Positions 1 to 64,000 are shown, numbered from the stretch's first letter. The stretch is 64,000 bases of DNA from a virus (IMGVR_UViG_3300011116_000922:1-64000), one strand, 5' to 3'. Program-made: numbers and translations. The notes: generated by a model from the sequence alone, not told the origin.

Positions 1-436
1 CTGTGTTGCCCCTATGGATTCACCGGGAATCGGTGGCTGTGTTGCCACGGTAGATCCACCGGGAATCGGTGGCTGTGTTGCCCCTATGGATTCACCGGGA
101 ATCGGTGGCTGTGTTGCCACGGTAGATACACCGGGAATCGGTGGCTGTGTTGCCGCTATGGATCCACCACCGGGAATCGGTGGCTGTGTTGCCACGGTAG
201 ATCCACCGGGAATCGGTGGCTGTGTTGCCACGGTAGATCCACCGGGAATCGGTGGCTCTGCTGTGACTGTTATTGTTGCCACGGTAGATCCACCGGGAAT
301 CGGTGGCTGTGTTGCCGCTATGGATCCACCACCGGGAATCGGTGGCTGTGTTGTCGTCGTGACTGTTATTGTTGTCACGGTAGATCCACCGGGAATCGGT
401 GGCTGTGTTGCCACGGTAGATCCACCGGGAATCGGC
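1..436. repeat. Coding tandem repeat, basic unit 36 bp (PPIPGGSTVATQ on the minus strand)
   Basis: Core ACCGGGAATCGG occurs 11 times (near 22, 58, 94, 130, 169, 205, 241, 292, 331, 388, 424); spacings of 36, 39, 51 and 57 bp are all multiples of 3. Confidence 0.95.
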
Positions 437-1266
437 GGTTCCATTTCTCCTATTCCTGATGGTGTTGACCCAATAGATCCGCCTCCACTCTTTCCGTACA
501 GGCTGGTTCTTCCTGCGCGAGAAATGTCTTCTGTCAATGAAGACAGGGCAGCAGCCTCTTCTTCTTTGCCTTCTCGTCTGCGTTGCAACGAGCGGCTTAT
601 CATGCCGCCCACCAGTGGGATTTTCGCTGCCATTTTTTCGGGCAGTTCTTTCATGTAATCGCTGATTTTTTCTTTAGCCGCAGCCCTCATGCCTGTTTCG
701 CGTACAAGCGGCTCTTCAATCTTGCTAATCATATCCATCAATTTACTGGCAATCTCGCCTTGCTTTCCACCACCCTTAAACACATTCTGTGCCACCTTCT
801 TGAAGGTGCGTAGGCGTTGCAGGATTTTTCGCTTTTGATCTACCGTTCTAGCCTTTGCTGCCTGTTCGCCCAAACTAACAACAGCATCAAATATTTCATA
901 TGCAGCCGACTGATCTACAGTTTTTTCGGATCTGGATCCAAATATTTCCTGATTTTTTGTTACCAGTTCCTCTGCGGTTTTACGCAAACCGTCTAGAACC
1001 GCATCTTGAATTTCAGATTCCGTTCCCTCCAAGTCTCGCATGGTTTGGAGCAGGGCTTTTCGGAACCCCGATATTTCTTCTTTCACTTGTTCCGGTGTCA
1101 CGGTCGGGCCAATGGGAACCGCTGTTGCTGTGGGTGCAGCCGCAGTAACCGTGGTTGTAGTGGTAGTGGCACTAGTGGTCTTGGTTTTCAGAAAACGACC
1201 AGTTGCGGGATCAATTGGTGCCCCGCGTCGTCCTCTTCCTGACCCTTTTTTCTTGCCTCTTGCCAT
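1..1266 (-). CDS. Large protein downstream of gp51, truncated by the window edge; candidate baseplate hub / tape-measure-region protein with Pro/Thr-rich repeats
   Basis: Not in the ORF track. ATG at 1266 directly after the gp51 stop; read by hand as MARGKKKGSGRGRRGAPIDPATGRFLK..., a helical middle part, then PPIPGGSTVATQ repeats. Product inferred from position only. Confidence 0.75.
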   Translation of the reverse strand, partial: MARGKKKGSGRGRRGAPIDPATGRFLKTKTTSATTTTTTVTAAAPTATAVPIGPTVTPEQVKEEISGFRKALLQTMRDLEGTESEIQDAVLDGLRKTAEELVTKNQEIFGSRSEKTVDQSAAYEIFDAVVSLGEQAAKARTVDQKRKILQRLRTFKKVAQNVFKGGGKQGEIASKLMDMISKIEEPLVRETGMRAAAKEKISDYMKELPEKMAAKIPLVGGMISRSLQRRREGKEEEAAALSSLTEDISRAGRTSLYGKSGGGSIGSTPSGIGEMEPPIPGGSTVATQPPIPGGSTVTTITVTTTTQPPIPGGGSIAATQPPIPGGSTVATITVTAEPPIPGGSTVATQPPIPGGSTVATQPPIPGGGSIAATQPPIPGVSTVATQPPIPGESIGATQPPIPGGSTVATQPPIPGESIGATQ

Positions 1267-1449
1267 TTACGCCCTTTTCTTGTTTTTTGCTTTGTCTCGT
1301 TCTTCTTTCAAATAAGATATTAGCAAATTTATGTATACCTCGCGCTCCCAAGGTATCAGCGATTCCACCTCCTCAAGTGAGTACTTGTGGTGCTGAACAA
1401 GCGAAAAATTGGTCTTATAGAACGCTGACAGATCCGTATGTGTCAGCAT
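1267..1449 (-). CDS. gp51: Baseplate hub assembly catalyst gp51-like
   Basis: FYKTNFSLVQHHKYSLEEVESLIPWEREVY motif; follows gp26. Confidence 0.85.
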   Translation of the reverse strand: MLTHTDLSAFYKTNFSLVQHHKYSLEEVESLIPWEREVYINLLISYLKEERDKAKNKKRA

Positions 1450-2156
1450 CAGAGAAAAAAATCAGTGATGTTCTCCATTGCCACATTCATCTTGTTTTGG
1501 CAGGCTGGACATGTAAACCCAAATTCGTACTTTACTGATGGTGCAGACTTTAGATATTCCGTGATTTCCTTGAATTGTTCGGGAAGCATATTCTCTACAA
1601 ACAGGTTGATGTCGTCTTCGTATACATTTCCACGCTCATACACATCATCCTTGTACAGCACTTTGTCTATGCATGAGTAAGTCATTTCAAATATCATGGA
1701 TGCCTCGTCCTTGGTGGCATCCAAATCGTGAATGTTTGGGTATCGCATTACCAGCGTGATGTCGTCATTGATCTTGATGTTTGGATTTCTGTCATCAACA
1801 ATGGTCTGTGTTTGCAGTTTGTCGATGTTGATTTTCACCGGGGTTTTGCCCTCGCACTTGGGGCACTTCACGGTTGGCTTTAGTTCTTCTCCCACAGACT
1901 TTGCGCGAATCTGCAACATGGCATGATTTGCGTCTGCTGCGGGAATCTTCTTTGTGTCCAGTTTGTTTTCCGTGCAGGCAAGGATCATGTTGCGAATAGC
2001 ATCAATTACCTGATTGGGATTGCCGCTTTGGAGCGCGATCAGCAGCACCTTTTCTTCTTTCACCAAGAACGGGCGATACTTCACCACAAGTTTCGATATG
2101 GGTAGGGTCATGGTATAGTACGGTACTGTAGACGGAGCAAGTCTCAATTTTTCCAT
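1449..2156 (-). CDS. gp26: Baseplate hub subunit gp26
   Basis: YRPFLVKEEKVLL, IRAKSVGE, two CxxC motifs. Confidence 0.9.
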   Translation of the reverse strand: MEKLRLAPSTVPYYTMTLPISKLVVKYRPFLVKEEKVLLIALQSGNPNQVIDAIRNMILACTENKLDTKKIPAADANHAMLQIRAKSVGEELKPTVKCPKCEGKTPVKINIDKLQTQTIVDDRNPNIKINDDITLVMRYPNIHDLDATKDEASMIFEMTYSCIDKVLYKDDVYERGNVYEDDINLFVENMLPEQFKEITEYLKSAPSVKYEFGFTCPACQNKMNVAMENITDFFL

Positions 2157-2197
2157 TGTGTGTCCTTTTCAGATATAGAGTTCAGCGCGTATCTTAT

Positions 2198-2908
2198 TTA
2201 TGCCTTCTTGGGCGAGAAAATGCTGCCAATGCCATTCATCACATTTGATGCGCCTTCACCGATTCCTTGGAATAGTGCAGCAATTCCCAGACCACTACCG
2301 TTGTTCTTCGGCACATTAGGTGGAGGAAATTCTCCACCGTTGTATTCGGGGAACTGTCTGACATAGAATGCGGATGTGTATTTTCTGAAAGAAAAGGTCA
2401 CTTCTTGAGTCAGGTATTCGTTTTCGCGGTCGTTGGCAAAACTCAAGTCTCCAATCATTTTTGGATACAATTCTTCCACCAACGACACATATGACACCTG
2501 ATCGCTTTTGTCCAGTACATGAACTGCAAGCGTTCCCACATAATCATCGTAGTAGCCCAGTTTGTAGTCGTTGTTGTTGACCACATTACTCATCCATTTT
2601 TCAAAGAACCTGCGTTCCGTCATGTCGCGGGACAGGATGTATGTGAGTGAAATTTCTCCACCGTACAGAATTTCATACGGCATCTGACGAGCAGGGCCGT
2701 AGACGCGATATCCTGTGGTGGAAATGTTTCTGCCCGGAATGGTCACACTCATGCAGCGAATCATCATGTTCGGCATGGTTGGGTTTTCATCTACCATTAC
2801 TTTAGGCAAACGAAACTCTGCAACATATCGGTTGGTGGTCAGAAAACTGTTATCCAGTATGTTGGATATGATATTTTCTACTTTGGATGTGCCTTCGAAT
2901 TGTGTCAT
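2198..2908 (-). CDS. gp54: Tail-tube-fold protein (gp54-like tube initiator)
   Basis: NRY..., C.SVTIPGR, ERRFFEKWM, GYYDDYVG, YPK and VTFSFRKY motifs of gp19/gp54-fold proteins. Confidence 0.65.
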   Translation of the reverse strand: MTQFEGTSKVENIISNILDNSFLTTNRYVAEFRLPKVMVDENPTMPNMMIRCMSVTIPGRNISTTGYRVYGPARQMPYEILYGGEISLTYILSRDMTERRFFEKWMSNVVNNNDYKLGYYDDYVGTLAVHVLDKSDQVSYVSLVEELYPKMIGDLSFANDRENEYLTQEVTFSFRKYTSAFYVRQFPEYNGGEFPPPNVPKNNGSGLGIAALFQGIGEGASNVMNGIGSIFSPKKA

Positions 2909-3510
2909 GGGTTGTTCTCTGTTTTAATGGCTTGATTGTAAGCGTTGCGGCGAATGGTTACTTTTCTTCCTTGCACAAACAGGGCAAGGTCAACATCAAC
3001 AAGCACATCCCTAAATTCAGCCGGAATCAGTATGGGGCGTTTCCGAAATCCACTTTTTACATATCTGCGATAGCAAGGCTTGAAGAATTTGAATTTTCTA
3101 AGAGACAGCATCCGTTCGTAACTTGCCCCTAGACGCACAAACGATGGATCGCCACTACGCTTCTGTGGCAAGAATTTCACGATAGCATCAAAGAGTTGCC
3201 GCCGCCATTTTGCACTCAAGAAATGCAAATTAATGCCTTCAAACCCATCGGTGTGTACATCAGTGATGATTACCAGCGGGAACATATCGTATGGAGAATA
3301 CGAGTTCAGGAATTTTTCGGTTTGTGGTTTATATTTAAAAAATACGATTTGACCGGGCAGAAACACATTGGGTGTGTGTAGAACCTTTTCGTGAGCAAGG
3401 TACTTCAGTAGTTGTATGTATGATTGGTTGCTGCCGCCCAGTCCTGTTACCGTTTCCTCAAGCAGCATCTTTAGTTCATCTGCTTTTTGTTGTGGGTTGG
3501 GTATGGTCAT
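2905..3510 (-). CDS. gp2: DNA end protector gp2-like
   Basis: PGQIVFFKYKP, YDMFPLV, GFEGINLHFL, FKPCYRRY. Start moved to ATG 3510, which overlaps the gp4 stop (ATGA). Confidence 0.8.
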   Translation of the reverse strand: MTIPNPQQKADELKMLLEETVTGLGGSNQSYIQLLKYLAHEKVLHTPNVFLPGQIVFFKYKPQTEKFLNSYSPYDMFPLVIITDVHTDGFEGINLHFLSAKWRRQLFDAIVKFLPQKRSGDPSFVRLGASYERMLSLRKFKFFKPCYRRYVKSGFRKRPILIPAEFRDVLVDVDLALFVQGRKVTIRRNAYNQAIKTENNP

Positions 3511-3950
3511 GGTTTGCGTCCAAACAGATCGTCTTCGGTGAGTACTTTGAATTCCCAACCACGGCTAGACGCTGCTTCTGTGGCTGCTTTCCATTTTGCG
3601 CTGTTGGTTATCCAAGTCTGCATTTCATACAGGTAGTTCCGGGATTTGCGCTTGGGCTTCTTTGGTTCGCAGCACTGCTTCTTGGGCTTTACCTCAATCA
3701 GCATGGTTTTAACCGCGCCTTGAGTGGTACGCATCTCCACAATGAAATCCACATAGTAGCGGTGTGGCTTTTTGTCCAGTGGACTGATGTACGGGATCAC
3801 CACTTCTTCAGACCCCCAACGAACCACCGTTTGGTTTAAATCGCAGAATTTCATAAATCGCCGCTCCCACATGGATCGGTACACTATCTGTGTGGGGTTA
3901 CCCATGTACTTGGATGGGTTCGTGGGCGAAAAATATCCTTTGTAGGGCAT
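3507..3950 (-). CDS. gp4: Head completion protein gp4 (TnsA-like nuclease fold)
   Basis: NPSKYMGNP, YRSMWERRFM, WGSEE, HRYYVDF, IEVKP, KWKAA, LTED. Confidence 0.93.
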   Translation of the reverse strand: MPYKGYFSPTNPSKYMGNPTQIVYRSMWERRFMKFCDLNQTVVRWGSEEVVIPYISPLDKKPHRYYVDFIVEMRTTQGAVKTMLIEVKPKKQCCEPKKPKRKSRNYLYEMQTWITNSAKWKAATEAASSRGWEFKVLTEDDLFGRKP

Positions 3951-3962
3951 ATAGATATGTAG
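3950..3962. promoter_or_regulatory. Overlapping divergent late-promoter-like motifs
   Basis: TATAGATA (+, 3950-3957) facing gp48 and CTACATA (-, 3962-3956) facing gp4, in the 37-bp divergent gap. Confidence 0.5.
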
Positions 3963-3987
3963 AATACTCCACCGAGGAAATACTTAA

Positions 3988-5460
3988 ATGGCATTACCCC
4001 CGATTGTAAACCGATCCGTAAAGAGTCTAGCAACTAGTCCACCCGATGATGGGTGTTTTGCTACCAATGCCCCGCGAACGGGGGCAGTCGTGGCACGGGA
4101 ACTGTCGGCACGGCGTGGTGATGATGAAACGGTACAGAAACTAGAGTCATTCAAAGAAAATATTCGAGGATCTCGGGTTCAGCCCCCGATCATGCGGTAT
4201 CCCGTTGATATTGGGAGTGCAAAAAGCGAAATTCCCCACATCATGCAGTTCAAGATTTATTGGCGGTGGGAAAATCCTGAATTTGCCAAGGAAGCACAGA
4301 AACTCAAGATGGAGGCAGAATCCACCTTGAAAGAAATGGAAAGCGCACAGTGGCTGTTGGAAGAGTCCAACTACAACATGGATGAACTGATGCGTTGGGG
4401 TGGTGTTGCTCCTACTTCTGAAATTGGTAACGCTATGGGGATGTTGCTTGATCCTTCATATGTGAATCCGCAAGACCCTTCTCAAAACAAAAATCTAGAC
4501 GAATTGTTGAGCAATCCCGAAACCCGAGAAGAGGGTCGCCGGATCATGGAGCGCAATTTGCGAAACGCAAATGATCGCGTGAACAGTATTGGTTCGGAAT
4601 TTGGTACTAATGCTTTGGGAGAGACAAACTTCGGTGCCACGCCCGTAACCCAAGACAGTAATGTTTTGAGCGGTCGGTTCAACAAGTTGTTGGCTCAGGC
4701 TACTCCTGAAGGCTTGCAGAAGGGCTTGGATTATCTTGGTCTGAAGCAGCGCGATCCCCAGTACGATCAGATGGTTTCCATCTATCTGCCTGTATGCACC
4801 CGGATCAACAACGAAGACGCATTTGCGTATAATGACGCTGACATGAAACTTGCATCGGGAGCAATGGCTGCTCTTGGAACTTTGCAAAGCGGAACTAGTC
4901 TTGTTCAGCAAATCGGTCAGTTGTCAAAGGAAGCAGCAGCAGGACTAGCAACATCTCTTGCGTCAAATACTGCTTTGGCAGGAGTTATTCCTTCTGTTAC
5001 AGGTATGGTGCTTAATCCCCGTGTGGAAAAAATGTTCCAACAGAAGGATATTCGTCAGTTCACATTCTCTTGGGATTTCTATCCACGCAACGAAGTAGAA
5101 GTCAAGAACATCAAAGACATCATCGACACCTTCCGTTACCATTCACATCCGGCTCGTTCTAAAGTGAATGATGTGACCGGAAAGGATCTTGGCACCGATC
5201 CCCAAATCATGCTTCGTGTTCCCGCAGAATTCACGGTAAAGTTCCTGTCATCAGAGTCGGGTGGTTCGGGAAACGGATTTGTGGAAAACGAATACATTCC
5301 AAAACTCTCTCGGTGTGTGGTCACAAACATTTCCGTTGATTACGCTCCCAATGGAGTGTTCTCTACACTGAAAGACAATTCGCCTTCCGCGTACACACTC
5401 TCAATCACAGTCTCTGAAATTGCTCAACTCACCCGCGAGGATGTGGAGGCTGGCTTCTAA
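3988..5460 (+). CDS. gp48: Baseplate tail tube cap gp48
   Basis: RYPVD, SIYLP, NPRVEKMFQ, RQFTFSWDFYPRNEVE, CVVTNISVDYAP; carries a long internal insertion. Confidence 0.88.
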   Translation: MALPPIVNRSVKSLATSPPDDGCFATNAPRTGAVVARELSARRGDDETVQKLESFKENIRGSRVQPPIMRYPVDIGSAKSEIPHIMQFKIYWRWENPEFAKEAQKLKMEAESTLKEMESAQWLLEESNYNMDELMRWGGVAPTSEIGNAMGMLLDPSYVNPQDPSQNKNLDELLSNPETREEGRRIMERNLRNANDRVNSIGSEFGTNALGETNFGATPVTQDSNVLSGRFNKLLAQATPEGLQKGLDYLGLKQRDPQYDQMVSIYLPVCTRINNEDAFAYNDADMKLASGAMAALGTLQSGTSLVQQIGQLSKEAAAGLATSLASNTALAGVIPSVTGMVLNPRVEKMFQQKDIRQFTFSWDFYPRNEVEVKNIKDIIDTFRYHSHPARSKVNDVTGKDLGTDPQIMLRVPAEFTVKFLSSESGGSGNGFVENEYIPKLSRCVVTNISVDYAPNGVFSTLKDNSPSAYTLSITVSEIAQLTREDVEAGF

Positions 5461-6356
5461 TGTACTTCAAAGAATTTCCTGTTGTCCCGTATCCGTATTA
5501 TATTGGCGACCAACGCCTGTACGCAATTGCGCGAAATGTGCTGCGTAGGGTTGCGCTCACTAGCGTGATTAATGGTCAGGTTGCCTTTATTGAATACAAT
5601 GTCAAGGACGGTGAAAAGCCGGAACATATTGCAAATCGTTTGTACGGAAATTCTGCGTATCACTGGCTGGTGTTGCTGTGCAACAACATTGTTGATCCGT
5701 ATTACGGGTGGTATATGTCGCAGTCCAGTTTGGAGCAGTACACCCAAAAGCGGTATTCGGGAATGGTTGCGTATTTCAGCGATGGCTTGGGTGGATTCAC
5801 ATACAACACCGAATTTGCTCAAGGCTGCACACTGAATCAAAACGGTCAGTCGGTGAGCATCAAAAATTACCGCGATACTTTCTGCGAACTAGCCGTTGAA
5901 ACGCCGTCTGTGAGGGTTGGCAGTGCCACGGTTTCCACTCCCAGTGGTTCCACGGCTAACATCTACATTGAAAAGGTGCTTCCGTACATTTACGGGGTAC
6001 ACAACTTCCAACTGGAAAGACCCACCGGAAGTGCGGAGGGAGCCTGTGGCGCACAAGAGTTTCCGGTAGCCGATCCGCTTTCGCGGCAGACCGCAGATTA
6101 CGAAGAGTACACTCCCGTATTGGGCAATCAATATCCTGCTTTGGGTATTGGTGGAGCAGCAGGAGCAACGGTTCAATTTTGGGAAACCTATATTGGCAAG
6201 TACATGGGAATTTCCGGCGATGAAATCAACACCTATGCCGTAAGCAACTATATCTACGAGCAAAACACCAATGACACCAAGCGAACCATCCGCATATTGA
6301 ACCCTGCCTTTTTGGATCAAGCCATGAAGGAACTCAAAGCGGCAATGGGAGTTTAA
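5460..6356 (+). CDS. gp53: Baseplate wedge subunit gp53
   Basis: MYFKEFP, LysM-like YNVKDGEKPEHIANRLYG, HWLVLL.NNI, C-terminal YEQ..ND.KRTI. Confidence 0.9.
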   Translation: MYFKEFPVVPYPYYIGDQRLYAIARNVLRRVALTSVINGQVAFIEYNVKDGEKPEHIANRLYGNSAYHWLVLLCNNIVDPYYGWYMSQSSLEQYTQKRYSGMVAYFSDGLGGFTYNTEFAQGCTLNQNGQSVSIKNYRDTFCELAVETPSVRVGSATVSTPSGSTANIYIEKVLPYIYGVHNFQLERPTGSAEGACGAQEFPVADPLSRQTADYEEYTPVLGNQYPALGIGGAAGATVQFWETYIGKYMGISGDEINTYAVSNYIYEQNTNDTKRTIRILNPAFLDQAMKELKAAMGV

Positions 6357-6359
6357 AGT

Positions 6360-7703
6360 ATGCCAAACACGAACGGCAGTGACATCACAAAAGCAGGCGA
6401 CTACAAGATCAAGAAAATGGTCTTGCGGTCAGGCTTGAACGAAGACTATGTGGACATTCGTGCCCTGTACACCACCTTTGAGGTGTTTGAGGACATGTTC
6501 TCCCCGTACATGACCGCAAAAATCTACATGGTGGATTCGTTGAATCTGCCCGAGAAATTGCCCATCCGTGGTCAGGAAACCCTTGAATTGGAATTCGTCA
6601 CGGACTTTCCAAACATGGAAACCGTCAAAAAGATATTCAAGGTGTACAAGATAGACAGGCAAAAGATCGACCCAAACGGTCGTGGTCAGCAATATGTGCT
6701 GCATCTAATCAGTGAAGGTGGGTATTTCAATTACACCGAACGCTGTGGCTATTCCGTGAAGGGAAAAGTTTCGGACATGGTGAAAGCCGTTTTCAAGAAG
6801 CACTTTCCCGAATATCTGTGGAAAGACACCTTGGAGATACAACCCACAGCGGACAACTTCTCGTATGTTCTTCCGCAGTCGTACAGCCCATTCAAGGCAA
6901 TCACTTGGTTGGCGCGTAGAGCGGTGAGCGGTGTAAAAACAGACTACTCTCCGTATTTCTTCTACGAGTCGATGGACGGCTATCGCTTTCAGAGCCTGTC
7001 CAAGATCATAGAACTGGGAGAGCAGTTCAAGGACAAGTACTATTTCATCAAAAGCAATGTGAATCGCAACCCCGAAACCAACGAAGGTTCAGGAATCAAG
7101 GTGGGTGGCGTTTCCAAATTGCCAAGCATATACCACCGGATTCAGACCCTTCAGGAAGAGATGCGATTCGACATGGTGGAGAATATTGGATCCGGTGTAG
7201 TTGCGTCCCGCATGAGCGTTCACGACATCATGCGTAAGGAGCGGCGCGACTACACTTTTAAGGAAGCCGACATATTCAAGGACATGAAAAAGATCGGCAA
7301 GAATCCCCATTTTATTCAGGCAAACAGCAAGGAAAGCAACGAGTTCTTTGAGAAAAGCAATTCTGCGTACTTCTTTGTTCCGTATGCGCCATTCACCGTG
7401 TACACAAAAGACAACAAGATCCAAGACAATTCTCGCGTGGAAGAGTACTTCTTACAAAGAAAGTATTTGGTGAACACCATGCTGACACAGAAGATCAGCA
7501 TTGAAATCTACGGAGACAGCAGCAAGCGGGTGGGGCAACTCATGGACATCTTTGTACCAAAGATTGCTGCGGACGGGCATCTTCAGAACGAACCCCAAGA
7601 CAAGAATTTGAGCGGTGATTATATGATTACATCCATCTGCCATAAGTTTGGCACGAAGTATGCGTGTGTAATGGAACTTTCTCGTAATTGCATGGGAGTA
7701 TGA
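6360..7703 (+). CDS. Baseplate hub protein (gp27-like)
   Basis: FEDMFSPYMT, LPIRGQE, YFFYE, GD....VG, LSGDYMITSICH; sits between gp53 and gp5. Confidence 0.7.
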   Translation: MPNTNGSDITKAGDYKIKKMVLRSGLNEDYVDIRALYTTFEVFEDMFSPYMTAKIYMVDSLNLPEKLPIRGQETLELEFVTDFPNMETVKKIFKVYKIDRQKIDPNGRGQQYVLHLISEGGYFNYTERCGYSVKGKVSDMVKAVFKKHFPEYLWKDTLEIQPTADNFSYVLPQSYSPFKAITWLARRAVSGVKTDYSPYFFYESMDGYRFQSLSKIIELGEQFKDKYYFIKSNVNRNPETNEGSGIKVGGVSKLPSIYHRIQTLQEEMRFDMVENIGSGVVASRMSVHDIMRKERRDYTFKEADIFKDMKKIGKNPHFIQANSKESNEFFEKSNSAYFFVPYAPFTVYTKDNKIQDNSRVEEYFLQRKYLVNTMLTQKISIEIYGDSSKRVGQLMDIFVPKIAADGHLQNEPQDKNLSGDYMITSICHKFGTKYACVMELSRNCMGV

Positions 7704-7704
7704 A

Positions 7705-8781
7705 ATGAAACAATTTGCAGGGCAAGAAGGATTCTACTGGTGGCACGGTGTGGTTGAGGATATTGATGATCCTCTAATGCTTGGGCGTTGTCGCGTTCGT
7801 GTGTTTGGATACCACACCGAGGACTTGGTTGAACTGCCAACAACGGATCTTCCGTGGGCATATCCCATGCAGCCCATCACCAGTGCTGCTTTGTCTGGCA
7901 TCGGTACTTCTCCCACAGGTCTTTTACGGGGATCTCATGTTTTTGGTTTTTTCCGTGATGATGAAGAGGGGCAAGATCCAGTTATATTAGGATCTTTCGG
8001 GGGAATACCGCAAACCAAACCAAATAAAAACAAGGGATACAATGATCCTGAAGGCATATATCCTCGGTCTGATGTGACCATTCCTGTTGGAATTTCGGTT
8101 GTCGGTGAAATAGACACCAATCGGTTGGTTAGAAATGATGAAAAAATTGAATCAACTATAGTCAACTACAAGAAAAAAACCGTAGTGTCAGATGTTTCTA
8201 GTACACCCGACATGACTGCCAAGTACACATGGAACGAACCATCAAGTCCATATGCAGCAAAGTATCCCAAAAATCATGTTCGTTTTACTGAAAGTGGTCA
8301 TGTAGAAGAATATGATGATACTCCCGGAGCAGAGCGGGTACATGTATTTCATAAGTCTGGGACATTCACAGAAGTTGCGAATGGATGGAAAGATGATCCA
8401 GACGGAACCCGTGTGCAGAGAGTGATTGGTCACGATTACGAAATTGTTCACGGAAACAAAAAAGTTTATATCCGAGGCAAAGCGGGTCTTGATCTTGTCG
8501 TAGACGGATCCGTAAACATTACGATAAATAATGGTGGAAATATTCAGATAAACGGAGACACGAATATTCTTGCCAATAATGATGTTAATCTTCAGATTGA
8601 AGGATCCCTTAAAGCGTCAGCAAAAGATATGCAGTTCTTTTCTCAAGAAGATGTTGCATTTTCTGGAAAAAGCGTATCGTTCATAACGGATAGCGGAGTA
8701 ATGGTAATAACACAGAACGGTCGCGTGGAAATAAATTCCGGCGATCCAGTAGTACGACCCGAAAAGGTAAACCTCAAATAA
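7705..8781 (+). CDS. gp5: Baseplate spike gp5 without a lysozyme domain
   Basis: OB-fold WWHGVVED.DDPL.LGRCRVR, LPWA, YPKNHV..TESGH..EYDDTPGAER, beta-helical C-terminus. Confidence 0.92.
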   Translation: MKQFAGQEGFYWWHGVVEDIDDPLMLGRCRVRVFGYHTEDLVELPTTDLPWAYPMQPITSAALSGIGTSPTGLLRGSHVFGFFRDDEEGQDPVILGSFGGIPQTKPNKNKGYNDPEGIYPRSDVTIPVGISVVGEIDTNRLVRNDEKIESTIVNYKKKTVVSDVSSTPDMTAKYTWNEPSSPYAAKYPKNHVRFTESGHVEEYDDTPGAERVHVFHKSGTFTEVANGWKDDPDGTRVQRVIGHDYEIVHGNKKVYIRGKAGLDLVVDGSVNITINNGGNIQINGDTNILANNDVNLQIEGSLKASAKDMQFFSQEDVAFSGKSVSFITDSGVMVITQNGRVEINSGDPVVRPEKVNLK

Positions 8782-8790
8782 GGGGCAGTC

Positions 8791-9051
8791 ATGGGAAGAG
8801 TATGCCGAGCAAACATAGATAAAGCAGGAGGCATCATATTAGAAGGCAGCAAGACTGTCTTGATTGATGGATTTCCGGTGGCACTAGAAGGAAACCGGGT
8901 ACAGGCTCATGGCACACATAGAGATCCTGTCATGGTGAATGGAAGTCAGAAATTCATTATAGACGGTATTCCGGTGATTATTGAAGGCACTAGCAAGGCA
9001 TCGTGCGATCATCCGGCAATATCAGCATCTTCTACCGTAACAGCAATTTAA
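8791..9051 (+). CDS. PAAR spike-tip protein (gp5.4-like)
   Basis: GS.TVLIDG.PVA and GS...IDGIPV repeats, His/Cys ligands (HG.H, SCDH); follows gp5. Confidence 0.85.
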   Translation: MGRVCRANIDKAGGIILEGSKTVLIDGFPVALEGNRVQAHGTHRDPVMVNGSQKFIIDGIPVIIEGTSKASCDHPAISASSTVTAI

Positions 9052-9061
9052 GGAACACATA

Positions 9062-10147
9062 ATGCCTTATGGAGAATATCCAAACTGGAAAGTTCCACCC
9101 GAAGCGGACATTGTTAAGCGTAAAGAGCAAGACGGTAAGGTTTTGCTTTTTACCAAAAAAGAGAGTTTCTTTGAAACTGGTGAGCCAACGTACTTCGATC
9201 TAACAACCTCAAAGTACAAAGGCATAAACTCCATAATTGAAAAGAGAATAAATCCGGCATCCACGCCAGAGGCTCCTCCACCGTCCCCCGATCCGGCACC
9301 ACCTCCACCGCCTCCTGCTACTCCTGCTCCTGTTGTGGTACAACCACAACAAACCGATGCTCCCCCTGAGTGCCCCTGTGGAGCAAAACTTTCCGAAGAG
9401 GAAAAAAACGCTGTCAACTGGGGTCGTAGCAATCCAGTATTTCAGAACCCCATGTTGGATCGCATCAGCAATGCCCAAGGCAAGTTTGCTGACGCAAAAG
9501 CAAAAGCCGATGGTGCGATTGGAATTCTTGGTGCGCTTGGTGGAAACACTAGCCAATTATCAACCCTGTCCAACCGAATTGGAAACATGCAGGGCATATT
9601 GTCCAATTACCAAAACGAATCCAATCGGCTTTCGGGCTTGCCGTTCATTGGAGATGGTCCTGATCTGCTGTCTCTTGTCAGCACTGTGGGAGCAGCGGTA
9701 AATTTTCAGTGTGCGCTAGGAATTGAGGGTTTGGATGTGGGACTTGGTATTGGATTGATGATGGAGGATGGAAAACTCAAACTCAATGTAGCCGTGAATG
9801 TTCACGCAAAACTAGACAAGATCCTGAGCGGACTAGGTGGAACCGATCCAACCATGTTGGACAACTTGCTAGGAGAGATAAACAAAATAACAAATGAACT
9901 GGACGCGATTGCGGGAGAAATCAATGGTGCGTTGGATGCGGTGAGCAAACTGTACGATGACGCACTAAACTTCCTAGCGCAGTTCACGAACATCAATTTT
10001 GCAATCAATTTCTCAAACGATCCCTGCACCAAGTTTGGAATCCAATTCCAACAGGGCATTCTGAATCCCGCGTTTGTGGATCAGGCTCGGGCAGCCAATC
10101 CACTTAACCGAGCAGCAAACCCCGGATTTGGGAGTTCATTCCGATGA
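9062..10147 (+). CDS. Hypothetical protein with poly-proline linker and helical C-terminal part
   Basis: 361-aa ORF with AGGA upstream; EAPPPSPDPAPPPPPPATPAP linker. Confidence 0.75.
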   Translation: MPYGEYPNWKVPPEADIVKRKEQDGKVLLFTKKESFFETGEPTYFDLTTSKYKGINSIIEKRINPASTPEAPPPSPDPAPPPPPPATPAPVVVQPQQTDAPPECPCGAKLSEEEKNAVNWGRSNPVFQNPMLDRISNAQGKFADAKAKADGAIGILGALGGNTSQLSTLSNRIGNMQGILSNYQNESNRLSGLPFIGDGPDLLSLVSTVGAAVNFQCALGIEGLDVGLGIGLMMEDGKLKLNVAVNVHAKLDKILSGLGGTDPTMLDNLLGEINKITNELDAIAGEINGALDAVSKLYDDALNFLAQFTNINFAINFSNDPCTKFGIQFQQGILNPAFVDQARAANPLNRAANPGFGSSFR

Positions 10148-10821
10148 TGCTAGGAGAAGCGGGAAGTATGACTTCAAACTTGTCGGTTCTCAAGGACGCT
10201 ATATTTCATTTTGGCGAATTTGCAGGCGTGCTAGTATTCGGAATGGGGCTTGGAATCATTTCTATAATTAGAAAAAATAAAGTTTCTCTGAAGTGGGATC
10301 CCAAGAAAGAATCGTCCCAACTGCAAGCGCATTCGCGTGTGCATGAAACCCTGACTGAATTGCGAGTAACGGTACGCGCATCACGGGCACTAATATTTCA
10401 ATATCACAACGGTGGCAAGTTTTCTGATGGCACTTCCATCAAGCGATTCTCCATTACCCACGAATCGTGTGCCAACGGCGTAATCGGTATGATGTTGGAG
10501 TCGCAAGATGTGTTGCTTACCCGATATATCGAACTCATCGGAATAATCGAAGATCGCCCAAACGAAATCATCAGGGTATCGACTTTGCCGGAATGTACGC
10601 TCCGTTCGGTATTGGAGATAAATAATGTAGTATATTTTTCCATTGGAGCGGTGAAGTGTGTGGACTCCTTGACCCCGATGGGGTTTGTTTGCTGCCACTG
10701 GTGCGATGTTGGCGAACTGGATGAACTTCACGAAGAAGGATTTGATGACGGCTCGTTGTCGGATGTAATCAAGAACAGCATTTACACAATCAACAACCAA
10801 CTGATTCACGCCCAAAAGTAA
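10144..10821 (+). CDS. Single-TM protein with GAF-like domain (possible holin-like protein)
   Basis: Hydrophobic FAGVLVFGMGLGIISII followed by RK; then ASRALIFQYHNGG..., GFVCCHW, a GAF-like pattern. Confidence 0.55.
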   Translation: MMLGEAGSMTSNLSVLKDAIFHFGEFAGVLVFGMGLGIISIIRKNKVSLKWDPKKESSQLQAHSRVHETLTELRVTVRASRALIFQYHNGGKFSDGTSIKRFSITHESCANGVIGMMLESQDVLLTRYIELIGIIEDRPNEIIRVSTLPECTLRSVLEINNVVYFSIGAVKCVDSLTPMGFVCCHWCDVGELDELHEEGFDDGSLSDVIKNSIYTINNQLIHAQK

Positions 10822-10822
10822 A

Positions 10823-11248
10823 ATGGCATACTACCTTAATTCAAATCAGCCCAACAAAACTACTCAAGACCCATCGTATGTGGATCTTGACGCGGACATG
10901 ATTTTGAATCCCAAGACCAATGATTTGTTGACAACACAGAACACCCGAGCAGTTCGCCGTTCCATAATGAACCTGCTGTCTACCGCATACGGCGAACGCT
11001 TGTTTCAACCAAACATTGGCGCGTCCCTTCGGGCACTGTTGTTTGAACCAATTGATCCTGTTAGTACATTTGAAATGAAGGATCGCATCATTAACACCCT
11101 TCGAAACCACGAACCCCGAATCAGCAGTTTGCGGGTTGATGTGTTTGCGAAGCCTGATGAAAATTCGTATGTCGTGAACATAGAGTTTGCATTGCGTGCC
11201 ACCGGAGAAAAAGACAAGGTAACTACCGTACTAGAGAGGATTCGCTGA
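10823..11248 (+). CDS. gp25: Baseplate wedge subunit gp25
   Basis: AVRRSIMNL, GERLFQP.IG, LLFEP, EPRI, LERIR. Confidence 0.93.
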   Translation: MAYYLNSNQPNKTTQDPSYVDLDADMILNPKTNDLLTTQNTRAVRRSIMNLLSTAYGERLFQPNIGASLRALLFEPIDPVSTFEMKDRIINTLRNHEPRISSLRVDVFAKPDENSYVVNIEFALRATGEKDKVTTVLERIR

Positions 11249-13113
11249 TGGCACAGAACAATGCCGTAAATGTGGTTGGTCTAGACTTTGAGGACATTAA
11301 AGCCTCGCTGAAGACCTATCTTCAGTCCCAATCCACACTCAAGGACTACAACTTTGATGGGTCGGTTCTCAACACCATTTTGGATGTGTTGGCATACAAC
11401 ACGCACTACCAAGCGTTTTATTCCAACATGGTTGCGAACGAAATGTTCTTGGACAGTTCGTTGCTGCGCCCATCGGTTGTTTCTCATGCCAAGCAGTTGA
11501 ATTATGTTCCGTCTTCCACTACCTGTTCCAAGGCAGTGGTTGATGTTGTGTTGACCTCGCCTGCTTCCTCGGACACTTACCTGTCTCGCGGCACGGAATT
11601 CAGCGGAACAAATCCCGCAGGAACTCGGTACAAGTTTGTCAATCTAGAAACCGTGTACGCAAACGCGGGTGCTACTGCATTCAATTCGGTGACGCTTTGC
11701 GAAGGCACACTTCGCCGCATTACCTACATCTACAACCGCGATACCCGGATTGGTTCGTATTTGATTGTTCCCAACAACAAAGCGGACATGGGAACCCTCA
11801 TGGTTCGTGTGTATAAGTCGGTGACCGACACAAGCGGAATCACCGATGTGTGGACTAATGGCGAAGACTATTTGACCGTTGACTCCACTTCGCAGGTGTA
11901 TTTCCTGCAAGAAAAAGATGCTGGCATCTACGAACTGTATTTCGGTGACGGCATCTTGGGCGCACAGCCCGAATCGGGCAATGTTGTGATGATTGAGTAT
12001 TTGGAAACCAATGGTTCGGATGCGAATGGCGTTAATGCATTCACCAAAAGCGATCCCGCAATCAATTACATCCAGTTCCACAATGATGCAGATACAACAA
12101 ATTCGGTTTCCTATGGCGGATCGGATTTGGAAGACATTACGCAGATCAAGTATCACGCTCCCAAGTTCTATCAAACCGGAAACCGAGCAGTCACCGAAAA
12201 CGACTATGCCGCACTGGTTTTCAAGAAGTATCCCAATGTATCATCGGTAAATGTGTACGGCGGCGAAACCGTGGTTCCCCCGCAATACGGCACGGTGTTT
12301 ATTGCGGTGAAGCCAAAGTCTGGTGGTGTGCTGACCAACAGCGAAAAGGTTTCGCTGGAACAGGACATTCGCAAGAACAATTCCGTGATTACTATTACGC
12401 CAAAGGTTGTGGATCCCGAGTACACAGACCTTATTTTCGACACCACCGTGACATACAATCCCAACGCTCTTTCTGTGAGTTCGGGAGTACTACAGACACT
12501 GGTGATTTCCTACCTGTTTGCGTACTCACGCACCAAACTAGAGCAGTTTGGGCAGGACTTCTACTATTCGCAAATGCTTCAGGGCTTGAACGGAATCCAC
12601 AAATCCATTCTTGGTGTGTACAGCAAAATCAAGATGCGTAAGATCGTGGATGCTGCGATTGTTCTCAAGAACAAGAGCCACGAATTTGATTTCAAGAATC
12701 CGTTCTACCATCCCCACGACGGACACTCTTCCGTAATCGCTTCCAACATATTTTCCCATTTGGACTCCGTGGGTGTTCTCCGCACCGACTGCACCCTGCA
12801 AGACGATGGATCGGGAACAGTTAATATTGTTCGCCCCGATCCCAACTCCGCAGGGGACTATCTAACGGTATATCCCTCTGTTGGAACCGTGGATTACACA
12901 AACGGAATTGTTCGGTTGAATTCCAAGTTTGTACCGGATACCACAACCACCGGAACCAGTGCATTCCCCATAATCATTACGGTTGAACCGGATATCACCA
13001 ACATCTACGCGAACGAATATCAAATCCTGCGTATCAATCCCATATACACCGATTCTGTGGCAGTCACGATGCGAACCGAGACATCAGCCGCAGCAATGAA
13101 CTCACTAAAGTAA
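11248..13113 (+). CDS. gp6: Baseplate wedge subunit gp6
   Basis: LDFEDIK, DYNFDGS, LAYNTHY, ANEMFLDS, FGDGILG, RAVT..DY, GTVDY.NG. Confidence 0.95.
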   Translation: MAQNNAVNVVGLDFEDIKASLKTYLQSQSTLKDYNFDGSVLNTILDVLAYNTHYQAFYSNMVANEMFLDSSLLRPSVVSHAKQLNYVPSSTTCSKAVVDVVLTSPASSDTYLSRGTEFSGTNPAGTRYKFVNLETVYANAGATAFNSVTLCEGTLRRITYIYNRDTRIGSYLIVPNNKADMGTLMVRVYKSVTDTSGITDVWTNGEDYLTVDSTSQVYFLQEKDAGIYELYFGDGILGAQPESGNVVMIEYLETNGSDANGVNAFTKSDPAINYIQFHNDADTTNSVSYGGSDLEDITQIKYHAPKFYQTGNRAVTENDYAALVFKKYPNVSSVNVYGGETVVPPQYGTVFIAVKPKSGGVLTNSEKVSLEQDIRKNNSVITITPKVVDPEYTDLIFDTTVTYNPNALSVSSGVLQTLVISYLFAYSRTKLEQFGQDFYYSQMLQGLNGIHKSILGVYSKIKMRKIVDAAIVLKNKSHEFDFKNPFYHPHDGHSSVIASNIFSHLDSVGVLRTDCTLQDDGSGTVNIVRPDPNSAGDYLTVYPSVGTVDYTNGIVRLNSKFVPDTTTTGTSAFPIIITVEPDITNIYANEYQILRINPIYTDSVAVTMRTETSAAAMNSLK

Positions 13114-13116
13114 AAA

Positions 13117-16100
13117 ATGCCCGACATCAAGTCTATAGTACTCGGCACCCCCGCAGAAGCACTGGAAGATGTTCTTTCGCCCTTTATCGAAGAGCAGTTT
13201 CCGTCCTTTATGCGTAGTGATTACAGAAAACTCATTCTGTTTATCAAGGCATATTACGAGTGGGCGGAAACACAGAACAATCCCAGTTTCGTAAACCAAA
13301 AAGTCGGTAGCATTCGGGATGTGGACAACAGCCTTGAGCAGTTCTACACCCATTTCAAGAATATGTACTTGGACGGTTTTCCTGAGCAATTGGCAATCAA
13401 TATTGACGGAAATCAGCCCAACAAGCGCACCCTCATAAAGAAGATCAAGAACTTCTACGGAAACAAGGGCACGGAAAGCGCGTATCGTTTCTTGTTCCGT
13501 GTGCTGTTTGACAGTGATGTTGAATTCTACATTCCCAAGAATTTCATTCTACGAGCATCTGATGGGCAGTGGGTGGAAGAGATTTCCGTCAAGATTACTA
13601 GGAACAACGAGGACAAGCACCAGTATCTTTTGGGCGGAACCGTTGAACAATATAATGGATTGACCCTGCTTGGAGCAGCAAACATTGATCGTGTGTTCAA
13701 ATACTATCAAGACGGTGTTCCTGTAACCGAATTGTTCCTGACCAATCTGGTAGGAAACTTTATTCCCAATGCCATACTCATTCTTAATCCACAAGAAGAC
13801 AGCGGACAGGATTCGTTTACCGAAACCGCGTTTAGCGTTCTTGGCGAATTCTTTGTGCAGACACCGGGTGAAAACTACCGCGTTGGCGATACTGTATATG
13901 TCACCACGGGTGGTGTTGGATTCTCTGCCAAGGTTGAGCAGACAGGTTTGGCAGGAGCAGTAAAGCGCATCAGAATTGAAAACTCGGGTGTAAACTATTT
14001 CAGCAGTGTTACTGCTGTGGTTGTGAGTCCAAACGGAAGCAACAACACCGCGAAAATTCTGCTTACCCCGAGCGCGATTACGCGATATCCCGGTTACTAC
14101 AAGGGAAACCGTGGTAAAGTATCGTCCACTCAAAAACTATACGATGGTGACCTGTATCAAGAGTTTTCGTATCAGTTGAAGTCCGCAGTAAGCATTGACA
14201 AGTATTATTCTGTGCTGCGCCACTTGATTCATCCGGCAGGCATGAAGATGTTTGGCTCTATCCTGTTGGAAAATACTGTTGAGTCTCCTTCAAGTGGCTC
14301 ATCTCAACTTACCCGTGTTGGTATTCCTGTTCTTGGGAACTATACCCCGTATACACTAGGAACCACTTTCGATCTTCGTGCAAATGGTGTCACTGCTGCG
14401 GGTTCTTGGGTGTTTCAAGAGTACGGAATCACATACGGAACAACGGGCGATCTGTATCCGTTGGGATACAATCCGTATATTGAATCTGCGGGGTTCACTG
14501 GGCCAAACGGAAGAACTGCTCCGATTGGAACCTTGTTCAGACAGGGAGGAAGCGGTGGCGGAAATACTGGTTTGGGATACACATATTGCTATGTGCCCGA
14601 AAGCGGAAAAACCGCTCACCGTCCATTGGGCGCACCACTGGGCGGATTCACTGCTTGGTCTTTGTGGTACGAATCAAAACTTACACCTGATATGGTGGGA
14701 TATTCACCCGTGGGTATTGTTGGCTTGACTCTTTGGCTAAAGCCCGAAAACATTGGCGTGTGCGGCGGAACCATGATAACAGGTCGAAGCATGGACATTT
14801 GGCGCGATGCTTCGGGTTCCGGCAACCACGCTTTGCCGCCCAAGTGGGATATGTGGAATGCCACTTATGCGGGAATCACTGTTGACAAACTGCGACCCAC
14901 CCTGATTGTGCGAGATCGCGGTGTGACAGGCTGCACAGGCATTCAATTTAATGGTGGCGTGATTTATGGTCCGCACACCGTTTGGCTGCAAGCGGGAACA
15001 TGCGGTGGATATGCCACCGGAAAAACCCTTGGCGCAATATCTTCGGTTATTCCTTTTGCTCCGGGAAATACCGGAGAAAAGATTCTGTCCGGTCAGTTTT
15101 TCTCGTTGACCAATGGACTCACTCTCACCAAAGACATGACAGCGTTCATTGTTTTCCGCGCAGGAGTTACTGCCACAGGAAGCACAGCAGCGGGATACAC
15201 GGGTTCTAACTACGGACTAGGCTTAGTTTCATCCGCAAAGAAGTTCTTGGATTTCAGTCCCGCAACAGGAACAGGATTCACTTTCACGGGAACCGAAACC
15301 GATCACGCATTCTATCACCGTTCGTATTACGATGTGGATATTGACGCAACCAAGCAAACCACATCCTATTATTTTGCAAATGCAACCTCAACAGAATCCC
15401 TGTATCCATACGATACGGGATTGGTGGGGTTCCGTAGCAATGTTGGTAGCACAGGTGCGCTACGCATGGCATACGATCCGTATACATCGACCCTGACGGG
15501 AATTACTGCTGAAAATATCTCTATCGGGGAATGGCGACGCGAAACCGATTCGCGCATTCGCACATTCTATTCGGGCGACGAATCCAAGAATCTGTCCATT
15601 ATCACTGCTCGTAGAATTGCCCGTGCCACAAGTCCGGGCGGATCAAGTATCAACAATATTGCGGCATCGGAATCCGCTTATAATTCGGAAACCATTTCCC
15701 TTGGACGATTTGGTGCGTACTGCTTGCCTGTTCTTGATTGCCCGTATGGTGTAACCCACGCCAATTTTGTGAACTACGCACTTGCAAATCCATCGTATTC
15801 TTTCAAGGGCGTTATTTACGAAGTGGTGGTATATGACCGAGTGCTGACTGAAAGTGAGCGGCAAACGGTATACGGCTACCTGTCCAGAAAATACAATTTG
15901 GATCCTGTGATGCCGTTGAGTTACGCAACTTCGCACCCTAGCGCAACGCTTTTGGGTTATTCGTACTGGGATATTTCCAAACATCCCAGTACGGCGGGAA
16001 GTGCAAAGATACTTGCAGGCACATCATTTGGAAACATTACCATTAAGGATTTCTTGAGCCTATACGGTGTTATTTACAGATCAGCAGGCACTCGTCTATC

Positions 16101-16149
16101 TGACGGAACTGTATTGACCCAAGATACATATACGGTACTGGGAGAATAA
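13117..16149 (+). CDS. gp7: Baseplate wedge initiator gp7-like with C-terminal LamG/ConA-like region
   Basis: IEEQFP.F, FIKAYYEW, FYGNKGT, YQEFSYQLKS, HPAGMKMFG; C-terminal LWL, W.D.SG.GNHA, FKGVIYEVVVYDRVLT..ERQTV.GYL..KY. Confidence 0.8.
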   Translation: MPDIKSIVLGTPAEALEDVLSPFIEEQFPSFMRSDYRKLILFIKAYYEWAETQNNPSFVNQKVGSIRDVDNSLEQFYTHFKNMYLDGFPEQLAINIDGNQPNKRTLIKKIKNFYGNKGTESAYRFLFRVLFDSDVEFYIPKNFILRASDGQWVEEISVKITRNNEDKHQYLLGGTVEQYNGLTLLGAANIDRVFKYYQDGVPVTELFLTNLVGNFIPNAILILNPQEDSGQDSFTETAFSVLGEFFVQTPGENYRVGDTVYVTTGGVGFSAKVEQTGLAGAVKRIRIENSGVNYFSSVTAVVVSPNGSNNTAKILLTPSAITRYPGYYKGNRGKVSSTQKLYDGDLYQEFSYQLKSAVSIDKYYSVLRHLIHPAGMKMFGSILLENTVESPSSGSSQLTRVGIPVLGNYTPYTLGTTFDLRANGVTAAGSWVFQEYGITYGTTGDLYPLGYNPYIESAGFTGPNGRTAPIGTLFRQGGSGGGNTGLGYTYCYVPESGKTAHRPLGAPLGGFTAWSLWYESKLTPDMVGYSPVGIVGLTLWLKPENIGVCGGTMITGRSMDIWRDASGSGNHALPPKWDMWNATYAGITVDKLRPTLIVRDRGVTGCTGIQFNGGVIYGPHTVWLQAGTCGGYATGKTLGAISSVIPFAPGNTGEKILSGQFFSLTNGLTLTKDMTAFIVFRAGVTATGSTAAGYTGSNYGLGLVSSAKKFLDFSPATGTGFTFTGTETDHAFYHRSYYDVDIDATKQTTSYYFANATSTESLYPYDTGLVGFRSNVGSTGALRMAYDPYTSTLTGITAENISIGEWRRETDSRIRTFYSGDESKNLSIITARRIARATSPGGSSINNIAASESAYNSETISLGRFGAYCLPVLDCPYGVTHANFVNYALANPSYSFKGVIYEVVVYDRVLTESERQTVYGYLSRKYNLDPVMPLSYATSHPSATLLGYSYWDISKHPSTAGSAKILAGTSFGNITIKDFLSLYGVIYRSAGTRLSDGTVLTQDTYTVLGE

Positions 16150-16154
16150 GGCAA

Positions 16155-18578
16155 ATGCCACTACTACTAAAAACGTCCATCAAGAGAACATACGCAGAAA
16201 ATCTGCTTAACGATGTTGCGTTGAATCGTGGTCAGTATTTCTTGTTTGTGGCAAAATCCACGCCTTGGGATGCCACAGCAGGCGTGAGTGCCGATATTAT
16301 TCCGGTGACTCCTCCAGATACGGTTGAGGAAGAATACAACATCATGCGTAGTGTGATCGGGTACAAAAAACTGGATCCAAGCAAGATCGTGTTTGCTCTA
16401 CCGCGAGTTCCTTGGGAAATTACCACTTACGATGCCTACGAAGACGATCAAGCCCTTTTTGATGTTGATGCACCCAAGAATTTCTATGTGGTGTCTTCTG
16501 CCAACAACATCTACAAGTGCTTGAAGGCGGGAAGCGGAAACTCAACCATTGAGCCTTCTCACACAAGCACAACGGCACTGGAATACAATGACGGGTATAC
16601 ATGGAAGTATCTTGCAACCGTAAAGGAGTCCCTGCTCCCGTATGAACTCACGGATTATGTTCCGGTAACATACGCGTTAGTTCAGCAGGATACGCTTGGA
16701 ACAGACAGCGAATCCACCACCCAATTCAACGCTCAAAAGTCGGCAGTTAACGGGCAAATCAGTCGTCTTGATCTAACCGATACAGGCGGTGTTTCGGCTG
16801 CAACCTATTACGGCAGCGAATACGGGGCGCGATTTGCTGTTGGTGCAACCGGAAGCACCGCTGCTACCAATGTATCTTTTGGAGTGGGTGATTATTTCAC
16901 CATTACTTCAAGTACAAACACTAATGCTTTCAGTTTGCCCGTAAGTGATATTTCGAATTATGTGGGTTATGTGCTGCGTGTTGTTGGTGTTTCCGGCGGA
17001 AATCCATCGGATGTCAACAACTACGGAATTATCCACGGCGTAACTGCTAATTCCAATCAGTACACATTCACTGTTCGTGGAGAACACGAACCGTTTACTT
17101 TCACCTTTACTGGTGGAGCGAATTCTGTGTATTACGACATTATCCCATATGCCCGAATCAGTGGTGATGGCAGTGGGGCATATGGCTTCGTCACTACAGG
17201 CAAAACCGGGGCATCCGATTGGCGCAAGATTAACGGCATCAATCTGATTGACGGCGGTATGGACTACAGCCAAGCATCGGTTCAGGTTGTGAGTGCAAAA
17301 GCAGACGGCACATCTGGAAATACCGTGCATCCAACAATGAAAGCAGTGATTTCTCCAAAAGGTGGACACGCTTCCAACATCCTGAAAGAATTGAATGTTC
17401 AGGATGTGATTATGGTTGCCACCATTGACAGCAACGACGAAGCCATTATTTCCACGGGTGGAAGTTATCGTAAGTTTGGAATAATCCGCAACCCCATCGT
17501 GAACGACAACAGCGATGTGGTGGCAGGATCTCAATCTCCATACTACCGAGACTTGGTGCTTCAGTATTTGGGAGCCAGTTACAACAGCCTAGTAGGATTT
17601 CAAAACGCATATTTTGATGGCAGCGCAAGCAATTTCATTGTGGGCAAGGAATCGTATGCCACATTCCCGGTGGTTGCTGCAACGGTGTACAACACCACCA
17701 CAGCAGGGGAAAAGCGCGTACAGGTTCAGGTCAAGAATTCTGCTTCCCAACCCATCACATGGCTTGACCGCTTGCAGTACTACGACCTGTCGCTGTCTCC
17801 GTCAAAGAGCGGATTCCTGACAGGCGAAAAGGTGACACAAAATATTCCTGCCGGAATTTCCATTGGCGCACTAGGTGGAATCACCTATGCCTTCGGAATT
17901 AGTGCTGAAGGCACTATTGTAAGCGCAACCAATTCACTGTTGAGTGTTCGTGTCACAAAGAACGCATTTGTGAGCGGAACATCAAACACTTTGCAGATCA
18001 CCGGATACAACAGCGGAGTCACGGCTACTGTTGCGGGTGTCAGCCTGTCGTATGGGGAAAAGGTATATGTGAATCGTGGCTTTTCGTTGGCAACAGAAGC
18101 AGGACAGACACGGGAATTCTTCAAAATCATTAGCGCAAGCGTTCCGTACTTTGCTGCCGCAACAGTTCCGTCTTACAGCGGATTGACCGTTCTTCGAATG
18201 ACCAAACCAACCGGACTTGCGAATTTTACCGACACCACATGGCAAAACGGCGATTTTGTGCAACAGGGAGTCAGCGGATCGTATCTTTACGATTACGCTT
18301 CCGGCACGGTTTACAAGTGGTCACGAATAGATTTGTCCAATGGTTTGTTGTACATAAGTGAACCATTTGCAAATTTCAAATATGTTGCTGTAAATGGTGC
18401 GACTCTATCACGATTGAACACTGCGGGAGGAGTAGTGAATCAAGGCTACTCTGTGGCAGGCATTTCGGCTCCGGGCATCGACATTCATTCCGGGGAAATC
18501 ATATACATAAACAGTATCCAACCCATTCAGCGGTTGCCCAACCAAAGTGAAGAATTTAGATTACGAGTAGGATTCTAA
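16155..18578 (+). CDS. gp8: Baseplate wedge subunit gp8-like, extended
   Basis: FYVV, IYKCL, EPSH, DGYTWKYL, ISPKGGH, YRKFGIIRNP, SGEIIYIN..PIQR. Confidence 0.85.
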   Translation: MPLLLKTSIKRTYAENLLNDVALNRGQYFLFVAKSTPWDATAGVSADIIPVTPPDTVEEEYNIMRSVIGYKKLDPSKIVFALPRVPWEITTYDAYEDDQALFDVDAPKNFYVVSSANNIYKCLKAGSGNSTIEPSHTSTTALEYNDGYTWKYLATVKESLLPYELTDYVPVTYALVQQDTLGTDSESTTQFNAQKSAVNGQISRLDLTDTGGVSAATYYGSEYGARFAVGATGSTAATNVSFGVGDYFTITSSTNTNAFSLPVSDISNYVGYVLRVVGVSGGNPSDVNNYGIIHGVTANSNQYTFTVRGEHEPFTFTFTGGANSVYYDIIPYARISGDGSGAYGFVTTGKTGASDWRKINGINLIDGGMDYSQASVQVVSAKADGTSGNTVHPTMKAVISPKGGHASNILKELNVQDVIMVATIDSNDEAIISTGGSYRKFGIIRNPIVNDNSDVVAGSQSPYYRDLVLQYLGASYNSLVGFQNAYFDGSASNFIVGKESYATFPVVAATVYNTTTAGEKRVQVQVKNSASQPITWLDRLQYYDLSLSPSKSGFLTGEKVTQNIPAGISIGALGGITYAFGISAEGTIVSATNSLLSVRVTKNAFVSGTSNTLQITGYNSGVTATVAGVSLSYGEKVYVNRGFSLATEAGQTREFFKIISASVPYFAAATVPSYSGLTVLRMTKPTGLANFTDTTWQNGDFVQQGVSGSYLYDYASGTVYKWSRIDLSNGLLYISEPFANFKYVAVNGATLSRLNTAGGVVNQGYSVAGISAPGIDIHSGEIIYINSIQPIQRLPNQSEEFRLRVGF

Positions 18579-18587
18579 GAGGTAAAA

Positions 18588-21500
18588 ATGGCTTACGACC
18601 CTAGCATCTTTAATATCTCGCCGTATTACGACGATTTTGATCCGAACAACAAGTTTCTGCGGATGTTGTTCAAGCCGGGGTACGCTGTTCAAGCCCGTGA
18701 ATTGACTCAATTACAGACGGTTCTTCAGAATCAAATCTCAAAAATTGGCGATCACCTGTTCAAAGACGGATCCCGGATTGTCGCGGCTCCCATCAGTGTT
18801 CGCAATGCCAATTTCTTGGGTCTAAACACCGGAACGGGAACGCCGTTTGCTGCGTTTAGTTCCGCTAACTGGTCGTCCCTTGTGGGCGGAACGGTGTATT
18901 GGGGTGCTACCGCAAGCGCAAATATTTCTCATGTGCTGCCACCCCAAACCGATGACAAACTGTTTGTGGTGGTGGACTACACCAGTGGTTACAGCACTCA
19001 AATTCCCATTACTGGTGTCACGGTTGGAATCACAGCGGGCGATGGCTCTGCGTATTCTCCGTTTGTTACCGCGGGAGCAACCTACAACGGTCTATGCAAA
19101 CTCGTCACCATTGGTGACGGTATTTTCTATGTTGACGGCGCATTTGTAGTCAACGATCAGCAGACCTTTACCCCATATTCGGTGAGCGGCAGTCAGCGCA
19201 ACTTGAGCGGAACTGTTGGCGGTGTCACCTTTGCAGGAATCGACAAAAAGGTTGGTTTCACCATTACCCGTGATACGGTCACCTCGGCAGAAGACGATAC
19301 TCTGCTAGACCCTTCGTTTGGTTCTCCCAACTACAATGCACCGGGAGCGGATCGGTATGTGATTAACCTGACACTGGATCAGGTTGACACAACCGAGACT
19401 CCTGATGATTTTATTGAACTGGTTCGTTTTGAAGACGGAAAAATCACCAAGAAGGTGGACAAGGTTGTTTACGGTGATATTTCTAAATTGCTGTCCACGC
19501 GAACCTATGATGAGTCCGGTTCTTATGTGGTGAATCCATTTGAAATCAGTGTGCGAGAGTCTTCCACCGCATCGGAAAATCTAGATGTTGTGATTGGTCC
19601 GGGTAAGGCATATGTCTACGGCGTTGAGGTTGAAACCAAGTATCCGACCATTCTTGGCATTTCCAAGGGTCGGCAGACATACACCGAAACATCAAATTTC
19701 TCATTCAATGTAGGAAATGTAATTGGTGTGTGCTTGGACAGATCCACAAGTGGAGCAGGTGGAATAACCGCATACAACTATCTGACAAATATGAATGCGG
19801 GTGGTTCGGTTGTGCGTTTCCGAAACTCCAGTAACGCGGTTATCGGTGAAGCAAAGGTTCACGGATTTATTCCTGTTAGTGGATTTAGCGGGTGGGCAGG
19901 ATTCACGAACACAGCAAGCAATGTTGGCGCAACTGCGGGTTCGCAGTACTCTCTGTATTTCTATGGAGTTTGTGCGGGTTCGGTTATTTCCGGCGCAGCA
20001 AATGCGATTGTTTACGGGCAGATTGGAAATACCGCAGGAATCACTTTCGCGGTGCTGTATCCCCGTAGTGGAACTACTTTTGGCCCAATCGGTGGCAGTG
20101 CGTCATCCGACACTAGCCTTGTTTACGAAATCACACCATCCCAAGGCATCAGTGCATTCACCGAAGTGGTTTTCTACGGCAAGGCAGTAACCACATCATC
20201 CACAGGTTGGGGTGGCGGTGCGGCTGCAACATGGGCAGCAGGCAATGGATTGACGGGTGCTACATTTACATTTAGCCGTGCCGAACTTGATCTGCCAACC
20301 AATAACAACATCAGTCTTATTTGGTCGGATTCCATTACTACAACTCCAACCACTGATAACAATCTTCTGAACAAATATCAACTCATCAGCGGAAGTGGAG
20401 TCACTGCGGGATTGGTTGTGTCTCCCGCAGATCGTGATGGCGTAATCTCAAATGCAACCATCTATAAGTCAGGAGAATACATCAAACTGGCAGTTTCCGG
20501 TTTCCATCCGGGATTCACCGCACCAGTAAAGATTATTGCTCCGTACAAGTACACTATCAATACTGCTAGTTTGGCAACGCCGTCTACATGCATCCGCACC
20601 AAGACGGTTACCAATTACAGCATGACCGGAACCACGGTCACCCCCACTCTATCGCTCATCAACGGTCGGGTTGGTTTCACCTTGCCACATTGGGATGTGT
20701 ACTCTGTGTCCGGTATTTGGAGACAGGGCATTAGTATCCTTACGGACTTTGAATTGGATGACGGTCAACGCGAAGGATTCTACGATTACGCTGCTCTTGT
20801 GGTCAAGAAGTCCAAAGAAGCGGCAACTATGGTCGGAACGCCTGCTGCCTCATATGCTGTTGGTCAGGCTCCAAGCGGAATTTCTTACGCATACAGATAC
20901 TATCAGCACGGTGGAGTGTCGTTTGCTCCATTCCTTGGAAAGCACTCATATGTGGGCGTAACCTACAGCGAAATTCCGCTGTTCACCAATCCACGAACCG
21001 GAAGAACCGTATCACTGGCTAACTGCATGGATTTCCGTCACAGTGGTCCAACCTTTGACGCGGTTGTAGCCAAGCCCTACGGCTCATATGAAGGCTTCAC
21101 GGTATACACAGGCGCAACATGGAGCAACTTCATGCCCCGTATTGATCGCTTGAGTGTAAAGATCAATCCTTCGGATATGTCCACTTCGTTTGCCGTTGAC
21201 ACTGGAGATGTGGGTGATTTGTCTCCCGCTTCCCCGCCGGAAACCGAAAATTCCATGACTCTTGCCACATTGGTTGTTCCTGCGTATACACAGAGCGCAA
21301 CTGATGTTGTGGTAAACAAGAACGATGTTCGCCGCTACACAATGTCGGACATTCACAATGTGGAAAAACGAATTGACGATGTGGAATCGTTTACGAAACT
21401 GTCCCTGTCTGAAGGAGAGATGGACATGGTGTCCATCAAGACAGATATTGATTCGTATATCACTCTCGGTGGAACAACCGGAACATCCACGAACATCTAC

Positions 21501-23828
21501 TCTGTGACCACCGAACCAGTAAAGACCTCCATCTTTACAGACGATTTCTTTGGTCATGCGGGTGGAGATGTTTCTGATGTGAATCACCGTTGCTCCGTGG
21601 ACTACGAGTACGGCGAGATGCGTTCGCTGTTCTTGCACAAACCGCTTACTAGCCCACTCACAATTGCTGGAACTACATCTTCCGCAATGGTTTCTCCCGA
21701 TGGTCTGATTACGATGAGTTACACCGCCACTCCGTACATTACGAGTGATGGGTACAACAAGACCGTAAAGATCAATCCAACAGGAACCGTGAACTGGCTT
21801 GGATTTATTGACATCTCCAAGCAGTACGAACCCCAGTTTGAAACCGCTGTTCGTCCGGTTGTGTACACCAACAACCTGTTGGAAAACGACAACTGGATTG
21901 GTTCCAATGCTAACGACACTCGCGGATTCGGAACCCAGTGGAATGATTGGGAATACCTGTGGACGGGTACACAGATTCGTGCCGATCAAAAGGACGATGT
22001 TCAGAAGAGAATACTGGAAACTCCCCGAGTCAATTCCACCTCTTCTATTCCAACTGTAAATTCGGGCAATGAAAAGACATCCGTTAGCCGTCACGCACCC
22101 TCTGTAGAGCAGAAGGTGGGCAATCTAGTCACCGCAAGTCGCTTGATCGGCAGAAGCCGCTACAAGACGCAGGACAATCGGATTGTGGATCGAACCGTTG
22201 TTCCGTACATTCCCGCTTCGTCTTCGAATATCGGAGTCACGGCTTACGGAATGCGCCCCAATTCTAATGGACTCGCTTTGTATGTGGACGGCGTACTGGT
22301 AAAGAGCGGACTAACGACAAATGCCAACGGCACGGTCGGAGTCACCTTTGCGTTCTCTTCAGGCGGAAACCTGTCGGGCGAGAAGTCCATCCGCATCAGC
22401 GACAATGCAACCACACAGAACGCAACCCAAGCCGCAGACAAGGTGTTCTACTGCAAGGGAACCGTTAATCAGCGGGTTGACGGTGTGTACTCCACCCGCA
22501 ATCCCGAGTATCGCCGTCAGACTGTTACGAGCGAAGGCATCATCAAGGATCCCTTTAACCGTGAAGTGTCATACGACAATATTCAGGAAACACTCCAAAA
22601 CAACAGTTGGATTGATCCGCTGTGCCAGACCTTTGTTGTGGACAAGAAGGCATATCCCGAAGGCGTGTTTGCCAAGAGCGTAGACTTGTACTTCTCTGCG
22701 AAGGACAGCACTCTTCCGGTCACCGTGCAGTTGCGCCCAACGGTAAACGGCTATCCGTCACCATCGGTATCGTTCCCGTTCACCACAGTTACCCTGTTGC
22801 CGTCTTCAGTCAGCACGGGAACCTCGGGAACCAACAACGATCCGGTTGCCACCACATTCAACTTCAGCAGCCCCGTGTATCTTGAGCCGGGTGAATACGC
22901 AATTGCCGTAATCACCAACAGCAAGAACTACGAACTGTACGCAAACGATTCGGGAATCAATCTCACGAATACGGGTCGCAGCAACAGTCCGTTTGTGGGA
23001 ATCTTGTATCAGCCACAGAGCATTGGTGCAGCAGTGCAAGACCTGTCCACCGACATTGCTTTCGGTGTGAATATCTGCTCGTTCACCACTGCAACCAGTG
23101 GAACAGCAAACTTTACTGGAACACTATTCCTACCAGTTTCGGATTGTCAGGTTATCAAGATCAGTGTGCCAACGATTGTTCCCACCGGATGCTCGTATCA
23201 GATGAAGATTGATCCATCGGGAACTCCGTTGAATATTTACAATAATCAGAATGCATATCTGACTTCTGTATACGGGGCAAACAAGGAATTTGGATTCTCC
23301 CTCACCAAGCCGTCCAAGACTTACATCTCGCCTGCGGTTGATGCAGGAGTGTTCTTCGGAATGGGTGCCAAGATGATTGCCACATCGGCAACCAATCCCA
23401 ACACTGTCACCACCGAACCAAGTTCGTCCTATGTGTCCAAGGCAATCACTCTTCCCGATGAGTTGGCTTCCAATGCCATCTTTGCCACGGCAGAAGTATG
23501 CTGCCCATATGGATCAGAAGTTCGTGCCTATGTGCGGTGGTCGGATCGTGGTGAAAGCGACCTGTTCGGCAAGCAGTGGACACAGATGACTGCTGTCAGC
23601 GGATTGGGAAGCCCCAAGTTCCCGTTCACGGCAAACTCCAATCTGTCCAAGAACGAGTACGATTTCCGTCCCACTCGTTGGGCGTGGTTTGGTTCAAACA
23701 CCACCCCAACCGTCCGTGCGTATCAGGTTCTCCTGATGTACACAACCACACTATCGGGTTCCGGCAAGGTTTACTCCAAGTTGCCTGCCACACGCAATTT
23801 CCGAATGAGCAGTTTCCGTAGTATATGA
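18588..23828 (+). CDS. DUF4815 / VrlC-like large virion structural protein
   Basis: SPYYDDFD, LFKPGYAVQARELTQLQ, NYNAPGADR, RTYDESGSY, GPGKAYVYG, RRYTM.DI, DPLCQTF. Confidence 0.88.
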   Translation: MAYDPSIFNISPYYDDFDPNNKFLRMLFKPGYAVQARELTQLQTVLQNQISKIGDHLFKDGSRIVAAPISVRNANFLGLNTGTGTPFAAFSSANWSSLVGGTVYWGATASANISHVLPPQTDDKLFVVVDYTSGYSTQIPITGVTVGITAGDGSAYSPFVTAGATYNGLCKLVTIGDGIFYVDGAFVVNDQQTFTPYSVSGSQRNLSGTVGGVTFAGIDKKVGFTITRDTVTSAEDDTLLDPSFGSPNYNAPGADRYVINLTLDQVDTTETPDDFIELVRFEDGKITKKVDKVVYGDISKLLSTRTYDESGSYVVNPFEISVRESSTASENLDVVIGPGKAYVYGVEVETKYPTILGISKGRQTYTETSNFSFNVGNVIGVCLDRSTSGAGGITAYNYLTNMNAGGSVVRFRNSSNAVIGEAKVHGFIPVSGFSGWAGFTNTASNVGATAGSQYSLYFYGVCAGSVISGAANAIVYGQIGNTAGITFAVLYPRSGTTFGPIGGSASSDTSLVYEITPSQGISAFTEVVFYGKAVTTSSTGWGGGAAATWAAGNGLTGATFTFSRAELDLPTNNNISLIWSDSITTTPTTDNNLLNKYQLISGSGVTAGLVVSPADRDGVISNATIYKSGEYIKLAVSGFHPGFTAPVKIIAPYKYTINTASLATPSTCIRTKTVTNYSMTGTTVTPTLSLINGRVGFTLPHWDVYSVSGIWRQGISILTDFELDDGQREGFYDYAALVVKKSKEAATMVGTPAASYAVGQAPSGISYAYRYYQHGGVSFAPFLGKHSYVGVTYSEIPLFTNPRTGRTVSLANCMDFRHSGPTFDAVVAKPYGSYEGFTVYTGATWSNFMPRIDRLSVKINPSDMSTSFAVDTGDVGDLSPASPPETENSMTLATLVVPAYTQSATDVVVNKNDVRRYTMSDIHNVEKRIDDVESFTKLSLSEGEMDMVSIKTDIDSYITLGGTTGTSTNIYSVTTEPVKTSIFTDDFFGHAGGDVSDVNHRCSVDYEYGEMRSLFLHKPLTSPLTIAGTTSSAMVSPDGLITMSYTATPYITSDGYNKTVKINPTGTVNWLGFIDISKQYEPQFETAVRPVVYTNNLLENDNWIGSNANDTRGFGTQWNDWEYLWTGTQIRADQKDDVQKRILETPRVNSTSSIPTVNSGNEKTSVSRHAPSVEQKVGNLVTASRLIGRSRYKTQDNRIVDRTVVPYIPASSSNIGVTAYGMRPNSNGLALYVDGVLVKSGLTTNANGTVGVTFAFSSGGNLSGEKSIRISDNATTQNATQAADKVFYCKGTVNQRVDGVYSTRNPEYRRQTVTSEGIIKDPFNREVSYDNIQETLQNNSWIDPLCQTFVVDKKAYPEGVFAKSVDLYFSAKDSTLPVTVQLRPTVNGYPSPSVSFPFTTVTLLPSSVSTGTSGTNNDPVATTFNFSSPVYLEPGEYAIAVITNSKNYELYANDSGINLTNTGRSNSPFVGILYQPQSIGAAVQDLSTDIAFGVNICSFTTATSGTANFTGTLFLPVSDCQVIKISVPTIVPTGCSYQMKIDPSGTPLNIYNNQNAYLTSVYGANKEFGFSLTKPSKTYISPAVDAGVFFGMGAKMIATSATNPNTVTTEPSSSYVSKAITLPDELASNAIFATAEVCCPYGSEVRAYVRWSDRGESDLFGKQWTQMTAVSGLGSPKFPFTANSNLSKNEYDFRPTRWAWFGSNTTPTVRAYQVLLMYTTTLSGSGKVYSKLPATRNFRMSSFRSI

Positions 23829-24001
23829 GTGTAAAATATGTGAAAAATTCTAGTGGTCGGGGGCTACTGTTGGGCGACACCAAAGCCTTGGCAGTGCTTT
23901 CCGAAAAAGAAGCGGTACAGCAAACACTAATAGCCTTGCAAACGCAGATAGATAATCTACAGGAACGGATTGCCCGTTTGGAAAACGATAAAAAGGACTA
24001 A
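23825..24001 (+). CDS. Small coiled-coil protein, 58 aa
   Basis: Below the ORF-track cutoff. ATGA overlap with the upstream stop; MSVKYVKNSSGRGLLLG...LQTQIDNLQERIARLENDKKD; fills the gap to the fibre gene. Confidence 0.75.
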   Translation: MSVKYVKNSSGRGLLLGDTKALAVLSEKEAVQQTLIALQTQIDNLQERIARLENDKKD

Positions 24002-24004
24002 CAG

Positions 24005-26500
24005 ATGCCGGGAAGCACAGGGCCAGACCTAAACACATACATCATCCCCGAAGTCCAATTGGGCGACACCTTCAACTATTGGAGGGACAGCACCAATACG
24101 GCTATCTACAAACTCAACAAACTAAAGATATACGATGCCGTTACCAGTGCATCTATTGGTGCCACTTACGGAACCACTGGTGCGTGGCAGGCAGTTCTTC
24201 AGCCCACCATCACAAGCGGTCACACCTTTAGTGCGTTCATCACTCTGCCCGGTGGAATCACCACCACATTCCTGTTTGCAAGCAGTGGTGTCACTCTGTG
24301 GAGCAATCTGTATGTGAATGGAGGAGCAACCTTTGCTTCCACCACAAGCCATATAGGCGTGGCAACCTTTGCTACTGGTGTCACGGTAGCCGGAACACTA
24401 GATGTTAGTAGTGTTGCCAAGTTTGGTGCGGGAGCCACTGTAGCCGGAACACTAGATGTTGGTAGTGTTGCCAAGTTTGGCGCAGGAGTCACTGTAGCCG
24501 GAACACTAGATGTTACTGGTGTTAGCAGATTCAATTCCGGTGTGACTTTTGCGTCTATCACCAATCACACGGGTGTTGCAAATTTTGCAGGTGTTGCAAC
24601 CTTTGCTACTGGTGTCACGGTAGCCGGAACACTAGATGTTGGTAGTGTTGCCAAGTTTGGCGCAGGAGTCACTGTAGCCGGAACCCTTGATGTTACTGGT
24701 GTTAGCAGATTCAATTCCGGTGTGACTTTTGCGTCTATCACCAATCACACGGGTGTTGCAACCTTTGCTACTGGTATCACGGTAGCCGGAACTTTTGATG
24801 CGGGTGGTGTTGCCAAGTTTGGCGCAGGAGTCACGGTAGCCGGAACTTTTGATGCGGGTGGTGTTGCCAAGTTTGGCGCAGGAGTCACGGTAGCCGGAAC
24901 TTTTGATGCGGGTGGTGTTGCCAAGTTCCAATCGGGTGTCACGGTGGGCGGAAGTCTTGATGTTACTGGTGTTAGCAGATTCAATTCCGGTGTGAATTTT
25001 GCGTCCACCACCAATCACACGGGTGTTGCAACCTTTGCTACTGGTATCACTGTAGCCACACTAGATGTTACTGGTGTTAGCAGATTGAATTCTGGTGTGA
25101 ATTTTGCGTCCACCACCAATCACACGGGTGTTGCAACCTTTGCTACTGGTGTCACGGTGGGCGGAAGTCTTGATGTTACTGGTGTTAGCAGATTCAATTC
25201 CGGTGTGACTTTAGCCGGAACACTAGATGTTACTGGTGTTAGCAGATTCAATTCCGGTGTGACTTTTGCAGGTGTTGCAACCTTTGCTACTGGTGTCACT
25301 GTAGCCGGAACCCTTGATGTTACTGGTGTTAGCAGATTCAATTCCGGTGTGACTTTAGCCGGAACCCTTGATGTTACTGGTGTTAGCAGATTCAATTCGG
25401 GGCTAACGCTATCTGCTGTTACTGTTAATGGTATTTCACGATTCAATGGTTCAAATGTTTCAATTGGAACTGCTGCGCCGGGTGCGTCCCTTGATGTGTC
25501 TGGACAAATCAGAGTCAGGCAGGGAGGATCATATACAGATCCATCAAGCGAAGGTGCTGGTATTATTGCGTATGACAGTACTGGTGGTGATCTGACTATT
25601 TCTGCAAGATCGTCAAGCGGAACCACACAAATTGCACTTCGGACTTCCAACAGTGGTGCAGGTGCTGAACGGATGCGGATTTCCGGCACAGGTAATGTGG
25701 GAATCGGAACTTCTAGCCCACAGCAAAAGTTTGTTGTGTCTAATGGTAATCAAGAAGGAATTGAATTTGTTCCCGCAAACAGTCCAAATCTAAACATTAT
25801 TCAGTCGTACAATCGAACTTCTTCCACATATAACACTCTTGATTTGCGGGCAAGCGATTACAAATTTCGCATCTCTGGCACCGAACTAATCACGATTAAT
25901 AGTTCGGGTGATGTAAATATTGCTTCTACTACTTCATCTACTTCTAGCCCAACAGGTGCGCTCACGGTTGCTGGCGGTGTGGGTGTTGCGGGTGCGCTGA
26001 ACGTAGGGGGAACAAGTGCATCTACTTCTAGCCTAACAGGTGCGCTCACGGTTGCTGGCGGTGTGGGTGTTGCGGGTGCGCTGAACGTAGGGGGAAGAGT
26101 CAGCGCGAATGCCATCACGACATCAACCGGAATTAGTTTTGGCAGCAGTACTCTATCTACTCCAGCCGGAACTGCTCCTATGTTTGCGGTGCGGGCATGG
26201 GCGATTTGCACATGGAACGGAGCCACGATGACTCTTCAAAACTCTGGAAATATTCAAAGCGTTTCTGCTGACCCTTCTACTAGACTCGTACAATTCAATT
26301 TCATTACTAATATGCCAAGTTCAAACTATGCGGTATACGCTAATGGAGCGCGGAATCAAGGCAACGCACATGCAGTGGCAAATATCACTGCAAGTGCGCA
26401 GAGTTATGTTCAATTCCAGATTGAGGGTTTAGATGGATCGCAAATACTTGACAGCAATTCTGACAGACTAATAGAGGTGTATCTAATAGTAGTTTGCTAA
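24005..26500 (+). CDS. Tail fibre / whisker-like protein with beta-helical repeats
   Basis: N-terminal DTFNYWR..TN anchor, 18-aa repeats, ERMRI..GNVGIGTSSP fibre motif, TGALTVAGGVGV repeats, C-terminal VRAW...SGNI.SV domain. Confidence 0.85.
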   Translation: MPGSTGPDLNTYIIPEVQLGDTFNYWRDSTNTAIYKLNKLKIYDAVTSASIGATYGTTGAWQAVLQPTITSGHTFSAFITLPGGITTTFLFASSGVTLWSNLYVNGGATFASTTSHIGVATFATGVTVAGTLDVSSVAKFGAGATVAGTLDVGSVAKFGAGVTVAGTLDVTGVSRFNSGVTFASITNHTGVANFAGVATFATGVTVAGTLDVGSVAKFGAGVTVAGTLDVTGVSRFNSGVTFASITNHTGVATFATGITVAGTFDAGGVAKFGAGVTVAGTFDAGGVAKFGAGVTVAGTFDAGGVAKFQSGVTVGGSLDVTGVSRFNSGVNFASTTNHTGVATFATGITVATLDVTGVSRLNSGVNFASTTNHTGVATFATGVTVGGSLDVTGVSRFNSGVTLAGTLDVTGVSRFNSGVTFAGVATFATGVTVAGTLDVTGVSRFNSGVTLAGTLDVTGVSRFNSGLTLSAVTVNGISRFNGSNVSIGTAAPGASLDVSGQIRVRQGGSYTDPSSEGAGIIAYDSTGGDLTISARSSSGTTQIALRTSNSGAGAERMRISGTGNVGIGTSSPQQKFVVSNGNQEGIEFVPANSPNLNIIQSYNRTSSTYNTLDLRASDYKFRISGTELITINSSGDVNIASTTSSTSSPTGALTVAGGVGVAGALNVGGTSASTSSLTGALTVAGGVGVAGALNVGGRVSANAITTSTGISFGSSTLSTPAGTAPMFAVRAWAICTWNGATMTLQNSGNIQSVSADPSTRLVQFNFITNMPSSNYAVYANGARNQGNAHAVANITASAQSYVQFQIEGLDGSQILDSNSDRLIEVYLIVVC
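24323..25399 (+). repeat. Array of 20 coding repeat units, mostly 54 bp / 18 aa
   Basis: Units such as GVTVAGTLDVTGVSRFNS, GVTVAGTFDAGGVAKFGA and GVTFASITNHTGVATFAT; near-identical DNA between copies of the same type. Confidence 0.95.
25935..26096 (+). repeat. Tandem duplication, 84-bp period
   Basis: 25935-26012 and 26019-26096 match at 77 of 78 bases (STSS[P/L]TGALTVAGGVGVAGALNVGG). Confidence 0.9.
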
Positions 26501-26547
26501 TTGGTAAACCGATGCGGTTGAATCCGTAAAGCGGCTCCTGCAATAGT

Positions 26548-26554
26548 CTAAATA
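26548..26554 (+). promoter_or_regulatory. Late promoter-like CTAAATA before gp13
   Basis: Intergenic, followed by an AAGGAG RBS; resembles T4 TATAAATA. Confidence 0.7.
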
Positions 26555-26571
26555 CTTGAAAAGGAGACTGC

Positions 26572-27327
26572 ATGGCTCGTCCACACTCACGCCAAGAACT
26601 CAAAGACTACTGCCTCCGCGCACTGGGTCAGCCTGTTATTGAAGTCAATGTTGAAGACTCACAGGTGGAAGACCGTATTGATGAAGCACTGGAGTACTTT
26701 GCGAATTTCCACCATGACGGTGGAAAAAAGATGTACTACACCTACCAGTTGACTGCCACAGACATTTCTCGTAAGTGGATCAACACCGATCCCATCGACC
26801 CATCCATCCTGACCATTAATCGTATATTTCAGATGGGTTTCAACATTACCACAAACAACATCTTCAATATTCGCTACCAGTTGGCACTGAATGACTTCTA
26901 CGGGTTGCGTACAGGTCAAACCAATCTGAACTACTATGTGTCCACCATGCAGTACATCGAAATGTTGCAGCAACTGCTTGATCCCGAAAAACAGATCCGC
27001 TTCAACCGCACAGACAACAAACTGTACATTGATGCAGGCAGCACCGACATGGTTGCAGGTACATTCCTAATGATCGAAGCGTACTCCGCTGTTGATCCTG
27101 AAGTGGCTACATCCATCTACGACGATATCTTCCTCAAGAAGTATGCTACCGCGCTCATCAAGCGGCAGTGGGGCATCAACTTGTCCAAGTACGAGGGAAT
27201 GCCCCTGCCCGGTAATGTCACATTTAATGGCACAAAGATTTACGAAGAAGCACAGGAAACCATTTCCAAACTTGAAGAAGAAGTGGAACTCCGTTACCAG
27301 TTGCCACCGGACTTCATCACAGGATAA
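26572..27327 (+). CDS. gp13: Neck protein gp13
   Basis: YCLRALG.PVIEVNV, FLKKYATALIKRQWG.NL.KY.G..LPG.VT.NG. Confidence 0.95.
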   Translation: MARPHSRQELKDYCLRALGQPVIEVNVEDSQVEDRIDEALEYFANFHHDGGKKMYYTYQLTATDISRKWINTDPIDPSILTINRIFQMGFNITTNNIFNIRYQLALNDFYGLRTGQTNLNYYVSTMQYIEMLQQLLDPEKQIRFNRTDNKLYIDAGSTDMVAGTFLMIEAYSAVDPEVATSIYDDIFLKKYATALIKRQWGINLSKYEGMPLPGNVTFNGTKIYEEAQETISKLEEEVELRYQLPPDFITG

Positions 27328-27330
27328 CAC

Positions 27331-28218
27331 ATGGGAGTAAACCCATATTTTCGTCGGAATGTATCAGGAGAGCAGAATCTCCTAGAATCATTGACCACCG
27401 AAGCCATCAGGATTCACGGTCACGAAATGGTGTACATTCCCCGAGAAGCAGTCACGAACGACAAGATTCTTGGCGAAGAGGTGTCCAAGTTCAAGGACGC
27501 TAATCGCATAGAAATGTACATGGAGAACTCCGAGGGGTTCGATGGCGAAAGTGACATGACCCGCTTTGGTTTGGACATTCGCGCAAACTGCACATTCAGT
27601 GTTTCCAAGCGGCGTTTCTTGGAAGTCATGGGACACAATGAAACCATTCGTGATCTTGGTCGCCCCCGCGAAGGCGATCTGATTTACTTTGATTATCCGT
27701 TTGCCATTTTTGAAATCAAGTATGTGGAACACGACAACCCGTTCTACCCACTGGGTCAGCGATACGCATTCAAATTGTACTGCGAAGTATTCAAGTACAC
27801 ACAAGAACAAATCGACACAGGCGAAAGCGACATGGACGCAATTGTTTCGGCTATTGCCACATTCTCAAAGAAACTCGTACTCAACAGTTCTTCGCAGTTT
27901 ACTGTTGGTGAAGAAGTGTACGCGGGCAATTCTGCCACGCCACACGCCGTTGGATATGTGGACAAATGGGTTGCAACCAACGACAATCCGTCTGTTTACT
28001 ACATCACGGTGAATGTCTCCAAAGGTAACTTTGAAGTGGGCGACACCGTGATTGGCAGAACCAGTGGTGCGTCTTCAGTGATTACGGCAGTCACCGATAC
28101 GAACATCCGCGTCACCAATGCCAACATTCAGGACAACGAAGCCCTTGATCTTGAAGCCAACCGCGATGCCATCTTTGACTTCACCGAAAATGATCCGTTT
28201 AGTGAGGGGCAGTACTGA
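27331..28218 (+). CDS. gp14: Neck protein gp14
   Basis: EQNLLESL..E.I..HG, YIPR, RPREGDLIYF, FEIKYVEH..PFY.LG, DFTE.DPFSE. Confidence 0.95.
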   Translation: MGVNPYFRRNVSGEQNLLESLTTEAIRIHGHEMVYIPREAVTNDKILGEEVSKFKDANRIEMYMENSEGFDGESDMTRFGLDIRANCTFSVSKRRFLEVMGHNETIRDLGRPREGDLIYFDYPFAIFEIKYVEHDNPFYPLGQRYAFKLYCEVFKYTQEQIDTGESDMDAIVSAIATFSKKLVLNSSSQFTVGEEVYAGNSATPHAVGYVDKWVATNDNPSVYYITVNVSKGNFEVGDTVIGRTSGASSVITAVTDTNIRVTNANIQDNEALDLEANRDAIFDFTENDPFSEGQY

Positions 28219-29090
28219 TGTTCTCCCAGTTCTACAACGGCTCTATCCGCAAGATGGTGGTTGGATTTGGTTCCATATTCAACCAAATCGTTATTTCTCG
28301 CCAAGAGGAAAGCGGCACCAAGTACATTGAAGTGCCTATTGCGTATGCGCCCAAGGAAAAGTACAAGGTTCGTCTAGCAGGAGATCCGTATTTCCAAAAC
28401 CCCATGCAGATTACTCTGCCCCGTCTTGCGTTTGAGATCACGGGGTTTGCGTATGATCCTGCTCGTAAGCGCAACAGTCTGCAAAAGAACATTATCCGAG
28501 ACACAGCATCAACAGGAATCAACTACAGTTATTCCGAGGTTCCGTACAACATTGACTTTGGGCTGTATGTGTACACCCGGAACATGGATGACGGTCTGCA
28601 AATCATTGAGCAGATCCTGCCGTACTTTGCTCCCGAATTCGTCACCAGTATGAATTTCGATGCGGTGAACCGCAAGGTGGATGTGCCCATCTACCTGAAT
28701 TCCGTGACTTCCGAAGAAGACTATGAAGGCGATTTTCAAAATCGTCGTTCCATTATCTTCACGCTGAACTTCACGATGAAGACCTATCTGTTTGGCCCAG
28801 TTCGTTCGTACAACGAGATCCGCAAGATTACTCCCCGTCTACTGAACATGGACTACTACGACAACGGGTACTCTGCCGGATACACGGGCGCAGGCTCCAC
28901 TGCTGCTGATCTGTTCAAGGTGTTTGTGGGCATTTCCGGTCCAAGCGGAGCAAGTTCAGACAAGTACAACTACACTCCGTATGCCAAAGTATACGAGTAT
29001 CAGAGCGGCATAAGTCTCGCGCAGGGCGTGACAGTGAACTGGTTCAGCACTCCGGGTGCAACACAAGGCATGGGATCATTCTATGGCTGA
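28218..29090 (+). CDS. gp15: Tail sheath stabiliser / terminator gp15
   Basis: GFGSIFN, VPIAYAPKEK, LPRLAFE, DGLQIIEQILPYF, YEGDF, F.MKTYLFGP. Confidence 0.95.
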   Translation: MFSQFYNGSIRKMVVGFGSIFNQIVISRQEESGTKYIEVPIAYAPKEKYKVRLAGDPYFQNPMQITLPRLAFEITGFAYDPARKRNSLQKNIIRDTASTGINYSYSEVPYNIDFGLYVYTRNMDDGLQIIEQILPYFAPEFVTSMNFDAVNRKVDVPIYLNSVTSEEDYEGDFQNRRSIIFTLNFTMKTYLFGPVRSYNEIRKITPRLLNMDYYDNGYSAGYTGAGSTAADLFKVFVGISGPSGASSDKYNYTPYAKVYEYQSGISLAQGVTVNWFSTPGATQGMGSFYG

Positions 29091-29583
29091 TGGATTTTCA
29101 CATATTGAGTCTGCGTTGGGGATTGGGACAACAGGCGACAGCGAACCGCAAGCACAAGAACTTGTGCAGCCGCCGCAGCGTATGCCTATTGTGAAGATTC
29201 CCTCTGTGCCTCTCACCGATGAGGGCTTGGCAAAAGACCTGAAGCACGATTACGAAACCGTCCGCAACAATCTGCGCGAACTGGTTGATGCAGGAAAAAA
29301 CGCACTGGACGGTGTTATGGCAGTTGCACAGGAAGGGGATCAGCCCCGTGCCTATGAGGTTGTAGCCCAACTCATCAAGACCCTATCTGAAACCAACCGT
29401 GATCTGCTTGAAATGCATGACCGGGTGAAAAGCATTCGCAAGACCGAAAACAACAACACCACGAACAACACCACAAATAATGCCATCTATGTGGGTTCCA
29501 CCCGTGAACTACAGGATATTATTAATAGTGCCCGATCAACTAAAAAAGCATTCGTTGAGGCACCCACAGAAGACGCTCCATAA
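29083..29583 (+). CDS. gp16: Terminase small subunit gp16
   Basis: DYETVR.NL, PRAYEVVAQLIK, TNNAIYVGST.ELQ; start refined to ATG 29083. Confidence 0.93.
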   Translation: MADGFSHIESALGIGTTGDSEPQAQELVQPPQRMPIVKIPSVPLTDEGLAKDLKHDYETVRNNLRELVDAGKNALDGVMAVAQEGDQPRAYEVVAQLIKTLSETNRDLLEMHDRVKSIRKTENNNTTNNTTNNAIYVGSTRELQDIINSARSTKKAFVEAPTEDAP

Positions 29584-29603
29584 ATACAAGATGGAGGTGA
29601 CCT

Positions 29604-29960
29604 GTGTATACAGCATTTGCAATATATTGGACGGCATTTGCCTTGTGGATTGGATTCAAGACTTCTGCCGTGTACGAATACCTTCGGATTCTGCCGTTCT
29701 GTGAATGGCTCACCCACACGAAGGAGTACAGCCAATTCCGAAAGAGTGATCCTGATCTCCGCTACGGCGACTTTATGTCCGTGCGGCACAGTTCGTTTAT
29801 TGTTCGGATGTGTTCGTGTCCCTCATGCGTTGGCGTGTGGATGGCATTTGCCGCGTGTTGGGTGTTTGCGTGCTTTCCCCAACTCCCCGCAGTGTACGGT
29901 GGTGGTCTGATCCTGTACTTGCTTTTCAGTTGGCTCATTAAGAGACTTATCAATGCCTGA
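29604..29960 (+). CDS. Small membrane protein with CxCPxC motif (DUF1360-like)
   Basis: GTG start after GGAGGTGA; hydrophobic segments; MCSCPSCVGVW. Confidence 0.65.
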   Translation: MYTAFAIYWTAFALWIGFKTSAVYEYLRILPFCEWLTHTKEYSQFRKSDPDLRYGDFMSVRHSSFIVRMCSCPSCVGVWMAFAACWVFACFPQLPAVYGGGLILYLLFSWLIKRLINA

Positions 29961-30270
29961 ATACACTTTTGAATCTCCTGTTGAACTGCTGCGCCACCTG
30001 TATGCGGGTGAAGATTCGCCCACAGGAATATGCCGCGCACCAAGCACTCTGTTTGGGTGGTATAGCCGCGCAAAAAAGGTATACGATTCTTCTCTGTGTG
30101 AACCGTGCAAACAGGGCATTACCCGTGAGGATATGGAACGGGAATATGCGGCTATATTGCAGTACACACCGGAAGAGCAGACCAATGCGGTGCTTGCTGT
30201 TGGCGGAAACTTTATATTGAAACTGAATGGTGTGGTTCTAGGAAAGGTGGAATGGCGTGAACAAGAGTGA
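29953..30270 (+). CDS. Hypothetical Cys-containing protein
   Basis: Overlaps both neighbours; LCEPCK motif. Confidence 0.65.
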   Translation: MPEYTFESPVELLRHLYAGEDSPTGICRAPSTLFGWYSRAKKVYDSSLCEPCKQGITREDMEREYAAILQYTPEEQTNAVLAVGGNFILKLNGVVLGKVEWREQE

Positions 30271-31903
30271 AAAGTATTTGGGCAACTCCAACCTGAAAGC
30301 CGCAGGAGTCAATGTCAACTTCTCGGAAAAGCAGATTGCGGAGTATGTGAAATGCTCCCAAGACCCGCTGTATTTCATCAAGAACTATGTAAAGATCGTG
30401 TCGCTTGACAAGGGCTTGGTTCCCTTTGAGCCATACGATTTCCAAGAAGAAATTGTTCGCAAGGTACACAACAACCGTTTCGTGATTGCTAAACTGCCCC
30501 GACAGAGCGGCAAGTCCACCACCGTTGTTGCGTCACTGCTCCACTACATCCTGTTCAATCAGAACATGAGCGTAGCCATCCTTGCCAACAAACTGGCTAC
30601 AGCCCGCGAACTGCTTGGTCGCCTGAAACTGGCTTACGAGTATCTGCCCCTGTGGTTGCAGCAGGGCGTGGTGGAGTGGAACAAGGGATCCATCGTACTG
30701 GAAAACGGTTCCAAGGTGCTTGCTGCGGCAACATCGTCATCCGCTGTGCGCGGTGGATCGTTCAACTGCATCATGTTGGACGAGTTTGCGTATGTACCGC
30801 AGAATGTAGCCGAAGAGTTCTTCTCGTCCGTGTACCCCACCATTACAAGCGGTAAGGAAACCAAGGTAATCATTGTGTCAACGCCCAAGGGCTTGAACAT
30901 GTTTTACCGTCTGTGGGTGAATGCCAACAAGCGACCGGGTGAAGAAGGCAAGAACGAGTATGTACCCATTGAGGTGCATTGGAGCGATGTGCCCGGTCGT
31001 GATGACGAGTGGAAACGGCAAACCATTTCCAACACCAGTGAAGAGCAGTTCCGAACTGAATTCGAATGCGAATTCTTGGGTTCAGTACATACCCTTGTGC
31101 ATCCCGAAAAACTCAAGTGCATGGCATACCGCACTCCCGAGTATTCAAATACAGAAGGCTTGCGGGTGTATGCCCGTCCACTGCCTGACCACAAATATGT
31201 GATTGTGGTGGACACCTCTCGCGGTGTGGGACAGGACTACCATGCGTTTTCGGTGGTTGATGTCACGGGCATTCCGTATCGGGTAGCAGCCACTTTCCGA
31301 AACAACGAATTGGCTCCCATGTTGTACCCTAATGCCATCTACCCGGTAGCACGGCAGTACAACAATGCCTTTGTACTGGTTGAGATCAATGATATTGGGC
31401 AGCAAGTAGCAGACATCCTGCACGATGACTTGGAATACGACAATATCATCTATGTGCAGATGCAGGGGCGCAAGGGACAGGTGGTGAACGGTGGATTCGG
31501 CAAGGGCGGCTCGGCAATGAAGGGGGTAAAAACCTCCACTGCTGTGAAGCGTATTGGGTGTGCGATTCTCAAAAATTTGTTGGAAGACACCAAACTGATT
31601 GTTGAAGACTTTAATGTGGTGGACGAGTTGTGTACTTTTGTTGCCCGCGGTGACTCGTTTGAAGCAGAAGAAAACCACAATGATGATTTGGTAATGACTC
31701 TTGTCCTGTTTTCGTGGCTTACCACCCAAGCGTACTTCAAGGACATCACCGGAAGCGATATTCGGCGGGATCTGTATGAAGACCAAATGAAAAATTTGGA
31801 AGAAGAAATGACCCCTTTTGGCTTTGTGGATGACGGTCAGGACTCTCAAATGTACACCGACAACAGCGGAACGGCATGGAATTGGGGCGAGGATCCAATG
31901 TGA
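30257..31903 (+). CDS. gp17: Terminase large subunit gp17
   Basis: YLGN.NLK, Walker A PRQSGKST, LDEFA, VSTPKG.N.FY, nuclease VDTSRG and HNDDLVM. Confidence 0.97.
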   Translation: MNKSEKYLGNSNLKAAGVNVNFSEKQIAEYVKCSQDPLYFIKNYVKIVSLDKGLVPFEPYDFQEEIVRKVHNNRFVIAKLPRQSGKSTTVVASLLHYILFNQNMSVAILANKLATARELLGRLKLAYEYLPLWLQQGVVEWNKGSIVLENGSKVLAAATSSSAVRGGSFNCIMLDEFAYVPQNVAEEFFSSVYPTITSGKETKVIIVSTPKGLNMFYRLWVNANKRPGEEGKNEYVPIEVHWSDVPGRDDEWKRQTISNTSEEQFRTEFECEFLGSVHTLVHPEKLKCMAYRTPEYSNTEGLRVYARPLPDHKYVIVVDTSRGVGQDYHAFSVVDVTGIPYRVAATFRNNELAPMLYPNAIYPVARQYNNAFVLVEINDIGQQVADILHDDLEYDNIIYVQMQGRKGQVVNGGFGKGGSAMKGVKTSTAVKRIGCAILKNLLEDTKLIVEDFNVVDELCTFVARGDSFEAEENHNDDLVMTLVLFSWLTTQAYFKDITGSDIRRDLYEDQMKNLEEEMTPFGFVDDGQDSQMYTDNSGTAWNWGEDPM

Positions 31904-31995
31904 TAATACTGCTCCACAGAAAAAATCGAAATAATACATACAAGTAGAAGTAACGACACCATACCCCGTGCTTCACAGACGAAGGAGACACCACA

Positions 31996-34029
31996 ATGGG
32001 ATTTAGAGTTAGCCCCGGCGTAAGCATTAAAGAAATCGACCTGACCACAATCGTTCCTGCGGTTGCCACCACCCCCGGCGGTTATGCCGGATATTTTTAT
32101 TGGGGCCCCTGCAACAAGATCATCACGATTGCAAGCGAGACTGAACTTGCCAATACCTTTGGCAAGCCTGACTCCACCAATTATGTGGATTTCTTCACCC
32201 CCGCGAACTTCCTACAGTACGGCAACAGTATGCAGGTTGTGCGTGTTGTTGGTGCTTCTGCTACCAATGCTGCTGCTGCAATCACCGGAACCACTGGCGC
32301 ACTGGACATCAACAACGAAGACGAGTACGATGCGCCTTCGGCTGCTGTAACCAGTGCTGCTGCTGCCAAGACCGTGTTTGCAGCACGCTATCCCGGTGCC
32401 CTCGGCAACAGCCTCAAGGTTGTTGTTGTCAGCGGCGCAGGCATCACCACATACGGTGGCGCAACTCTTGCAAGCCCCCTTTCGTTCGGTGACACCGGAC
32501 TCACATTCTGTGTTGCCAACAACACCCGGCAGTACCACTTTGCGGTGGGAGATGAGATCCGATTTGCAGACGGAACCGCTGTACGGGTTGCCTCTGTTGC
32601 CAAAAACTTGGTTGGAAACACATCAGTGTTTGTTGATGTCCCCGCTGTAAGCAACGAATTCCAAGGCGTTACTTCGGAGAATAACGGATTCATCAAACTT
32701 ACTTTCCAGAACCCCATTCCCGCTGCACAGAACGCAGGCTCAACCTTCCAAGTCAAGAGTGTGTACACCAACTATGTAAACACTGTTGCAACCACCACCA
32801 ACTACGCTGCTACCGTTGGTGGATCCGGTGACATGGTTAGCGTACTGGTGTTTGACTCAGACGGCAAGTGGACAGGCACAAAGGACACACTGATTGAGAA
32901 GTTTGAAGCCGTGTCTCGCGCAACCGATGCCCGCAACACTGATGGCTCGGGCAACTACTATAAGGATGTGATCCGCGAGAAGTCGCAGTACATCTACGCA
33001 CTGCAAGCCAACTTCTCAGACAACAGCGGATACCTTTCCACCAAGACCGATTGGCCCTTGCTGAACAACATCAGCGGTGCCCGTCTTGTCAACGACAACA
33101 TTGTGTCGATGATTCTTGGAAACGGTGCAAACGCAACGCCCACCGATTCGGAGCGTTGGCAGTACGGATGGAGTCAGTTTGCTGATCCCACCGCAATTGA
33201 TGTGTCTCTGCTGCCGCTTGGAAACGCTTCTGCCAACCTAGCCAAACTCGTAATCAATAATGTTTGCGAACAGCGTCTAGACTGCATGGCATTCGCGTCC
33301 CCCGCGTCTTCCGATGTTGTGTCTGCTCTGCCGTACCAAGCCTTGAACAATATCAAGACTTTCCGCGAAAGCACTCTCAACATCAACTCGTCCTACGCTG
33401 TGCTTGACAGCGGTTGGAAGTATCAACTTGATACCTACAACAATGTGGTTCGTACCATGCCACTAAACGCAGACATTGCAGGTCTGGTGGCGCGTACCGA
33501 ATTCACAGACGAGGCTTGGTTCTCGCCCGCAGGCTTCAACCGGGGTCAGATCAAGAACGTGGTCAAGTTGGCATACAACCCAACTTCCGAGGCTCACCGC
33601 AACGAACTGTACACCCGGCAGGTCAACCCTGTCGTGTCGTTCCCCGGTGAGGGCGTAATCCTGTACGGAGACAAGACCGCTCAGAGCAAGCCATCGGCAT
33701 TCGACCGCATTAATGTCCGCCGTCTGTTCATCGTGCTTGAGAAGGCAATCGCAACGGCATCCAAGTTCTTCCTGTTCGAACAGAACGATTCGTTCACCCG
33801 CGCACAGTTCAAGAACCTGATTGTCCCCTTCCTCAAGACCGTACAACAGCGGCGTGGTATCACCGACTTCAAGGTGGTCTGCGACGACACCAACAACACG
33901 GGCGAGGTCATCGACCGCAACGAGTTTGTAGCCGATATCTTCATCAAGCCGACTCGCAGCATCAACTTCATCCAGTTGAACTTTATTGCCACCAAGACAG
34001 GCGTGAATTTCAGCGAAGTTGGCGGCTAA
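31996..34029 (+). CDS. gp18: Tail sheath protein gp18
   Basis: SPGV..KEID, WGP, YPGALGN, DSGWKYQ, WFSPAG.NRG, AFDRINVRRLF, IKPTRSINFI. Confidence 0.97.
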   Translation: MGFRVSPGVSIKEIDLTTIVPAVATTPGGYAGYFYWGPCNKIITIASETELANTFGKPDSTNYVDFFTPANFLQYGNSMQVVRVVGASATNAAAAITGTTGALDINNEDEYDAPSAAVTSAAAAKTVFAARYPGALGNSLKVVVVSGAGITTYGGATLASPLSFGDTGLTFCVANNTRQYHFAVGDEIRFADGTAVRVASVAKNLVGNTSVFVDVPAVSNEFQGVTSENNGFIKLTFQNPIPAAQNAGSTFQVKSVYTNYVNTVATTTNYAATVGGSGDMVSVLVFDSDGKWTGTKDTLIEKFEAVSRATDARNTDGSGNYYKDVIREKSQYIYALQANFSDNSGYLSTKTDWPLLNNISGARLVNDNIVSMILGNGANATPTDSERWQYGWSQFADPTAIDVSLLPLGNASANLAKLVINNVCEQRLDCMAFASPASSDVVSALPYQALNNIKTFRESTLNINSSYAVLDSGWKYQLDTYNNVVRTMPLNADIAGLVARTEFTDEAWFSPAGFNRGQIKNVVKLAYNPTSEAHRNELYTRQVNPVVSFPGEGVILYGDKTAQSKPSAFDRINVRRLFIVLEKAIATASKFFLFEQNDSFTRAQFKNLIVPFLKTVQQRRGITDFKVVCDDTNNTGEVIDRNEFVADIFIKPTRSINFIQLNFIATKTGVNFSEVGG

Positions 34030-34067
34030 TCGTATAGATATTAGGGCTAACAAAAGGAGCAAATAAA

Positions 34068-34682
34068 ATGCCAGTAGATCCAAGCAACAACATTTCAGGA
34101 TTTGTGAATGCCTTTGCAGGCGGTGGTGTACGCACAAACCTGTTCGTGGTCAATGGCACAATTCCGGGATACTCAAATAACCGAGCCATCTCGTTCTTGT
34201 GCAAGGCTGCTCAGATTCCTGCATCATCCCTCGGAACCATTGAAGTTCCATATCGTGGTCGCCGCATCAAACTACCGGGCGACCGTACCTTTCAAGATTG
34301 GTCGCTCACCGTCATCTCCGATGCCAACCTTGCATTGCGTTCGGCATTTGAGAACTGGAGCGCAATCTTCAATTCGCACACCTCCAATGTTGCTCCCCGC
34401 AACTTCATGGAGTTCATGCCTACTTGGTCGGTAACGCAACTCCACCGCGATGGCACCGCTCTCCGTAGTTACAGTTTCGTTGGCTGCTTCCCTGCGGAAG
34501 TGGGAACCATCGACCTGTCCTACGAGAACAACGACTCCATCGCTGAATTCCCGGTGACTCTGAACTATTCGTGGTGGGAGGCTGCTGCGGGTGCTGCTGT
34601 TCCTGCTGTTGGAAGCGGCACAGGTATCAACCTGAACGGGCTTCTACAGAACTTGGGCATCAACATCGGTATTGGCTTCTAA
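34068..34682 (+). CDS. gp19: Tail tube protein gp19
   Basis: GG.R.NLF, FLCKAA.IP, VPYRGR..K.PGDRTF..W, IAEFPVT. Confidence 0.95.
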   Translation: MPVDPSNNISGFVNAFAGGGVRTNLFVVNGTIPGYSNNRAISFLCKAAQIPASSLGTIEVPYRGRRIKLPGDRTFQDWSLTVISDANLALRSAFENWSAIFNSHTSNVAPRNFMEFMPTWSVTQLHRDGTALRSYSFVGCFPAEVGTIDLSYENNDSIAEFPVTLNYSWWEAAAGAAVPAVGSGTGINLNGLLQNLGINIGIGF

Positions 34683-34707
34683 CTCTTTCTGAAAGGGTAT
34701 TTACATT

Positions 34708-36393
34708 ATGGCTATCAACCTGTTTGGTTTTAGTATTGGCAAAAAGGACGGTCGGGAAGGGGCTTCTGCGGAGGAAATCCTCAAGAAGCCCGTTTCCTTT
34801 GTGGCACCTGATTACGATGACGGTGCTACCCCTATTGAGGTTGGTGGTTATTTCGGAGCCTATGTTGACTTTGACGGTTCTGTAAAGTCAGATATCGAAC
34901 TCATCTACAAGTACCGCGAAATGGCACTTCACCCCGAATGTGAAAGTGCCATCGCGGATATTTGCAATGAGAGCATCGTGTACAACGATACCCTTGATGC
35001 CGTAAAGATTGATGTGTCTGCGGTAAAGCAGACGAAAGCCATCAAGGACAAGATTGAAGACGAATTCCATGAAGTTCTGCAACTACTGGAATTTACTCGC
35101 CGTGGATACGAAGTGTTCCGCAAGTGGTATGTGGACAGCCGCATCTACTACCACATCATTATTGATGAAGCCAACAAGAAGAAGGGCATCTTGGAGTTGC
35201 GCCCTATTGATCCCACAAAGATCCGCAAGGTTCGCAAGATCAAGAAGAAGCCCGTCACCAACGCAAACACCGGAATGGGCAAGAGCGCAACTGCTCCCCT
35301 TGGCGTGAATCTTGTTTCCGAAATCGAAGAGTTCTACATCTACAGCGAACAGGATCAGGCTTCGTCCACGCTTACGCTTGACGGACTCAAGATCAGTCCT
35401 GATGCCATCTGCTTTGTCCACAGCGGTCTGTTTGATTCGCGGCGCAAGAAGATTCTTGGATATCTGCACAAAGCAATCAAAGCACTGAACCAGTTGCGAA
35501 TGATTGAAGACGCGGTAGTCATTTACCGTCTAGCCCGTGCGCCTGAACGCCGCATCTTCTATGTGGATGTGGGAAATCTGCCCAAGCAGAAGGCTGAAGA
35601 GTATGTGCGTGGACTCATGCAGCGGTATCGCAACAAACTCATGTACGATCCCGTTACAGGAGAGATGAGCGATCAGCGCAAGCACATGTCCATGCTTGAA
35701 GACTTTTGGATGCCTCGCCGTGAAGGCGGCAAGGGCACGGAAGTCAGCACCCTGCAAGGCGGTCAGAACCTTGGCGAAATGGAAGATGTCAACTACTTCC
35801 AAAAGAAACTGTATCAGTCGCTGAATGTGCCCGCATCACGATTGGAAGCAGCCACGGGGTTCAACCTTGGTCGCGCTTCAGAAATTAGCCGCGATGAAGT
35901 AAAGTTCTTCAAGTTCGTGGAACGCCTCCGCATGAAGTTCTCTGAAGTATTTTTGAATCTGCTAAAGGTTCAACTGGTACTCAAGGGAGTCATCAAGGAG
36001 AACGAGTGGAAGGACATTGAGCCGAAGATTGCCTTCAAGTTCAACATGGATTCCCACTTCAGCGAACTCAAGGAGAGTGAAGTGCTTAAGGATCGTCTAC
36101 AGAGTGCCCGTGATGCTGAAGACTTTGTTGGCAAATATTACTCCCGCGACTTTGTGCGCCGCCATATTTTGAAACAGACAGCGGAAGACATTGAAGAAAT
36201 TGACAATGCCATCAAGGCAGAAATGGCAGAAGGCAAGATCCTGCCGCCCGAAGGGCAGCAAGTCCCGGCTGAACAGATGGGTGCCCCTGCACCGGAGGGA
36301 GCAGCGGCTCCCGAAGACGGTACAGAATCACCTGCCTCCAGTGTAACCATCGGAGAAATCGTCCCGCCCGAAGAAGAAGGACTAAACGACTGA
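34708..36393 (+). CDS. gp20: Portal protein gp20
   Basis: YREMA.HPE, LRMIEDAVVIYR.ARAPERRIFYVDVGNLP, LEDFWMPRREGGKGTE, ISRDEVKF. Confidence 0.97.
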   Translation: MAINLFGFSIGKKDGREGASAEEILKKPVSFVAPDYDDGATPIEVGGYFGAYVDFDGSVKSDIELIYKYREMALHPECESAIADICNESIVYNDTLDAVKIDVSAVKQTKAIKDKIEDEFHEVLQLLEFTRRGYEVFRKWYVDSRIYYHIIIDEANKKKGILELRPIDPTKIRKVRKIKKKPVTNANTGMGKSATAPLGVNLVSEIEEFYIYSEQDQASSTLTLDGLKISPDAICFVHSGLFDSRRKKILGYLHKAIKALNQLRMIEDAVVIYRLARAPERRIFYVDVGNLPKQKAEEYVRGLMQRYRNKLMYDPVTGEMSDQRKHMSMLEDFWMPRREGGKGTEVSTLQGGQNLGEMEDVNYFQKKLYQSLNVPASRLEAATGFNLGRASEISRDEVKFFKFVERLRMKFSEVFLNLLKVQLVLKGVIKENEWKDIEPKIAFKFNMDSHFSELKESEVLKDRLQSARDAEDFVGKYYSRDFVRRHILKQTAEDIEEIDNAIKAEMAEGKILPPEGQQVPAEQMGAPAPEGAAAPEDGTESPASSVTIGEIVPPEEEGLND

Positions 36394-36427
36394 TTCTGCG
36401 GCAATATTCTCGGGAAATATAGGAATA

Positions 36428-36438
36428 CTAAATAAATA
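36428..36438 (+). promoter_or_regulatory. Late promoter-like CTAAATAAATA
   Basis: Intergenic before the prohead core gene, followed by AAGGAG. Confidence 0.7.
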
Positions 36439-36458
36439 AGGTCTGACAAGGAGAACCA

Positions 36459-36791
36459 ATGGACAACAACAAGAAGATTGTAAAAGCCCTGCTAGAGAAG
36501 AACTATGTGGACGCTAAGGAAAGCGTTTTCAAGTCCCTGTACGCCAAGGCTTCCCTCCTGATGGACGAAGAGCGCGTTCAGATTGCTTCTGCTCTGTTTG
36601 GAGAAGCCACGGGCGAAACCGAGGTTGAAGAAACCAACGAAGCCAAGACCGCTCCCGATACTGGCGTTCCCGCAGGTGCAAGCGAGGACAAGTTTACCGC
36701 TGCTCGGGCTACCATCAAGAAGGCAGGCTACAAGGCTAAACTGGGCAAGGGCGTTCCCGCAGGAGCCGTGAAAAAGGCTGGACAGTACTGA
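36459..36791 (+). CDS. Prohead core protein (gp67/gp68 position)
   Basis: Small gene between portal and protease; acidic middle, basic C-terminus. Confidence 0.65.
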   Translation: MDNNKKIVKALLEKNYVDAKESVFKSLYAKASLLMDEERVQIASALFGEATGETEVEETNEAKTAPDTGVPAGASEDKFTAARATIKKAGYKAKLGKGVPAGAVKKAGQY

Positions 36792-37432
36792 TGAAACTAA
36801 TCACCGAAACAGTTCAAGACATCAACATTCTGACCGAAACCAAAGACGGTCAGAAGCACTACTTCATTGAAGGCGTGTTCATGCAGGCTGAAGCGAAGAA
36901 TCGCAACGGTCGCGTGTACCCCATGCCTGTCATGGAGAAGGAACTGAAGCGGTACACCACCGAGTATGTAAAGAGCAACCGCGCTATGGGCGAACTTGGG
37001 CACCCCGAAGGCCCAACCGTGAACCTAGAGCGCGTTTCTCATATCATCAAGGATCTGCGCCTTGAAGGCAACGATGTCTACGGCAAAGCCAAGATTCTTG
37101 ACACCCCATACGGCAAGATTGTTCGCAATCTGATTGACGAGGGCGTGAAACTGGGCGTTTCTTCCCGTGGTATGGGAAGCCTGAAGGAACAGGATGGGGT
37201 CAATGTTGTGCAGGAAGACTTCATGCTTGCAGCAGTGGATGTGGTGGCTGATCCCTCCGCTCCCAATGCATTTGTGAACGGCATCATGGAAGGACGGGAA
37301 TGGATTTGGGACAACGGGGTTCTCAAGCCAGTGGTCATTGAGCAGTACAAGAAGACCATCGAAAACACCTCATCACGCAACCTAGAAGAACAAGCCATTC
37401 GGCTGTTCAAAGACTTCATCTCAAGACTCTGA
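36791..37432 (+). CDS. gp21: Prohead protease gp21
   Basis: MKLITE, NRNGRVYP, GELGHP, LGVSSRGMGSL, DVVADPSAP.AFV.GIME. Confidence 0.97.
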   Translation: MKLITETVQDINILTETKDGQKHYFIEGVFMQAEAKNRNGRVYPMPVMEKELKRYTTEYVKSNRAMGELGHPEGPTVNLERVSHIIKDLRLEGNDVYGKAKILDTPYGKIVRNLIDEGVKLGVSSRGMGSLKEQDGVNVVQEDFMLAAVDVVADPSAPNAFVNGIMEGREWIWDNGVLKPVVIEQYKKTIENTSSRNLEEQAIRLFKDFISRL

Positions 37433-37437
37433 AGCGT

Positions 37438-37444
37438 CTAAATA
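37438..37444 (+). promoter_or_regulatory. Late promoter-like CTAAATA before gp22
   Basis: Intergenic, followed by AAGGAG. Confidence 0.7.
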
Positions 37445-37467
37445 TATTCTAAAGGAGAACTCCAGTC

Positions 37468-38682
37468 ATGGCTAACGAAAAGATCGAAGATGTCATCAAG
37501 AAAGTAATCCTCGGTGAGAACTTCCTCGCTGAGAACTCGGACACCGAAGAGGTGGAAGAGGTTGAAGAACTAGAGGAAGCAAAGAAGGACGCAGAGGAGT
37601 CGGAGGACGAAGAGTCCGAAGACGAAGGCGATGAATCTTCCGAAGACGAAGACGATGCCGAAGAGGAAGACAACAAGCCTGCTTTCCTCAAGGGCAAGTT
37701 TGGCAAGAAGGGCGTGAAGGAAGGCGCAGAAATCAACGCGCTCAGCATGACCGACCTCAAGGGCAAGAAGTACACCACAAAGGATGACGCTTACTCTGAT
37801 CCCAAACTGTACAAGACCGCTGACGGCAAGACTGCCAACATTGGCAATGCCGTTGATCTTGACCACAGCGGCAAGGCAATCAGCGATGACAAGTACAACC
37901 GCAACACCATCAAGCCCAAGGCAAGTGCTGCCAACGGCAAGGTGGAGAAGCCCAAGGCTTCCGTCAAGGAAAGCGTTGAAGCCCTGTTTGCAGGCAAGGA
38001 ACTCAGCGAAGAGTTTATGAGCGAAGCCGAGACTCTGTTTGAGGCTCATCTTGCTGTTCGCACCGAGGAGATCGAAGAAGAACTTCAGGGCAAGTATGCC
38101 ACTCTGCTAGAGGAACACACCCTAGCCGTGACCGAAGAAATGGTTGAGCGCATTGATGAATACCTCAACTATGTGGTCGAAGAGTGGATGCAGGAGAACC
38201 GCCTTGCTGTGAACAACGGTCTTCGCACCGAGATCACCGAAGGCTTCATTGAACGGCTCAAGGGCGTGTTTGCCGAGTCGTACATCGAAATCCCCGAAGA
38301 GAAACTTGATCTCTTTGAGTCTACCGTTGAGGACTTTGAAACCCTCAAGGGCGAACTGGACGAGCAGGTTTCCAAGAACATGGAGATCAACGAAGAGAAC
38401 GAACAACTCCGTTGCGAACTCCTGTTCCGCGAACTCGCAGAAGGTCTAACCGACACCGAGACTCAGAAACTGCGCAATCTCGCTGAGAGCGTGGAATTTG
38501 ATTCCGTGGAGCAGTTCGCAGAGAAACTTGCTGTTCTCCGCGAGAACATCGAAAACATCGGCACCGTTGCCGTTACCGAAACAACCAAGGAAGACTCCCT
38601 TGAAGAGTCCTACGAGGAAGGGTCTGATGCTTCACCACTCATGGAAGCGTACATCCGCTCCATGAGCAAGAGCAAGGACTGA
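37468..38682 (+). CDS. gp22: Prohead core scaffold gp22
   Basis: ELSEEF, IDEYLNYVVEEW, GLRTEITE.F, YIEIPEEK, M.AY; very acidic N-terminal region. Confidence 0.93.
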   Translation: MANEKIEDVIKKVILGENFLAENSDTEEVEEVEELEEAKKDAEESEDEESEDEGDESSEDEDDAEEEDNKPAFLKGKFGKKGVKEGAEINALSMTDLKGKKYTTKDDAYSDPKLYKTADGKTANIGNAVDLDHSGKAISDDKYNRNTIKPKASAANGKVEKPKASVKESVEALFAGKELSEEFMSEAETLFEAHLAVRTEEIEEELQGKYATLLEEHTLAVTEEMVERIDEYLNYVVEEWMQENRLAVNNGLRTEITEGFIERLKGVFAESYIEIPEEKLDLFESTVEDFETLKGELDEQVSKNMEINEENEQLRCELLFRELAEGLTDTETQKLRNLAESVEFDSVEQFAEKLAVLRENIENIGTVAVTETTKEDSLEESYEEGSDASPLMEAYIRSMSKSKD

Positions 38683-38742
38683 ATTTACTTTCACACATTC
38701 CAGTCAAGCGTTGACTGATTAAACCTAAAGGAGATACTACAA

Positions 38743-40209
38743 ATGGCGATCAATAACGATCTACTCACCGAACAGGCTATCCGTAAGTGGAAGCCCGTTC
38801 TGGACCATAGCGATATGGCTCCAATCACAGACCCACACCGCCGCGCAATCACGGCTACCCTCTTGGAGAACCAAGAGCGCGCCATCAAGGAGCAGATGCT
38901 TGTTGAGGCTCCCGGAGCCGCCAACATCATCGGTGGCGGTGCATCCCCCACTGTTGGTAGCGAAGGCGGCATCAAGGGCTACGATCCAATTCTCATCCAG
39001 TTGGTTCGTCGCGCCATGCCCAACCTCATGGCTTACGACATCTGCGGCGTTCAGGCTATGTCGGCTCCGACAGGCTTGATCTTCGCAATGCGTAGCCGTT
39101 ACAGCAATCAGAGCGGCACCGAAGCCCTGTACAACGAACCACAGGCAACCTTCTCGGGTGCAGGTGCTACTGCCAGCCCCGGCGCACTCGGTACTGTTGC
39201 AGGTAGCACAGGCCCAACCGGAACGCTTGCTTTTGATGCTTCTAACGCAGGTGTTGATCCGTTCTTTGGCTACGCTGGTAGCAGAGATCCGGGATCGGCT
39301 AGCGGTCTAACCTCTGGCTCCGGTCTTGCTACTGCTTACGGCGAAGCCAACGCTCCTGCCGAAATGGCATTCAGCATTGAGCGCGTTGCTGTACAGGCTG
39401 CAACCCGTATGCTTGCTGCATCCTACTCGGTGGAACTGGCTCAAGACCTTAAGGCTGTTCACGGTCTTGACGCTGAAACCGAACTCGCCAACATTCTCAG
39501 CACGGAAATCCTTGCTGAAATCAACCGCGAAGTCGTTCGTACCGTTTACCGCACTGCTAAACTCGGAGCGCAGCAGACCGATCTGTACTACAAGACGGTC
39601 TACGGCGGTCTGACCACTCAGGCTAGCGGCACCAACTACGGTGGCGTGTACGATCTCATTCAGGACTCGGACGGTCGTTGGAGCGCGGAAAAGTTCCGTG
39701 GTCTGATGTTCCAGATTGAGCGCGAAGCCAACAAGATTGCCAAGGATACCCGTCGCGGCAAGGGCAACTTCATCATCTGCTCGGCAGATGTTGCCAGTGC
39801 CCTCGCAATGGGTGGCTTCCTGAACATCAGCCCCGCGCTGAATGTCAACCTTGATGTTGATGACACTGGCAACACCTTTGCCGGAACCCTCAACGGTAAG
39901 ATCAAGGTTTACATCGACCCGTATCAGGATGTCAGCAGCGGTACGAACACCAACTTTGTCTGCGTTGGATATAAGGGATCTAGCCCTTACGATGCAGGCG
40001 TGTTCTACTGCCCCTATGTCCCGCTACAGATGATGCGTGCAGTTGATACCACGACCTTCCAGCCCAAGATCGCGTTCAAGACGCGCTACGGCATGGTAGC
40101 GAACCCCTTCGCTGAAGGTGCTTCGCAGGGTCTTGGTCGCCTGACCGACCGCAGCAACCTCTATTACCGTATCTTCCGCGTGGACAACCTCCACGGCGTG
40201 GCTTCGTAA
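38743..40209 (+). CDS. gp23: Major capsid protein gp23
   Basis: KW.PVL, LLENQE, LVRRAMPNL, ELAQDLKAVHGLDAE, DGRWS.EKF, DAG.FYCPYVPL, FKTRYG. Confidence 0.98.
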   Translation: MAINNDLLTEQAIRKWKPVLDHSDMAPITDPHRRAITATLLENQERAIKEQMLVEAPGAANIIGGGASPTVGSEGGIKGYDPILIQLVRRAMPNLMAYDICGVQAMSAPTGLIFAMRSRYSNQSGTEALYNEPQATFSGAGATASPGALGTVAGSTGPTGTLAFDASNAGVDPFFGYAGSRDPGSASGLTSGSGLATAYGEANAPAEMAFSIERVAVQAATRMLAASYSVELAQDLKAVHGLDAETELANILSTEILAEINREVVRTVYRTAKLGAQQTDLYYKTVYGGLTTQASGTNYGGVYDLIQDSDGRWSAEKFRGLMFQIEREANKIAKDTRRGKGNFIICSADVASALAMGGFLNISPALNVNLDVDDTGNTFAGTLNGKIKVYIDPYQDVSSGTNTNFVCVGYKGSSPYDAGVFYCPYVPLQMMRAVDTTTFQPKIAFKTRYGMVANPFAEGASQGLGRLTDRSNLYYRIFRVDNLHGVAS

Positions 40210-40233
40210 TAGAAAGCACTAACCTTACGGATC

Positions 40234-40261
40234 GGGGGAGAGGGAAACCTCTCCCCCTTTT
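40234..40261 (+). terminator. Rho-independent terminator after gp23
   Basis: GGGGGAGAGG-GAAA-CCTCTCCCCC perfect 10-bp stem, GNRA loop, then TTTT. Confidence 0.92.
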
Positions 40262-40270
40262 CGTTTGGCG

Positions 40271-40278
40271 TATAAATA
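40271..40278 (+). promoter_or_regulatory. T4-type late promoter TATAAATA
   Basis: Exact T4 consensus, directly after the terminator and just before the gp3 ATG. Confidence 0.85.
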
Positions 40279-40285
40279 CTTACAC

Positions 40286-40813
40286 ATGTCTATTCCCTAC
40301 AACTTCACCGATATCGAACAGGGCATCCTAGACCGATACCCCCAGTACTTGAATCCGTTGCTGCCGACCTACTATCGGTTCAGCATTGCGCGGCTTCCCA
40401 AGGTATCGTTCTTCTGCCAAAGCGCATCACTGCCCACCATTACCATGAGTGAAGTGATAATGCCCACGCCCTTTGTTCAAATATCCCGTCCGTCCAAGAT
40501 GGAATTTGATGAATTGAGCATTAGTTTCGTGGTGGATGAGAACATGGGCAACTGGTTGGAAATATACAACTGGATGCGGTCGGTCACCAATGTGGAAAAC
40601 TATGACGAGTTCCGTCCCACGAACACCCATGTGTCCACCGCAAACCTGATTATTTTGAATTCCAAAAAGAACCCAAAGTTGAATGTCACCTTCAACGACA
40701 TCTATCCGCGAAGCCTGACATCCATCGACTTTAGTTCTTCCGTGATTGATCCCGAGCCGTTCGTAGCCACCTGCACTTTCAAATACCGCAGTTACGAAAT
40801 AGAAGTTCTTTAA
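40286..40813 (+). CDS. gp3: Tail completion protein gp3
   Basis: FSIARLPKVSFFCQSASLP, F.VDE.M.NW.EIYNW, F.D.YP.SL; start refined to ATG 40286. Confidence 0.9.
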   Translation: MSIPYNFTDIEQGILDRYPQYLNPLLPTYYRFSIARLPKVSFFCQSASLPTITMSEVIMPTPFVQISRPSKMEFDELSISFVVDENMGNWLEIYNWMRSVTNVENYDEFRPTNTHVSTANLIILNSKKNPKLNVTFNDIYPRSLTSIDFSSSVIDPEPFVATCTFKYRSYEIEVL

Positions 40814-40825
40814 GCGAACTTGCCC

Positions 40826-40853
40826 TTGACAACTTGCCGATGTAGTGTATACT
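40826..40853 (+). promoter_or_regulatory. Sigma70-type promoter before uvsY
   Basis: TTGACA-N16-TATACT. Confidence 0.7.
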
Positions 40854-40873
40854 CCTCCAACGGAGATTTTGCT

Positions 40874-41308
40874 ATGACCCTAGATGACATCCGCAAAGAA
40901 ATACAACGAGACATGGTATTGGACGAATCGGCTCTTGATATAGAGTCGCTGAAGATTCCCCAATTGCACGGCAAGTACCTGAACTATCTCATGGACGAAC
41001 GGCTTGCAATGCGGAAAGCCGAATTCGAATACAATGCCATGATGAAGACCAAGTGGGAATACTACACAGGCAAGATGCCCCAAGAAGAACTGACTGCGCG
41101 TGGATGGGAGCCGTTTCCTCTAAAGATTCTGCGAAACGATCTTGACTTGTACCTGAACTCCGATGAAGACCTGTCCCGACTATCGCAGAAGTTCCTCTTT
41201 CAAAAAGAAAAGGTGTCTCTGCTTGAGGAAGTCATCAAGGAACTAAACACCCGACATTGGAAGATTCGTAACGCAATTGAATGGAGGCGATTCACTAATG
41301 GTCAATGA
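40874..41308 (+). CDS. uvsY: Recombination mediator UvsY
   Basis: ESLKIPQLHGKYL, KWEYYTGK, PF.LK, IRNAIEWRRF; start refined to ATG 40874 after GGAG. Confidence 0.92.
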   Translation: MTLDDIRKEIQRDMVLDESALDIESLKIPQLHGKYLNYLMDERLAMRKAEFEYNAMMKTKWEYYTGKMPQEELTARGWEPFPLKILRNDLDLYLNSDEDLSRLSQKFLFQKEKVSLLEEVIKELNTRHWKIRNAIEWRRFTNGQ

Positions 41309-41849
41309 GTGGGATTCCCTAATGGAAGACGATCCTGAAAACGAGGATCGTGACGGCGTGTACCTGACCGATATTTGGAACATGGCATCGCAACACAGCG
41401 CGGATCTAAACACCCAAGTGGCATCGGCTATTGTGTCGTGGAGCGGAGGCATTATTCTTGCAGGATGGAACGAGGTTCCCCCACAACTGGCATCCAAGGG
41501 CTACCCCAAGTGCCACGAAACCAAGAATTTCTGCACCGAACACGCAGAACGCCGTGTGCTGTACAAGGCAGTGGAAAATCGAATAACTACTGATAGGCTG
41601 CAATTGTACACCACATGGGCAGCGTGTTCTGAATGTGCCCGAGCCATCATTCAGTTTGGAATCAAGCGGGTGGTTACTTTCCGCCGATTGGTATATCGCA
41701 CTTCACCCAGTTGGGAACAGTCCATCCGTGAAGGGCTGACCATGATGCGGGACGCAGGAATACAGGTAGTGGGGTGGAACGGTGAAATGCACACGCATCG
41801 CAGCATATGGTTCAACGGAGAACTACTGGACAAAACGGCAGTACGCTGA
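41298..41849 (+). CDS. dCMP/cytidine deaminase family protein
   Basis: Zn-deaminase motifs HAE and CSEC, ARAIIQFGIKRVV. Start uncertain. Confidence 0.8.
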   Translation: MVNEWDSLMEDDPENEDRDGVYLTDIWNMASQHSADLNTQVASAIVSWSGGIILAGWNEVPPQLASKGYPKCHETKNFCTEHAERRVLYKAVENRITTDRLQLYTTWAACSECARAIIQFGIKRVVTFRRLVYRTSPSWEQSIREGLTMMRDAGIQVVGWNGEMHTHRSIWFNGELLDKTAVR

Positions 41850-43354
41850 TGGTAGACCTTGATGTAAACATAGTCGATTCTGTTTGGCTTCGCGTTCAGT
41901 GTGAGCGCGGCATTGCCAAGGAGTTGTCTGATTACTTTACATTCAAGGTTCCCGGTTACAAGTTCATGCCAGCGTATCGCTCCCGGATGTGGAACGGCGA
42001 GATTTGCCTGTACAACATCCACACGCAACAGATTTACGGTGGTCTTGCGGAGTACATCGTGAAGTTTGCGGAGGAGCGTGGTTACAGCATAACCATGCCT
42101 GCAAAGAATGATTTCAAGATCACGCCCGAAGGCGTACAGCAGTTCATTGAGGAATTCCTGAAGGTTTGCGTGGGCGGCAAACGCGCAAAAGCACACACTC
42201 ATCAGATCAACGCAGTGCATCACGCAATGGAGAAGGAGCGGTGCTTGCTGCTGTCTCCAACGGGTTCGGGAAAGAGCCTAATCATCTACTCGCTGCTGCG
42301 GTACTACTTGGACAAGATTCCCAAGAACAAAAAGGTGCTTATCATTGTTCCCACCGTTTCACTGGTAGAACAGATGTTTTCTGATTTCGCGGATTACTCC
42401 GGTGAGAACGGATGGGATGTGGGCAAGAACTGCCACAAGATTATGAGCGGAGCGTCCAAGATCACAGACAAGCGCGTAGTCATTTCCACATGGCAGAGCG
42501 TGTTCAAGCAGACCGAAAAGTACTTTGAGCAGTTCGGTGCAGTGATTGGTGATGAAGCCCACTTGTTCAAAGCCAAGTCCCTGACTTCCATTATGACCAA
42601 ACTCAAGACCTGTCCGTTCCGTGTTGGAACCACGGGAACGCTTGACGGCACACAGACGCACCGCCTTGTGCTTGAGGGGCTGTTTGGTCGTGCCTACGAA
42701 GTCACCAAGACCAAGGAACTCATGGAGCAGAAGATCCTGAGTGATCTGAAGATTGACTGCATCGTGTTGCAGTATCCACGCGAAGACCGCGAAATGGCAA
42801 AACGCGCCAAGTATCAGGACGAGATCAAGTGGATCATTGGGTCAAATCGCAGGAATGCGTTTATTGCAGATATGTGTGAAAAATTGAAAGGCAACACGCT
42901 AGTACTATTTCAATTTGTCGAAGGACACGGTGCAGAACTACATAAGTTAGTGGAGGAGCGCGTAGGCTCTACTCGTAAGGTTTTCTTTGTACACGGAGGA
43001 ACTGAAGCGGGAGAGCGAGAAGACATCCGCAAGATTGTTGAACAGGAAGAGAATGCAGTCATTATTGCTTCCTACGGAACATTCAGCACGGGCATCTCAA
43101 TTCGCCGCCTCAACAACATCCTGTTTGCCTCGCCATCCAAATCCCGTATTCGGGTGCTGCAAAGCATCGGTAGGCAGTTGCGAGTATCCGAACACAAATC
43201 AGTGGCAAGGCTTTTCGATATTGGTGATGATCTGTCTTGGAGGTCTTGGACTAATCACACAATGCGACACATGAACGAGCGTTTAAAAATATACGAATCA
43301 GAAGGATTCTCTTACAAGGTAGTCAAGGTAGATATAGGAGACAAGAAGACATGA
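41849..43354 (+). CDS. uvsW: DNA helicase UvsW
   Basis: SPTGSGKS, DEAH, TGT, GTFSTGI, LQSIGR; start refined to ATG 41849. Confidence 0.96.
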   Translation: MVDLDVNIVDSVWLRVQCERGIAKELSDYFTFKVPGYKFMPAYRSRMWNGEICLYNIHTQQIYGGLAEYIVKFAEERGYSITMPAKNDFKITPEGVQQFIEEFLKVCVGGKRAKAHTHQINAVHHAMEKERCLLLSPTGSGKSLIIYSLLRYYLDKIPKNKKVLIIVPTVSLVEQMFSDFADYSGENGWDVGKNCHKIMSGASKITDKRVVISTWQSVFKQTEKYFEQFGAVIGDEAHLFKAKSLTSIMTKLKTCPFRVGTTGTLDGTQTHRLVLEGLFGRAYEVTKTKELMEQKILSDLKIDCIVLQYPREDREMAKRAKYQDEIKWIIGSNRRNAFIADMCEKLKGNTLVLFQFVEGHGAELHKLVEERVGSTRKVFFVHGGTEAGEREDIRKIVEQEENAVIIASYGTFSTGISIRRLNNILFASPSKSRIRVLQSIGRQLRVSEHKSVARLFDIGDDLSWRSWTNHTMRHMNERLKIYESEGFSYKVVKVDIGDKKT

Positions 43355-44181
43355 GAGCCAAGAAGTCATCCCTCCGAGTCTTCAAACTGCGTAGCGGTGA
43401 AGAGATCATTGCCAAGATTGCGGGCAAGCCCCGTGGCAAGATCACCGTTGAGCGTCCCATGAAAATCAACTACTCTGTGGTTGCAGATCATTTCACTGGT
43501 CTGCGTAAGAGCGTGATCTACTTTACCGATTGGTTGGGTGGGGCTACGGAACTCACCGCAAGCATTCCAACAGATTTTATTCTCATGGATCTGACCCCGG
43601 ATCCTGACATGGAAAAACTGTACACCACACAGATGCAATCGCAAGACGAGTTCCGTGCTGCTGATTTGGCTCAACCAAAGTCTGATCCGGCTGATGATCT
43701 GGGCCCTGTGCCAACAGAAGAAGAATTAAAGAAACTGGATGCGCTCATGGAGGCATTTGGGTTGGCTAAAGACGAAGATCCGGTGGATCCAATGGAAAAG
43801 CCCAAGACCCCCAAGCCACCGTTCCCGTTTACGCCCATGTCTCCCATGCCCCCACAGCAGCGTGGCGTGGTGTTCAGCATCTCCATCCCCAATGAACTGA
43901 TGAACGAGTGGGTTCAGTCAGGCATAATGGATTATTTGAAGGACTGCATGGATGACTTTATGGAAAATGAGATGGCAGATTTTATGAAGCCACCTCCACA
44001 GCCAAAAAAGAAAAAGAAGGCATCGGCTAACAAGGAAAAGCAGTCCAAGGAATCGTGGAAGCCACCCACCGAAGAAGAAGCCAAGCACCCCGAGTTCGGC
44101 AACAAGTTTAATGATTGGTCGCCATTTCTCAAAGACTATATTTCAGGAGCCACCGGAGAAAAACCACCGGAAGGTTCTTGA
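43351..44181 (+). CDS. Hypothetical protein, Sm-like N-terminus with Pro/acidic extension
   Basis: VFKLRSGEEIIAKI...VERPMKI; occupies the uvsW-gp55 slot. Confidence 0.7.
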   Translation: MRAKKSSLRVFKLRSGEEIIAKIAGKPRGKITVERPMKINYSVVADHFTGLRKSVIYFTDWLGGATELTASIPTDFILMDLTPDPDMEKLYTTQMQSQDEFRAADLAQPKSDPADDLGPVPTEEELKKLDALMEAFGLAKDEDPVDPMEKPKTPKPPFPFTPMSPMPPQQRGVVFSISIPNELMNEWVQSGIMDYLKDCMDDFMENEMADFMKPPPQPKKKKKASANKEKQSKESWKPPTEEEAKHPEFGNKFNDWSPFLKDYISGATGEKPPEGS

Positions 44182-44206
44182 CAGAGCGTGTACCCCGTGA
44201 TACTAT
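44178..44206 (+). promoter_or_regulatory. Sigma70-type promoter before gp55
   Basis: TTGACA-N17-TACTAT with extended -10 TG. Confidence 0.75.
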
Positions 44207-44222
44207 TCCATGAAAGAACACT

Positions 44223-44780
44223 ATGAGCAAGAAAAAGACCGATCACTACATTGACAATAAACGATTCTTCGAAGAGATGAAGGCATGGAAGGTGCTTGTG
44301 AATGCTGCCAACAAGGAAGGCAAGCGACACCCTCCCGTGACCGATTACATCGGGGAGTGTTTCATGGCTATTGCGGATCGTCTTTCGCGTAAGCCCAATT
44401 TCATAAACTATCCGTATCGTGACGAGATGATATCGGATGGAATTGAAAATTGTCTGCTGTACGCATACAACTTTGATCCCAAGAAGTCCACGAACCCGTT
44501 CTCGTACTTCACGCAGATCATCTATTACGCTTTCCTTCGCCGGATATCCAAGGAGAAGAAGCAAGCGTACATCAAACTGAAGAAGATTGAAAATTCAGAT
44601 ATCGACTCCACTCTGAAGAAGTGGTTCCGCGAGAATTATCTTGGCGGCGCGGACAACAAGCCATCGGTTCTCACCGAGTCAGACATCAACAACTTTGAAA
44701 AGAAGAATGAGCCGGAAGAAAAGCCAAAGGCAACGGCAAAGAAGTCCAAGACCAAGAAAAAGGTTAAAGGCAAGAAGTGA
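44223..44780 (+). CDS. gp55: Late sigma factor gp55
   Basis: HYIDN, YIGECF, PNFINY, MISDGIENC, NPFSYFTQIIYYAFLRRI.KEK. Confidence 0.96.
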   Translation: MSKKKTDHYIDNKRFFEEMKAWKVLVNAANKEGKRHPPVTDYIGECFMAIADRLSRKPNFINYPYRDEMISDGIENCLLYAYNFDPKKSTNPFSYFTQIIYYAFLRRISKEKKQAYIKLKKIENSDIDSTLKKWFRENYLGGADNKPSVLTESDINNFEKKNEPEEKPKATAKKSKTKKKVKGKK

Positions 44781-45838
44781 AAATCCCGATCATAACTGAT
44801 ACGCACTTTGGGGCACGGAACGACTCTCCCGTGTTCTTGGAGTATTTCATGCGGTTCTTTGACCGCGTGTTTTTCCCGTGGGTGGAAACGCATCAGCCCA
44901 AGTACATCCTGCATTTGGGTGACTTTCTTGATCGCCGGAAGTTCGTGAATTTCTCAACGCTGAATGCTGTCCGCGAGGGATTCGTCAAGCGATTGGAAGC
45001 GTCCGGTGCAGAGATGCACTGCATTCTTGGCAACCACGACATCTTCTACAAGAACACAAGCAATGTGAACTCCATGCGTGAACTGTTTTCGGACAAGTTC
45101 ATTGTGTACGAGAAGCCCACGATGGTTGATTTTGGTGGGCGGTCAATTGCTTTGCTGCCGTGGATCAACAAGGAAAACGAAGCCGAGGCACTGGAATTCG
45201 TTCGCACCGTTCCCGCAGACATTCTGTGTGGGCATCTAGAACTGCACGGATTCAATGTGCTGAAGAACACCCCGTTTGACGGTGGCATGAATGCCGATAT
45301 ATTTCAGCGGTTCTCTGCTGTCTATACGGGACACTTTCATTGCCGCCACAGCAGGGGCAATGTGCATTACTTGGGGTGCCCGTATCAGATCACCATGAAT
45401 GATTACGGCGACAAGAAGGGCTTCCATGTACTGGACACGGACACAGGCGAACTGGAGTTTGTTCCTAATCCGTACACCATATTCACCCAGTTGCGGTACA
45501 ACGATACCGAGGCTGATGCTGCCACGCCCATCACTGTGGACGAGGTTCGGGTCAAGGGCAAGTTTGTTCGTGTGATTGTTGAAGCCAAGACCAAGCCGTA
45601 TCTGTTTGAGAAATTCGTGGATTCGCTGTATGCCAATCAGCCGCAGTCGGTCACCATTATTGAAGACCTGAATCCTGAAACGGCAACGGAAGAGAATGTG
45701 GATCTCACGGAGGACACGATTACAATAATCAATCGTGAAATAGATTCTTTGCAGAATGTGGACGGTTCCCGCTTGAAAGCGTTGTTGCGGGAACTGTATA
45801 CTGAAACACAGGCACTTGAGAACACCAAACAGCAATGA
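44777..45838 (+). CDS. gp47: Recombination nuclease gp47 (Mre11/SbcD-like)
   Basis: DTHFG, GDFLD, GNHD, GHLE, GHFH. Confidence 0.96.
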   Translation: MKIPIITDTHFGARNDSPVFLEYFMRFFDRVFFPWVETHQPKYILHLGDFLDRRKFVNFSTLNAVREGFVKRLEASGAEMHCILGNHDIFYKNTSNVNSMRELFSDKFIVYEKPTMVDFGGRSIALLPWINKENEAEALEFVRTVPADILCGHLELHGFNVLKNTPFDGGMNADIFQRFSAVYTGHFHCRHSRGNVHYLGCPYQITMNDYGDKKGFHVLDTDTGELEFVPNPYTIFTQLRYNDTEADAATPITVDEVRVKGKFVRVIVEAKTKPYLFEKFVDSLYANQPQSVTIIEDLNPETATEENVDLTEDTITIINREIDSLQNVDGSRLKALLRELYTETQALENTKQQ

Positions 45839-47553
45839 TCCAATTTACTAAAATTCGTTGGAAGAACCTGTTAAGCACAGGCAATACATTCACCGAGGTG
45901 CGGTTGGACAAGTCTCCAACCACTCTTGTGTGTGGCGAAAACGGTGCGGGTAAGACCACGCTGTTGGATGCCATCACATTCGTGCTGTACGGAAAGCCGT
46001 ACCGTGGGGTGAATCTACCGCAGTTGGTGAACTCCATCAACGGCAAGGACTGTCTTGTGGAGATTGAATTCTCTGCAAACGGCAATTCGTACAAGGTGAC
46101 CCGTGGTTTGGCTCCAAAGGTGTTTACAATGGAACTGAACGGCAAGCCCGTGGAACAGACGGCTAATGCCAAGGACTACCAAGCCATTCTTGAATCTCAA
46201 GTCCTGAAGATGAACTACAAGACTTTCTGTCAGGTAGTGATTCTTGGCTCAACGAACTACATTCCGTTCATGCGTTTAGCCGCAGCAGACCGCCGAAACA
46301 TTGTTGAGAACCTGTTGGACATTGATGTGTTCTCCAAGATGAACGATATGCTGAAGTCACGCCTACAGGACTCAAAGGAGTCGCTGCGCGGAATCGAAAA
46401 CGAGATCAGCACACTCAAACTAAAGAGTGAACACAAGCAGGATTTGATTTCAAAAATCGAACAGAAGTCCGACTCTCAACTGGAGTCGTACCGCAATTCT
46501 GAAGCGGAAGAGCAGAAGACATTGGATGCCCTGCTTGAAAAGAAAGCAGAACTGCAAAAGACCGTGGAAGAACTGGCAGCAAGTTCTGCCGCGCTTGAAG
46601 CCAAGCGGGATTCGCTGAACCAATTCAACACCCTGAAGAAGCAGATGAACAGCGGCATCAAGAAAGCCCAAGAGGAGCGGGACTTCTACGAGAAGAACGA
46701 AGACTGCCCCGTGTGCAAGCACGATCTACCGCAGACCTTCCGCGATGAAATGATGTCCAAAAAGCAGACCCGGCAAACCGAACTGGAGACTGCCCTTTCC
46801 AAACTGGAGGAAATGATCTCCAAGGAAAAACAGGCTTTGGACAAGTTGCGCGAAGACACCGAGGCTGCTAGCGAGAACAAGACCGACATGACACGGACGG
46901 AATCCGCTATTGCTGCATCCAAGAAGTACATCAAGCAGTTGCGGGATCTGCAAGCCAAGACCATTGCCGAGCGCGACAGCATTCAGGTGGAACGCCAAGC
47001 ACTCGCGGAAATTCATGCTGTACAAGAAGGCAAGGAAACCGAACGCCGAACCTCCGTGGAAGACATCCACACAATGGAGATTGCAACCGTGCTACTCAAG
47101 GACAGCGGCATCAAGCGCAAGATCATCAAGAAGTACATTCCCGCACTCAACAAGATTATTAACAAGTACTTGGTGACAATGGACTTCTTTGCCCAGTTCA
47201 CGCTGAACGAGGATTTCGTGGAGATCATCAAGAGTCGCCACCGTGACGAGTTCTCCTATGAGAACTTCAGCGAAGGCGAGAAACTGCGTATTGATGTGTC
47301 CCTCCTGTTGGCATGGCGGGATATTGCTAAAATGAAGAATTCGGCAAACACCAATTTGTTGATATTGGATGAAGTATTTGATTCTTCGCTTGACGCTGTT
47401 GGCACGGAAGAGATCATCAAGATCCTGCAAAATATGGGTGCAGCAAACAATGTATTCGTAATTAGCCACAAATCCGACCAACTCCTAGACAAGTTTGGTA
47501 ACATACTTACATTCAAGAAGGTGAACAACTTTAGCCGTCTATGCACACCATGA
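45835..47553 (+). CDS. gp46: Recombination ATPase gp46 (Rad50/SbcC-like)
   Basis: GENGAGKTT, zinc hook CPVC, FSEGEK, LDEVFDSSLD, ISH. Confidence 0.97.
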   Translation: MIQFTKIRWKNLLSTGNTFTEVRLDKSPTTLVCGENGAGKTTLLDAITFVLYGKPYRGVNLPQLVNSINGKDCLVEIEFSANGNSYKVTRGLAPKVFTMELNGKPVEQTANAKDYQAILESQVLKMNYKTFCQVVILGSTNYIPFMRLAAADRRNIVENLLDIDVFSKMNDMLKSRLQDSKESLRGIENEISTLKLKSEHKQDLISKIEQKSDSQLESYRNSEAEEQKTLDALLEKKAELQKTVEELAASSAALEAKRDSLNQFNTLKKQMNSGIKKAQEERDFYEKNEDCPVCKHDLPQTFRDEMMSKKQTRQTELETALSKLEEMISKEKQALDKLREDTEAASENKTDMTRTESAIAASKKYIKQLRDLQAKTIAERDSIQVERQALAEIHAVQEGKETERRTSVEDIHTMEIATVLLKDSGIKRKIIKKYIPALNKIINKYLVTMDFFAQFTLNEDFVEIIKSRHRDEFSYENFSEGEKLRIDVSLLLAWRDIAKMKNSANTNLLILDEVFDSSLDAVGTEEIIKILQNMGAANNVFVISHKSDQLLDKFGNILTFKKVNNFSRLCTP

Positions 47554-48656
47554 GCAAGAAACTATCCAAGGAACGAGTACAGCGCATCCTGAATGGCGGA
47601 TCAGAACCCGTGTTCTCCCCGGAGGACACGGCAACGGACGAAGCCAAGGATCTTGTCCTGAATCGCGGTCTGTATTTCTACAGGCAGTCGTTTTCCCAAA
47701 ACGATGCCAAGGAATGGATTGCTGATTGGCTAGAAGCCAAGGGGCGTGGCGAGGACGCTAAACTGGTGTCCCGTGCCTCCAAGAGCGATCTGCGGTTGGT
47801 GTCGCCGTACTGCCGCATGGAGTCCCGTGGATTCCCGTTTAATGCCGTTCAGCAAGCCATGATTCAAAAATACATGGATCAACTGCTTGCGGAAGCCCGA
47901 TCCAATGCACCCGCAGAGGATGCTGTTCCAAATATTCAGGAACGCCTTCGTGCCAAGGCAGACGAAACCCTATCGGAACTGGAACCACTACTGGATGAGA
48001 CATTCACCGGGGTGGCAGAGAAGCGGTATAAGCCCGTTATAGCCGCGTGGATTGCCTCCAAGGACATGACGCGCCCTACGGCTATCATTGTGCGTGATCG
48101 CCTAGAAATGGTTATAAACGAGGTTACGGCAGCGTACAGCAACAGCGACCCGGATCTAGCAGAGGGCTATTCATATTTGAAACGCCCTGCCCTGAAGCGG
48201 GTGGTTAAAATATTTGAAGAAGCCGTTGCTGCGTTAAATCAAAAAATCAGCGGCATGAAGTCTACCCGCAAGCCCCGTAAGCCACGCAAGGTGAATCCCG
48301 AAAAATTGGTCAAGGGGTTCAAGTATCTGCCAAAAGATACAAAGTTTGGCTTTACTTCACTGGATCCGCGTGGTATAGTTGGGGCACAAGGATTGATCGT
48401 GTTTAACACCAAGAACAACAAGGCAACCGTGTTCCTAGCCGCTGAACCCAAGGTGGGGTTGAGTGTCAAGGGATCCACCGTGATTGGATGGAACGCCGAG
48501 CGTTCGTATGAGAAGACTGTTCGCAAGCCTGAGCAATGGCTAAAGCAGTCCAGTGGTTTTGGTGGCATGAACAAGTCGCTTGAAGAAGTGAAAACCAAGT
48601 CCGCAACCCCAACAGGGAGGATCAACAAGCACTGCTTGTTGGTTAGAATCTTTTGA
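47550..48656 (+). CDS. Hypothetical protein
   Basis: ATGA-coupled to gp46; EGYS, RKPRKPRK, VKGSTV.G, KTVRKP, GRIN motifs; no function recognised. Confidence 0.75.
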   Translation: MSKKLSKERVQRILNGGSEPVFSPEDTATDEAKDLVLNRGLYFYRQSFSQNDAKEWIADWLEAKGRGEDAKLVSRASKSDLRLVSPYCRMESRGFPFNAVQQAMIQKYMDQLLAEARSNAPAEDAVPNIQERLRAKADETLSELEPLLDETFTGVAEKRYKPVIAAWIASKDMTRPTAIIVRDRLEMVINEVTAAYSNSDPDLAEGYSYLKRPALKRVVKIFEEAVAALNQKISGMKSTRKPRKPRKVNPEKLVKGFKYLPKDTKFGFTSLDPRGIVGAQGLIVFNTKNNKATVFLAAEPKVGLSVKGSTVIGWNAERSYEKTVRKPEQWLKQSSGFGGMNKSLEEVKTKSATPTGRINKHCLLVRIF

Positions 48657-49507
48657 TCCTAGTAGACAACAGCCAAGTAATCATGTCGTCCTTGTTCGCA
48701 CAACGCAACTTGGACTACACCGATGAGTCCCTGATTCGTCACATGGTGCTGAACACCTACCGTATGTACCGAAAGCGTTTCGGCAAGGAATACGGTGAAC
48801 TGGTGCTGTGCCAAGAAGGTCGCGGCGGTGAGCATTCGTGGCGGCGCAAGTACTTTCCCCACTACAAGGCAGCACGGCGTGAGTCCCGCAAGGACAATCC
48901 TGATATGTGGAAGCGATTCTACGAGATCATGGATACCGTTCGCACGGAAGTCAAGGAAGTGTTTCCGTATCGTAACATTTCCATGACCGGATGCGAGGCA
49001 GATGATGTGATTGCTGTGCTTACTCGCAATCTGCACGGGCAGGAGCCTGTAATGATTTTGAGTGGCGACAAGGACTTTGGGCAACTGCAAATCTATCCCG
49101 GTGTCAAGCAGTATTCCCCCATGCAGAAGAAATTTGTAGTGGTAGACAATCCAAAGAGTTACCTGTTTGAACATATCGTGAAAGGTGATTCCTCTGATGG
49201 CGTTCCCAATGTGCTGTCGGATGACGATTGCTTTGTAACAGACTTCAAGAGACAGAAGCCTATTACCCGCAAGCGTCTAGAGGAATTGGAGAAGTCTTGG
49301 GCTGAAACGGGCAAGGTTCCTGATGCAGTTGCAGCCAACTGGAACAGAAACGAGACTCTGATCTCGCATCTGTGTATTCCTTCAGAGTACGAAACCCGTA
49401 TCATGGAGGAATGGAACAAACCATTCACCGCTAATCGTTCAAAGATTTTGAACTACATGATTAGCAAAGGCTTGAAGAACCTTATTTCCGATATAGGAGA
49501 CTTTTGA
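48653..49507 (+). CDS. rnh: RNase H / 5'-3' flap exonuclease
   Basis: ILVD, WRR..FP.YKA.R, EADDVIA, SGDKDF.QL, GDSSDGVPN. Confidence 0.95.
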   Translation: MILVDNSQVIMSSLFAQRNLDYTDESLIRHMVLNTYRMYRKRFGKEYGELVLCQEGRGGEHSWRRKYFPHYKAARRESRKDNPDMWKRFYEIMDTVRTEVKEVFPYRNISMTGCEADDVIAVLTRNLHGQEPVMILSGDKDFGQLQIYPGVKQYSPMQKKFVVVDNPKSYLFEHIVKGDSSDGVPNVLSDDDCFVTDFKRQKPITRKRLEELEKSWAETGKVPDAVAANWNRNETLISHLCIPSEYETRIMEEWNKPFTANRSKILNYMISKGLKNLISDIGDF

Positions 49508-49686
49508 TGGAACAGCCAAGAAACTGGGACGATATGGATCGTGCCGCAAAGAAGGCTCGTAAGAGTGCTTCAGTAAAGAAGAAGCGTGGAAAGCGGCATC
49601 AAGACCGCCAAGATTTGCGTAGTTGGGTAGACGATCTAAATGCAGGAAGAAAGGGACGATTCGATGAGTACGGCGATGAAAACTGA
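49507..49686 (+). CDS. Small basic hypothetical protein
   Basis: GGAG upstream, coupled to rnh; Lys/Arg-rich. Confidence 0.6.
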   Translation: MEQPRNWDDMDRAAKKARKSASVKKKRGKRHQDRQDLRSWVDDLNAGRKGRFDEYGDEN

Positions 49687-50368
49687 AACCATGAAAATCA
49701 GCAAGCGCACCCTAGACATTCTTAAGAATTTCGCGGGTATCAATTCGGGCATTCTTGTGAACGAGGGCAATACAATCAGTACGCTCTCCAACACCAAGAG
49801 CATTTTTGCCGAAGCCAAGGTGGACGAGACTTTCGCACGGCAGTTTGCCCTGTGGGATCTCAACAAGTTCCTTGGCACGGTGAGTCTGTTCAAGGATCCC
49901 GAGTTCATCTTTGAACAGAACCATATCACGATCACAAACGGCAAGTCCAGTTTGAAGTATTACTACTGTGATCCCAAATTGGTGTTGTCCACCAACAAGA
50001 AGATCAATATGCCAAAGGCAGTGGTTTCCTTCACGCTGCTTGCCAAGGACTTCTCCGAACTGCTGAAGGCAGCATCGGTTCTGCAAGTGCAGCACCTGTG
50101 TGTTGAGCCTACGGAAGACGGAAAGAGTGTGCAGATTGTTGCCCGTGACAAGGACGACAGCACCTCCAATCAGTATTCGCTTATTGTGGGCGAGTACACC
50201 GGAGATGCGGACTTTGAGTTCATTTTCGATGTGGAGAATCTGAAGATTCTGCCCGGTGATTATCAGGTGGAGATTTCCGAGAAGGTGGTGAGCAAGTTCT
50301 CAAACAAGAACGAGCCGCTGTCTTACTGGATTGCTCTCCACGCGGATTCTACTTACAAGGCGGGATAA
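49664..50368 (+). CDS. gp45: Sliding clamp gp45
   Basis: MKIS..TL.ILKNFAGIN, DLNKFL, ENLKILPGDY.V, YWIAL. Start uncertain. Confidence 0.95.
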   Translation: MSTAMKTETMKISKRTLDILKNFAGINSGILVNEGNTISTLSNTKSIFAEAKVDETFARQFALWDLNKFLGTVSLFKDPEFIFEQNHITITNGKSSLKYYYCDPKLVLSTNKKINMPKAVVSFTLLAKDFSELLKAASVLQVQHLCVEPTEDGKSVQIVARDKDDSTSNQYSLIVGEYTGDADFEFIFDVENLKILPGDYQVEISEKVVSKFSNKNEPLSYWIALHADSTYKAG

Positions 50369-50438
50369 TTCGTTTTGGTCTGATCCTAAACCAAGGTAGT
50401 TAGTTGAAAACTATCGTTCCTCCTGTAATATGTATACT

Positions 50439-51392
50439 ATGAAGATCAATACAAACATAATCGGACTTTGGACGGAAACATACAGACCACAGACCATAGA
50501 AGACTGCATCTTGCCACAGGACACACAGGATGCGTTTAACACAATGGTGCAGCGCAACGAACCGCAGAACTTGCTCCTGTCAGGTGGAGCGGGTTGCGGA
50601 AAGACTTCTGTGGCAAAGGCACTGTGCAACGATCTTGGTTGCGATTGGTTGATGGTTAACTGTTCTGAAGACGGAAACATCGACACCCTACGCACCAAGA
50701 TTCGTCAGTTTGCGTCCACGGTATCCCTCACCGAAGGCGTGAAGAAGGTGGTCATTCTAGACGAGTTTGACTATTCCAATGCACAGTCCACTCAACCTGC
50801 CCTTCGCGGTTTCATTGAGGAGTTCGCGGCTAACTGCCGATTCATTCTGACTTGCAACTTCAAGAACCGGGTGATTGAGCCGCTGCACTCCCGATGCACC
50901 TGCATCGACTTCAGAATTCCGCAGAAGGAAAAGGCTAAACTCGCGGTTCGCTTCCTGAAGCGGGCAGAAGAAATTCTGAAGCGCGAGGGCATTGAGTACG
51001 ATCAGAAGGTTGTGGCTCAACTGGTGGGCAAGCACTTCCCGGATTTCCGGCGTACCCTGAACGAGTTGCAGCGGTATTCCGCTAGCGGCAAGATTGATGT
51101 GGGCATCCTGAATTCCATTGCCGATGTGCAGATCAAGGAATTGGTCAAGTGCATGAAGGGCAAGGACTTTGCGGGTGTTCGCAAGTGGGTGGTGGAGAAC
51201 TTGGATAATGACTCCACCCGAGTGTTCCGTGCAGTCTATGACGGGCTGTACGAGAACTTGGAGGGCGGCTCCATTCCTCAAGCCATCCTGATTCTTGCGG
51301 ATTACCAGTACAAGGCAGCATTTGCTGCGGACGCAGAAATCAACCTGACCGCTTGCATGGCACAACTAATGATGGAGTGCAAGTTCAAGTGA
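50439..51392 (+). CDS. gp44: Clamp loader large subunit gp44
   Basis: LW.E.YRP, GGAGCGKTS, ILDEFD, LHSRC, FPDFRR.LNELQRY. Confidence 0.96.
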   Translation: MKINTNIIGLWTETYRPQTIEDCILPQDTQDAFNTMVQRNEPQNLLLSGGAGCGKTSVAKALCNDLGCDWLMVNCSEDGNIDTLRTKIRQFASTVSLTEGVKKVVILDEFDYSNAQSTQPALRGFIEEFAANCRFILTCNFKNRVIEPLHSRCTCIDFRIPQKEKAKLAVRFLKRAEEILKREGIEYDQKVVAQLVGKHFPDFRRTLNELQRYSASGKIDVGILNSIADVQIKELVKCMKGKDFAGVRKWVVENLDNDSTRVFRAVYDGLYENLEGGSIPQAILILADYQYKAAFAADAEINLTACMAQLMMECKFK

Positions 51393-51649
51393 GCAAATTC
51401 ACGCCCAACAAGGGCATGGAATACGAGGATCTTCTGATGCGGAATCAGCAGTACGCAGCAGAGATTGAACGGCTTCACATCGCTCTAGGGAATGCTCTAC
51501 AGGAACGCAATCATCTGCAAACCGAATGTAATAAAGTAAAGCGAATGTATTGCAGAGTAGTTGCGTATCACGATATAACATACCGGACTCCCGAAGACCT
51601 TGCCAATGATAAAAATTGGGACTGCTTCAAGGAGGACACCAATGTCTGA
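51389..51649 (+). CDS. Hypothetical coiled-coil protein
   Basis: GTG overlapping the gp44 stop; heptad-like pattern. Confidence 0.55.
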   Translation: MSKFTPNKGMEYEDLLMRNQQYAAEIERLHIALGNALQERNHLQTECNKVKRMYCRVVAYHDITYRTPEDLANDKNWDCFKEDTNV

Positions 51650-51721
51650 CCCATCAGTTCCCAAAGAATACTTTGTGATGTTCTGCGTAACCCTGCCCAT
51701 CATTCTCAAGTATTAATCCCA

Positions 51722-52108
51722 ATGAGCCATCAACTTTCTGATTATTTGAAAGCCATCAACGAAACCAAAGAGCCGTTGATGGACACCCCCGAGTGGGGCA
51801 AGCCGTCCTATCCTGCATTCGTGGTGGGTCGGTGTCTGTCGTATTTCCCCGATACCCTGTTCGCGGTAAACGAGATGAATACCCGTGCCCACATCGACCC
51901 CAAGATGCACTTTGACTTTCTGCGCGGTGCTGTGCGAAAGCGCAAGCGGTTCTCCAAGTGGCTTAAGCGGGAAAGCGATGAGCGAGTGCAAGCCCTGATT
52001 GAGTACTACGGGTTCTCTGCCAAGAAGGCACGGGAAGCCTTGCTTGTGCTGACCGAAGCACAAGTTTCTGAAATAATGGACGCTGTTTCGAAGGGTGGAA
52101 AGCCGTAG
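51722..52108 (+). CDS. gp62: Clamp loader small subunit gp62
   Basis: YL.AIN.TK, CLSYFPDT...NEMN, RKRKRFSKW, YYGFS..KA. Confidence 0.95.
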   Translation: MSHQLSDYLKAINETKEPLMDTPEWGKPSYPAFVVGRCLSYFPDTLFAVNEMNTRAHIDPKMHFDFLRGAVRKRKRFSKWLKRESDERVQALIEYYGFSAKKAREALLVLTEAQVSEIMDAVSKGGKP

Positions 52109-52112
52109 TGGA

Positions 52113-52119
52113 CTAAATA
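52113..52119 (+). promoter_or_regulatory. Late promoter-like CTAAATA before regA
   Basis: Intergenic copy of the motif seen before gp13 and gp22. Confidence 0.6.
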
Positions 52120-52155
52120 GTTCCGTGTCACATAATTTTAGAAAGTGGTATAGAC

Positions 52156-52596
52156 ATGGAACAACCCAACGAACGATACATTGATCTTGAACCCAAAGAC
52201 CTACTGGAAGTAACAATTGCAAAGCCTGATGACTTCCTGAAGGTGCGTGAAACCCTGACCCGAATCGGGGTATCTTCTCGTAAAGAAAAGAAACTGTGGC
52301 AGTCCTGCCATATCCTGCACAAGCGCGGCAAATACTATATTGTCCACTTCAAGGAAATGTTTGCACTGGATGATCTGCCCACCTCTATTGACTCCGAGGA
52401 CATTGGACGGCGCAACACCATTGCGTGTCTGCTTGAGGAGTGGGGGCTGCTAAAGATCGTGGACAAGAACAGGATTGCAGACAAGGTTCCCCTCAACAAA
52501 ATAAAGATCCTTCCCTATAAAGAAAAGGGAGAGTGGGAATTGTGTCCTAAATACCACATAGGACGCAGCAAGCCCGGTAGCAAATCAGAAGACTAA
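52156..52596 (+). CDS. regA: Translational repressor RegA
   Basis: DDFLKVRETLTRIG, QSCHILHK.G.YYIVHFKE, RRN.IA.LL..WGL. Confidence 0.97.
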   Translation: MEQPNERYIDLEPKDLLEVTIAKPDDFLKVRETLTRIGVSSRKEKKLWQSCHILHKRGKYYIVHFKEMFALDDLPTSIDSEDIGRRNTIACLLEEWGLLKIVDKNRIADKVPLNKIKILPYKEKGEWELCPKYHIGRSKPGSKSED

Positions 52597-52617
52597 ACTA
52601 AACAGGAGATATTCGTA

Positions 52618-53307
52618 ATGAGCCGACTAGTGATTAAGTTCCCAACGCGGAACCGCCCTGATAAATTCAAAGCCGTTTTCACCCGATACCAAACTTTCTT
52701 AAGCGGACAGCACGATGTTCGTTTCATCATCACGATGGACGAAGACGATGCCACCATGAACAACCCGGAAATGCACCAGTGGATTTCCACTCGCGCACGG
52801 AACGCACAGATTGAGTGCTTCTACGGGCAGTCCAAGAGCAAGATCGAAGCCTGTAATGCCAACCTAGAAGGCGTGGACGGCGATGTGCTGCTGCTTGCGT
52901 CTGATGACATGGTGCCCGTGCAGATGGGTTACGATGAGATTATCTTCAAGTGCTTTGAACACGCATTCCCTGATTTTGATGGTGCCATCAAGTTTTGGGA
53001 TGGGCTGCGCCCCAAGGAAGATCCCCTGATGACCTTGATGGTCATGGGGTTCCCCCTGTACAAGCGGTTTGGATATGTGTACAATCCTGAATACAAGTCC
53101 CTGTACTGCGACAACGAGCAGACACAGGTGTGTGCCGCGCTGAACAAGTTGCGCCGCTGCGACATGTGCATCGTGCAGCACCAGTGGAGTGGTGAGCCGT
53201 GGGACGAACTCCATGCAAGAAATGAGAACGCAGAAATGTACGGTGTGGACGGGGAGACATTCAAGAGGCGTGCTGCTAATAAATTTTACATGGAGAATGT
53301 AAAATGA
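52618..53307 (+). CDS. GT-A (GT2-like) glycosyltransferase
   Basis: FPTRNRP, SKIEACN, LLLASDDM, YCDNE. Confidence 0.75.
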   Translation: MSRLVIKFPTRNRPDKFKAVFTRYQTFLSGQHDVRFIITMDEDDATMNNPEMHQWISTRARNAQIECFYGQSKSKIEACNANLEGVDGDVLLLASDDMVPVQMGYDEIIFKCFEHAFPDFDGAIKFWDGLRPKEDPLMTLMVMGFPLYKRFGYVYNPEYKSLYCDNEQTQVCAALNKLRRCDMCIVQHQWSGEPWDELHARNENAEMYGVDGETFKRRAANKFYMENVK

Positions 53308-53945
53308 AAACTATTAGACACTATTGCAACGAATCAATTTTTGAACAGCAACTGTTCACCTATCCAAATTTGTATAGAGCAATGGTTCAACATTTTGGAA
53401 CCGGAAGTCATTTCGTGGAAATTGGATGCTGGAAAGGACAATCTGCTTCTTTCATGGCAGTAGAAATACACAATTCAAGAAAAAAAATCAAGTTCGACTG
53501 TGTGGATCATTGGTCTGATGGAGAGGGATGTCCGAATCCAACATGGATGCCCACTGATAAAACACTGTTTGAGGTTTTTTTGAGTAATACGGAAAGGGTA
53601 AACCATATCATAACTCCAGTGCGGATGCGGTCTACGGATGCTGCAAACAAATATTGGGACAACTCTCTTGATTTTGTGTTTATTGATGGCGATCATTCCT
53701 ACGAAGCATGTAAGGAAGATATACTTGCATGGCTTCCAAAAATGAAAACCGGATCCATTTTGGCAGGACATGATTACGGATGGTGTCCTGAAGTCCAAAA
53801 TGCGGTTCACGATGTTTTGGGAGAAAGAATTGAAAAAATTGAAGACCAACACGGTGTTCGATACAAGTCCTATAGCGATCCGTGGGGAGAAGGCTGTTGG
53901 ATGGTTCAAGTAACTAGGAGCGAAAATGCCAGTACCAGCAAGTGA
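53304..53945 (+). CDS. Class I SAM methyltransferase (Methyltransf_24-like)
   Basis: VEIGCWKGQS, LDFVFIDGDHSYE, LAGHDY. Confidence 0.88.
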   Translation: MKTIRHYCNESIFEQQLFTYPNLYRAMVQHFGTGSHFVEIGCWKGQSASFMAVEIHNSRKKIKFDCVDHWSDGEGCPNPTWMPTDKTLFEVFLSNTERVNHIITPVRMRSTDAANKYWDNSLDFVFIDGDHSYEACKEDILAWLPKMKTGSILAGHDYGWCPEVQNAVHDVLGERIEKIEDQHGVRYKSYSDPWGEGCWMVQVTRSENASTSK

Positions 53946-54567
53946 AATTCTTTTAAGCATTCTTATTCTGTCTATTCCGTCCCGAATTGAAAAAGCCTGT
54001 AATCTAATCAAGACACTTGAGGGGCAGTTGGGAGATCGGCGGTCGGTTGAGATCCTGATGTTCAACGACAACCGTTCGCAGACCATTTCCGAAAAGCGGA
54101 ATGTGCTGCTCCATGCTGCCCGTGGACAGTTCGTTTGCTTCTTGGACGATGATGATCGTGTATCAACGGATTACATCGACCAGTTGCTGACGGCAATTGC
54201 TTCGGCTCCAAAGGTGGACTGCATTTCATTTAATCAGTTCTGCTCCATTGACGGCGAACCCATGAATGTGGAATTTGGCATGGGAAATCCTCACGGAATT
54301 CTGTGGCGCGATCCCGAAAACGGTGGTATGTTGGGAGACATTAAGCGTCCTCCGTATCATATGTGCGTGTTCCGCCGTGAAATCGCACAGAGCGAGGACT
54401 TTAATCCCATGACCGGAAAGAACGGGCAGTCCCACGGAGAGGACTTTGATTGGCTTATGCGGCTGTATCCCAAGATTCAGACGGAGCATCACATTGATGC
54501 GCCTCTCCACAATTATGTTTACGATTCCAAGACAACCACTTCACTAGTACCACAGGGAAACACATGA
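53926..54567 (+). CDS. GT2-like glycosyltransferase
   Basis: LSILI, KRN.L...ARG.FVCFLDDDD, GEDFDW. Confidence 0.85.
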   Translation: MPVPASEILLSILILSIPSRIEKACNLIKTLEGQLGDRRSVEILMFNDNRSQTISEKRNVLLHAARGQFVCFLDDDDRVSTDYIDQLLTAIASAPKVDCISFNQFCSIDGEPMNVEFGMGNPHGILWRDPENGGMLGDIKRPPYHMCVFRREIAQSEDFNPMTGKNGQSHGEDFDWLMRLYPKIQTEHHIDAPLHNYVYDSKTTTSLVPQGNT

Positions 54568-55277
54568 AGATTCTTCTAAATTATGCAAGCGGTGACAAGT
54601 TCAAGCACTCTCAAGTTCACAACAGCCAATCAGGGCTAGCAGCAGGATTCAATGTCATCTATCAGATGAGCGATGGCGACATTGACCGCAACTTCAAGAC
54701 CGAAAACCAAGGCATCCTGAAGGAGCGGCGCGGCGTGGGATACTGGCTGTGGAAGCCGTATTTCGTGGATCGTCTTATTTGGACAATGAGCGAAACCGAT
54801 GTACTGTTCTATGCGGATGCAGGATCGTATTTCGTGAAGCGCATGGATCCAATTTTTGAGGCTATTCAAAAGGACAGCAACGGCGTACTGGCATTCAATA
54901 TGTCCGGTGGGCACACCGAAAAGCACTGGACAAAGCGGGATGTGTTCCGTACCATTGGGGCAGAGACTCCCGACTACACCGATACTCCGCAGCGCATGGC
55001 AAGTTTCATGGTGTTCCGTGGAACTGCATTTGCAAAGGCACTGGTTCGTGAGTATTTGAATCTGTGCTGCAACCCCCATCTTGTAACGGATGATCCCAAT
55101 GTGGACGGATGGGTGGAACCGGGATTCCAAGACAACCGACACGATCAATCTATTTGGAGTGTCTTGACAAAGAAGCACCGGGTTGCTACACTACCTGACC
55201 CCACACAATGGGGGCTGCACCACAAGGAAACCACCGAAGCCGATGTGTTCATCAACCACACGCGAGATCCCCGATGA
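54564..55277 (+). CDS. Putative GT-A fold sugar transferase
   Basis: GVGYWLWKPY, LFYADAG, RHDQSIWSVL. Confidence 0.6.
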   Translation: MKILLNYASGDKFKHSQVHNSQSGLAAGFNVIYQMSDGDIDRNFKTENQGILKERRGVGYWLWKPYFVDRLIWTMSETDVLFYADAGSYFVKRMDPIFEAIQKDSNGVLAFNMSGGHTEKHWTKRDVFRTIGAETPDYTDTPQRMASFMVFRGTAFAKALVREYLNLCCNPHLVTDDPNVDGWVEPGFQDNRHDQSIWSVLTKKHRVATLPDPTQWGLHHKETTEADVFINHTRDPR

Positions 55278-56074
55278 AGATTGAAAAAGTCATTGTATCA
55301 ACGAATTCCAATCCGCTGTACTTTGACTTTTGGAAATCGTTTTCGTATGTGTGGAAGGAAAAGATGGGAGCCGATCCCGTCCTGATATACATCGACAAGG
55401 ATCCCCATGCTGCACAGATTGATGATCGGTGGGGTGAGGTAATCCGCGTAAAGACCGTGGATGGAGTTCCCGAATATCTGCAAACCCAGTGGTCGCGTTT
55501 TTTCTTTGCTCGTAATTTTCCTGATGCAGTCTGCATGACCAGTGATATTGATATGTACCCGCTGAACAAGCCTTACTTCATGGATGAGTTCAGTCTTGAC
55601 GGAAACTGGCATCTGCACTTGAACGGAAACGGAGTAACAGGAAAATACGATGATTGGATTACAGGAAAGTGCAATTTGACGGTTTGCTATCATGTGAATT
55701 ACGGAAAGCAGTTTCCTGCGATATTTGACATGGCAGACTCTTGGGAAGACGAGATCCGCAGACTCCATGCCATGAATCTAGGCAAGGATCAGTCACAGTG
55801 GGCAGAACACCTCAAGGGTATGGACAACTGGGGAGCAGAAGAAGACTACAGCACAGCAGTTCTTCGGAAAAAGGGTTCGGAGAATGCGCTCAAGGTGTAT
55901 GCCAAGGGGCTGTACGGACACCGATTTGATCGTTCATCGTGGGAGATATGCAGACAGGCAATGGACTCGCACAGGTTCGTTGACTGCCACTCTCTTCGTC
56001 CATTCGGGCAGAACCGAGATAAAATTCTAGAAGTGCTGTCCCACCATCACGGAGAACTAGATGATTCCATCTGA
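55274..56074 (+). CDS. Putative glycosyltransferase-like protein
   Basis: TSDIDM (DxD), WG.EE, DCH..RP; start refined to ATG 55274. Confidence 0.55.
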   Translation: MKIEKVIVSTNSNPLYFDFWKSFSYVWKEKMGADPVLIYIDKDPHAAQIDDRWGEVIRVKTVDGVPEYLQTQWSRFFFARNFPDAVCMTSDIDMYPLNKPYFMDEFSLDGNWHLHLNGNGVTGKYDDWITGKCNLTVCYHVNYGKQFPAIFDMADSWEDEIRRLHAMNLGKDQSQWAEHLKGMDNWGAEEDYSTAVLRKKGSENALKVYAKGLYGHRFDRSSWEICRQAMDSHRFVDCHSLRPFGQNRDKILEVLSHHHGELDDSI

Positions 56075-56879
56075 CCAAATAATCAGCGGACAGAATCTTG
56101 CTGCAAAGTGCGACTATGTGTTCGCGCAAATGTGGGACACCGGATCAGGAGCAGTTCCAATTTTTGCAAAGTATGCTCCTGCTTTCAAGGGTGGAGAATT
56201 AGTGTTTTGCAAGACGGACTACATTGTTGCCCTGCACGATGTAGTGAAGGAATGTGTTCCTAGAGATGTGCCGTTCACTGTTCTGACTCACGACAGCGAC
56301 TATCCCGTTACCCAAGACATGACACAACTGTTTGCAGACAGACCCGTGAAATGGTACGGCATGAACTGCTCCACGGAAACAGCGAATCCTGTGCCTATTG
56401 GAATTGCAAACACATACTGCAATCTCACCATGAAGGGCAAGGATTTCCAAGCAGCGTCCCCTTCTAGGCTTCTGTATGTAAACCACCGTACCGAAAACTT
56501 TCCGATGGAACGCGAGTGGCTGTATCCGTACTTTTCAGGAAAAACTTGGTGTACGGTGAAGCAGCCGTATCCCAAGGGAGAGATTGCACAATACAAGCAG
56601 GAACTATTGGATCACAAGTTTGTCTTGTGCCCCCGAGGAAACGGCGTGGATACGCATCGTCTTTGGGAAGCCTTGTATTGCGGGGTGATTCCGATAGTGA
56701 AACGCCACCGCACACATCGTCCACTGGAAGGCAATCTGCCTATCATGTTCGTGGATGATTACAAGGAAGTCACGGAAGACCTATTGACTCGCAAGTACGA
56801 TGAGTTTTCATCAACCGAATGGAAGCGAGATATGCTGACTGTATCGTGGTGGATAGACAACATGAAGAAAGGACTGTAA
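56061..56879 (+). CDS. Exostosin-like (GT47) glycosyltransferase
   Basis: KFVLCPRGNGVDTHRLWEALYCGVIPIV. Confidence 0.8.
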   Translation: MIPSDQIISGQNLAAKCDYVFAQMWDTGSGAVPIFAKYAPAFKGGELVFCKTDYIVALHDVVKECVPRDVPFTVLTHDSDYPVTQDMTQLFADRPVKWYGMNCSTETANPVPIGIANTYCNLTMKGKDFQAASPSRLLYVNHRTENFPMEREWLYPYFSGKTWCTVKQPYPKGEIAQYKQELLDHKFVLCPRGNGVDTHRLWEALYCGVIPIVKRHRTHRPLEGNLPIMFVDDYKEVTEDLLTRKYDEFSSTEWKRDMLTVSWWIDNMKKGL

Positions 56880-57571
56880 TGCACCTTAATATACTGAACA
56901 ACCAATACATCGAAGAACTGTACACAGAATATGTGATAAAGGAGTCTTCATACTTCCAACGATTTGAAGACCTGAACGCAGTATTGAGTCCACAGGAACT
57001 CGCTGCTTACAGTCGTATGGATCCACCGCGAGTGGTTTCCATAATTGACTTTAAGGAGTGGGTAAAAAAGTACGGCATAGATCAGGGAGAAAATCTGCTG
57101 TCAACTTGCCCATCGGATCCCGAACTCAAGTACATCAAGTACAAGAATGTCACGGGGGTATACTACCCTCCCCATGATCTTCATACATTCGATGTCCCAA
57201 AGAAGGACAATGATTTTGCAATCTTCAATCAGACCATTGAGCATCTGCACACTCCGATTTTGGCAATCAATCGTATTCGTGAACACCTGAAGGACGGAGG
57301 GTATGTGTATACCACCGTGCCAACCATAAACATTCCACACCTGACACCCATTCACTTCAATGGGCTGACTCCAACTGGTCTTTGTGCCCTGATGGAGTCT
57401 TGCGGATTTGAGGTGTGTGAGTGCGGTTACTGGGGCAACAAGAAGTATATCGACTACATCTTTACGCATGGAGATTGGCCAAACTACAAACAAGTTCTTG
57501 ACGAGAGCGGAAAGTTGAAGTATGATCCGGTGTGTCAGGCACAAACATGGGTTCTAGCAAAGAAGGTATAA
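56879..57571 (+). CDS. SAM methyltransferase (type 11-like)
   Basis: DF.I.NQTIEHL..P, LK.GG..Y..VP; start refined to ATG 56879. Confidence 0.7.
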   Translation: MHLNILNNQYIEELYTEYVIKESSYFQRFEDLNAVLSPQELAAYSRMDPPRVVSIIDFKEWVKKYGIDQGENLLSTCPSDPELKYIKYKNVTGVYYPPHDLHTFDVPKKDNDFAIFNQTIEHLHTPILAINRIREHLKDGGYVYTTVPTINIPHLTPIHFNGLTPTGLCALMESCGFEVCECGYWGNKKYIDYIFTHGDWPNYKQVLDESGKLKYDPVCQAQTWVLAKKV

Positions 57572-57572
57572 T

Positions 57573-58274
57573 ATGCCAGTAGACATAAAAACAACCATTC
57601 TCCATTACAAGCCCCTTGCAGATCGTAAGGAAAACATGATCCGGCAGATGGAAAGGCACGACTTTACGGACTATTCTTTCTATGAAGAGTTTGACGGAAA
57701 CGAACTAGACGAAACCGTAATCCGGGCACACTATTCCGATGTTCGTGAGTTTGGAGAAGAAACTCAACACAAGGCATCTGTTTATGAGCGTTTGATTCCC
57801 GGTAGTAGCAAAACCGTGAACCCGTTGACTATGGGAGAGATATCTATTGCTACGAAGTTCGGAAAAGTATTTGAAAAATTGAGTCTGTCGGATGGAGATT
57901 ACTTTTTGATATTTGAAGATGATGTCATCCTTTGTCAGAATTTTGAAACGAACTTGACAAATTTTCTAAACGCCACACCAAATGATTGGGATGCCATCTA
58001 TTTTGGTAGCGGGGCAAATATGAAGCCTAGATCCATCAAAGACGGATGTGTTGCTTATTTGACAGATCATCCTGCTTCGCGGTGTGCGGATTCCATACTG
58101 ATAAAAAAGTCCGCTATTACTGATTTGGCTAAAACATGGTTTCCGTTTCATCTGCCTGCTGATTGGGAACTGGGATATCAACATTTTTTGCATAATCATC
58201 GTGTGTATTGGTGGGAACCTAGCCTGACTCGTCAAGGTTCGGAATATGGAATTTTCAAGAGTTCTTTGAGGTAA
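57573..58274 (+). CDS. GT25 family glycosyltransferase
   Basis: DRK..M, LTMGEI, LIFEDDV, P.DWD.IYFG, LP.D. Confidence 0.8.
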   Translation: MPVDIKTTILHYKPLADRKENMIRQMERHDFTDYSFYEEFDGNELDETVIRAHYSDVREFGEETQHKASVYERLIPGSSKTVNPLTMGEISIATKFGKVFEKLSLSDGDYFLIFEDDVILCQNFETNLTNFLNATPNDWDAIYFGSGANMKPRSIKDGCVAYLTDHPASRCADSILIKKSAITDLAKTWFPFHLPADWELGYQHFLHNHRVYWWEPSLTRQGSEYGIFKSSLR

Positions 58275-58276
58275 GT

Positions 58277-59194
58277 ATGAGTAAGCCTAAAATCAAACTG
58301 TGGTTTTCTGACATGTGGGGATACGATGAGTTCCAGTTCAACCCAATGGACAATTATTTCACGGATCTATTTTCCGCGAAGTACGATGTGGTGCTAGACG
58401 AACATTCCCCCGATCTTCTTGTATACAGTTGTTTTTCTCGAAATCATCTTAAGTACAATGGTAGATGCAAGAAACTGTTTTATTCGGGAGAAAACATCAC
58501 CCCCGCAAGCGATCCCCATCGCAAGGTAAATCCTGATTTCAACGAGTGTGATCTTTTCATGGGAAAATTTCCAACGGATGATCGCTGCTACTACCACCCG
58601 CTTTGGGTTTTGTTTGTGAATTGGTTTAATAAGACGCAGCCAAGATCGTATCCTAGTAATCCCACCTTCCATGTTGAAGCGGATTCTCTTTTGGTGGAAC
58701 GACCCTATACACCAAAGAGCAAGTTCTGCTGCTTCATCAACAATAATCCAATAGAAGATCGGGTAAACCTATTCAATGGGTTGCATTCATATAAACATGT
58801 TGACAGTTACGGTTACCTGTATAACAATGTTGGATATGCATTACGGGGATCGGAAAAGGCAAAGATTGATGTTGTCAACCATTATAAATTCACCATTGCT
58901 TTTGAGAACAGTTTTTACCCCGGTTACATAACAGAAAAATTGGTTCAACCGTATTCGGTTGGTTCGATTCCTATCTACTCAGGTGGATTAGACGAAACCG
59001 TGTTCAACAAGAAGAGTATGGTGTATCGTGGAGACTACCAATCAATTCAAGATGTGATTGATGAAGTCAAGAAGATTGACCAAAACGATGATCTGTATCA
59101 GGAATACATGAGTGAGCCTTTGTTTAATGAAAACCGCATTCCCGATTGTTTCCGTCCCGAAAATGTATTGAAATGGATAGAGGAGAGACTATGA
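58277..59194 (+). CDS. GT10 alpha-1,3/4-fucosyltransferase-like
   Basis: KFCCF, YK.VDS.G, signature YKFTIAFENSFYPGYITEKL, IPIY.G. Confidence 0.9.
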   Translation: MSKPKIKLWFSDMWGYDEFQFNPMDNYFTDLFSAKYDVVLDEHSPDLLVYSCFSRNHLKYNGRCKKLFYSGENITPASDPHRKVNPDFNECDLFMGKFPTDDRCYYHPLWVLFVNWFNKTQPRSYPSNPTFHVEADSLLVERPYTPKSKFCCFINNNPIEDRVNLFNGLHSYKHVDSYGYLYNNVGYALRGSEKAKIDVVNHYKFTIAFENSFYPGYITEKLVQPYSVGSIPIYSGGLDETVFNKKSMVYRGDYQSIQDVIDEVKKIDQNDDLYQEYMSEPLFNENRIPDCFRPENVLKWIEERL

Positions 59195-59982
59195 AAATTT
59201 GTTTGATAAATCAGCCTGCCGGATTGGGAGACATTTTTTACACTCAAAGAATTGGACAGCACTTCCGTTCTTTGGGTTACGAGATAGTGTGGCCCGTAAT
59301 CAAAGCATACGATTGGCTATCCAATTACATGACTAGTGAGGGGACACATTTCTTTACGGAAGACTTGCCTTTTGTTGGCATGGAACTGTATCACGGCAGA
59401 AGCCGGGAGTTGATCTTGACCGACTCCTTCTGTTACATACCACTGCGTTTTGCTAGTTTTCATCCCAACGCAGCAGGCTTGGAAATACTGGAAGCCAAAT
59501 ACGGTATGCTTAATATGCTTCCCGAAGCAAGTCGATGGGAGGAATCGTTCACATTCAAGAGGAATAGCGAAAAGGAAAAGAGCCTGTTCTATAATGTGCT
59601 TGGCTTGAAAGACGGAGAAGATTTCATCTTCAGCAACAGTTGGATTGGTTCTCCCGATGGTTTGAATATGCAGAGATTGGGACATGTCAATTTTGACAAC
59701 AAGGGAATCCGAGTAGTTGAGCATGATGCATTTATTGGTGGTGGAATAGGAACATATACGATATTTGATTGGTCTTTGGTTCTTGAACGAGCCAAGCAGA
59801 TACACACGCCAAATACCGGAATGTGCTTTCTCATAGACAGACTTGACACGCAGGCTGATAAAGAACACAAGTTCATGTATCACCGCGACAAGAACAACAG
59901 TCAGGGAAACAGCATAAACGATAATTGGAACTACACAAAGAACAGTTTGAACCCATCCAAGTGGACTTACATGGATAACTAA
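59191..59982 (+). CDS. Hypothetical protein, possible GT-B fold transferase
   Basis: N-terminal QPAGLGDIF; IFDW..V.E.A..IH; ATGA-coupled within the island. Confidence 0.55.
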   Translation: MKICLINQPAGLGDIFYTQRIGQHFRSLGYEIVWPVIKAYDWLSNYMTSEGTHFFTEDLPFVGMELYHGRSRELILTDSFCYIPLRFASFHPNAAGLEILEAKYGMLNMLPEASRWEESFTFKRNSEKEKSLFYNVLGLKDGEDFIFSNSWIGSPDGLNMQRLGHVNFDNKGIRVVEHDAFIGGGIGTYTIFDWSLVLERAKQIHTPNTGMCFLIDRLDTQADKEHKFMYHRDKNNSQGNSINDNWNYTKNSLNPSKWTYMDN

Positions 59983-59983
59983 A

Positions 59984-60221
59984 ATGAATCATCTAGACAT
60001 AAACAACGAGTTGGGAACCATCAGAATCATAAACAGCAGCATCAATGAAGATGTCTGTATATGGAAGCATCGGGCATTTGAAAAATCAAAGGGATCCCAT
60101 ACTATATTTGTGGAAATCCGAAATCGAATCTATCATAAAGCAAATCAATCCCGACTACATAATCTCATACGAACCTACTCCTCATCACCCTGAAGAGATA
60201 CTGGTCGCAAAGATTCCTTGA
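59984..60221 (+). pseudogene. Probable deleted/frameshifted gene remnant
   Basis: Frame A gives ...SKGSHTIFV; another frame from about 60111 gives KSEIESIIKQINPDYIISYEPTPHHPEEILVAKIP-stop. Confidence 0.45.
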
Positions 60222-60241
60222 ACTCTAGTGAGGTTTTAACC

Positions 60242-61465
60242 ATGAAAGAATTGTTTAGTCTTGGAAACTTGTATGTCTCTGATTTTCTTAAAGACACCGA
60301 GTCTCCCCGTGGAGAAAGAACAGAACTCAAGTTGATGCTTGAGCCGGAAACGGGTGCTGTCCGATTAGAACAGGCAGCACCACTAGATGTGATGTACGGA
60401 AAGTATTGGTATCGTTCCGGTATAAATTCTTCAATGAGAAACGAATTGAAGTCCATCGTTGACTCCATTCTTCCTCTTATGAATTTCAAGGAGAACAATC
60501 TGTGGCTAGACATAGCATCTAACGATGGAACTCTGTTGAGTTATGTCCCGAAGACTTTTATCAGGATGGGAATAGATCCGGTTGAAGACACATTCGTGAC
60601 GGAAGCCAAGCAACATGCAGATGACATTGTTCAGGACTACTTTACCGAAGCAGCATTCCGGTCATCTAGATTTGGAAATCTGAAGGCAAAGGTAGTTACA
60701 TCTATTGCGATGTTTTATGATTTGGAAAATCCCAAGTCATTCATTTCTGATGTGATGAATGTGATGGACGACAACGGAATTTGGGTTCTTCAGTTGTCGT
60801 ATACTCCACTTATGATTAAGCAACTGGCTTTCGATAACATCTGCCATGAACACATCTATTACTACTCGCTGTTCAACATCAAGAAGATGTTTGAAGAGAT
60901 GGGTCTTAAGATAATGGATGTTCAACTGAATGACACCAATGGAGGATCGTTCAGAATCTATGCCATGAAGCAGAAGGCTGATTCGGGTGTATTCTCCACG
61001 CAACCATATCGTGATGTGTGTGAATTCAGAATCAACTCTCTGCTAGAATACGAGAAGAGTTTGAACCTAGATTCCGTAGAGACATGGAATGGGTTCTATG
61101 AGCGCATCAATTCTCTGAAGGAATCGTTGGTCGGATTTATCAAGCAAGAGAAGAGCAAGGGAAAGAAGATATGGGGCTACGGTGCGTCCACGAAGGGAAA
61201 CACCCTGCTCCAATATTTTGGCTTGGATCACACCCTTGTTGATGGTATTGCGGAGAGAAGCGTTTATAAGTTTGGACTTAAGACCGTAGGAACAAATATA
61301 CCGATTTACTCCGAAGATGAGATGAGAGCGGCAAAGCCGGACTATCTACTTGTGCTGCCTTGGCACTTCATCAACGAATTTATTTCAAGGGAAGATGAGT
61401 ACCTCAAGTCCGGTGGAAAGTTGATTGTTCCCTGCCCGGAATTCAAAGTGATCTCTTTGTATTGA
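60242..61465 (+). CDS. NDP-hexose C-methyltransferase
   Basis: LDIASNDGTLL, FDNICHEH.YYYS, GGSFR, GYGASTKGNTLL, LVLPWHF; start refined to ATG 60242 after GAGG. Confidence 0.88.
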   Translation: MKELFSLGNLYVSDFLKDTESPRGERTELKLMLEPETGAVRLEQAAPLDVMYGKYWYRSGINSSMRNELKSIVDSILPLMNFKENNLWLDIASNDGTLLSYVPKTFIRMGIDPVEDTFVTEAKQHADDIVQDYFTEAAFRSSRFGNLKAKVVTSIAMFYDLENPKSFISDVMNVMDDNGIWVLQLSYTPLMIKQLAFDNICHEHIYYYSLFNIKKMFEEMGLKIMDVQLNDTNGGSFRIYAMKQKADSGVFSTQPYRDVCEFRINSLLEYEKSLNLDSVETWNGFYERINSLKESLVGFIKQEKSKGKKIWGYGASTKGNTLLQYFGLDHTLVDGIAERSVYKFGLKTVGTNIPIYSEDEMRAAKPDYLLVLPWHFINEFISREDEYLKSGGKLIVPCPEFKVISLY

Positions 61466-61474
61466 AAGGACTAT

Positions 61475-61726
61475 ATGGAAACCATTGGAAATCTTGTAGA
61501 CAAGTTGAGTATCGTGAACATCCGTGTTTGGATGGAAGAAAACAAGAAGAGAGACAAGACCGCAACAGACAAGCAAATTGCAGATGCTACCCGTGTCACC
61601 AACATCTGCAATCAGCAGCGGAACGATCTGATTCAGCAGATTGATGAAACCATCAATCATCTGTTGCAGACCGGAAAACTTCAAAAGTTGTACGGTCAGG
61701 GTTCAACCAAAAACTACGAGGGCTAA
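61475..61726 (+). CDS. DUF4254-like small helical protein
   Basis: ETIGNLVDKLSI, W..EE, NQQRNDLI..IDE. Confidence 0.65.
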   Translation: METIGNLVDKLSIVNIRVWMEENKKRDKTATDKQIADATRVTNICNQQRNDLIQQIDETINHLLQTGKLQKLYGQGSTKNYEG

Positions 61727-61729
61727 ATC

Positions 61730-62644
61730 ATGGCTACACTCATAACAGGAGGAAGTGGTCTACTGGGATCTCACTTTTCTTGGGGGCTTAAGCCAACTAG
61801 AAAAGAGTTGGATCTGTTGGATTACGCTTCATTGGCTGATTACATCAAGAAAAACGATGTCACCAAGATAATACACTCTGCGGCTATAGTTGGTGGTGTT
61901 CATGCAAATACCAGTTTGATTTGTGATTTCTTTTTGGGAAATCTTGAAATGAATTCCAATGTGCTAAAGGCTTGCCGGGAATTCAAGTTGAATAACAGTG
62001 TGTTTATACTGTCAACATGTGTGTTTCCATCAGAGGCTGTTCTGCCTATCAGAGAATCGGTGATTCACGATGGAGAACCCCATCACACAAACTATGGATA
62101 TGCATACGCAAAGAGGATGCTTGAGGTCGGATCTAGAGTGTTGAAGCAGCAATACGGAGTCAATACCACTTGCTTGATACCAACAAATCTGTACGGAGAA
62201 AACGACAACCACGATCTTATGAACGGGCATCTCATTCCTAGCCTAATCCACAAGTGCTATTTGGCAAAGAAAAACAATACCGATTTTATAATTTGGGGTG
62301 ATGGAACTCCTCTTCGTGAAATAATCTATGCGGGAGATGTTGTCAGAATAATAGAACACATCAGCGAAGGACAAAATCGTGGAGTGGAATATCCGCGCAT
62401 GATTATTGTTTCTTCTTCGGTTGAGCATTCCACTAGGCAGGTAGCCGAACTCATAGCCAAGAAGATGGGATTTACTGGAAATATAGTTTTCGACACCACT
62501 CGCCCTAACGGTGCCCACAAAAAGACTTCAGACAATAGCGTACTGAGGCAGCACTTCCCGGAATTCACATGGACGGAATTGGAAAAGGGTATAGAGTTGT
62601 CCATAAACCACTTCATAAACAACTATCCGAATGTTAGAAAATGA
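61730..62644 (+). CDS. fcl: GDP-L-fucose synthase (epimerase/reductase)
   Basis: TGGSGLLG, AA.VGG..AN, STCVFP, YAYAKR, PTNLYG..DN, H.IP.LIHK, WGDG.PLRE. Confidence 0.9.
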   Translation: MATLITGGSGLLGSHFSWGLKPTRKELDLLDYASLADYIKKNDVTKIIHSAAIVGGVHANTSLICDFFLGNLEMNSNVLKACREFKLNNSVFILSTCVFPSEAVLPIRESVIHDGEPHHTNYGYAYAKRMLEVGSRVLKQQYGVNTTCLIPTNLYGENDNHDLMNGHLIPSLIHKCYLAKKNNTDFIIWGDGTPLREIIYAGDVVRIIEHISEGQNRGVEYPRMIIVSSSVEHSTRQVAELIAKKMGFTGNIVFDTTRPNGAHKKTSDNSVLRQHFPEFTWTELEKGIELSINHFINNYPNVRK

Positions 62645-63492
62645 AATCAGTAGTAATACCAACTAGAAATGATAACTATGGTTATTTTTTGACAGAAAGA
62701 ACCATTCAGTGCTTGAACAATATGGTGTCGAATTTCGATGAGGTGATAGTTGTTGATTGGAATTCGCCTGATGGTGTTCCTGCTATACGGCAAGCCATAA
62801 ACTCCATTCAGAAAACCGGGAAAATTCGGTGTATTGTTGTTCCAAAAGAAGTAGTGGAAAAACATATTCCGCATGATACAAATCCGTGTTGTGATGTGAT
62901 TGCACGGAATGTGGGAATACAGCGGGCAAGAAGCGACTGGATTCTGTCTTCAAATATTGATATATTGTGTTCGCCTTTTGACGAACGCTCTTTGTCTTCC
63001 GACACCATGTATACATCTGCGAAATATACAGTTCCCGAACATGTACATCTGCTTCACACTCTTCCTATGAGTAATGATGACAAGATGATGTTTTTGAAAA
63101 ATAACAAACAACATTTTCCGAGGATGGAACTGTGTGCAAATAGTATTCACCATAGGGATGATGTGTATTCCTTATGCACGGGATGTGGGGATTTTCAACT
63201 TGCACACCGTGATCTTTGGAATGCCATTCGTGGATATGAAGAAGCACTGCATAAGAGAGATTATGCTGACACCAATGTTCAGGTTAAGGCAGCAAACCAT
63301 CCATCTAAAAAAATCAGTCTTTTGGATGTTGATATTTTCCACATGAATCACGACACGAAGTGCCCATATTTAACAAAAGGCTCTTCTTTGGCAATGAACA
63401 AAAAGGAAGACGCTTTCGTCACCTATGCCACAACAGCCAACTCTGAAACATGGGGATTGGCTGACCACACCTTTGAGGAGATAGTGATCTGA
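62641..63492 (+). CDS. GT-A fold glycosyltransferase-like protein
   Basis: RNDNYG, VVDWNS, ARNVGI.RA, SNIDI, GDFQLA, GY.E. Confidence 0.7.
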   Translation: MKSVVIPTRNDNYGYFLTERTIQCLNNMVSNFDEVIVVDWNSPDGVPAIRQAINSIQKTGKIRCIVVPKEVVEKHIPHDTNPCCDVIARNVGIQRARSDWILSSNIDILCSPFDERSLSSDTMYTSAKYTVPEHVHLLHTLPMSNDDKMMFLKNNKQHFPRMELCANSIHHRDDVYSLCTGCGDFQLAHRDLWNAIRGYEEALHKRDYADTNVQVKAANHPSKKISLLDVDIFHMNHDTKCPYLTKGSSLAMNKKEDAFVTYATTANSETWGLADHTFEEIVI

Positions 63493-63493
63493 C

Positions 63494-64000
63494 ATGAACA
63501 AGTATATTGTTACAACCACAATTCATCCCCCGACAGAAGCACTTATTCGTTTTTCAAAAATGAATGATTGGAAACTGATTGTGGTGGGAGACATGAAGAC
63601 TCCACACGAATCATACAGGGATGTGAATTGTTCGTATCTGCACCCGGAGTATCAGAGCGAAAGATACAAGAAATTGAGTGATGTTTTAGGATGGAATACT
63701 ATCACTCGTAGGAATATTGGATTTGTCGAAGCGTACAATTGTGGAGCAGACATCATAGCAACTGTAGATGACGACAACATTCCATACGATTTTTGGGGAA
63801 CCAATGTTGTTGTTGGAAAAGAAGTTTTGCTTGATGTGTACGATGCATCATCGGTTGGTGTGTTTGATGCTTTGAGTGTAACAAATCATTCTAATCTATG
63901 GCACCGAGGATTCCCTACCCAAAGACTAGAAGTCAAGAACAATGTAAAATATCTTGGCAAGCATATGGTAAAGATTGATGTTCAGGCAGACCTATGGGAC
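63494..64000 (+). CDS. STELLO/DUF288-like glycosyltransferase (truncated at window edge)
   Basis: Not in the ORF track. Read by hand: MNKYIVTTTIHPPTEA..., IVVGD.KTP, RRNIGF..AY..GA.II..VDDDN, WHRGFP. Confidence 0.75.
   Translation, partial: MNKYIVTTTIHPPTEALIRFSKMNDWKLIVVGDMKTPHESYRDVNCSYLHPEYQSERYKKLSDVLGWNTITRRNIGFVEAYNCGADIIATVDDDNIPYDFWGTNVVVGKEVLLDVYDASSVGVFDALSVTNHSNLWHRGFPTQRLEVKNNVKYLGKHMVKIDVQADLWD

Follow-up and report, generated by a model that had tools for sequence, protein, structure and literature searches.

Distal tail proteins of an uncultured T4-like phage (IMGVR_UViG_3300011116_000922; genome 147 kb) carry an excess of the tripeptide Gly-x-Thr that is real, Thr-specific and lineage-specific. 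The proteins with the excess are the gp7-like and gp8-like proteins, the DUF4815/VrlC protein, the fibres, a collagen-like protein and the small BppU_N-like protein p152. Because the tail, baseplate and fibre proteins are packed with the motif and the phage encodes an enzyme of a type known to place sugars on Gly-x-Thr, the tail is probably sugar-coated. That G-x-T, and especially G-x-T-G, marks the sites of O-glycosylation is suggested by sequence, and we give this reading somewhat less than an even chance. Directly established are the motif statistics, the family resemblance of the enzyme, the gene linkage and the cross-genome covariation.

Gly-x-Thr excess in distal tail proteins

We analysed a window of 64,000 nt of this genome, in which a T4-like (Straboviridae-type) virion module, gp6-gp7-gp8 ... 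gp13-gp14-gp15-gp16-gp17-gp18-gp19-gp20 ... gp23, lies in synteny as judged by Pfam and PHROG matches. The module is also syntenic with IMG/VR relatives, and cyanophage S-RSM4 shares about 70% nucleotide identity over the MCP region. The virion features are as follows.

13117..16149, + strand: gp7-like baseplate wedge protein, 1010 aa (Pfam PF23786, phrog_17744)
16155..18578, + strand: gp8-like baseplate wedge protein, 807 aa (phrog_438; Pfam Phage-Gp8 below cut-off)
18588..23828, + strand: DUF4815/VrlC-like large tail protein, 1746 aa (PF16075, 1e-41; PDB 9euf, DUF4815 protein)
24005..26500, + strand: fibre protein, 831 aa, 18-aa tandem array and C-terminal tip (G-x-[TS] 46 versus 30.7, z 3.4)
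24382..25398, + strand: 54-nt (18-aa) tandem repeat array in the fibre gene (Tandem Repeats Finder)
28218..29090, + strand: gp15 tail sheath stabiliser, G-x-[TS]-rich in its C-terminal extension (PF16724)
31996..34029, + strand: gp18 tail sheath, weak excess (G-x-[TS] 15 versus 9.0, z 2.4)
38743..40209, + strand: gp23 major capsid protein, not enriched (20-aa local shuffles)

Motif counts were compared mainly with shuffles that preserve local composition over 20 aa; 10-aa windows gave the same result. The sequence-only reading had G-x-[TS] saturating the outer virion proteins. An excess beyond composition is indeed present in gp7, gp8, DUF4815, the fibre, gp15 and gp18 (z 2.3–4.0, 20-aa shuffles), but its size, for G-x-T in these same proteins, is only 1.4–2-fold, and many fibre sites are repeat copies. 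The supposed repetition of the motif in gp23 did not hold (G-x-[TS] 9 versus 8.9 expected; G-x-T 6 versus 4.2), and its relative rarity in the portal and terminase did, both of these and the prohead proteins standing at shuffle expectation. G-x-T is not over-represented in gp23, the portal, the terminase or the 143 other proteins of the genome. Genome-wide, 12 tail and fibre proteins, a set picked partly for its G-x-T excess, hold 187 occurrences versus 104.9 expected (r 1.78, z 9.4), and the 143 remaining proteins hold 146 versus 148. A criterion-based count over G+T-rich, non-collagen ORFs gives 185 versus 110 (r 1.69, z 8.5).

The excess is confined to one spacing, one order and one acceptor residue. 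G-[ST] and G-x-x-[ST], proposed as comparisons, are not enriched, and [TS]-x-G and similar offsets are equally flat against 20-aa and 10-aa shuffles. Among all residue pairs at spacings 1–4 in gp7, gp8 and DUF4815, G-x-T ranks at the top (69 versus 38, z 6.1). Of the motif as originally written, the Thr form stands and the Ser form does not: G-x-S is at expectation in the window proteins, the gp8-like protein excepted, and the pooled ratios over 25 related loci are 1.49 for G-x-T (z 16.6), 0.99 for G-x-S, 1.09 for G-x-V and 1.00 for G-x-I. The most enriched class of sites has a Gly at +3 or −3 (23 versus 8.0), and isolated triplets in globular proteins make up two thirds of the gp7, gp8 and DUF4815 sites. 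The motif is maintained across orthologues 40–75% identical and across genomes with a GC content of 0.36 to 0.50; its Thr is slightly more conserved than other Thr residues (0.67 versus 0.57; 0.68 versus 0.54), and its Gly is no more conserved than other Gly residues.

Individually, the gp7-like protein has 37 G-x-[TS] versus 21.4 (z 4.0) and 28 G-x-T versus 12.6 (z 4.9), and all 42 of its 42 orthologues are enriched in G-x-T about twofold. T4 gp7 matches only the N terminus of this protein, and its C-terminal domains are thus lineage-specific. In the gp8-like protein (27 versus 15.6, z 3.4) the excess is chiefly G-x-S (16 versus 8.4). DUF4815 has 46 G-x-[TS] versus 34.5 (z 2.3) and 30 G-x-T versus 17.7 (z 3.5); 7–8 of these 30 sites remain an intact G-x-T in 60% or more of the distant orthologues, some 13 are restricted to the clade at 55% identity or above, and among full-length orthologues the excess varies by lineage. 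These three proteins are free of fibre-type tandem repeats. Every gp15 site (9 versus 4.2, z 2.7) falls in residues 217–282, outside the Pfam match, and the gp18 sites are concentrated in residues 76–275. In the fibre, about 29 of the 46 sites sit in the 18-aa array, so most are non-independent copies of one unit; the array shows periods of 54, 108, 162 and 180 with 77–100% match (Tandem Repeats Finder), with the repeat units FATGVTVAG and DVTGVSRFNSGVTFAS. The C-terminal tip of the fibre is similar to the Bdellovibrio fibre bd2133 (PDB 8ond). The phage also encodes a collagen-like protein in which GPTGPTG stretches occur, and the motif sites of the window lie mostly outside collagen-like runs.

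Glycan island and GT2-TPR enzyme

The glycosyltransferase island assigned to 52618–64000 by the sequence-only reading is real and extends for about another 5 kb beyond the window end, up to roughly 69.3–69.7 kb in genome coordinates. It spans 17 kb with about 20 glycan genes and is closed by a GT2-TPR enzyme.

52618..64000, + strand: glycan island, in-window part, after regA (Pfam matches)
52618..53307, + strand: first island gene, conserved, 229 aa, no family (68–89% identity in 35 of 35 related loci)
53926..54567, + strand: conserved GT2 glycosyltransferase near the island start (PF00535, 1.8e-6)
58277..59194, + strand: GT10 alpha-1,3-fucosyltransferase-like gene in the variable middle of the island (PF00852, 2.7e-20; FucT_N, 2.7e-14)
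68019-69260 of the genome, 4 kb past the window end: GT2 (GT-A) protein with putative TPR repeats, conserved last island enzyme (PF00535)

Pfam matches in the island comprise methyltransferases, GT2, GT47/RXYLT1-like, GT25 and GT10 fucosyltransferase families, a sugar C-methyltransferase and NAD epimerase/dehydratases. All 35 relatives whose sequence extends beyond regA have an island there, conserved at both ends and variable in between. Its first gene has no match in Pfam or NCBIfam, and the GT2 gene near its start is 61–72% identical in 34 of 35 related loci, the exception having just 3.5 kb after regA.

The GT2-TPR enzyme matches PF00535 over residues 8–93 (3.5e-13) and carries a DxD motif, I88-D-A-D-D92, of which D89-A-D-D92 is invariant in 30 homologues. 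Its C-terminal part gives sub-threshold Pfam matches to ANAPC3, TPR_14, TPR_17 and TPR_12 (2.5e-5 to 7e-3), and residues 180–240 weakly match designed TPR proteins in the PDB. The best PDB matches are GmaR (4.9e-6), 7msk (6.8e-5) and SunS (0.011), and the NCBIfam SunS family is matched at 1.8e-7, but with 30 bits against a cut-off of 350. By its nearest solved relatives, GmaR and SunS/ThuS, the enzyme has the family resemblance of a protein or peptide glycosyltransferase. In 66 of 80 viral loci p152 lies directly downstream of it. The p152 family is twofold enriched in G-x-T and has a conserved GVTxGGxTG loop, which falls in a lower-pLDDT stretch of a tail-type β-sandwich.

The proposed covariation across genomes was examined against the presence of this enzyme. 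Six of six enzyme-positive T4-like genomes, one of them with a GC content of 0.36, show the excess in non-collagen G+T-rich proteins (r 1.54–1.69, z 5.3–9.7), and five of six enzyme-negative genomes do not (T4, Syn33, HTVC008M, BUCT-ZZ01 and G003; r 0.83–1.11). Moby, enzyme-negative with r 1.38, is a mild exception; HTVC008M reaches 1.25 for isolated sites, and DUF4815 of one enzyme-positive relative, G006, is not enriched. As the enzyme-positive phages may form one clade, the covariation may represent a single event. Elsewhere, jumbo phage Tunturi_5 has an enzyme homologue 3.7 kb from a (GPT/GAT)n fibre (79 versus 38, z 8.9), its sole strongly enriched protein; its non-collagen proteins are at expectation. 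Bacterial homologue loci contain a (G-x-T)n collagen-like gene in 22 of 80 cases, no more than 1.2 kb away in 20 of them and no more than 300 bp away in 11, as against 0 of 1,066 ORFs in control phage loci.

Known glycosylation systems

The closest precedent is SgtA of C. difficile, a GT-A+TPR enzyme that transfers β-O-GlcNAc onto Thr in the GPT/GAT triplets of BclA3, an exosporium collagen-like glycoprotein whose gene adjoins sgtA; SgtA accepts Ser as well, and the first sugar is lengthened by others (PMC7157674). The phage enzyme shares the N-terminal GT-A/GT2 domain of SgtA and probably its C-terminal TPR repeats, and the phage gene likewise adjoins that of a G-x-T-rich protein, p152; the acceptor Thr in G-x-T is a candidate in the phage, and extension of the first sugar by other enzymes is proposed. 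In contrast to SgtA, the phage enzyme is encoded at the end of a 17-kb island holding about 20 glycan genes, Ser is not enriched, and the putative acceptors belong to tail, baseplate and fibre proteins that are mostly not collagen-like; in both the SgtA system and the bacterial loci the Thr residues lie in collagen-like (G-x-T)n runs, unlike most phage sites. The best solved-structure matches are GmaR, the O-GlcNAc transferase of Listeria flagellin, and SunS/ThuS, the S-/O-glycosyltransferases of glycocins. These soluble enzymes join a GT-A domain to helical repeats and attach sugars to proteins or peptides directly, with no lipid carrier involved. Their similarity to the phage enzyme is low (E 5e-6 to 1e-2), and they act on unrelated substrates, flagellin and bacteriocin loops. 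In work of Freeman et al. from 2023, mycobacteriophage glycosyltransferases reportedly modify the phages' own capsid and tail tube. The likeness is of phage-encoded glycosyltransferases acting on their own virion proteins, here as a candidate; the phage group, the enzymes and the targets (C-terminal capsid and tube regions) differ. We know of no G-x-T motif or large variable island described for those phages. Mycobacteriophage virion glycosylation is alluded to in PMC11256854. Bacillus BclA and other Thr-rich collagen-like proteins of bacteria or viruses carry O-linked glycans on the Thr of G-x-T triplets, according to a passage of PMC7157674 (its ref. 37); the phage collagen-like protein resembles them, whereas most window sites lie outside such runs.

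Candidate O-glycosylation and its alternatives

A serious rival, to which we assign a substantial minority probability, is that G-x-T reflects structural habit only: a Gly turn followed by a Thr-started strand, collagen-like or polyproline-II connectors, and fibre repeats, inherited with lineage-specific domains such as those at the gp7-like C terminus. The island enzymes would in that case modify other molecules, for instance glycans of the host envelope, or would be limited to p152 or the collagen-like fibre. In the gp7-like AF2 model (m8d098e369edd), where 12 of 28 sites fall within low-confidence residues 328–529, about 6 of the 17 confidently modelled sites lie exactly on a predicted coil-to-strand boundary, 15 of 16 motif Gly residues are coil, and the Thr is in coil, strand and helix in 10, 6 and 1 cases, respectively. 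The middle residue is hydrophobic at 46% of sites and position +3 at 44%. Many sites are invariant core residues: about 12 of the 28 in gp7 lie in a highly conserved Gly/Pro/Tyr-rich domain and their Thr is never replaced by Ser, as expected of structural residues. The duplication of one fibre repeat and the mild enrichment of Moby and HTVC008M in the absence of the enzyme point the same way. However, β-propensity should also raise G-x-V and G-x-I, which barely move; BLASTP among the enriched proteins found no domain in common; the DUF4815 excess changes between lineages; and the excess follows an enzyme that resembles protein glycosyltransferases and has homologues encoded next to G-x-T proteins in unrelated genomes.

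Another Thr-directed process (phosphorylation, or proteolytic or assembly signals) or a bias at the DNA or codon level is improbable. Motif Gly codons are skewed to GGA (41 of 69 versus 101 of 275 elsewhere, p 0.008), but Thr codons are not (p 0.42), the motif survives the divergence and GC range given above, and neither a kinase nor any other enzyme that modifies Thr was seen in linkage with it. More improbable still is that the excess is an artefact of Gly/Thr-rich composition and internal repeats. The proteins that show it are rich in Gly and Thr, and the tandem array inflates the fibre count, but the excess withstands both shuffle windows with its spacing, order and residue specificity, it occurs in three large proteins lacking such repeats, and it is missing from proteins of T4, Syn33 and BUCT-ZZ01 that are just as rich in Gly and Thr.

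The favoured reading is O-glycosylation at G-x-T. The sequence-only reading had proposed an enzyme recognition site, possibly served by the island, and this finds partial support: the GT2-TPR relatives, the SgtA precedent, the covariation and the (G-x-T)n neighbours argue for it, and the uninvolved Ser and gp23, the sites in invariant cores or unmodelled regions, the barely greater conservation of motif residues and the possible single clade argue against. We infer that the enzyme acts on these proteins and reads G-x-T, and likewise the identities of the sugars. Like SgtA on BclA3, the soluble GT2(GT-A)+TPR enzyme (68019-69260) would attach the first sugar to Thr within the cytoplasm, with at least the G-x-T-G or collagen-like subset and the conserved S-G-V-T-x-G-G-x-T-G loop of p152 as acceptors; some G-x-T sites that stand alone probably have no more than a structural role. 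The rest of the island (52618 to ~68000), with its glycosyltransferases, methyltransferases and nucleotide-sugar enzymes, would extend this into a strain-variable glycan, perhaps with methylated sugars or fucose. The fuller proposal, that G-x-T(-G) is an O-glycosylation sequon on folded baseplate and tail proteins and collagen-like fibres, giving an uncultured T4-like clade a cytoplasm-made, strain-variable coat, is tentative and on balance doubtful. If true, a broad clade of uncultured T4-like phages would coat its host-recognition apparatus with glycans by a cytoplasmic pathway without a lipid carrier, and exchange of the middle genes among strains would make the glycan differ by strain, a phage counterpart of O-antigen diversity.

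Gly-x-Thr in tail, baseplate and fibre proteins

The virus record is a single contig of 147,410 bp, the first 64 kb of which are covered by the window, and Pfam and PHROG searches place a T4-type virion module there. No close isolate was found, the capsid region being about 70% identical in nucleotide sequence to cyanophage S-RSM4. The gp7-like and DUF4815 proteins share at most 24–34% amino acid identity with any INPHARED phage; full-length relatives at 40–93% identity are numerous in metagenomes.

Virion module of the window, with G-x-[TS] counts (observed against expected)
11248, gp6
13117-16149, gp7-like protein; 37 against 21.4, z 4.0
16155-18578, gp8-like protein; 27 against 15.6, z 3.4
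18588-23828, DUF4815/VrlC-like tail protein, 1746 aa; 46 against 34.5, z 2.3
24005-26500, fibre; 46 against 30.7, z 3.4
after the fibre, gp13, gp14, gp15 (9 against 4.2, z 2.7), gp16, gp17, gp18 (15 against 9.0, z 2.4), gp19 and gp20
38743-40209, gp23, after gp20; 9 against 8.9

The sequence-only reading had described G-x-(T/S) as saturating the outer virion proteins, gp23 included, and as much rarer in portal and terminase. Counted per protein against shuffles that preserve composition in 20-aa and 10-aa windows, the excess holds, at 1.4–2-fold rather than at saturation, and gp23 drops out, lying at expectation. Portal, terminase and prohead proteins are likewise at expectation. The alternatives that the reading had proposed for comparison, G[TS] and G-x-x-[TS], gave no comparable signal in the same shuffles, nor did G-x-x-x-[TS], [TS]-G or [TS]-x-G. 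The signal belongs to Thr, with G-x-S enriched in the gp8-like protein only; the observation is partly confirmed, with these corrections.

When all residue pairs at spacings 1–4 were scanned in gp7, gp8 and DUF4815, G-x-T ranked top (69 against 38, z 6.1), the second-ranked pair reaching z 3.7. Genome-wide, 12 tail and fibre proteins, selected partly by their own G-x-T excess, hold 187 against 104.9 (observed/expected ratio, 1.78), and the other 143 proteins 146 against 148; a criterion-based count over G+T-rich non-collagen ORFs gave 185 against 110 (ratio 1.69, z 8.5). The enriched proteins beyond the window include the following.

84317-86542 (genome), collagen-like protein with a GERGEK-type G-X-Y run and GPTGPTG stretches
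86571-88562 (genome), fibre with repeated SFNG[LR]TGAV motifs (for example SFNGLTGAV), 3′ of the collagen-like gene
105-107.7 kb (genome), two further enriched proteins

About 29 of the 46 sites of the window's fibre lie in a 54-nt tandem array of its gene (24382-25398; 77–100% DNA match) and are therefore copies of one unit. Over 13117-23828, motif Gly codons are biased to GGA (41 of 69 against 101 of 275 elsewhere, p 0.008), a bias that the next Val, Ile or Ala codons may bring about through codon context, and motif Thr codons show no skew; an artefact or a DNA-level origin of the excess is unlikely. Two other features of the window were recorded in passing. The C-terminal tip of the fibre (residues 540–694) matches the Bdellovibrio fibre protein bd2133 (PDB 8ond, 4.3e-5), and an ORF at 1-1266 on the minus strand, which runs off the window start, ends in about 12 tandem 12-aa units, QPPIPGGSTVAT, and has a strong G-x-S excess (13 against 4.7).

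A hydrophobic residue stands between Gly and Thr in 46% of sites; A, F, V or G occupies position +3, and +4 is frequently Ala. In one-third of the gp7, gp8 and DUF4815 sites a further Gly stands at −3 or +3, as in GVTGCTG, GATGST, GKTGAS and GLTGAT; this class is 2.9-fold enriched (23 against 8.0), isolated sites 1.55-fold. All 42 gp7-like orthologues compared are enriched about twofold. In the gp7-like protein, roughly 12 of 28 sites stay unchanged in orthologues as distant as 42–50% identity, within a highly conserved Gly/Pro/Tyr-rich domain, and the remainder are clade-specific; in DUF4815, 7–8 of 30 sites keep an intact G-x-T in 60% or more of the distant orthologues, and about 13 are fixed solely in the clade at 55% identity or more. 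Motif Thr is conserved slightly above other Thr (0.67 against 0.57 and 0.68 against 0.54), motif Gly no more than other Gly. Mapping on predicted structure, also proposed earlier, covered part of the gp7-like protein, whose AF2 model (pLDDT 62.7, partial coverage) leaves residues 328–529, containing 12 sites, unmodelled. In its confident part, 15 of 16 motif Gly residues are coil; of the motif Thr residues, 10 are coil, 6 strand and 1 helix, about six sites falling exactly at a coil-to-strand boundary.

The glycan island and its GT2-TPR enzyme

A run of glycan genes follows regA. The large glycosyltransferase island reported at 52618-64000 is borne out and extends past the window end to about 69.3 kb.

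52618, gene at the conserved start of the island
53926, GT2 gene, also at the conserved start
68019-69260 (genome), GT2-TPR enzyme, 413 aa, GT2 plus TPR-like repeats, conserved last enzyme of the island
69260-69718 (genome), p152, 152-aa protein encoded 3′ of the GT2-TPR gene

The island encodes methyltransferases, GT2, GT47/RXYLT1-like and GT25 enzymes, a GT10 fucosyltransferase, a sugar C-methyltransferase, three NAD-dependent epimerase/dehydratases and a GT1-like gene product. Each of the 35 related loci that continue for 3 kb or more past regA has such an island (contigs G001 and G002 end before or at the site), so the close clade offers no presence/absence contrast to set against the motif excess. 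Its far end (an SDR, the 68019 gene and p152) is conserved like its start, and its middle is mosaic and differs among these 35 relatives, an arrangement that resembles an O-antigen locus. In 2 of 20 sampled GT2-TPR loci (L254 and L282), the GT2-TPR gene comes immediately after regA.

The best solved-structure relative of the GT2-TPR enzyme is GmaR, the Listeria flagellin O-GlcNAc transferase (4.9e-6), followed by 7msk and SunS, both peptide glycosyltransferases; the nearest NCBIfam family is SunS, at a score far below cut-off. The DADD motif is invariant. Judged from sequence, the enzyme resembles protein O- or S-glycosyltransferases in its architecture, and its nearest relatives are of that kind. 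At least 550 IMG/VR contigs carry the enzyme, and among isolates only seven INPHARED records match it, none a T4-like phage. SgtA of Clostridioides difficile has a GT-A+TPR layout, its gene adjoins that of its substrate, and it places β-O-GlcNAc on Thr of peptides from the collagen-like part of BclA3, TGATGLIGPTGATGA among them, with Ser also an acceptor (PMC7157674). SgtA–BclA3 is the closest known system, likened through this published layout. GmaR, SunS and mycobacteriophage virion glycosylation resemble the phage system more loosely.

Linkage and covariation of the enzyme with G-x-T proteins

The enzyme–p152 pair (genome 68019-69718, locus L184:8019-9718) lies 4.0–5.7 kb past the window end. 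The GT2-TPR gene is followed by p152 in 66 of 80 viral loci, mostly within about 150 bp, and the pairing persists in loci whose island is otherwise reduced or missing. G-x-T is twofold enriched in the p152 family (311 against 156), which shares a conserved S-G-V-T-x-G-G-x-T-G loop. The AF2 model of p152 (pLDDT 88), in which this loop falls within the lowest-confidence stretch, is a β-sandwich-type fold similar to BppU N-terminal domains and to small tail-tip and baseplate proteins from T5/DT57C and 80alpha. A predicted GT2-TPR/p152 complex scored 0.00, below the mark, which has no bearing on binding either way.

The unrelated 309-kb phage Tunturi_5 encodes an enzyme homologue (40% identity) 3.7 kb from tail fibre gp29, which is built of (GPT/GAT)n runs and is that genome's only strongly enriched protein (79 against 38, z 8.9), other Gly/Thr-rich proteins being at expectation. 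Among 80 bacterial loci with homologues at 35–47% identity, 22 hold a (G-x-T)n collagen-like gene; its distance to the enzyme gene is at most 1.2 kb in 20 loci and at most 300 bp in 11. In control phage loci around gp44, none of 1066 ORFs is of this kind. The enzyme family is linked with proteins rich in G-x-T in phages as well as in bacteria. An extreme instance of the pairing is a 1725-aa Bradyrhizobium mercantei protein with 388 G-x-T triplets (L367:1719-6896), about 1.1 kb from a GT2-TPR homologue.

G-x-T ratios in whole genomes or large contigs (G+T-rich ORFs, collagen-like ORFs left out)
Enzyme present: G000, G006, G004, G013, G010 and G011, 1.54–1.69 (z 5.3–9.7)
Enzyme absent: T4, 1.01
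Enzyme absent: Syn33, 1.04
Enzyme absent: HTVC008M, 1.11
Enzyme absent: BUCT-ZZ01, 0.83
Enzyme absent: G003 (74% complete), 0.96
Enzyme absent: Moby, 1.38

The Gly-at-±3 class spans 1.57–2.49 in the enzyme-positive set against 0.32–1.23 in the enzyme-negative set. All six enzyme-positive genomes are enriched, but Moby is raised without the enzyme and the positives may descend from one ancestor. Fibres with long (GAT)n or GPQGPT collagen-like runs and Cys-rich ends occur at L025:15309-20603 and in the marine-type G003 (69.5–118 kb), which has eight collagen-like G-x-T proteins and no GT2-TPR enzyme in the available 74% of its genome.

The module-wide ratio spans 0.6 to 1.9 across 79 IMG/VR loci that surround DUF4815 homologues. 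Pooled, the 25 high loci once more rank G-x-T first among residue pairs (1586 against 1066, ratio 1.49, z 16.6), with G-x-S (0.99), G-x-V (1.09), G-x-I (1.00) and S-x-T (1.06) flat; 38 low loci give 0.91. Because both groups were picked by ratio, the informative part is the specificity, not the magnitude. A generic β-strand or turn periodicity of T4-like tails fails as the whole cause: T4 structural proteins give 0.87, complete T4, Syn33 and BUCT-ZZ01 give 0.83–1.04, and a beta-branched or strand-periodic origin would also lift G-x-V and G-x-I, neither of which is raised. The ratio correlates with GC (rho 0.56, 79 loci), but GC is not the driver, since the enzyme-positive G010 is strongly enriched at 0.36; Syn33 (0.40) and Moby (0.54) are not or only mildly enriched. 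Shared, shuffled domains among the enriched proteins found no support either, an all-against-all BLASTP giving no significant match.

Candidate glycosylation of the virion

The most economical reading, which we hold tentatively at not quite an even chance, is that virion proteins would be glycosylated at G-x-T, preferentially at G-x-T-G, and that the remaining island genes would extend the glycan. The enzyme family, its linkage, the covariation and the published action of SgtA on Thr in G-x-T triplets speak for the motif as a recognition site of island enzymes, and the lack of Ser enrichment speaks against it; this interpretation is partly supported. The main rival, somewhat less likely but serious, treats the excess seen in globular tail proteins as a clade-specific structural trait and limits the enzyme to p152 or collagen-like fibres, or to another target. 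It draws on the many sites that are invariant core residues, on the near absence of added conservation at motif residues, on the mild excess in Moby and HTVC008M, which lack the enzyme, on G006, which has the enzyme yet a DUF4815 that is not enriched, on the flat Ser signal in spite of Ser being accepted by SgtA, and on the possible common ancestry of the enzyme-positive phages. Were it true, the tripeptide bias would still be a clean, lineage-specific case in need of a structural explanation.

To our knowledge, glycosylated virions have been documented in very few phages, none of them T4-like, and our search of the literature on phage virion glycosylation and G-x-T fibres, incomplete in coverage, found no description of such a system in T4-like phages. 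New here are a T4-like carrier, candidate targets among tail and baseplate proteins that are not collagen-like, the tight enzyme–p152 pair and the 17-kb island with conserved ends and variable middle. If G-x-T glycosylation of the virion does take place, a large environmental T4-like clade would devote about 12% of its genome to sugar-coating the tail apparatus, a coat that could influence host recognition, resistance to proteases and grazers, aggregation and antigenicity, and the variable island would open a new dimension of phage diversity. The rule by which SgtA-type enzymes accept G-x-T would then extend from spore collagens to viral proteins, providing a simple sequence signature with which to predict glycosylated virion proteins in metagenomes.
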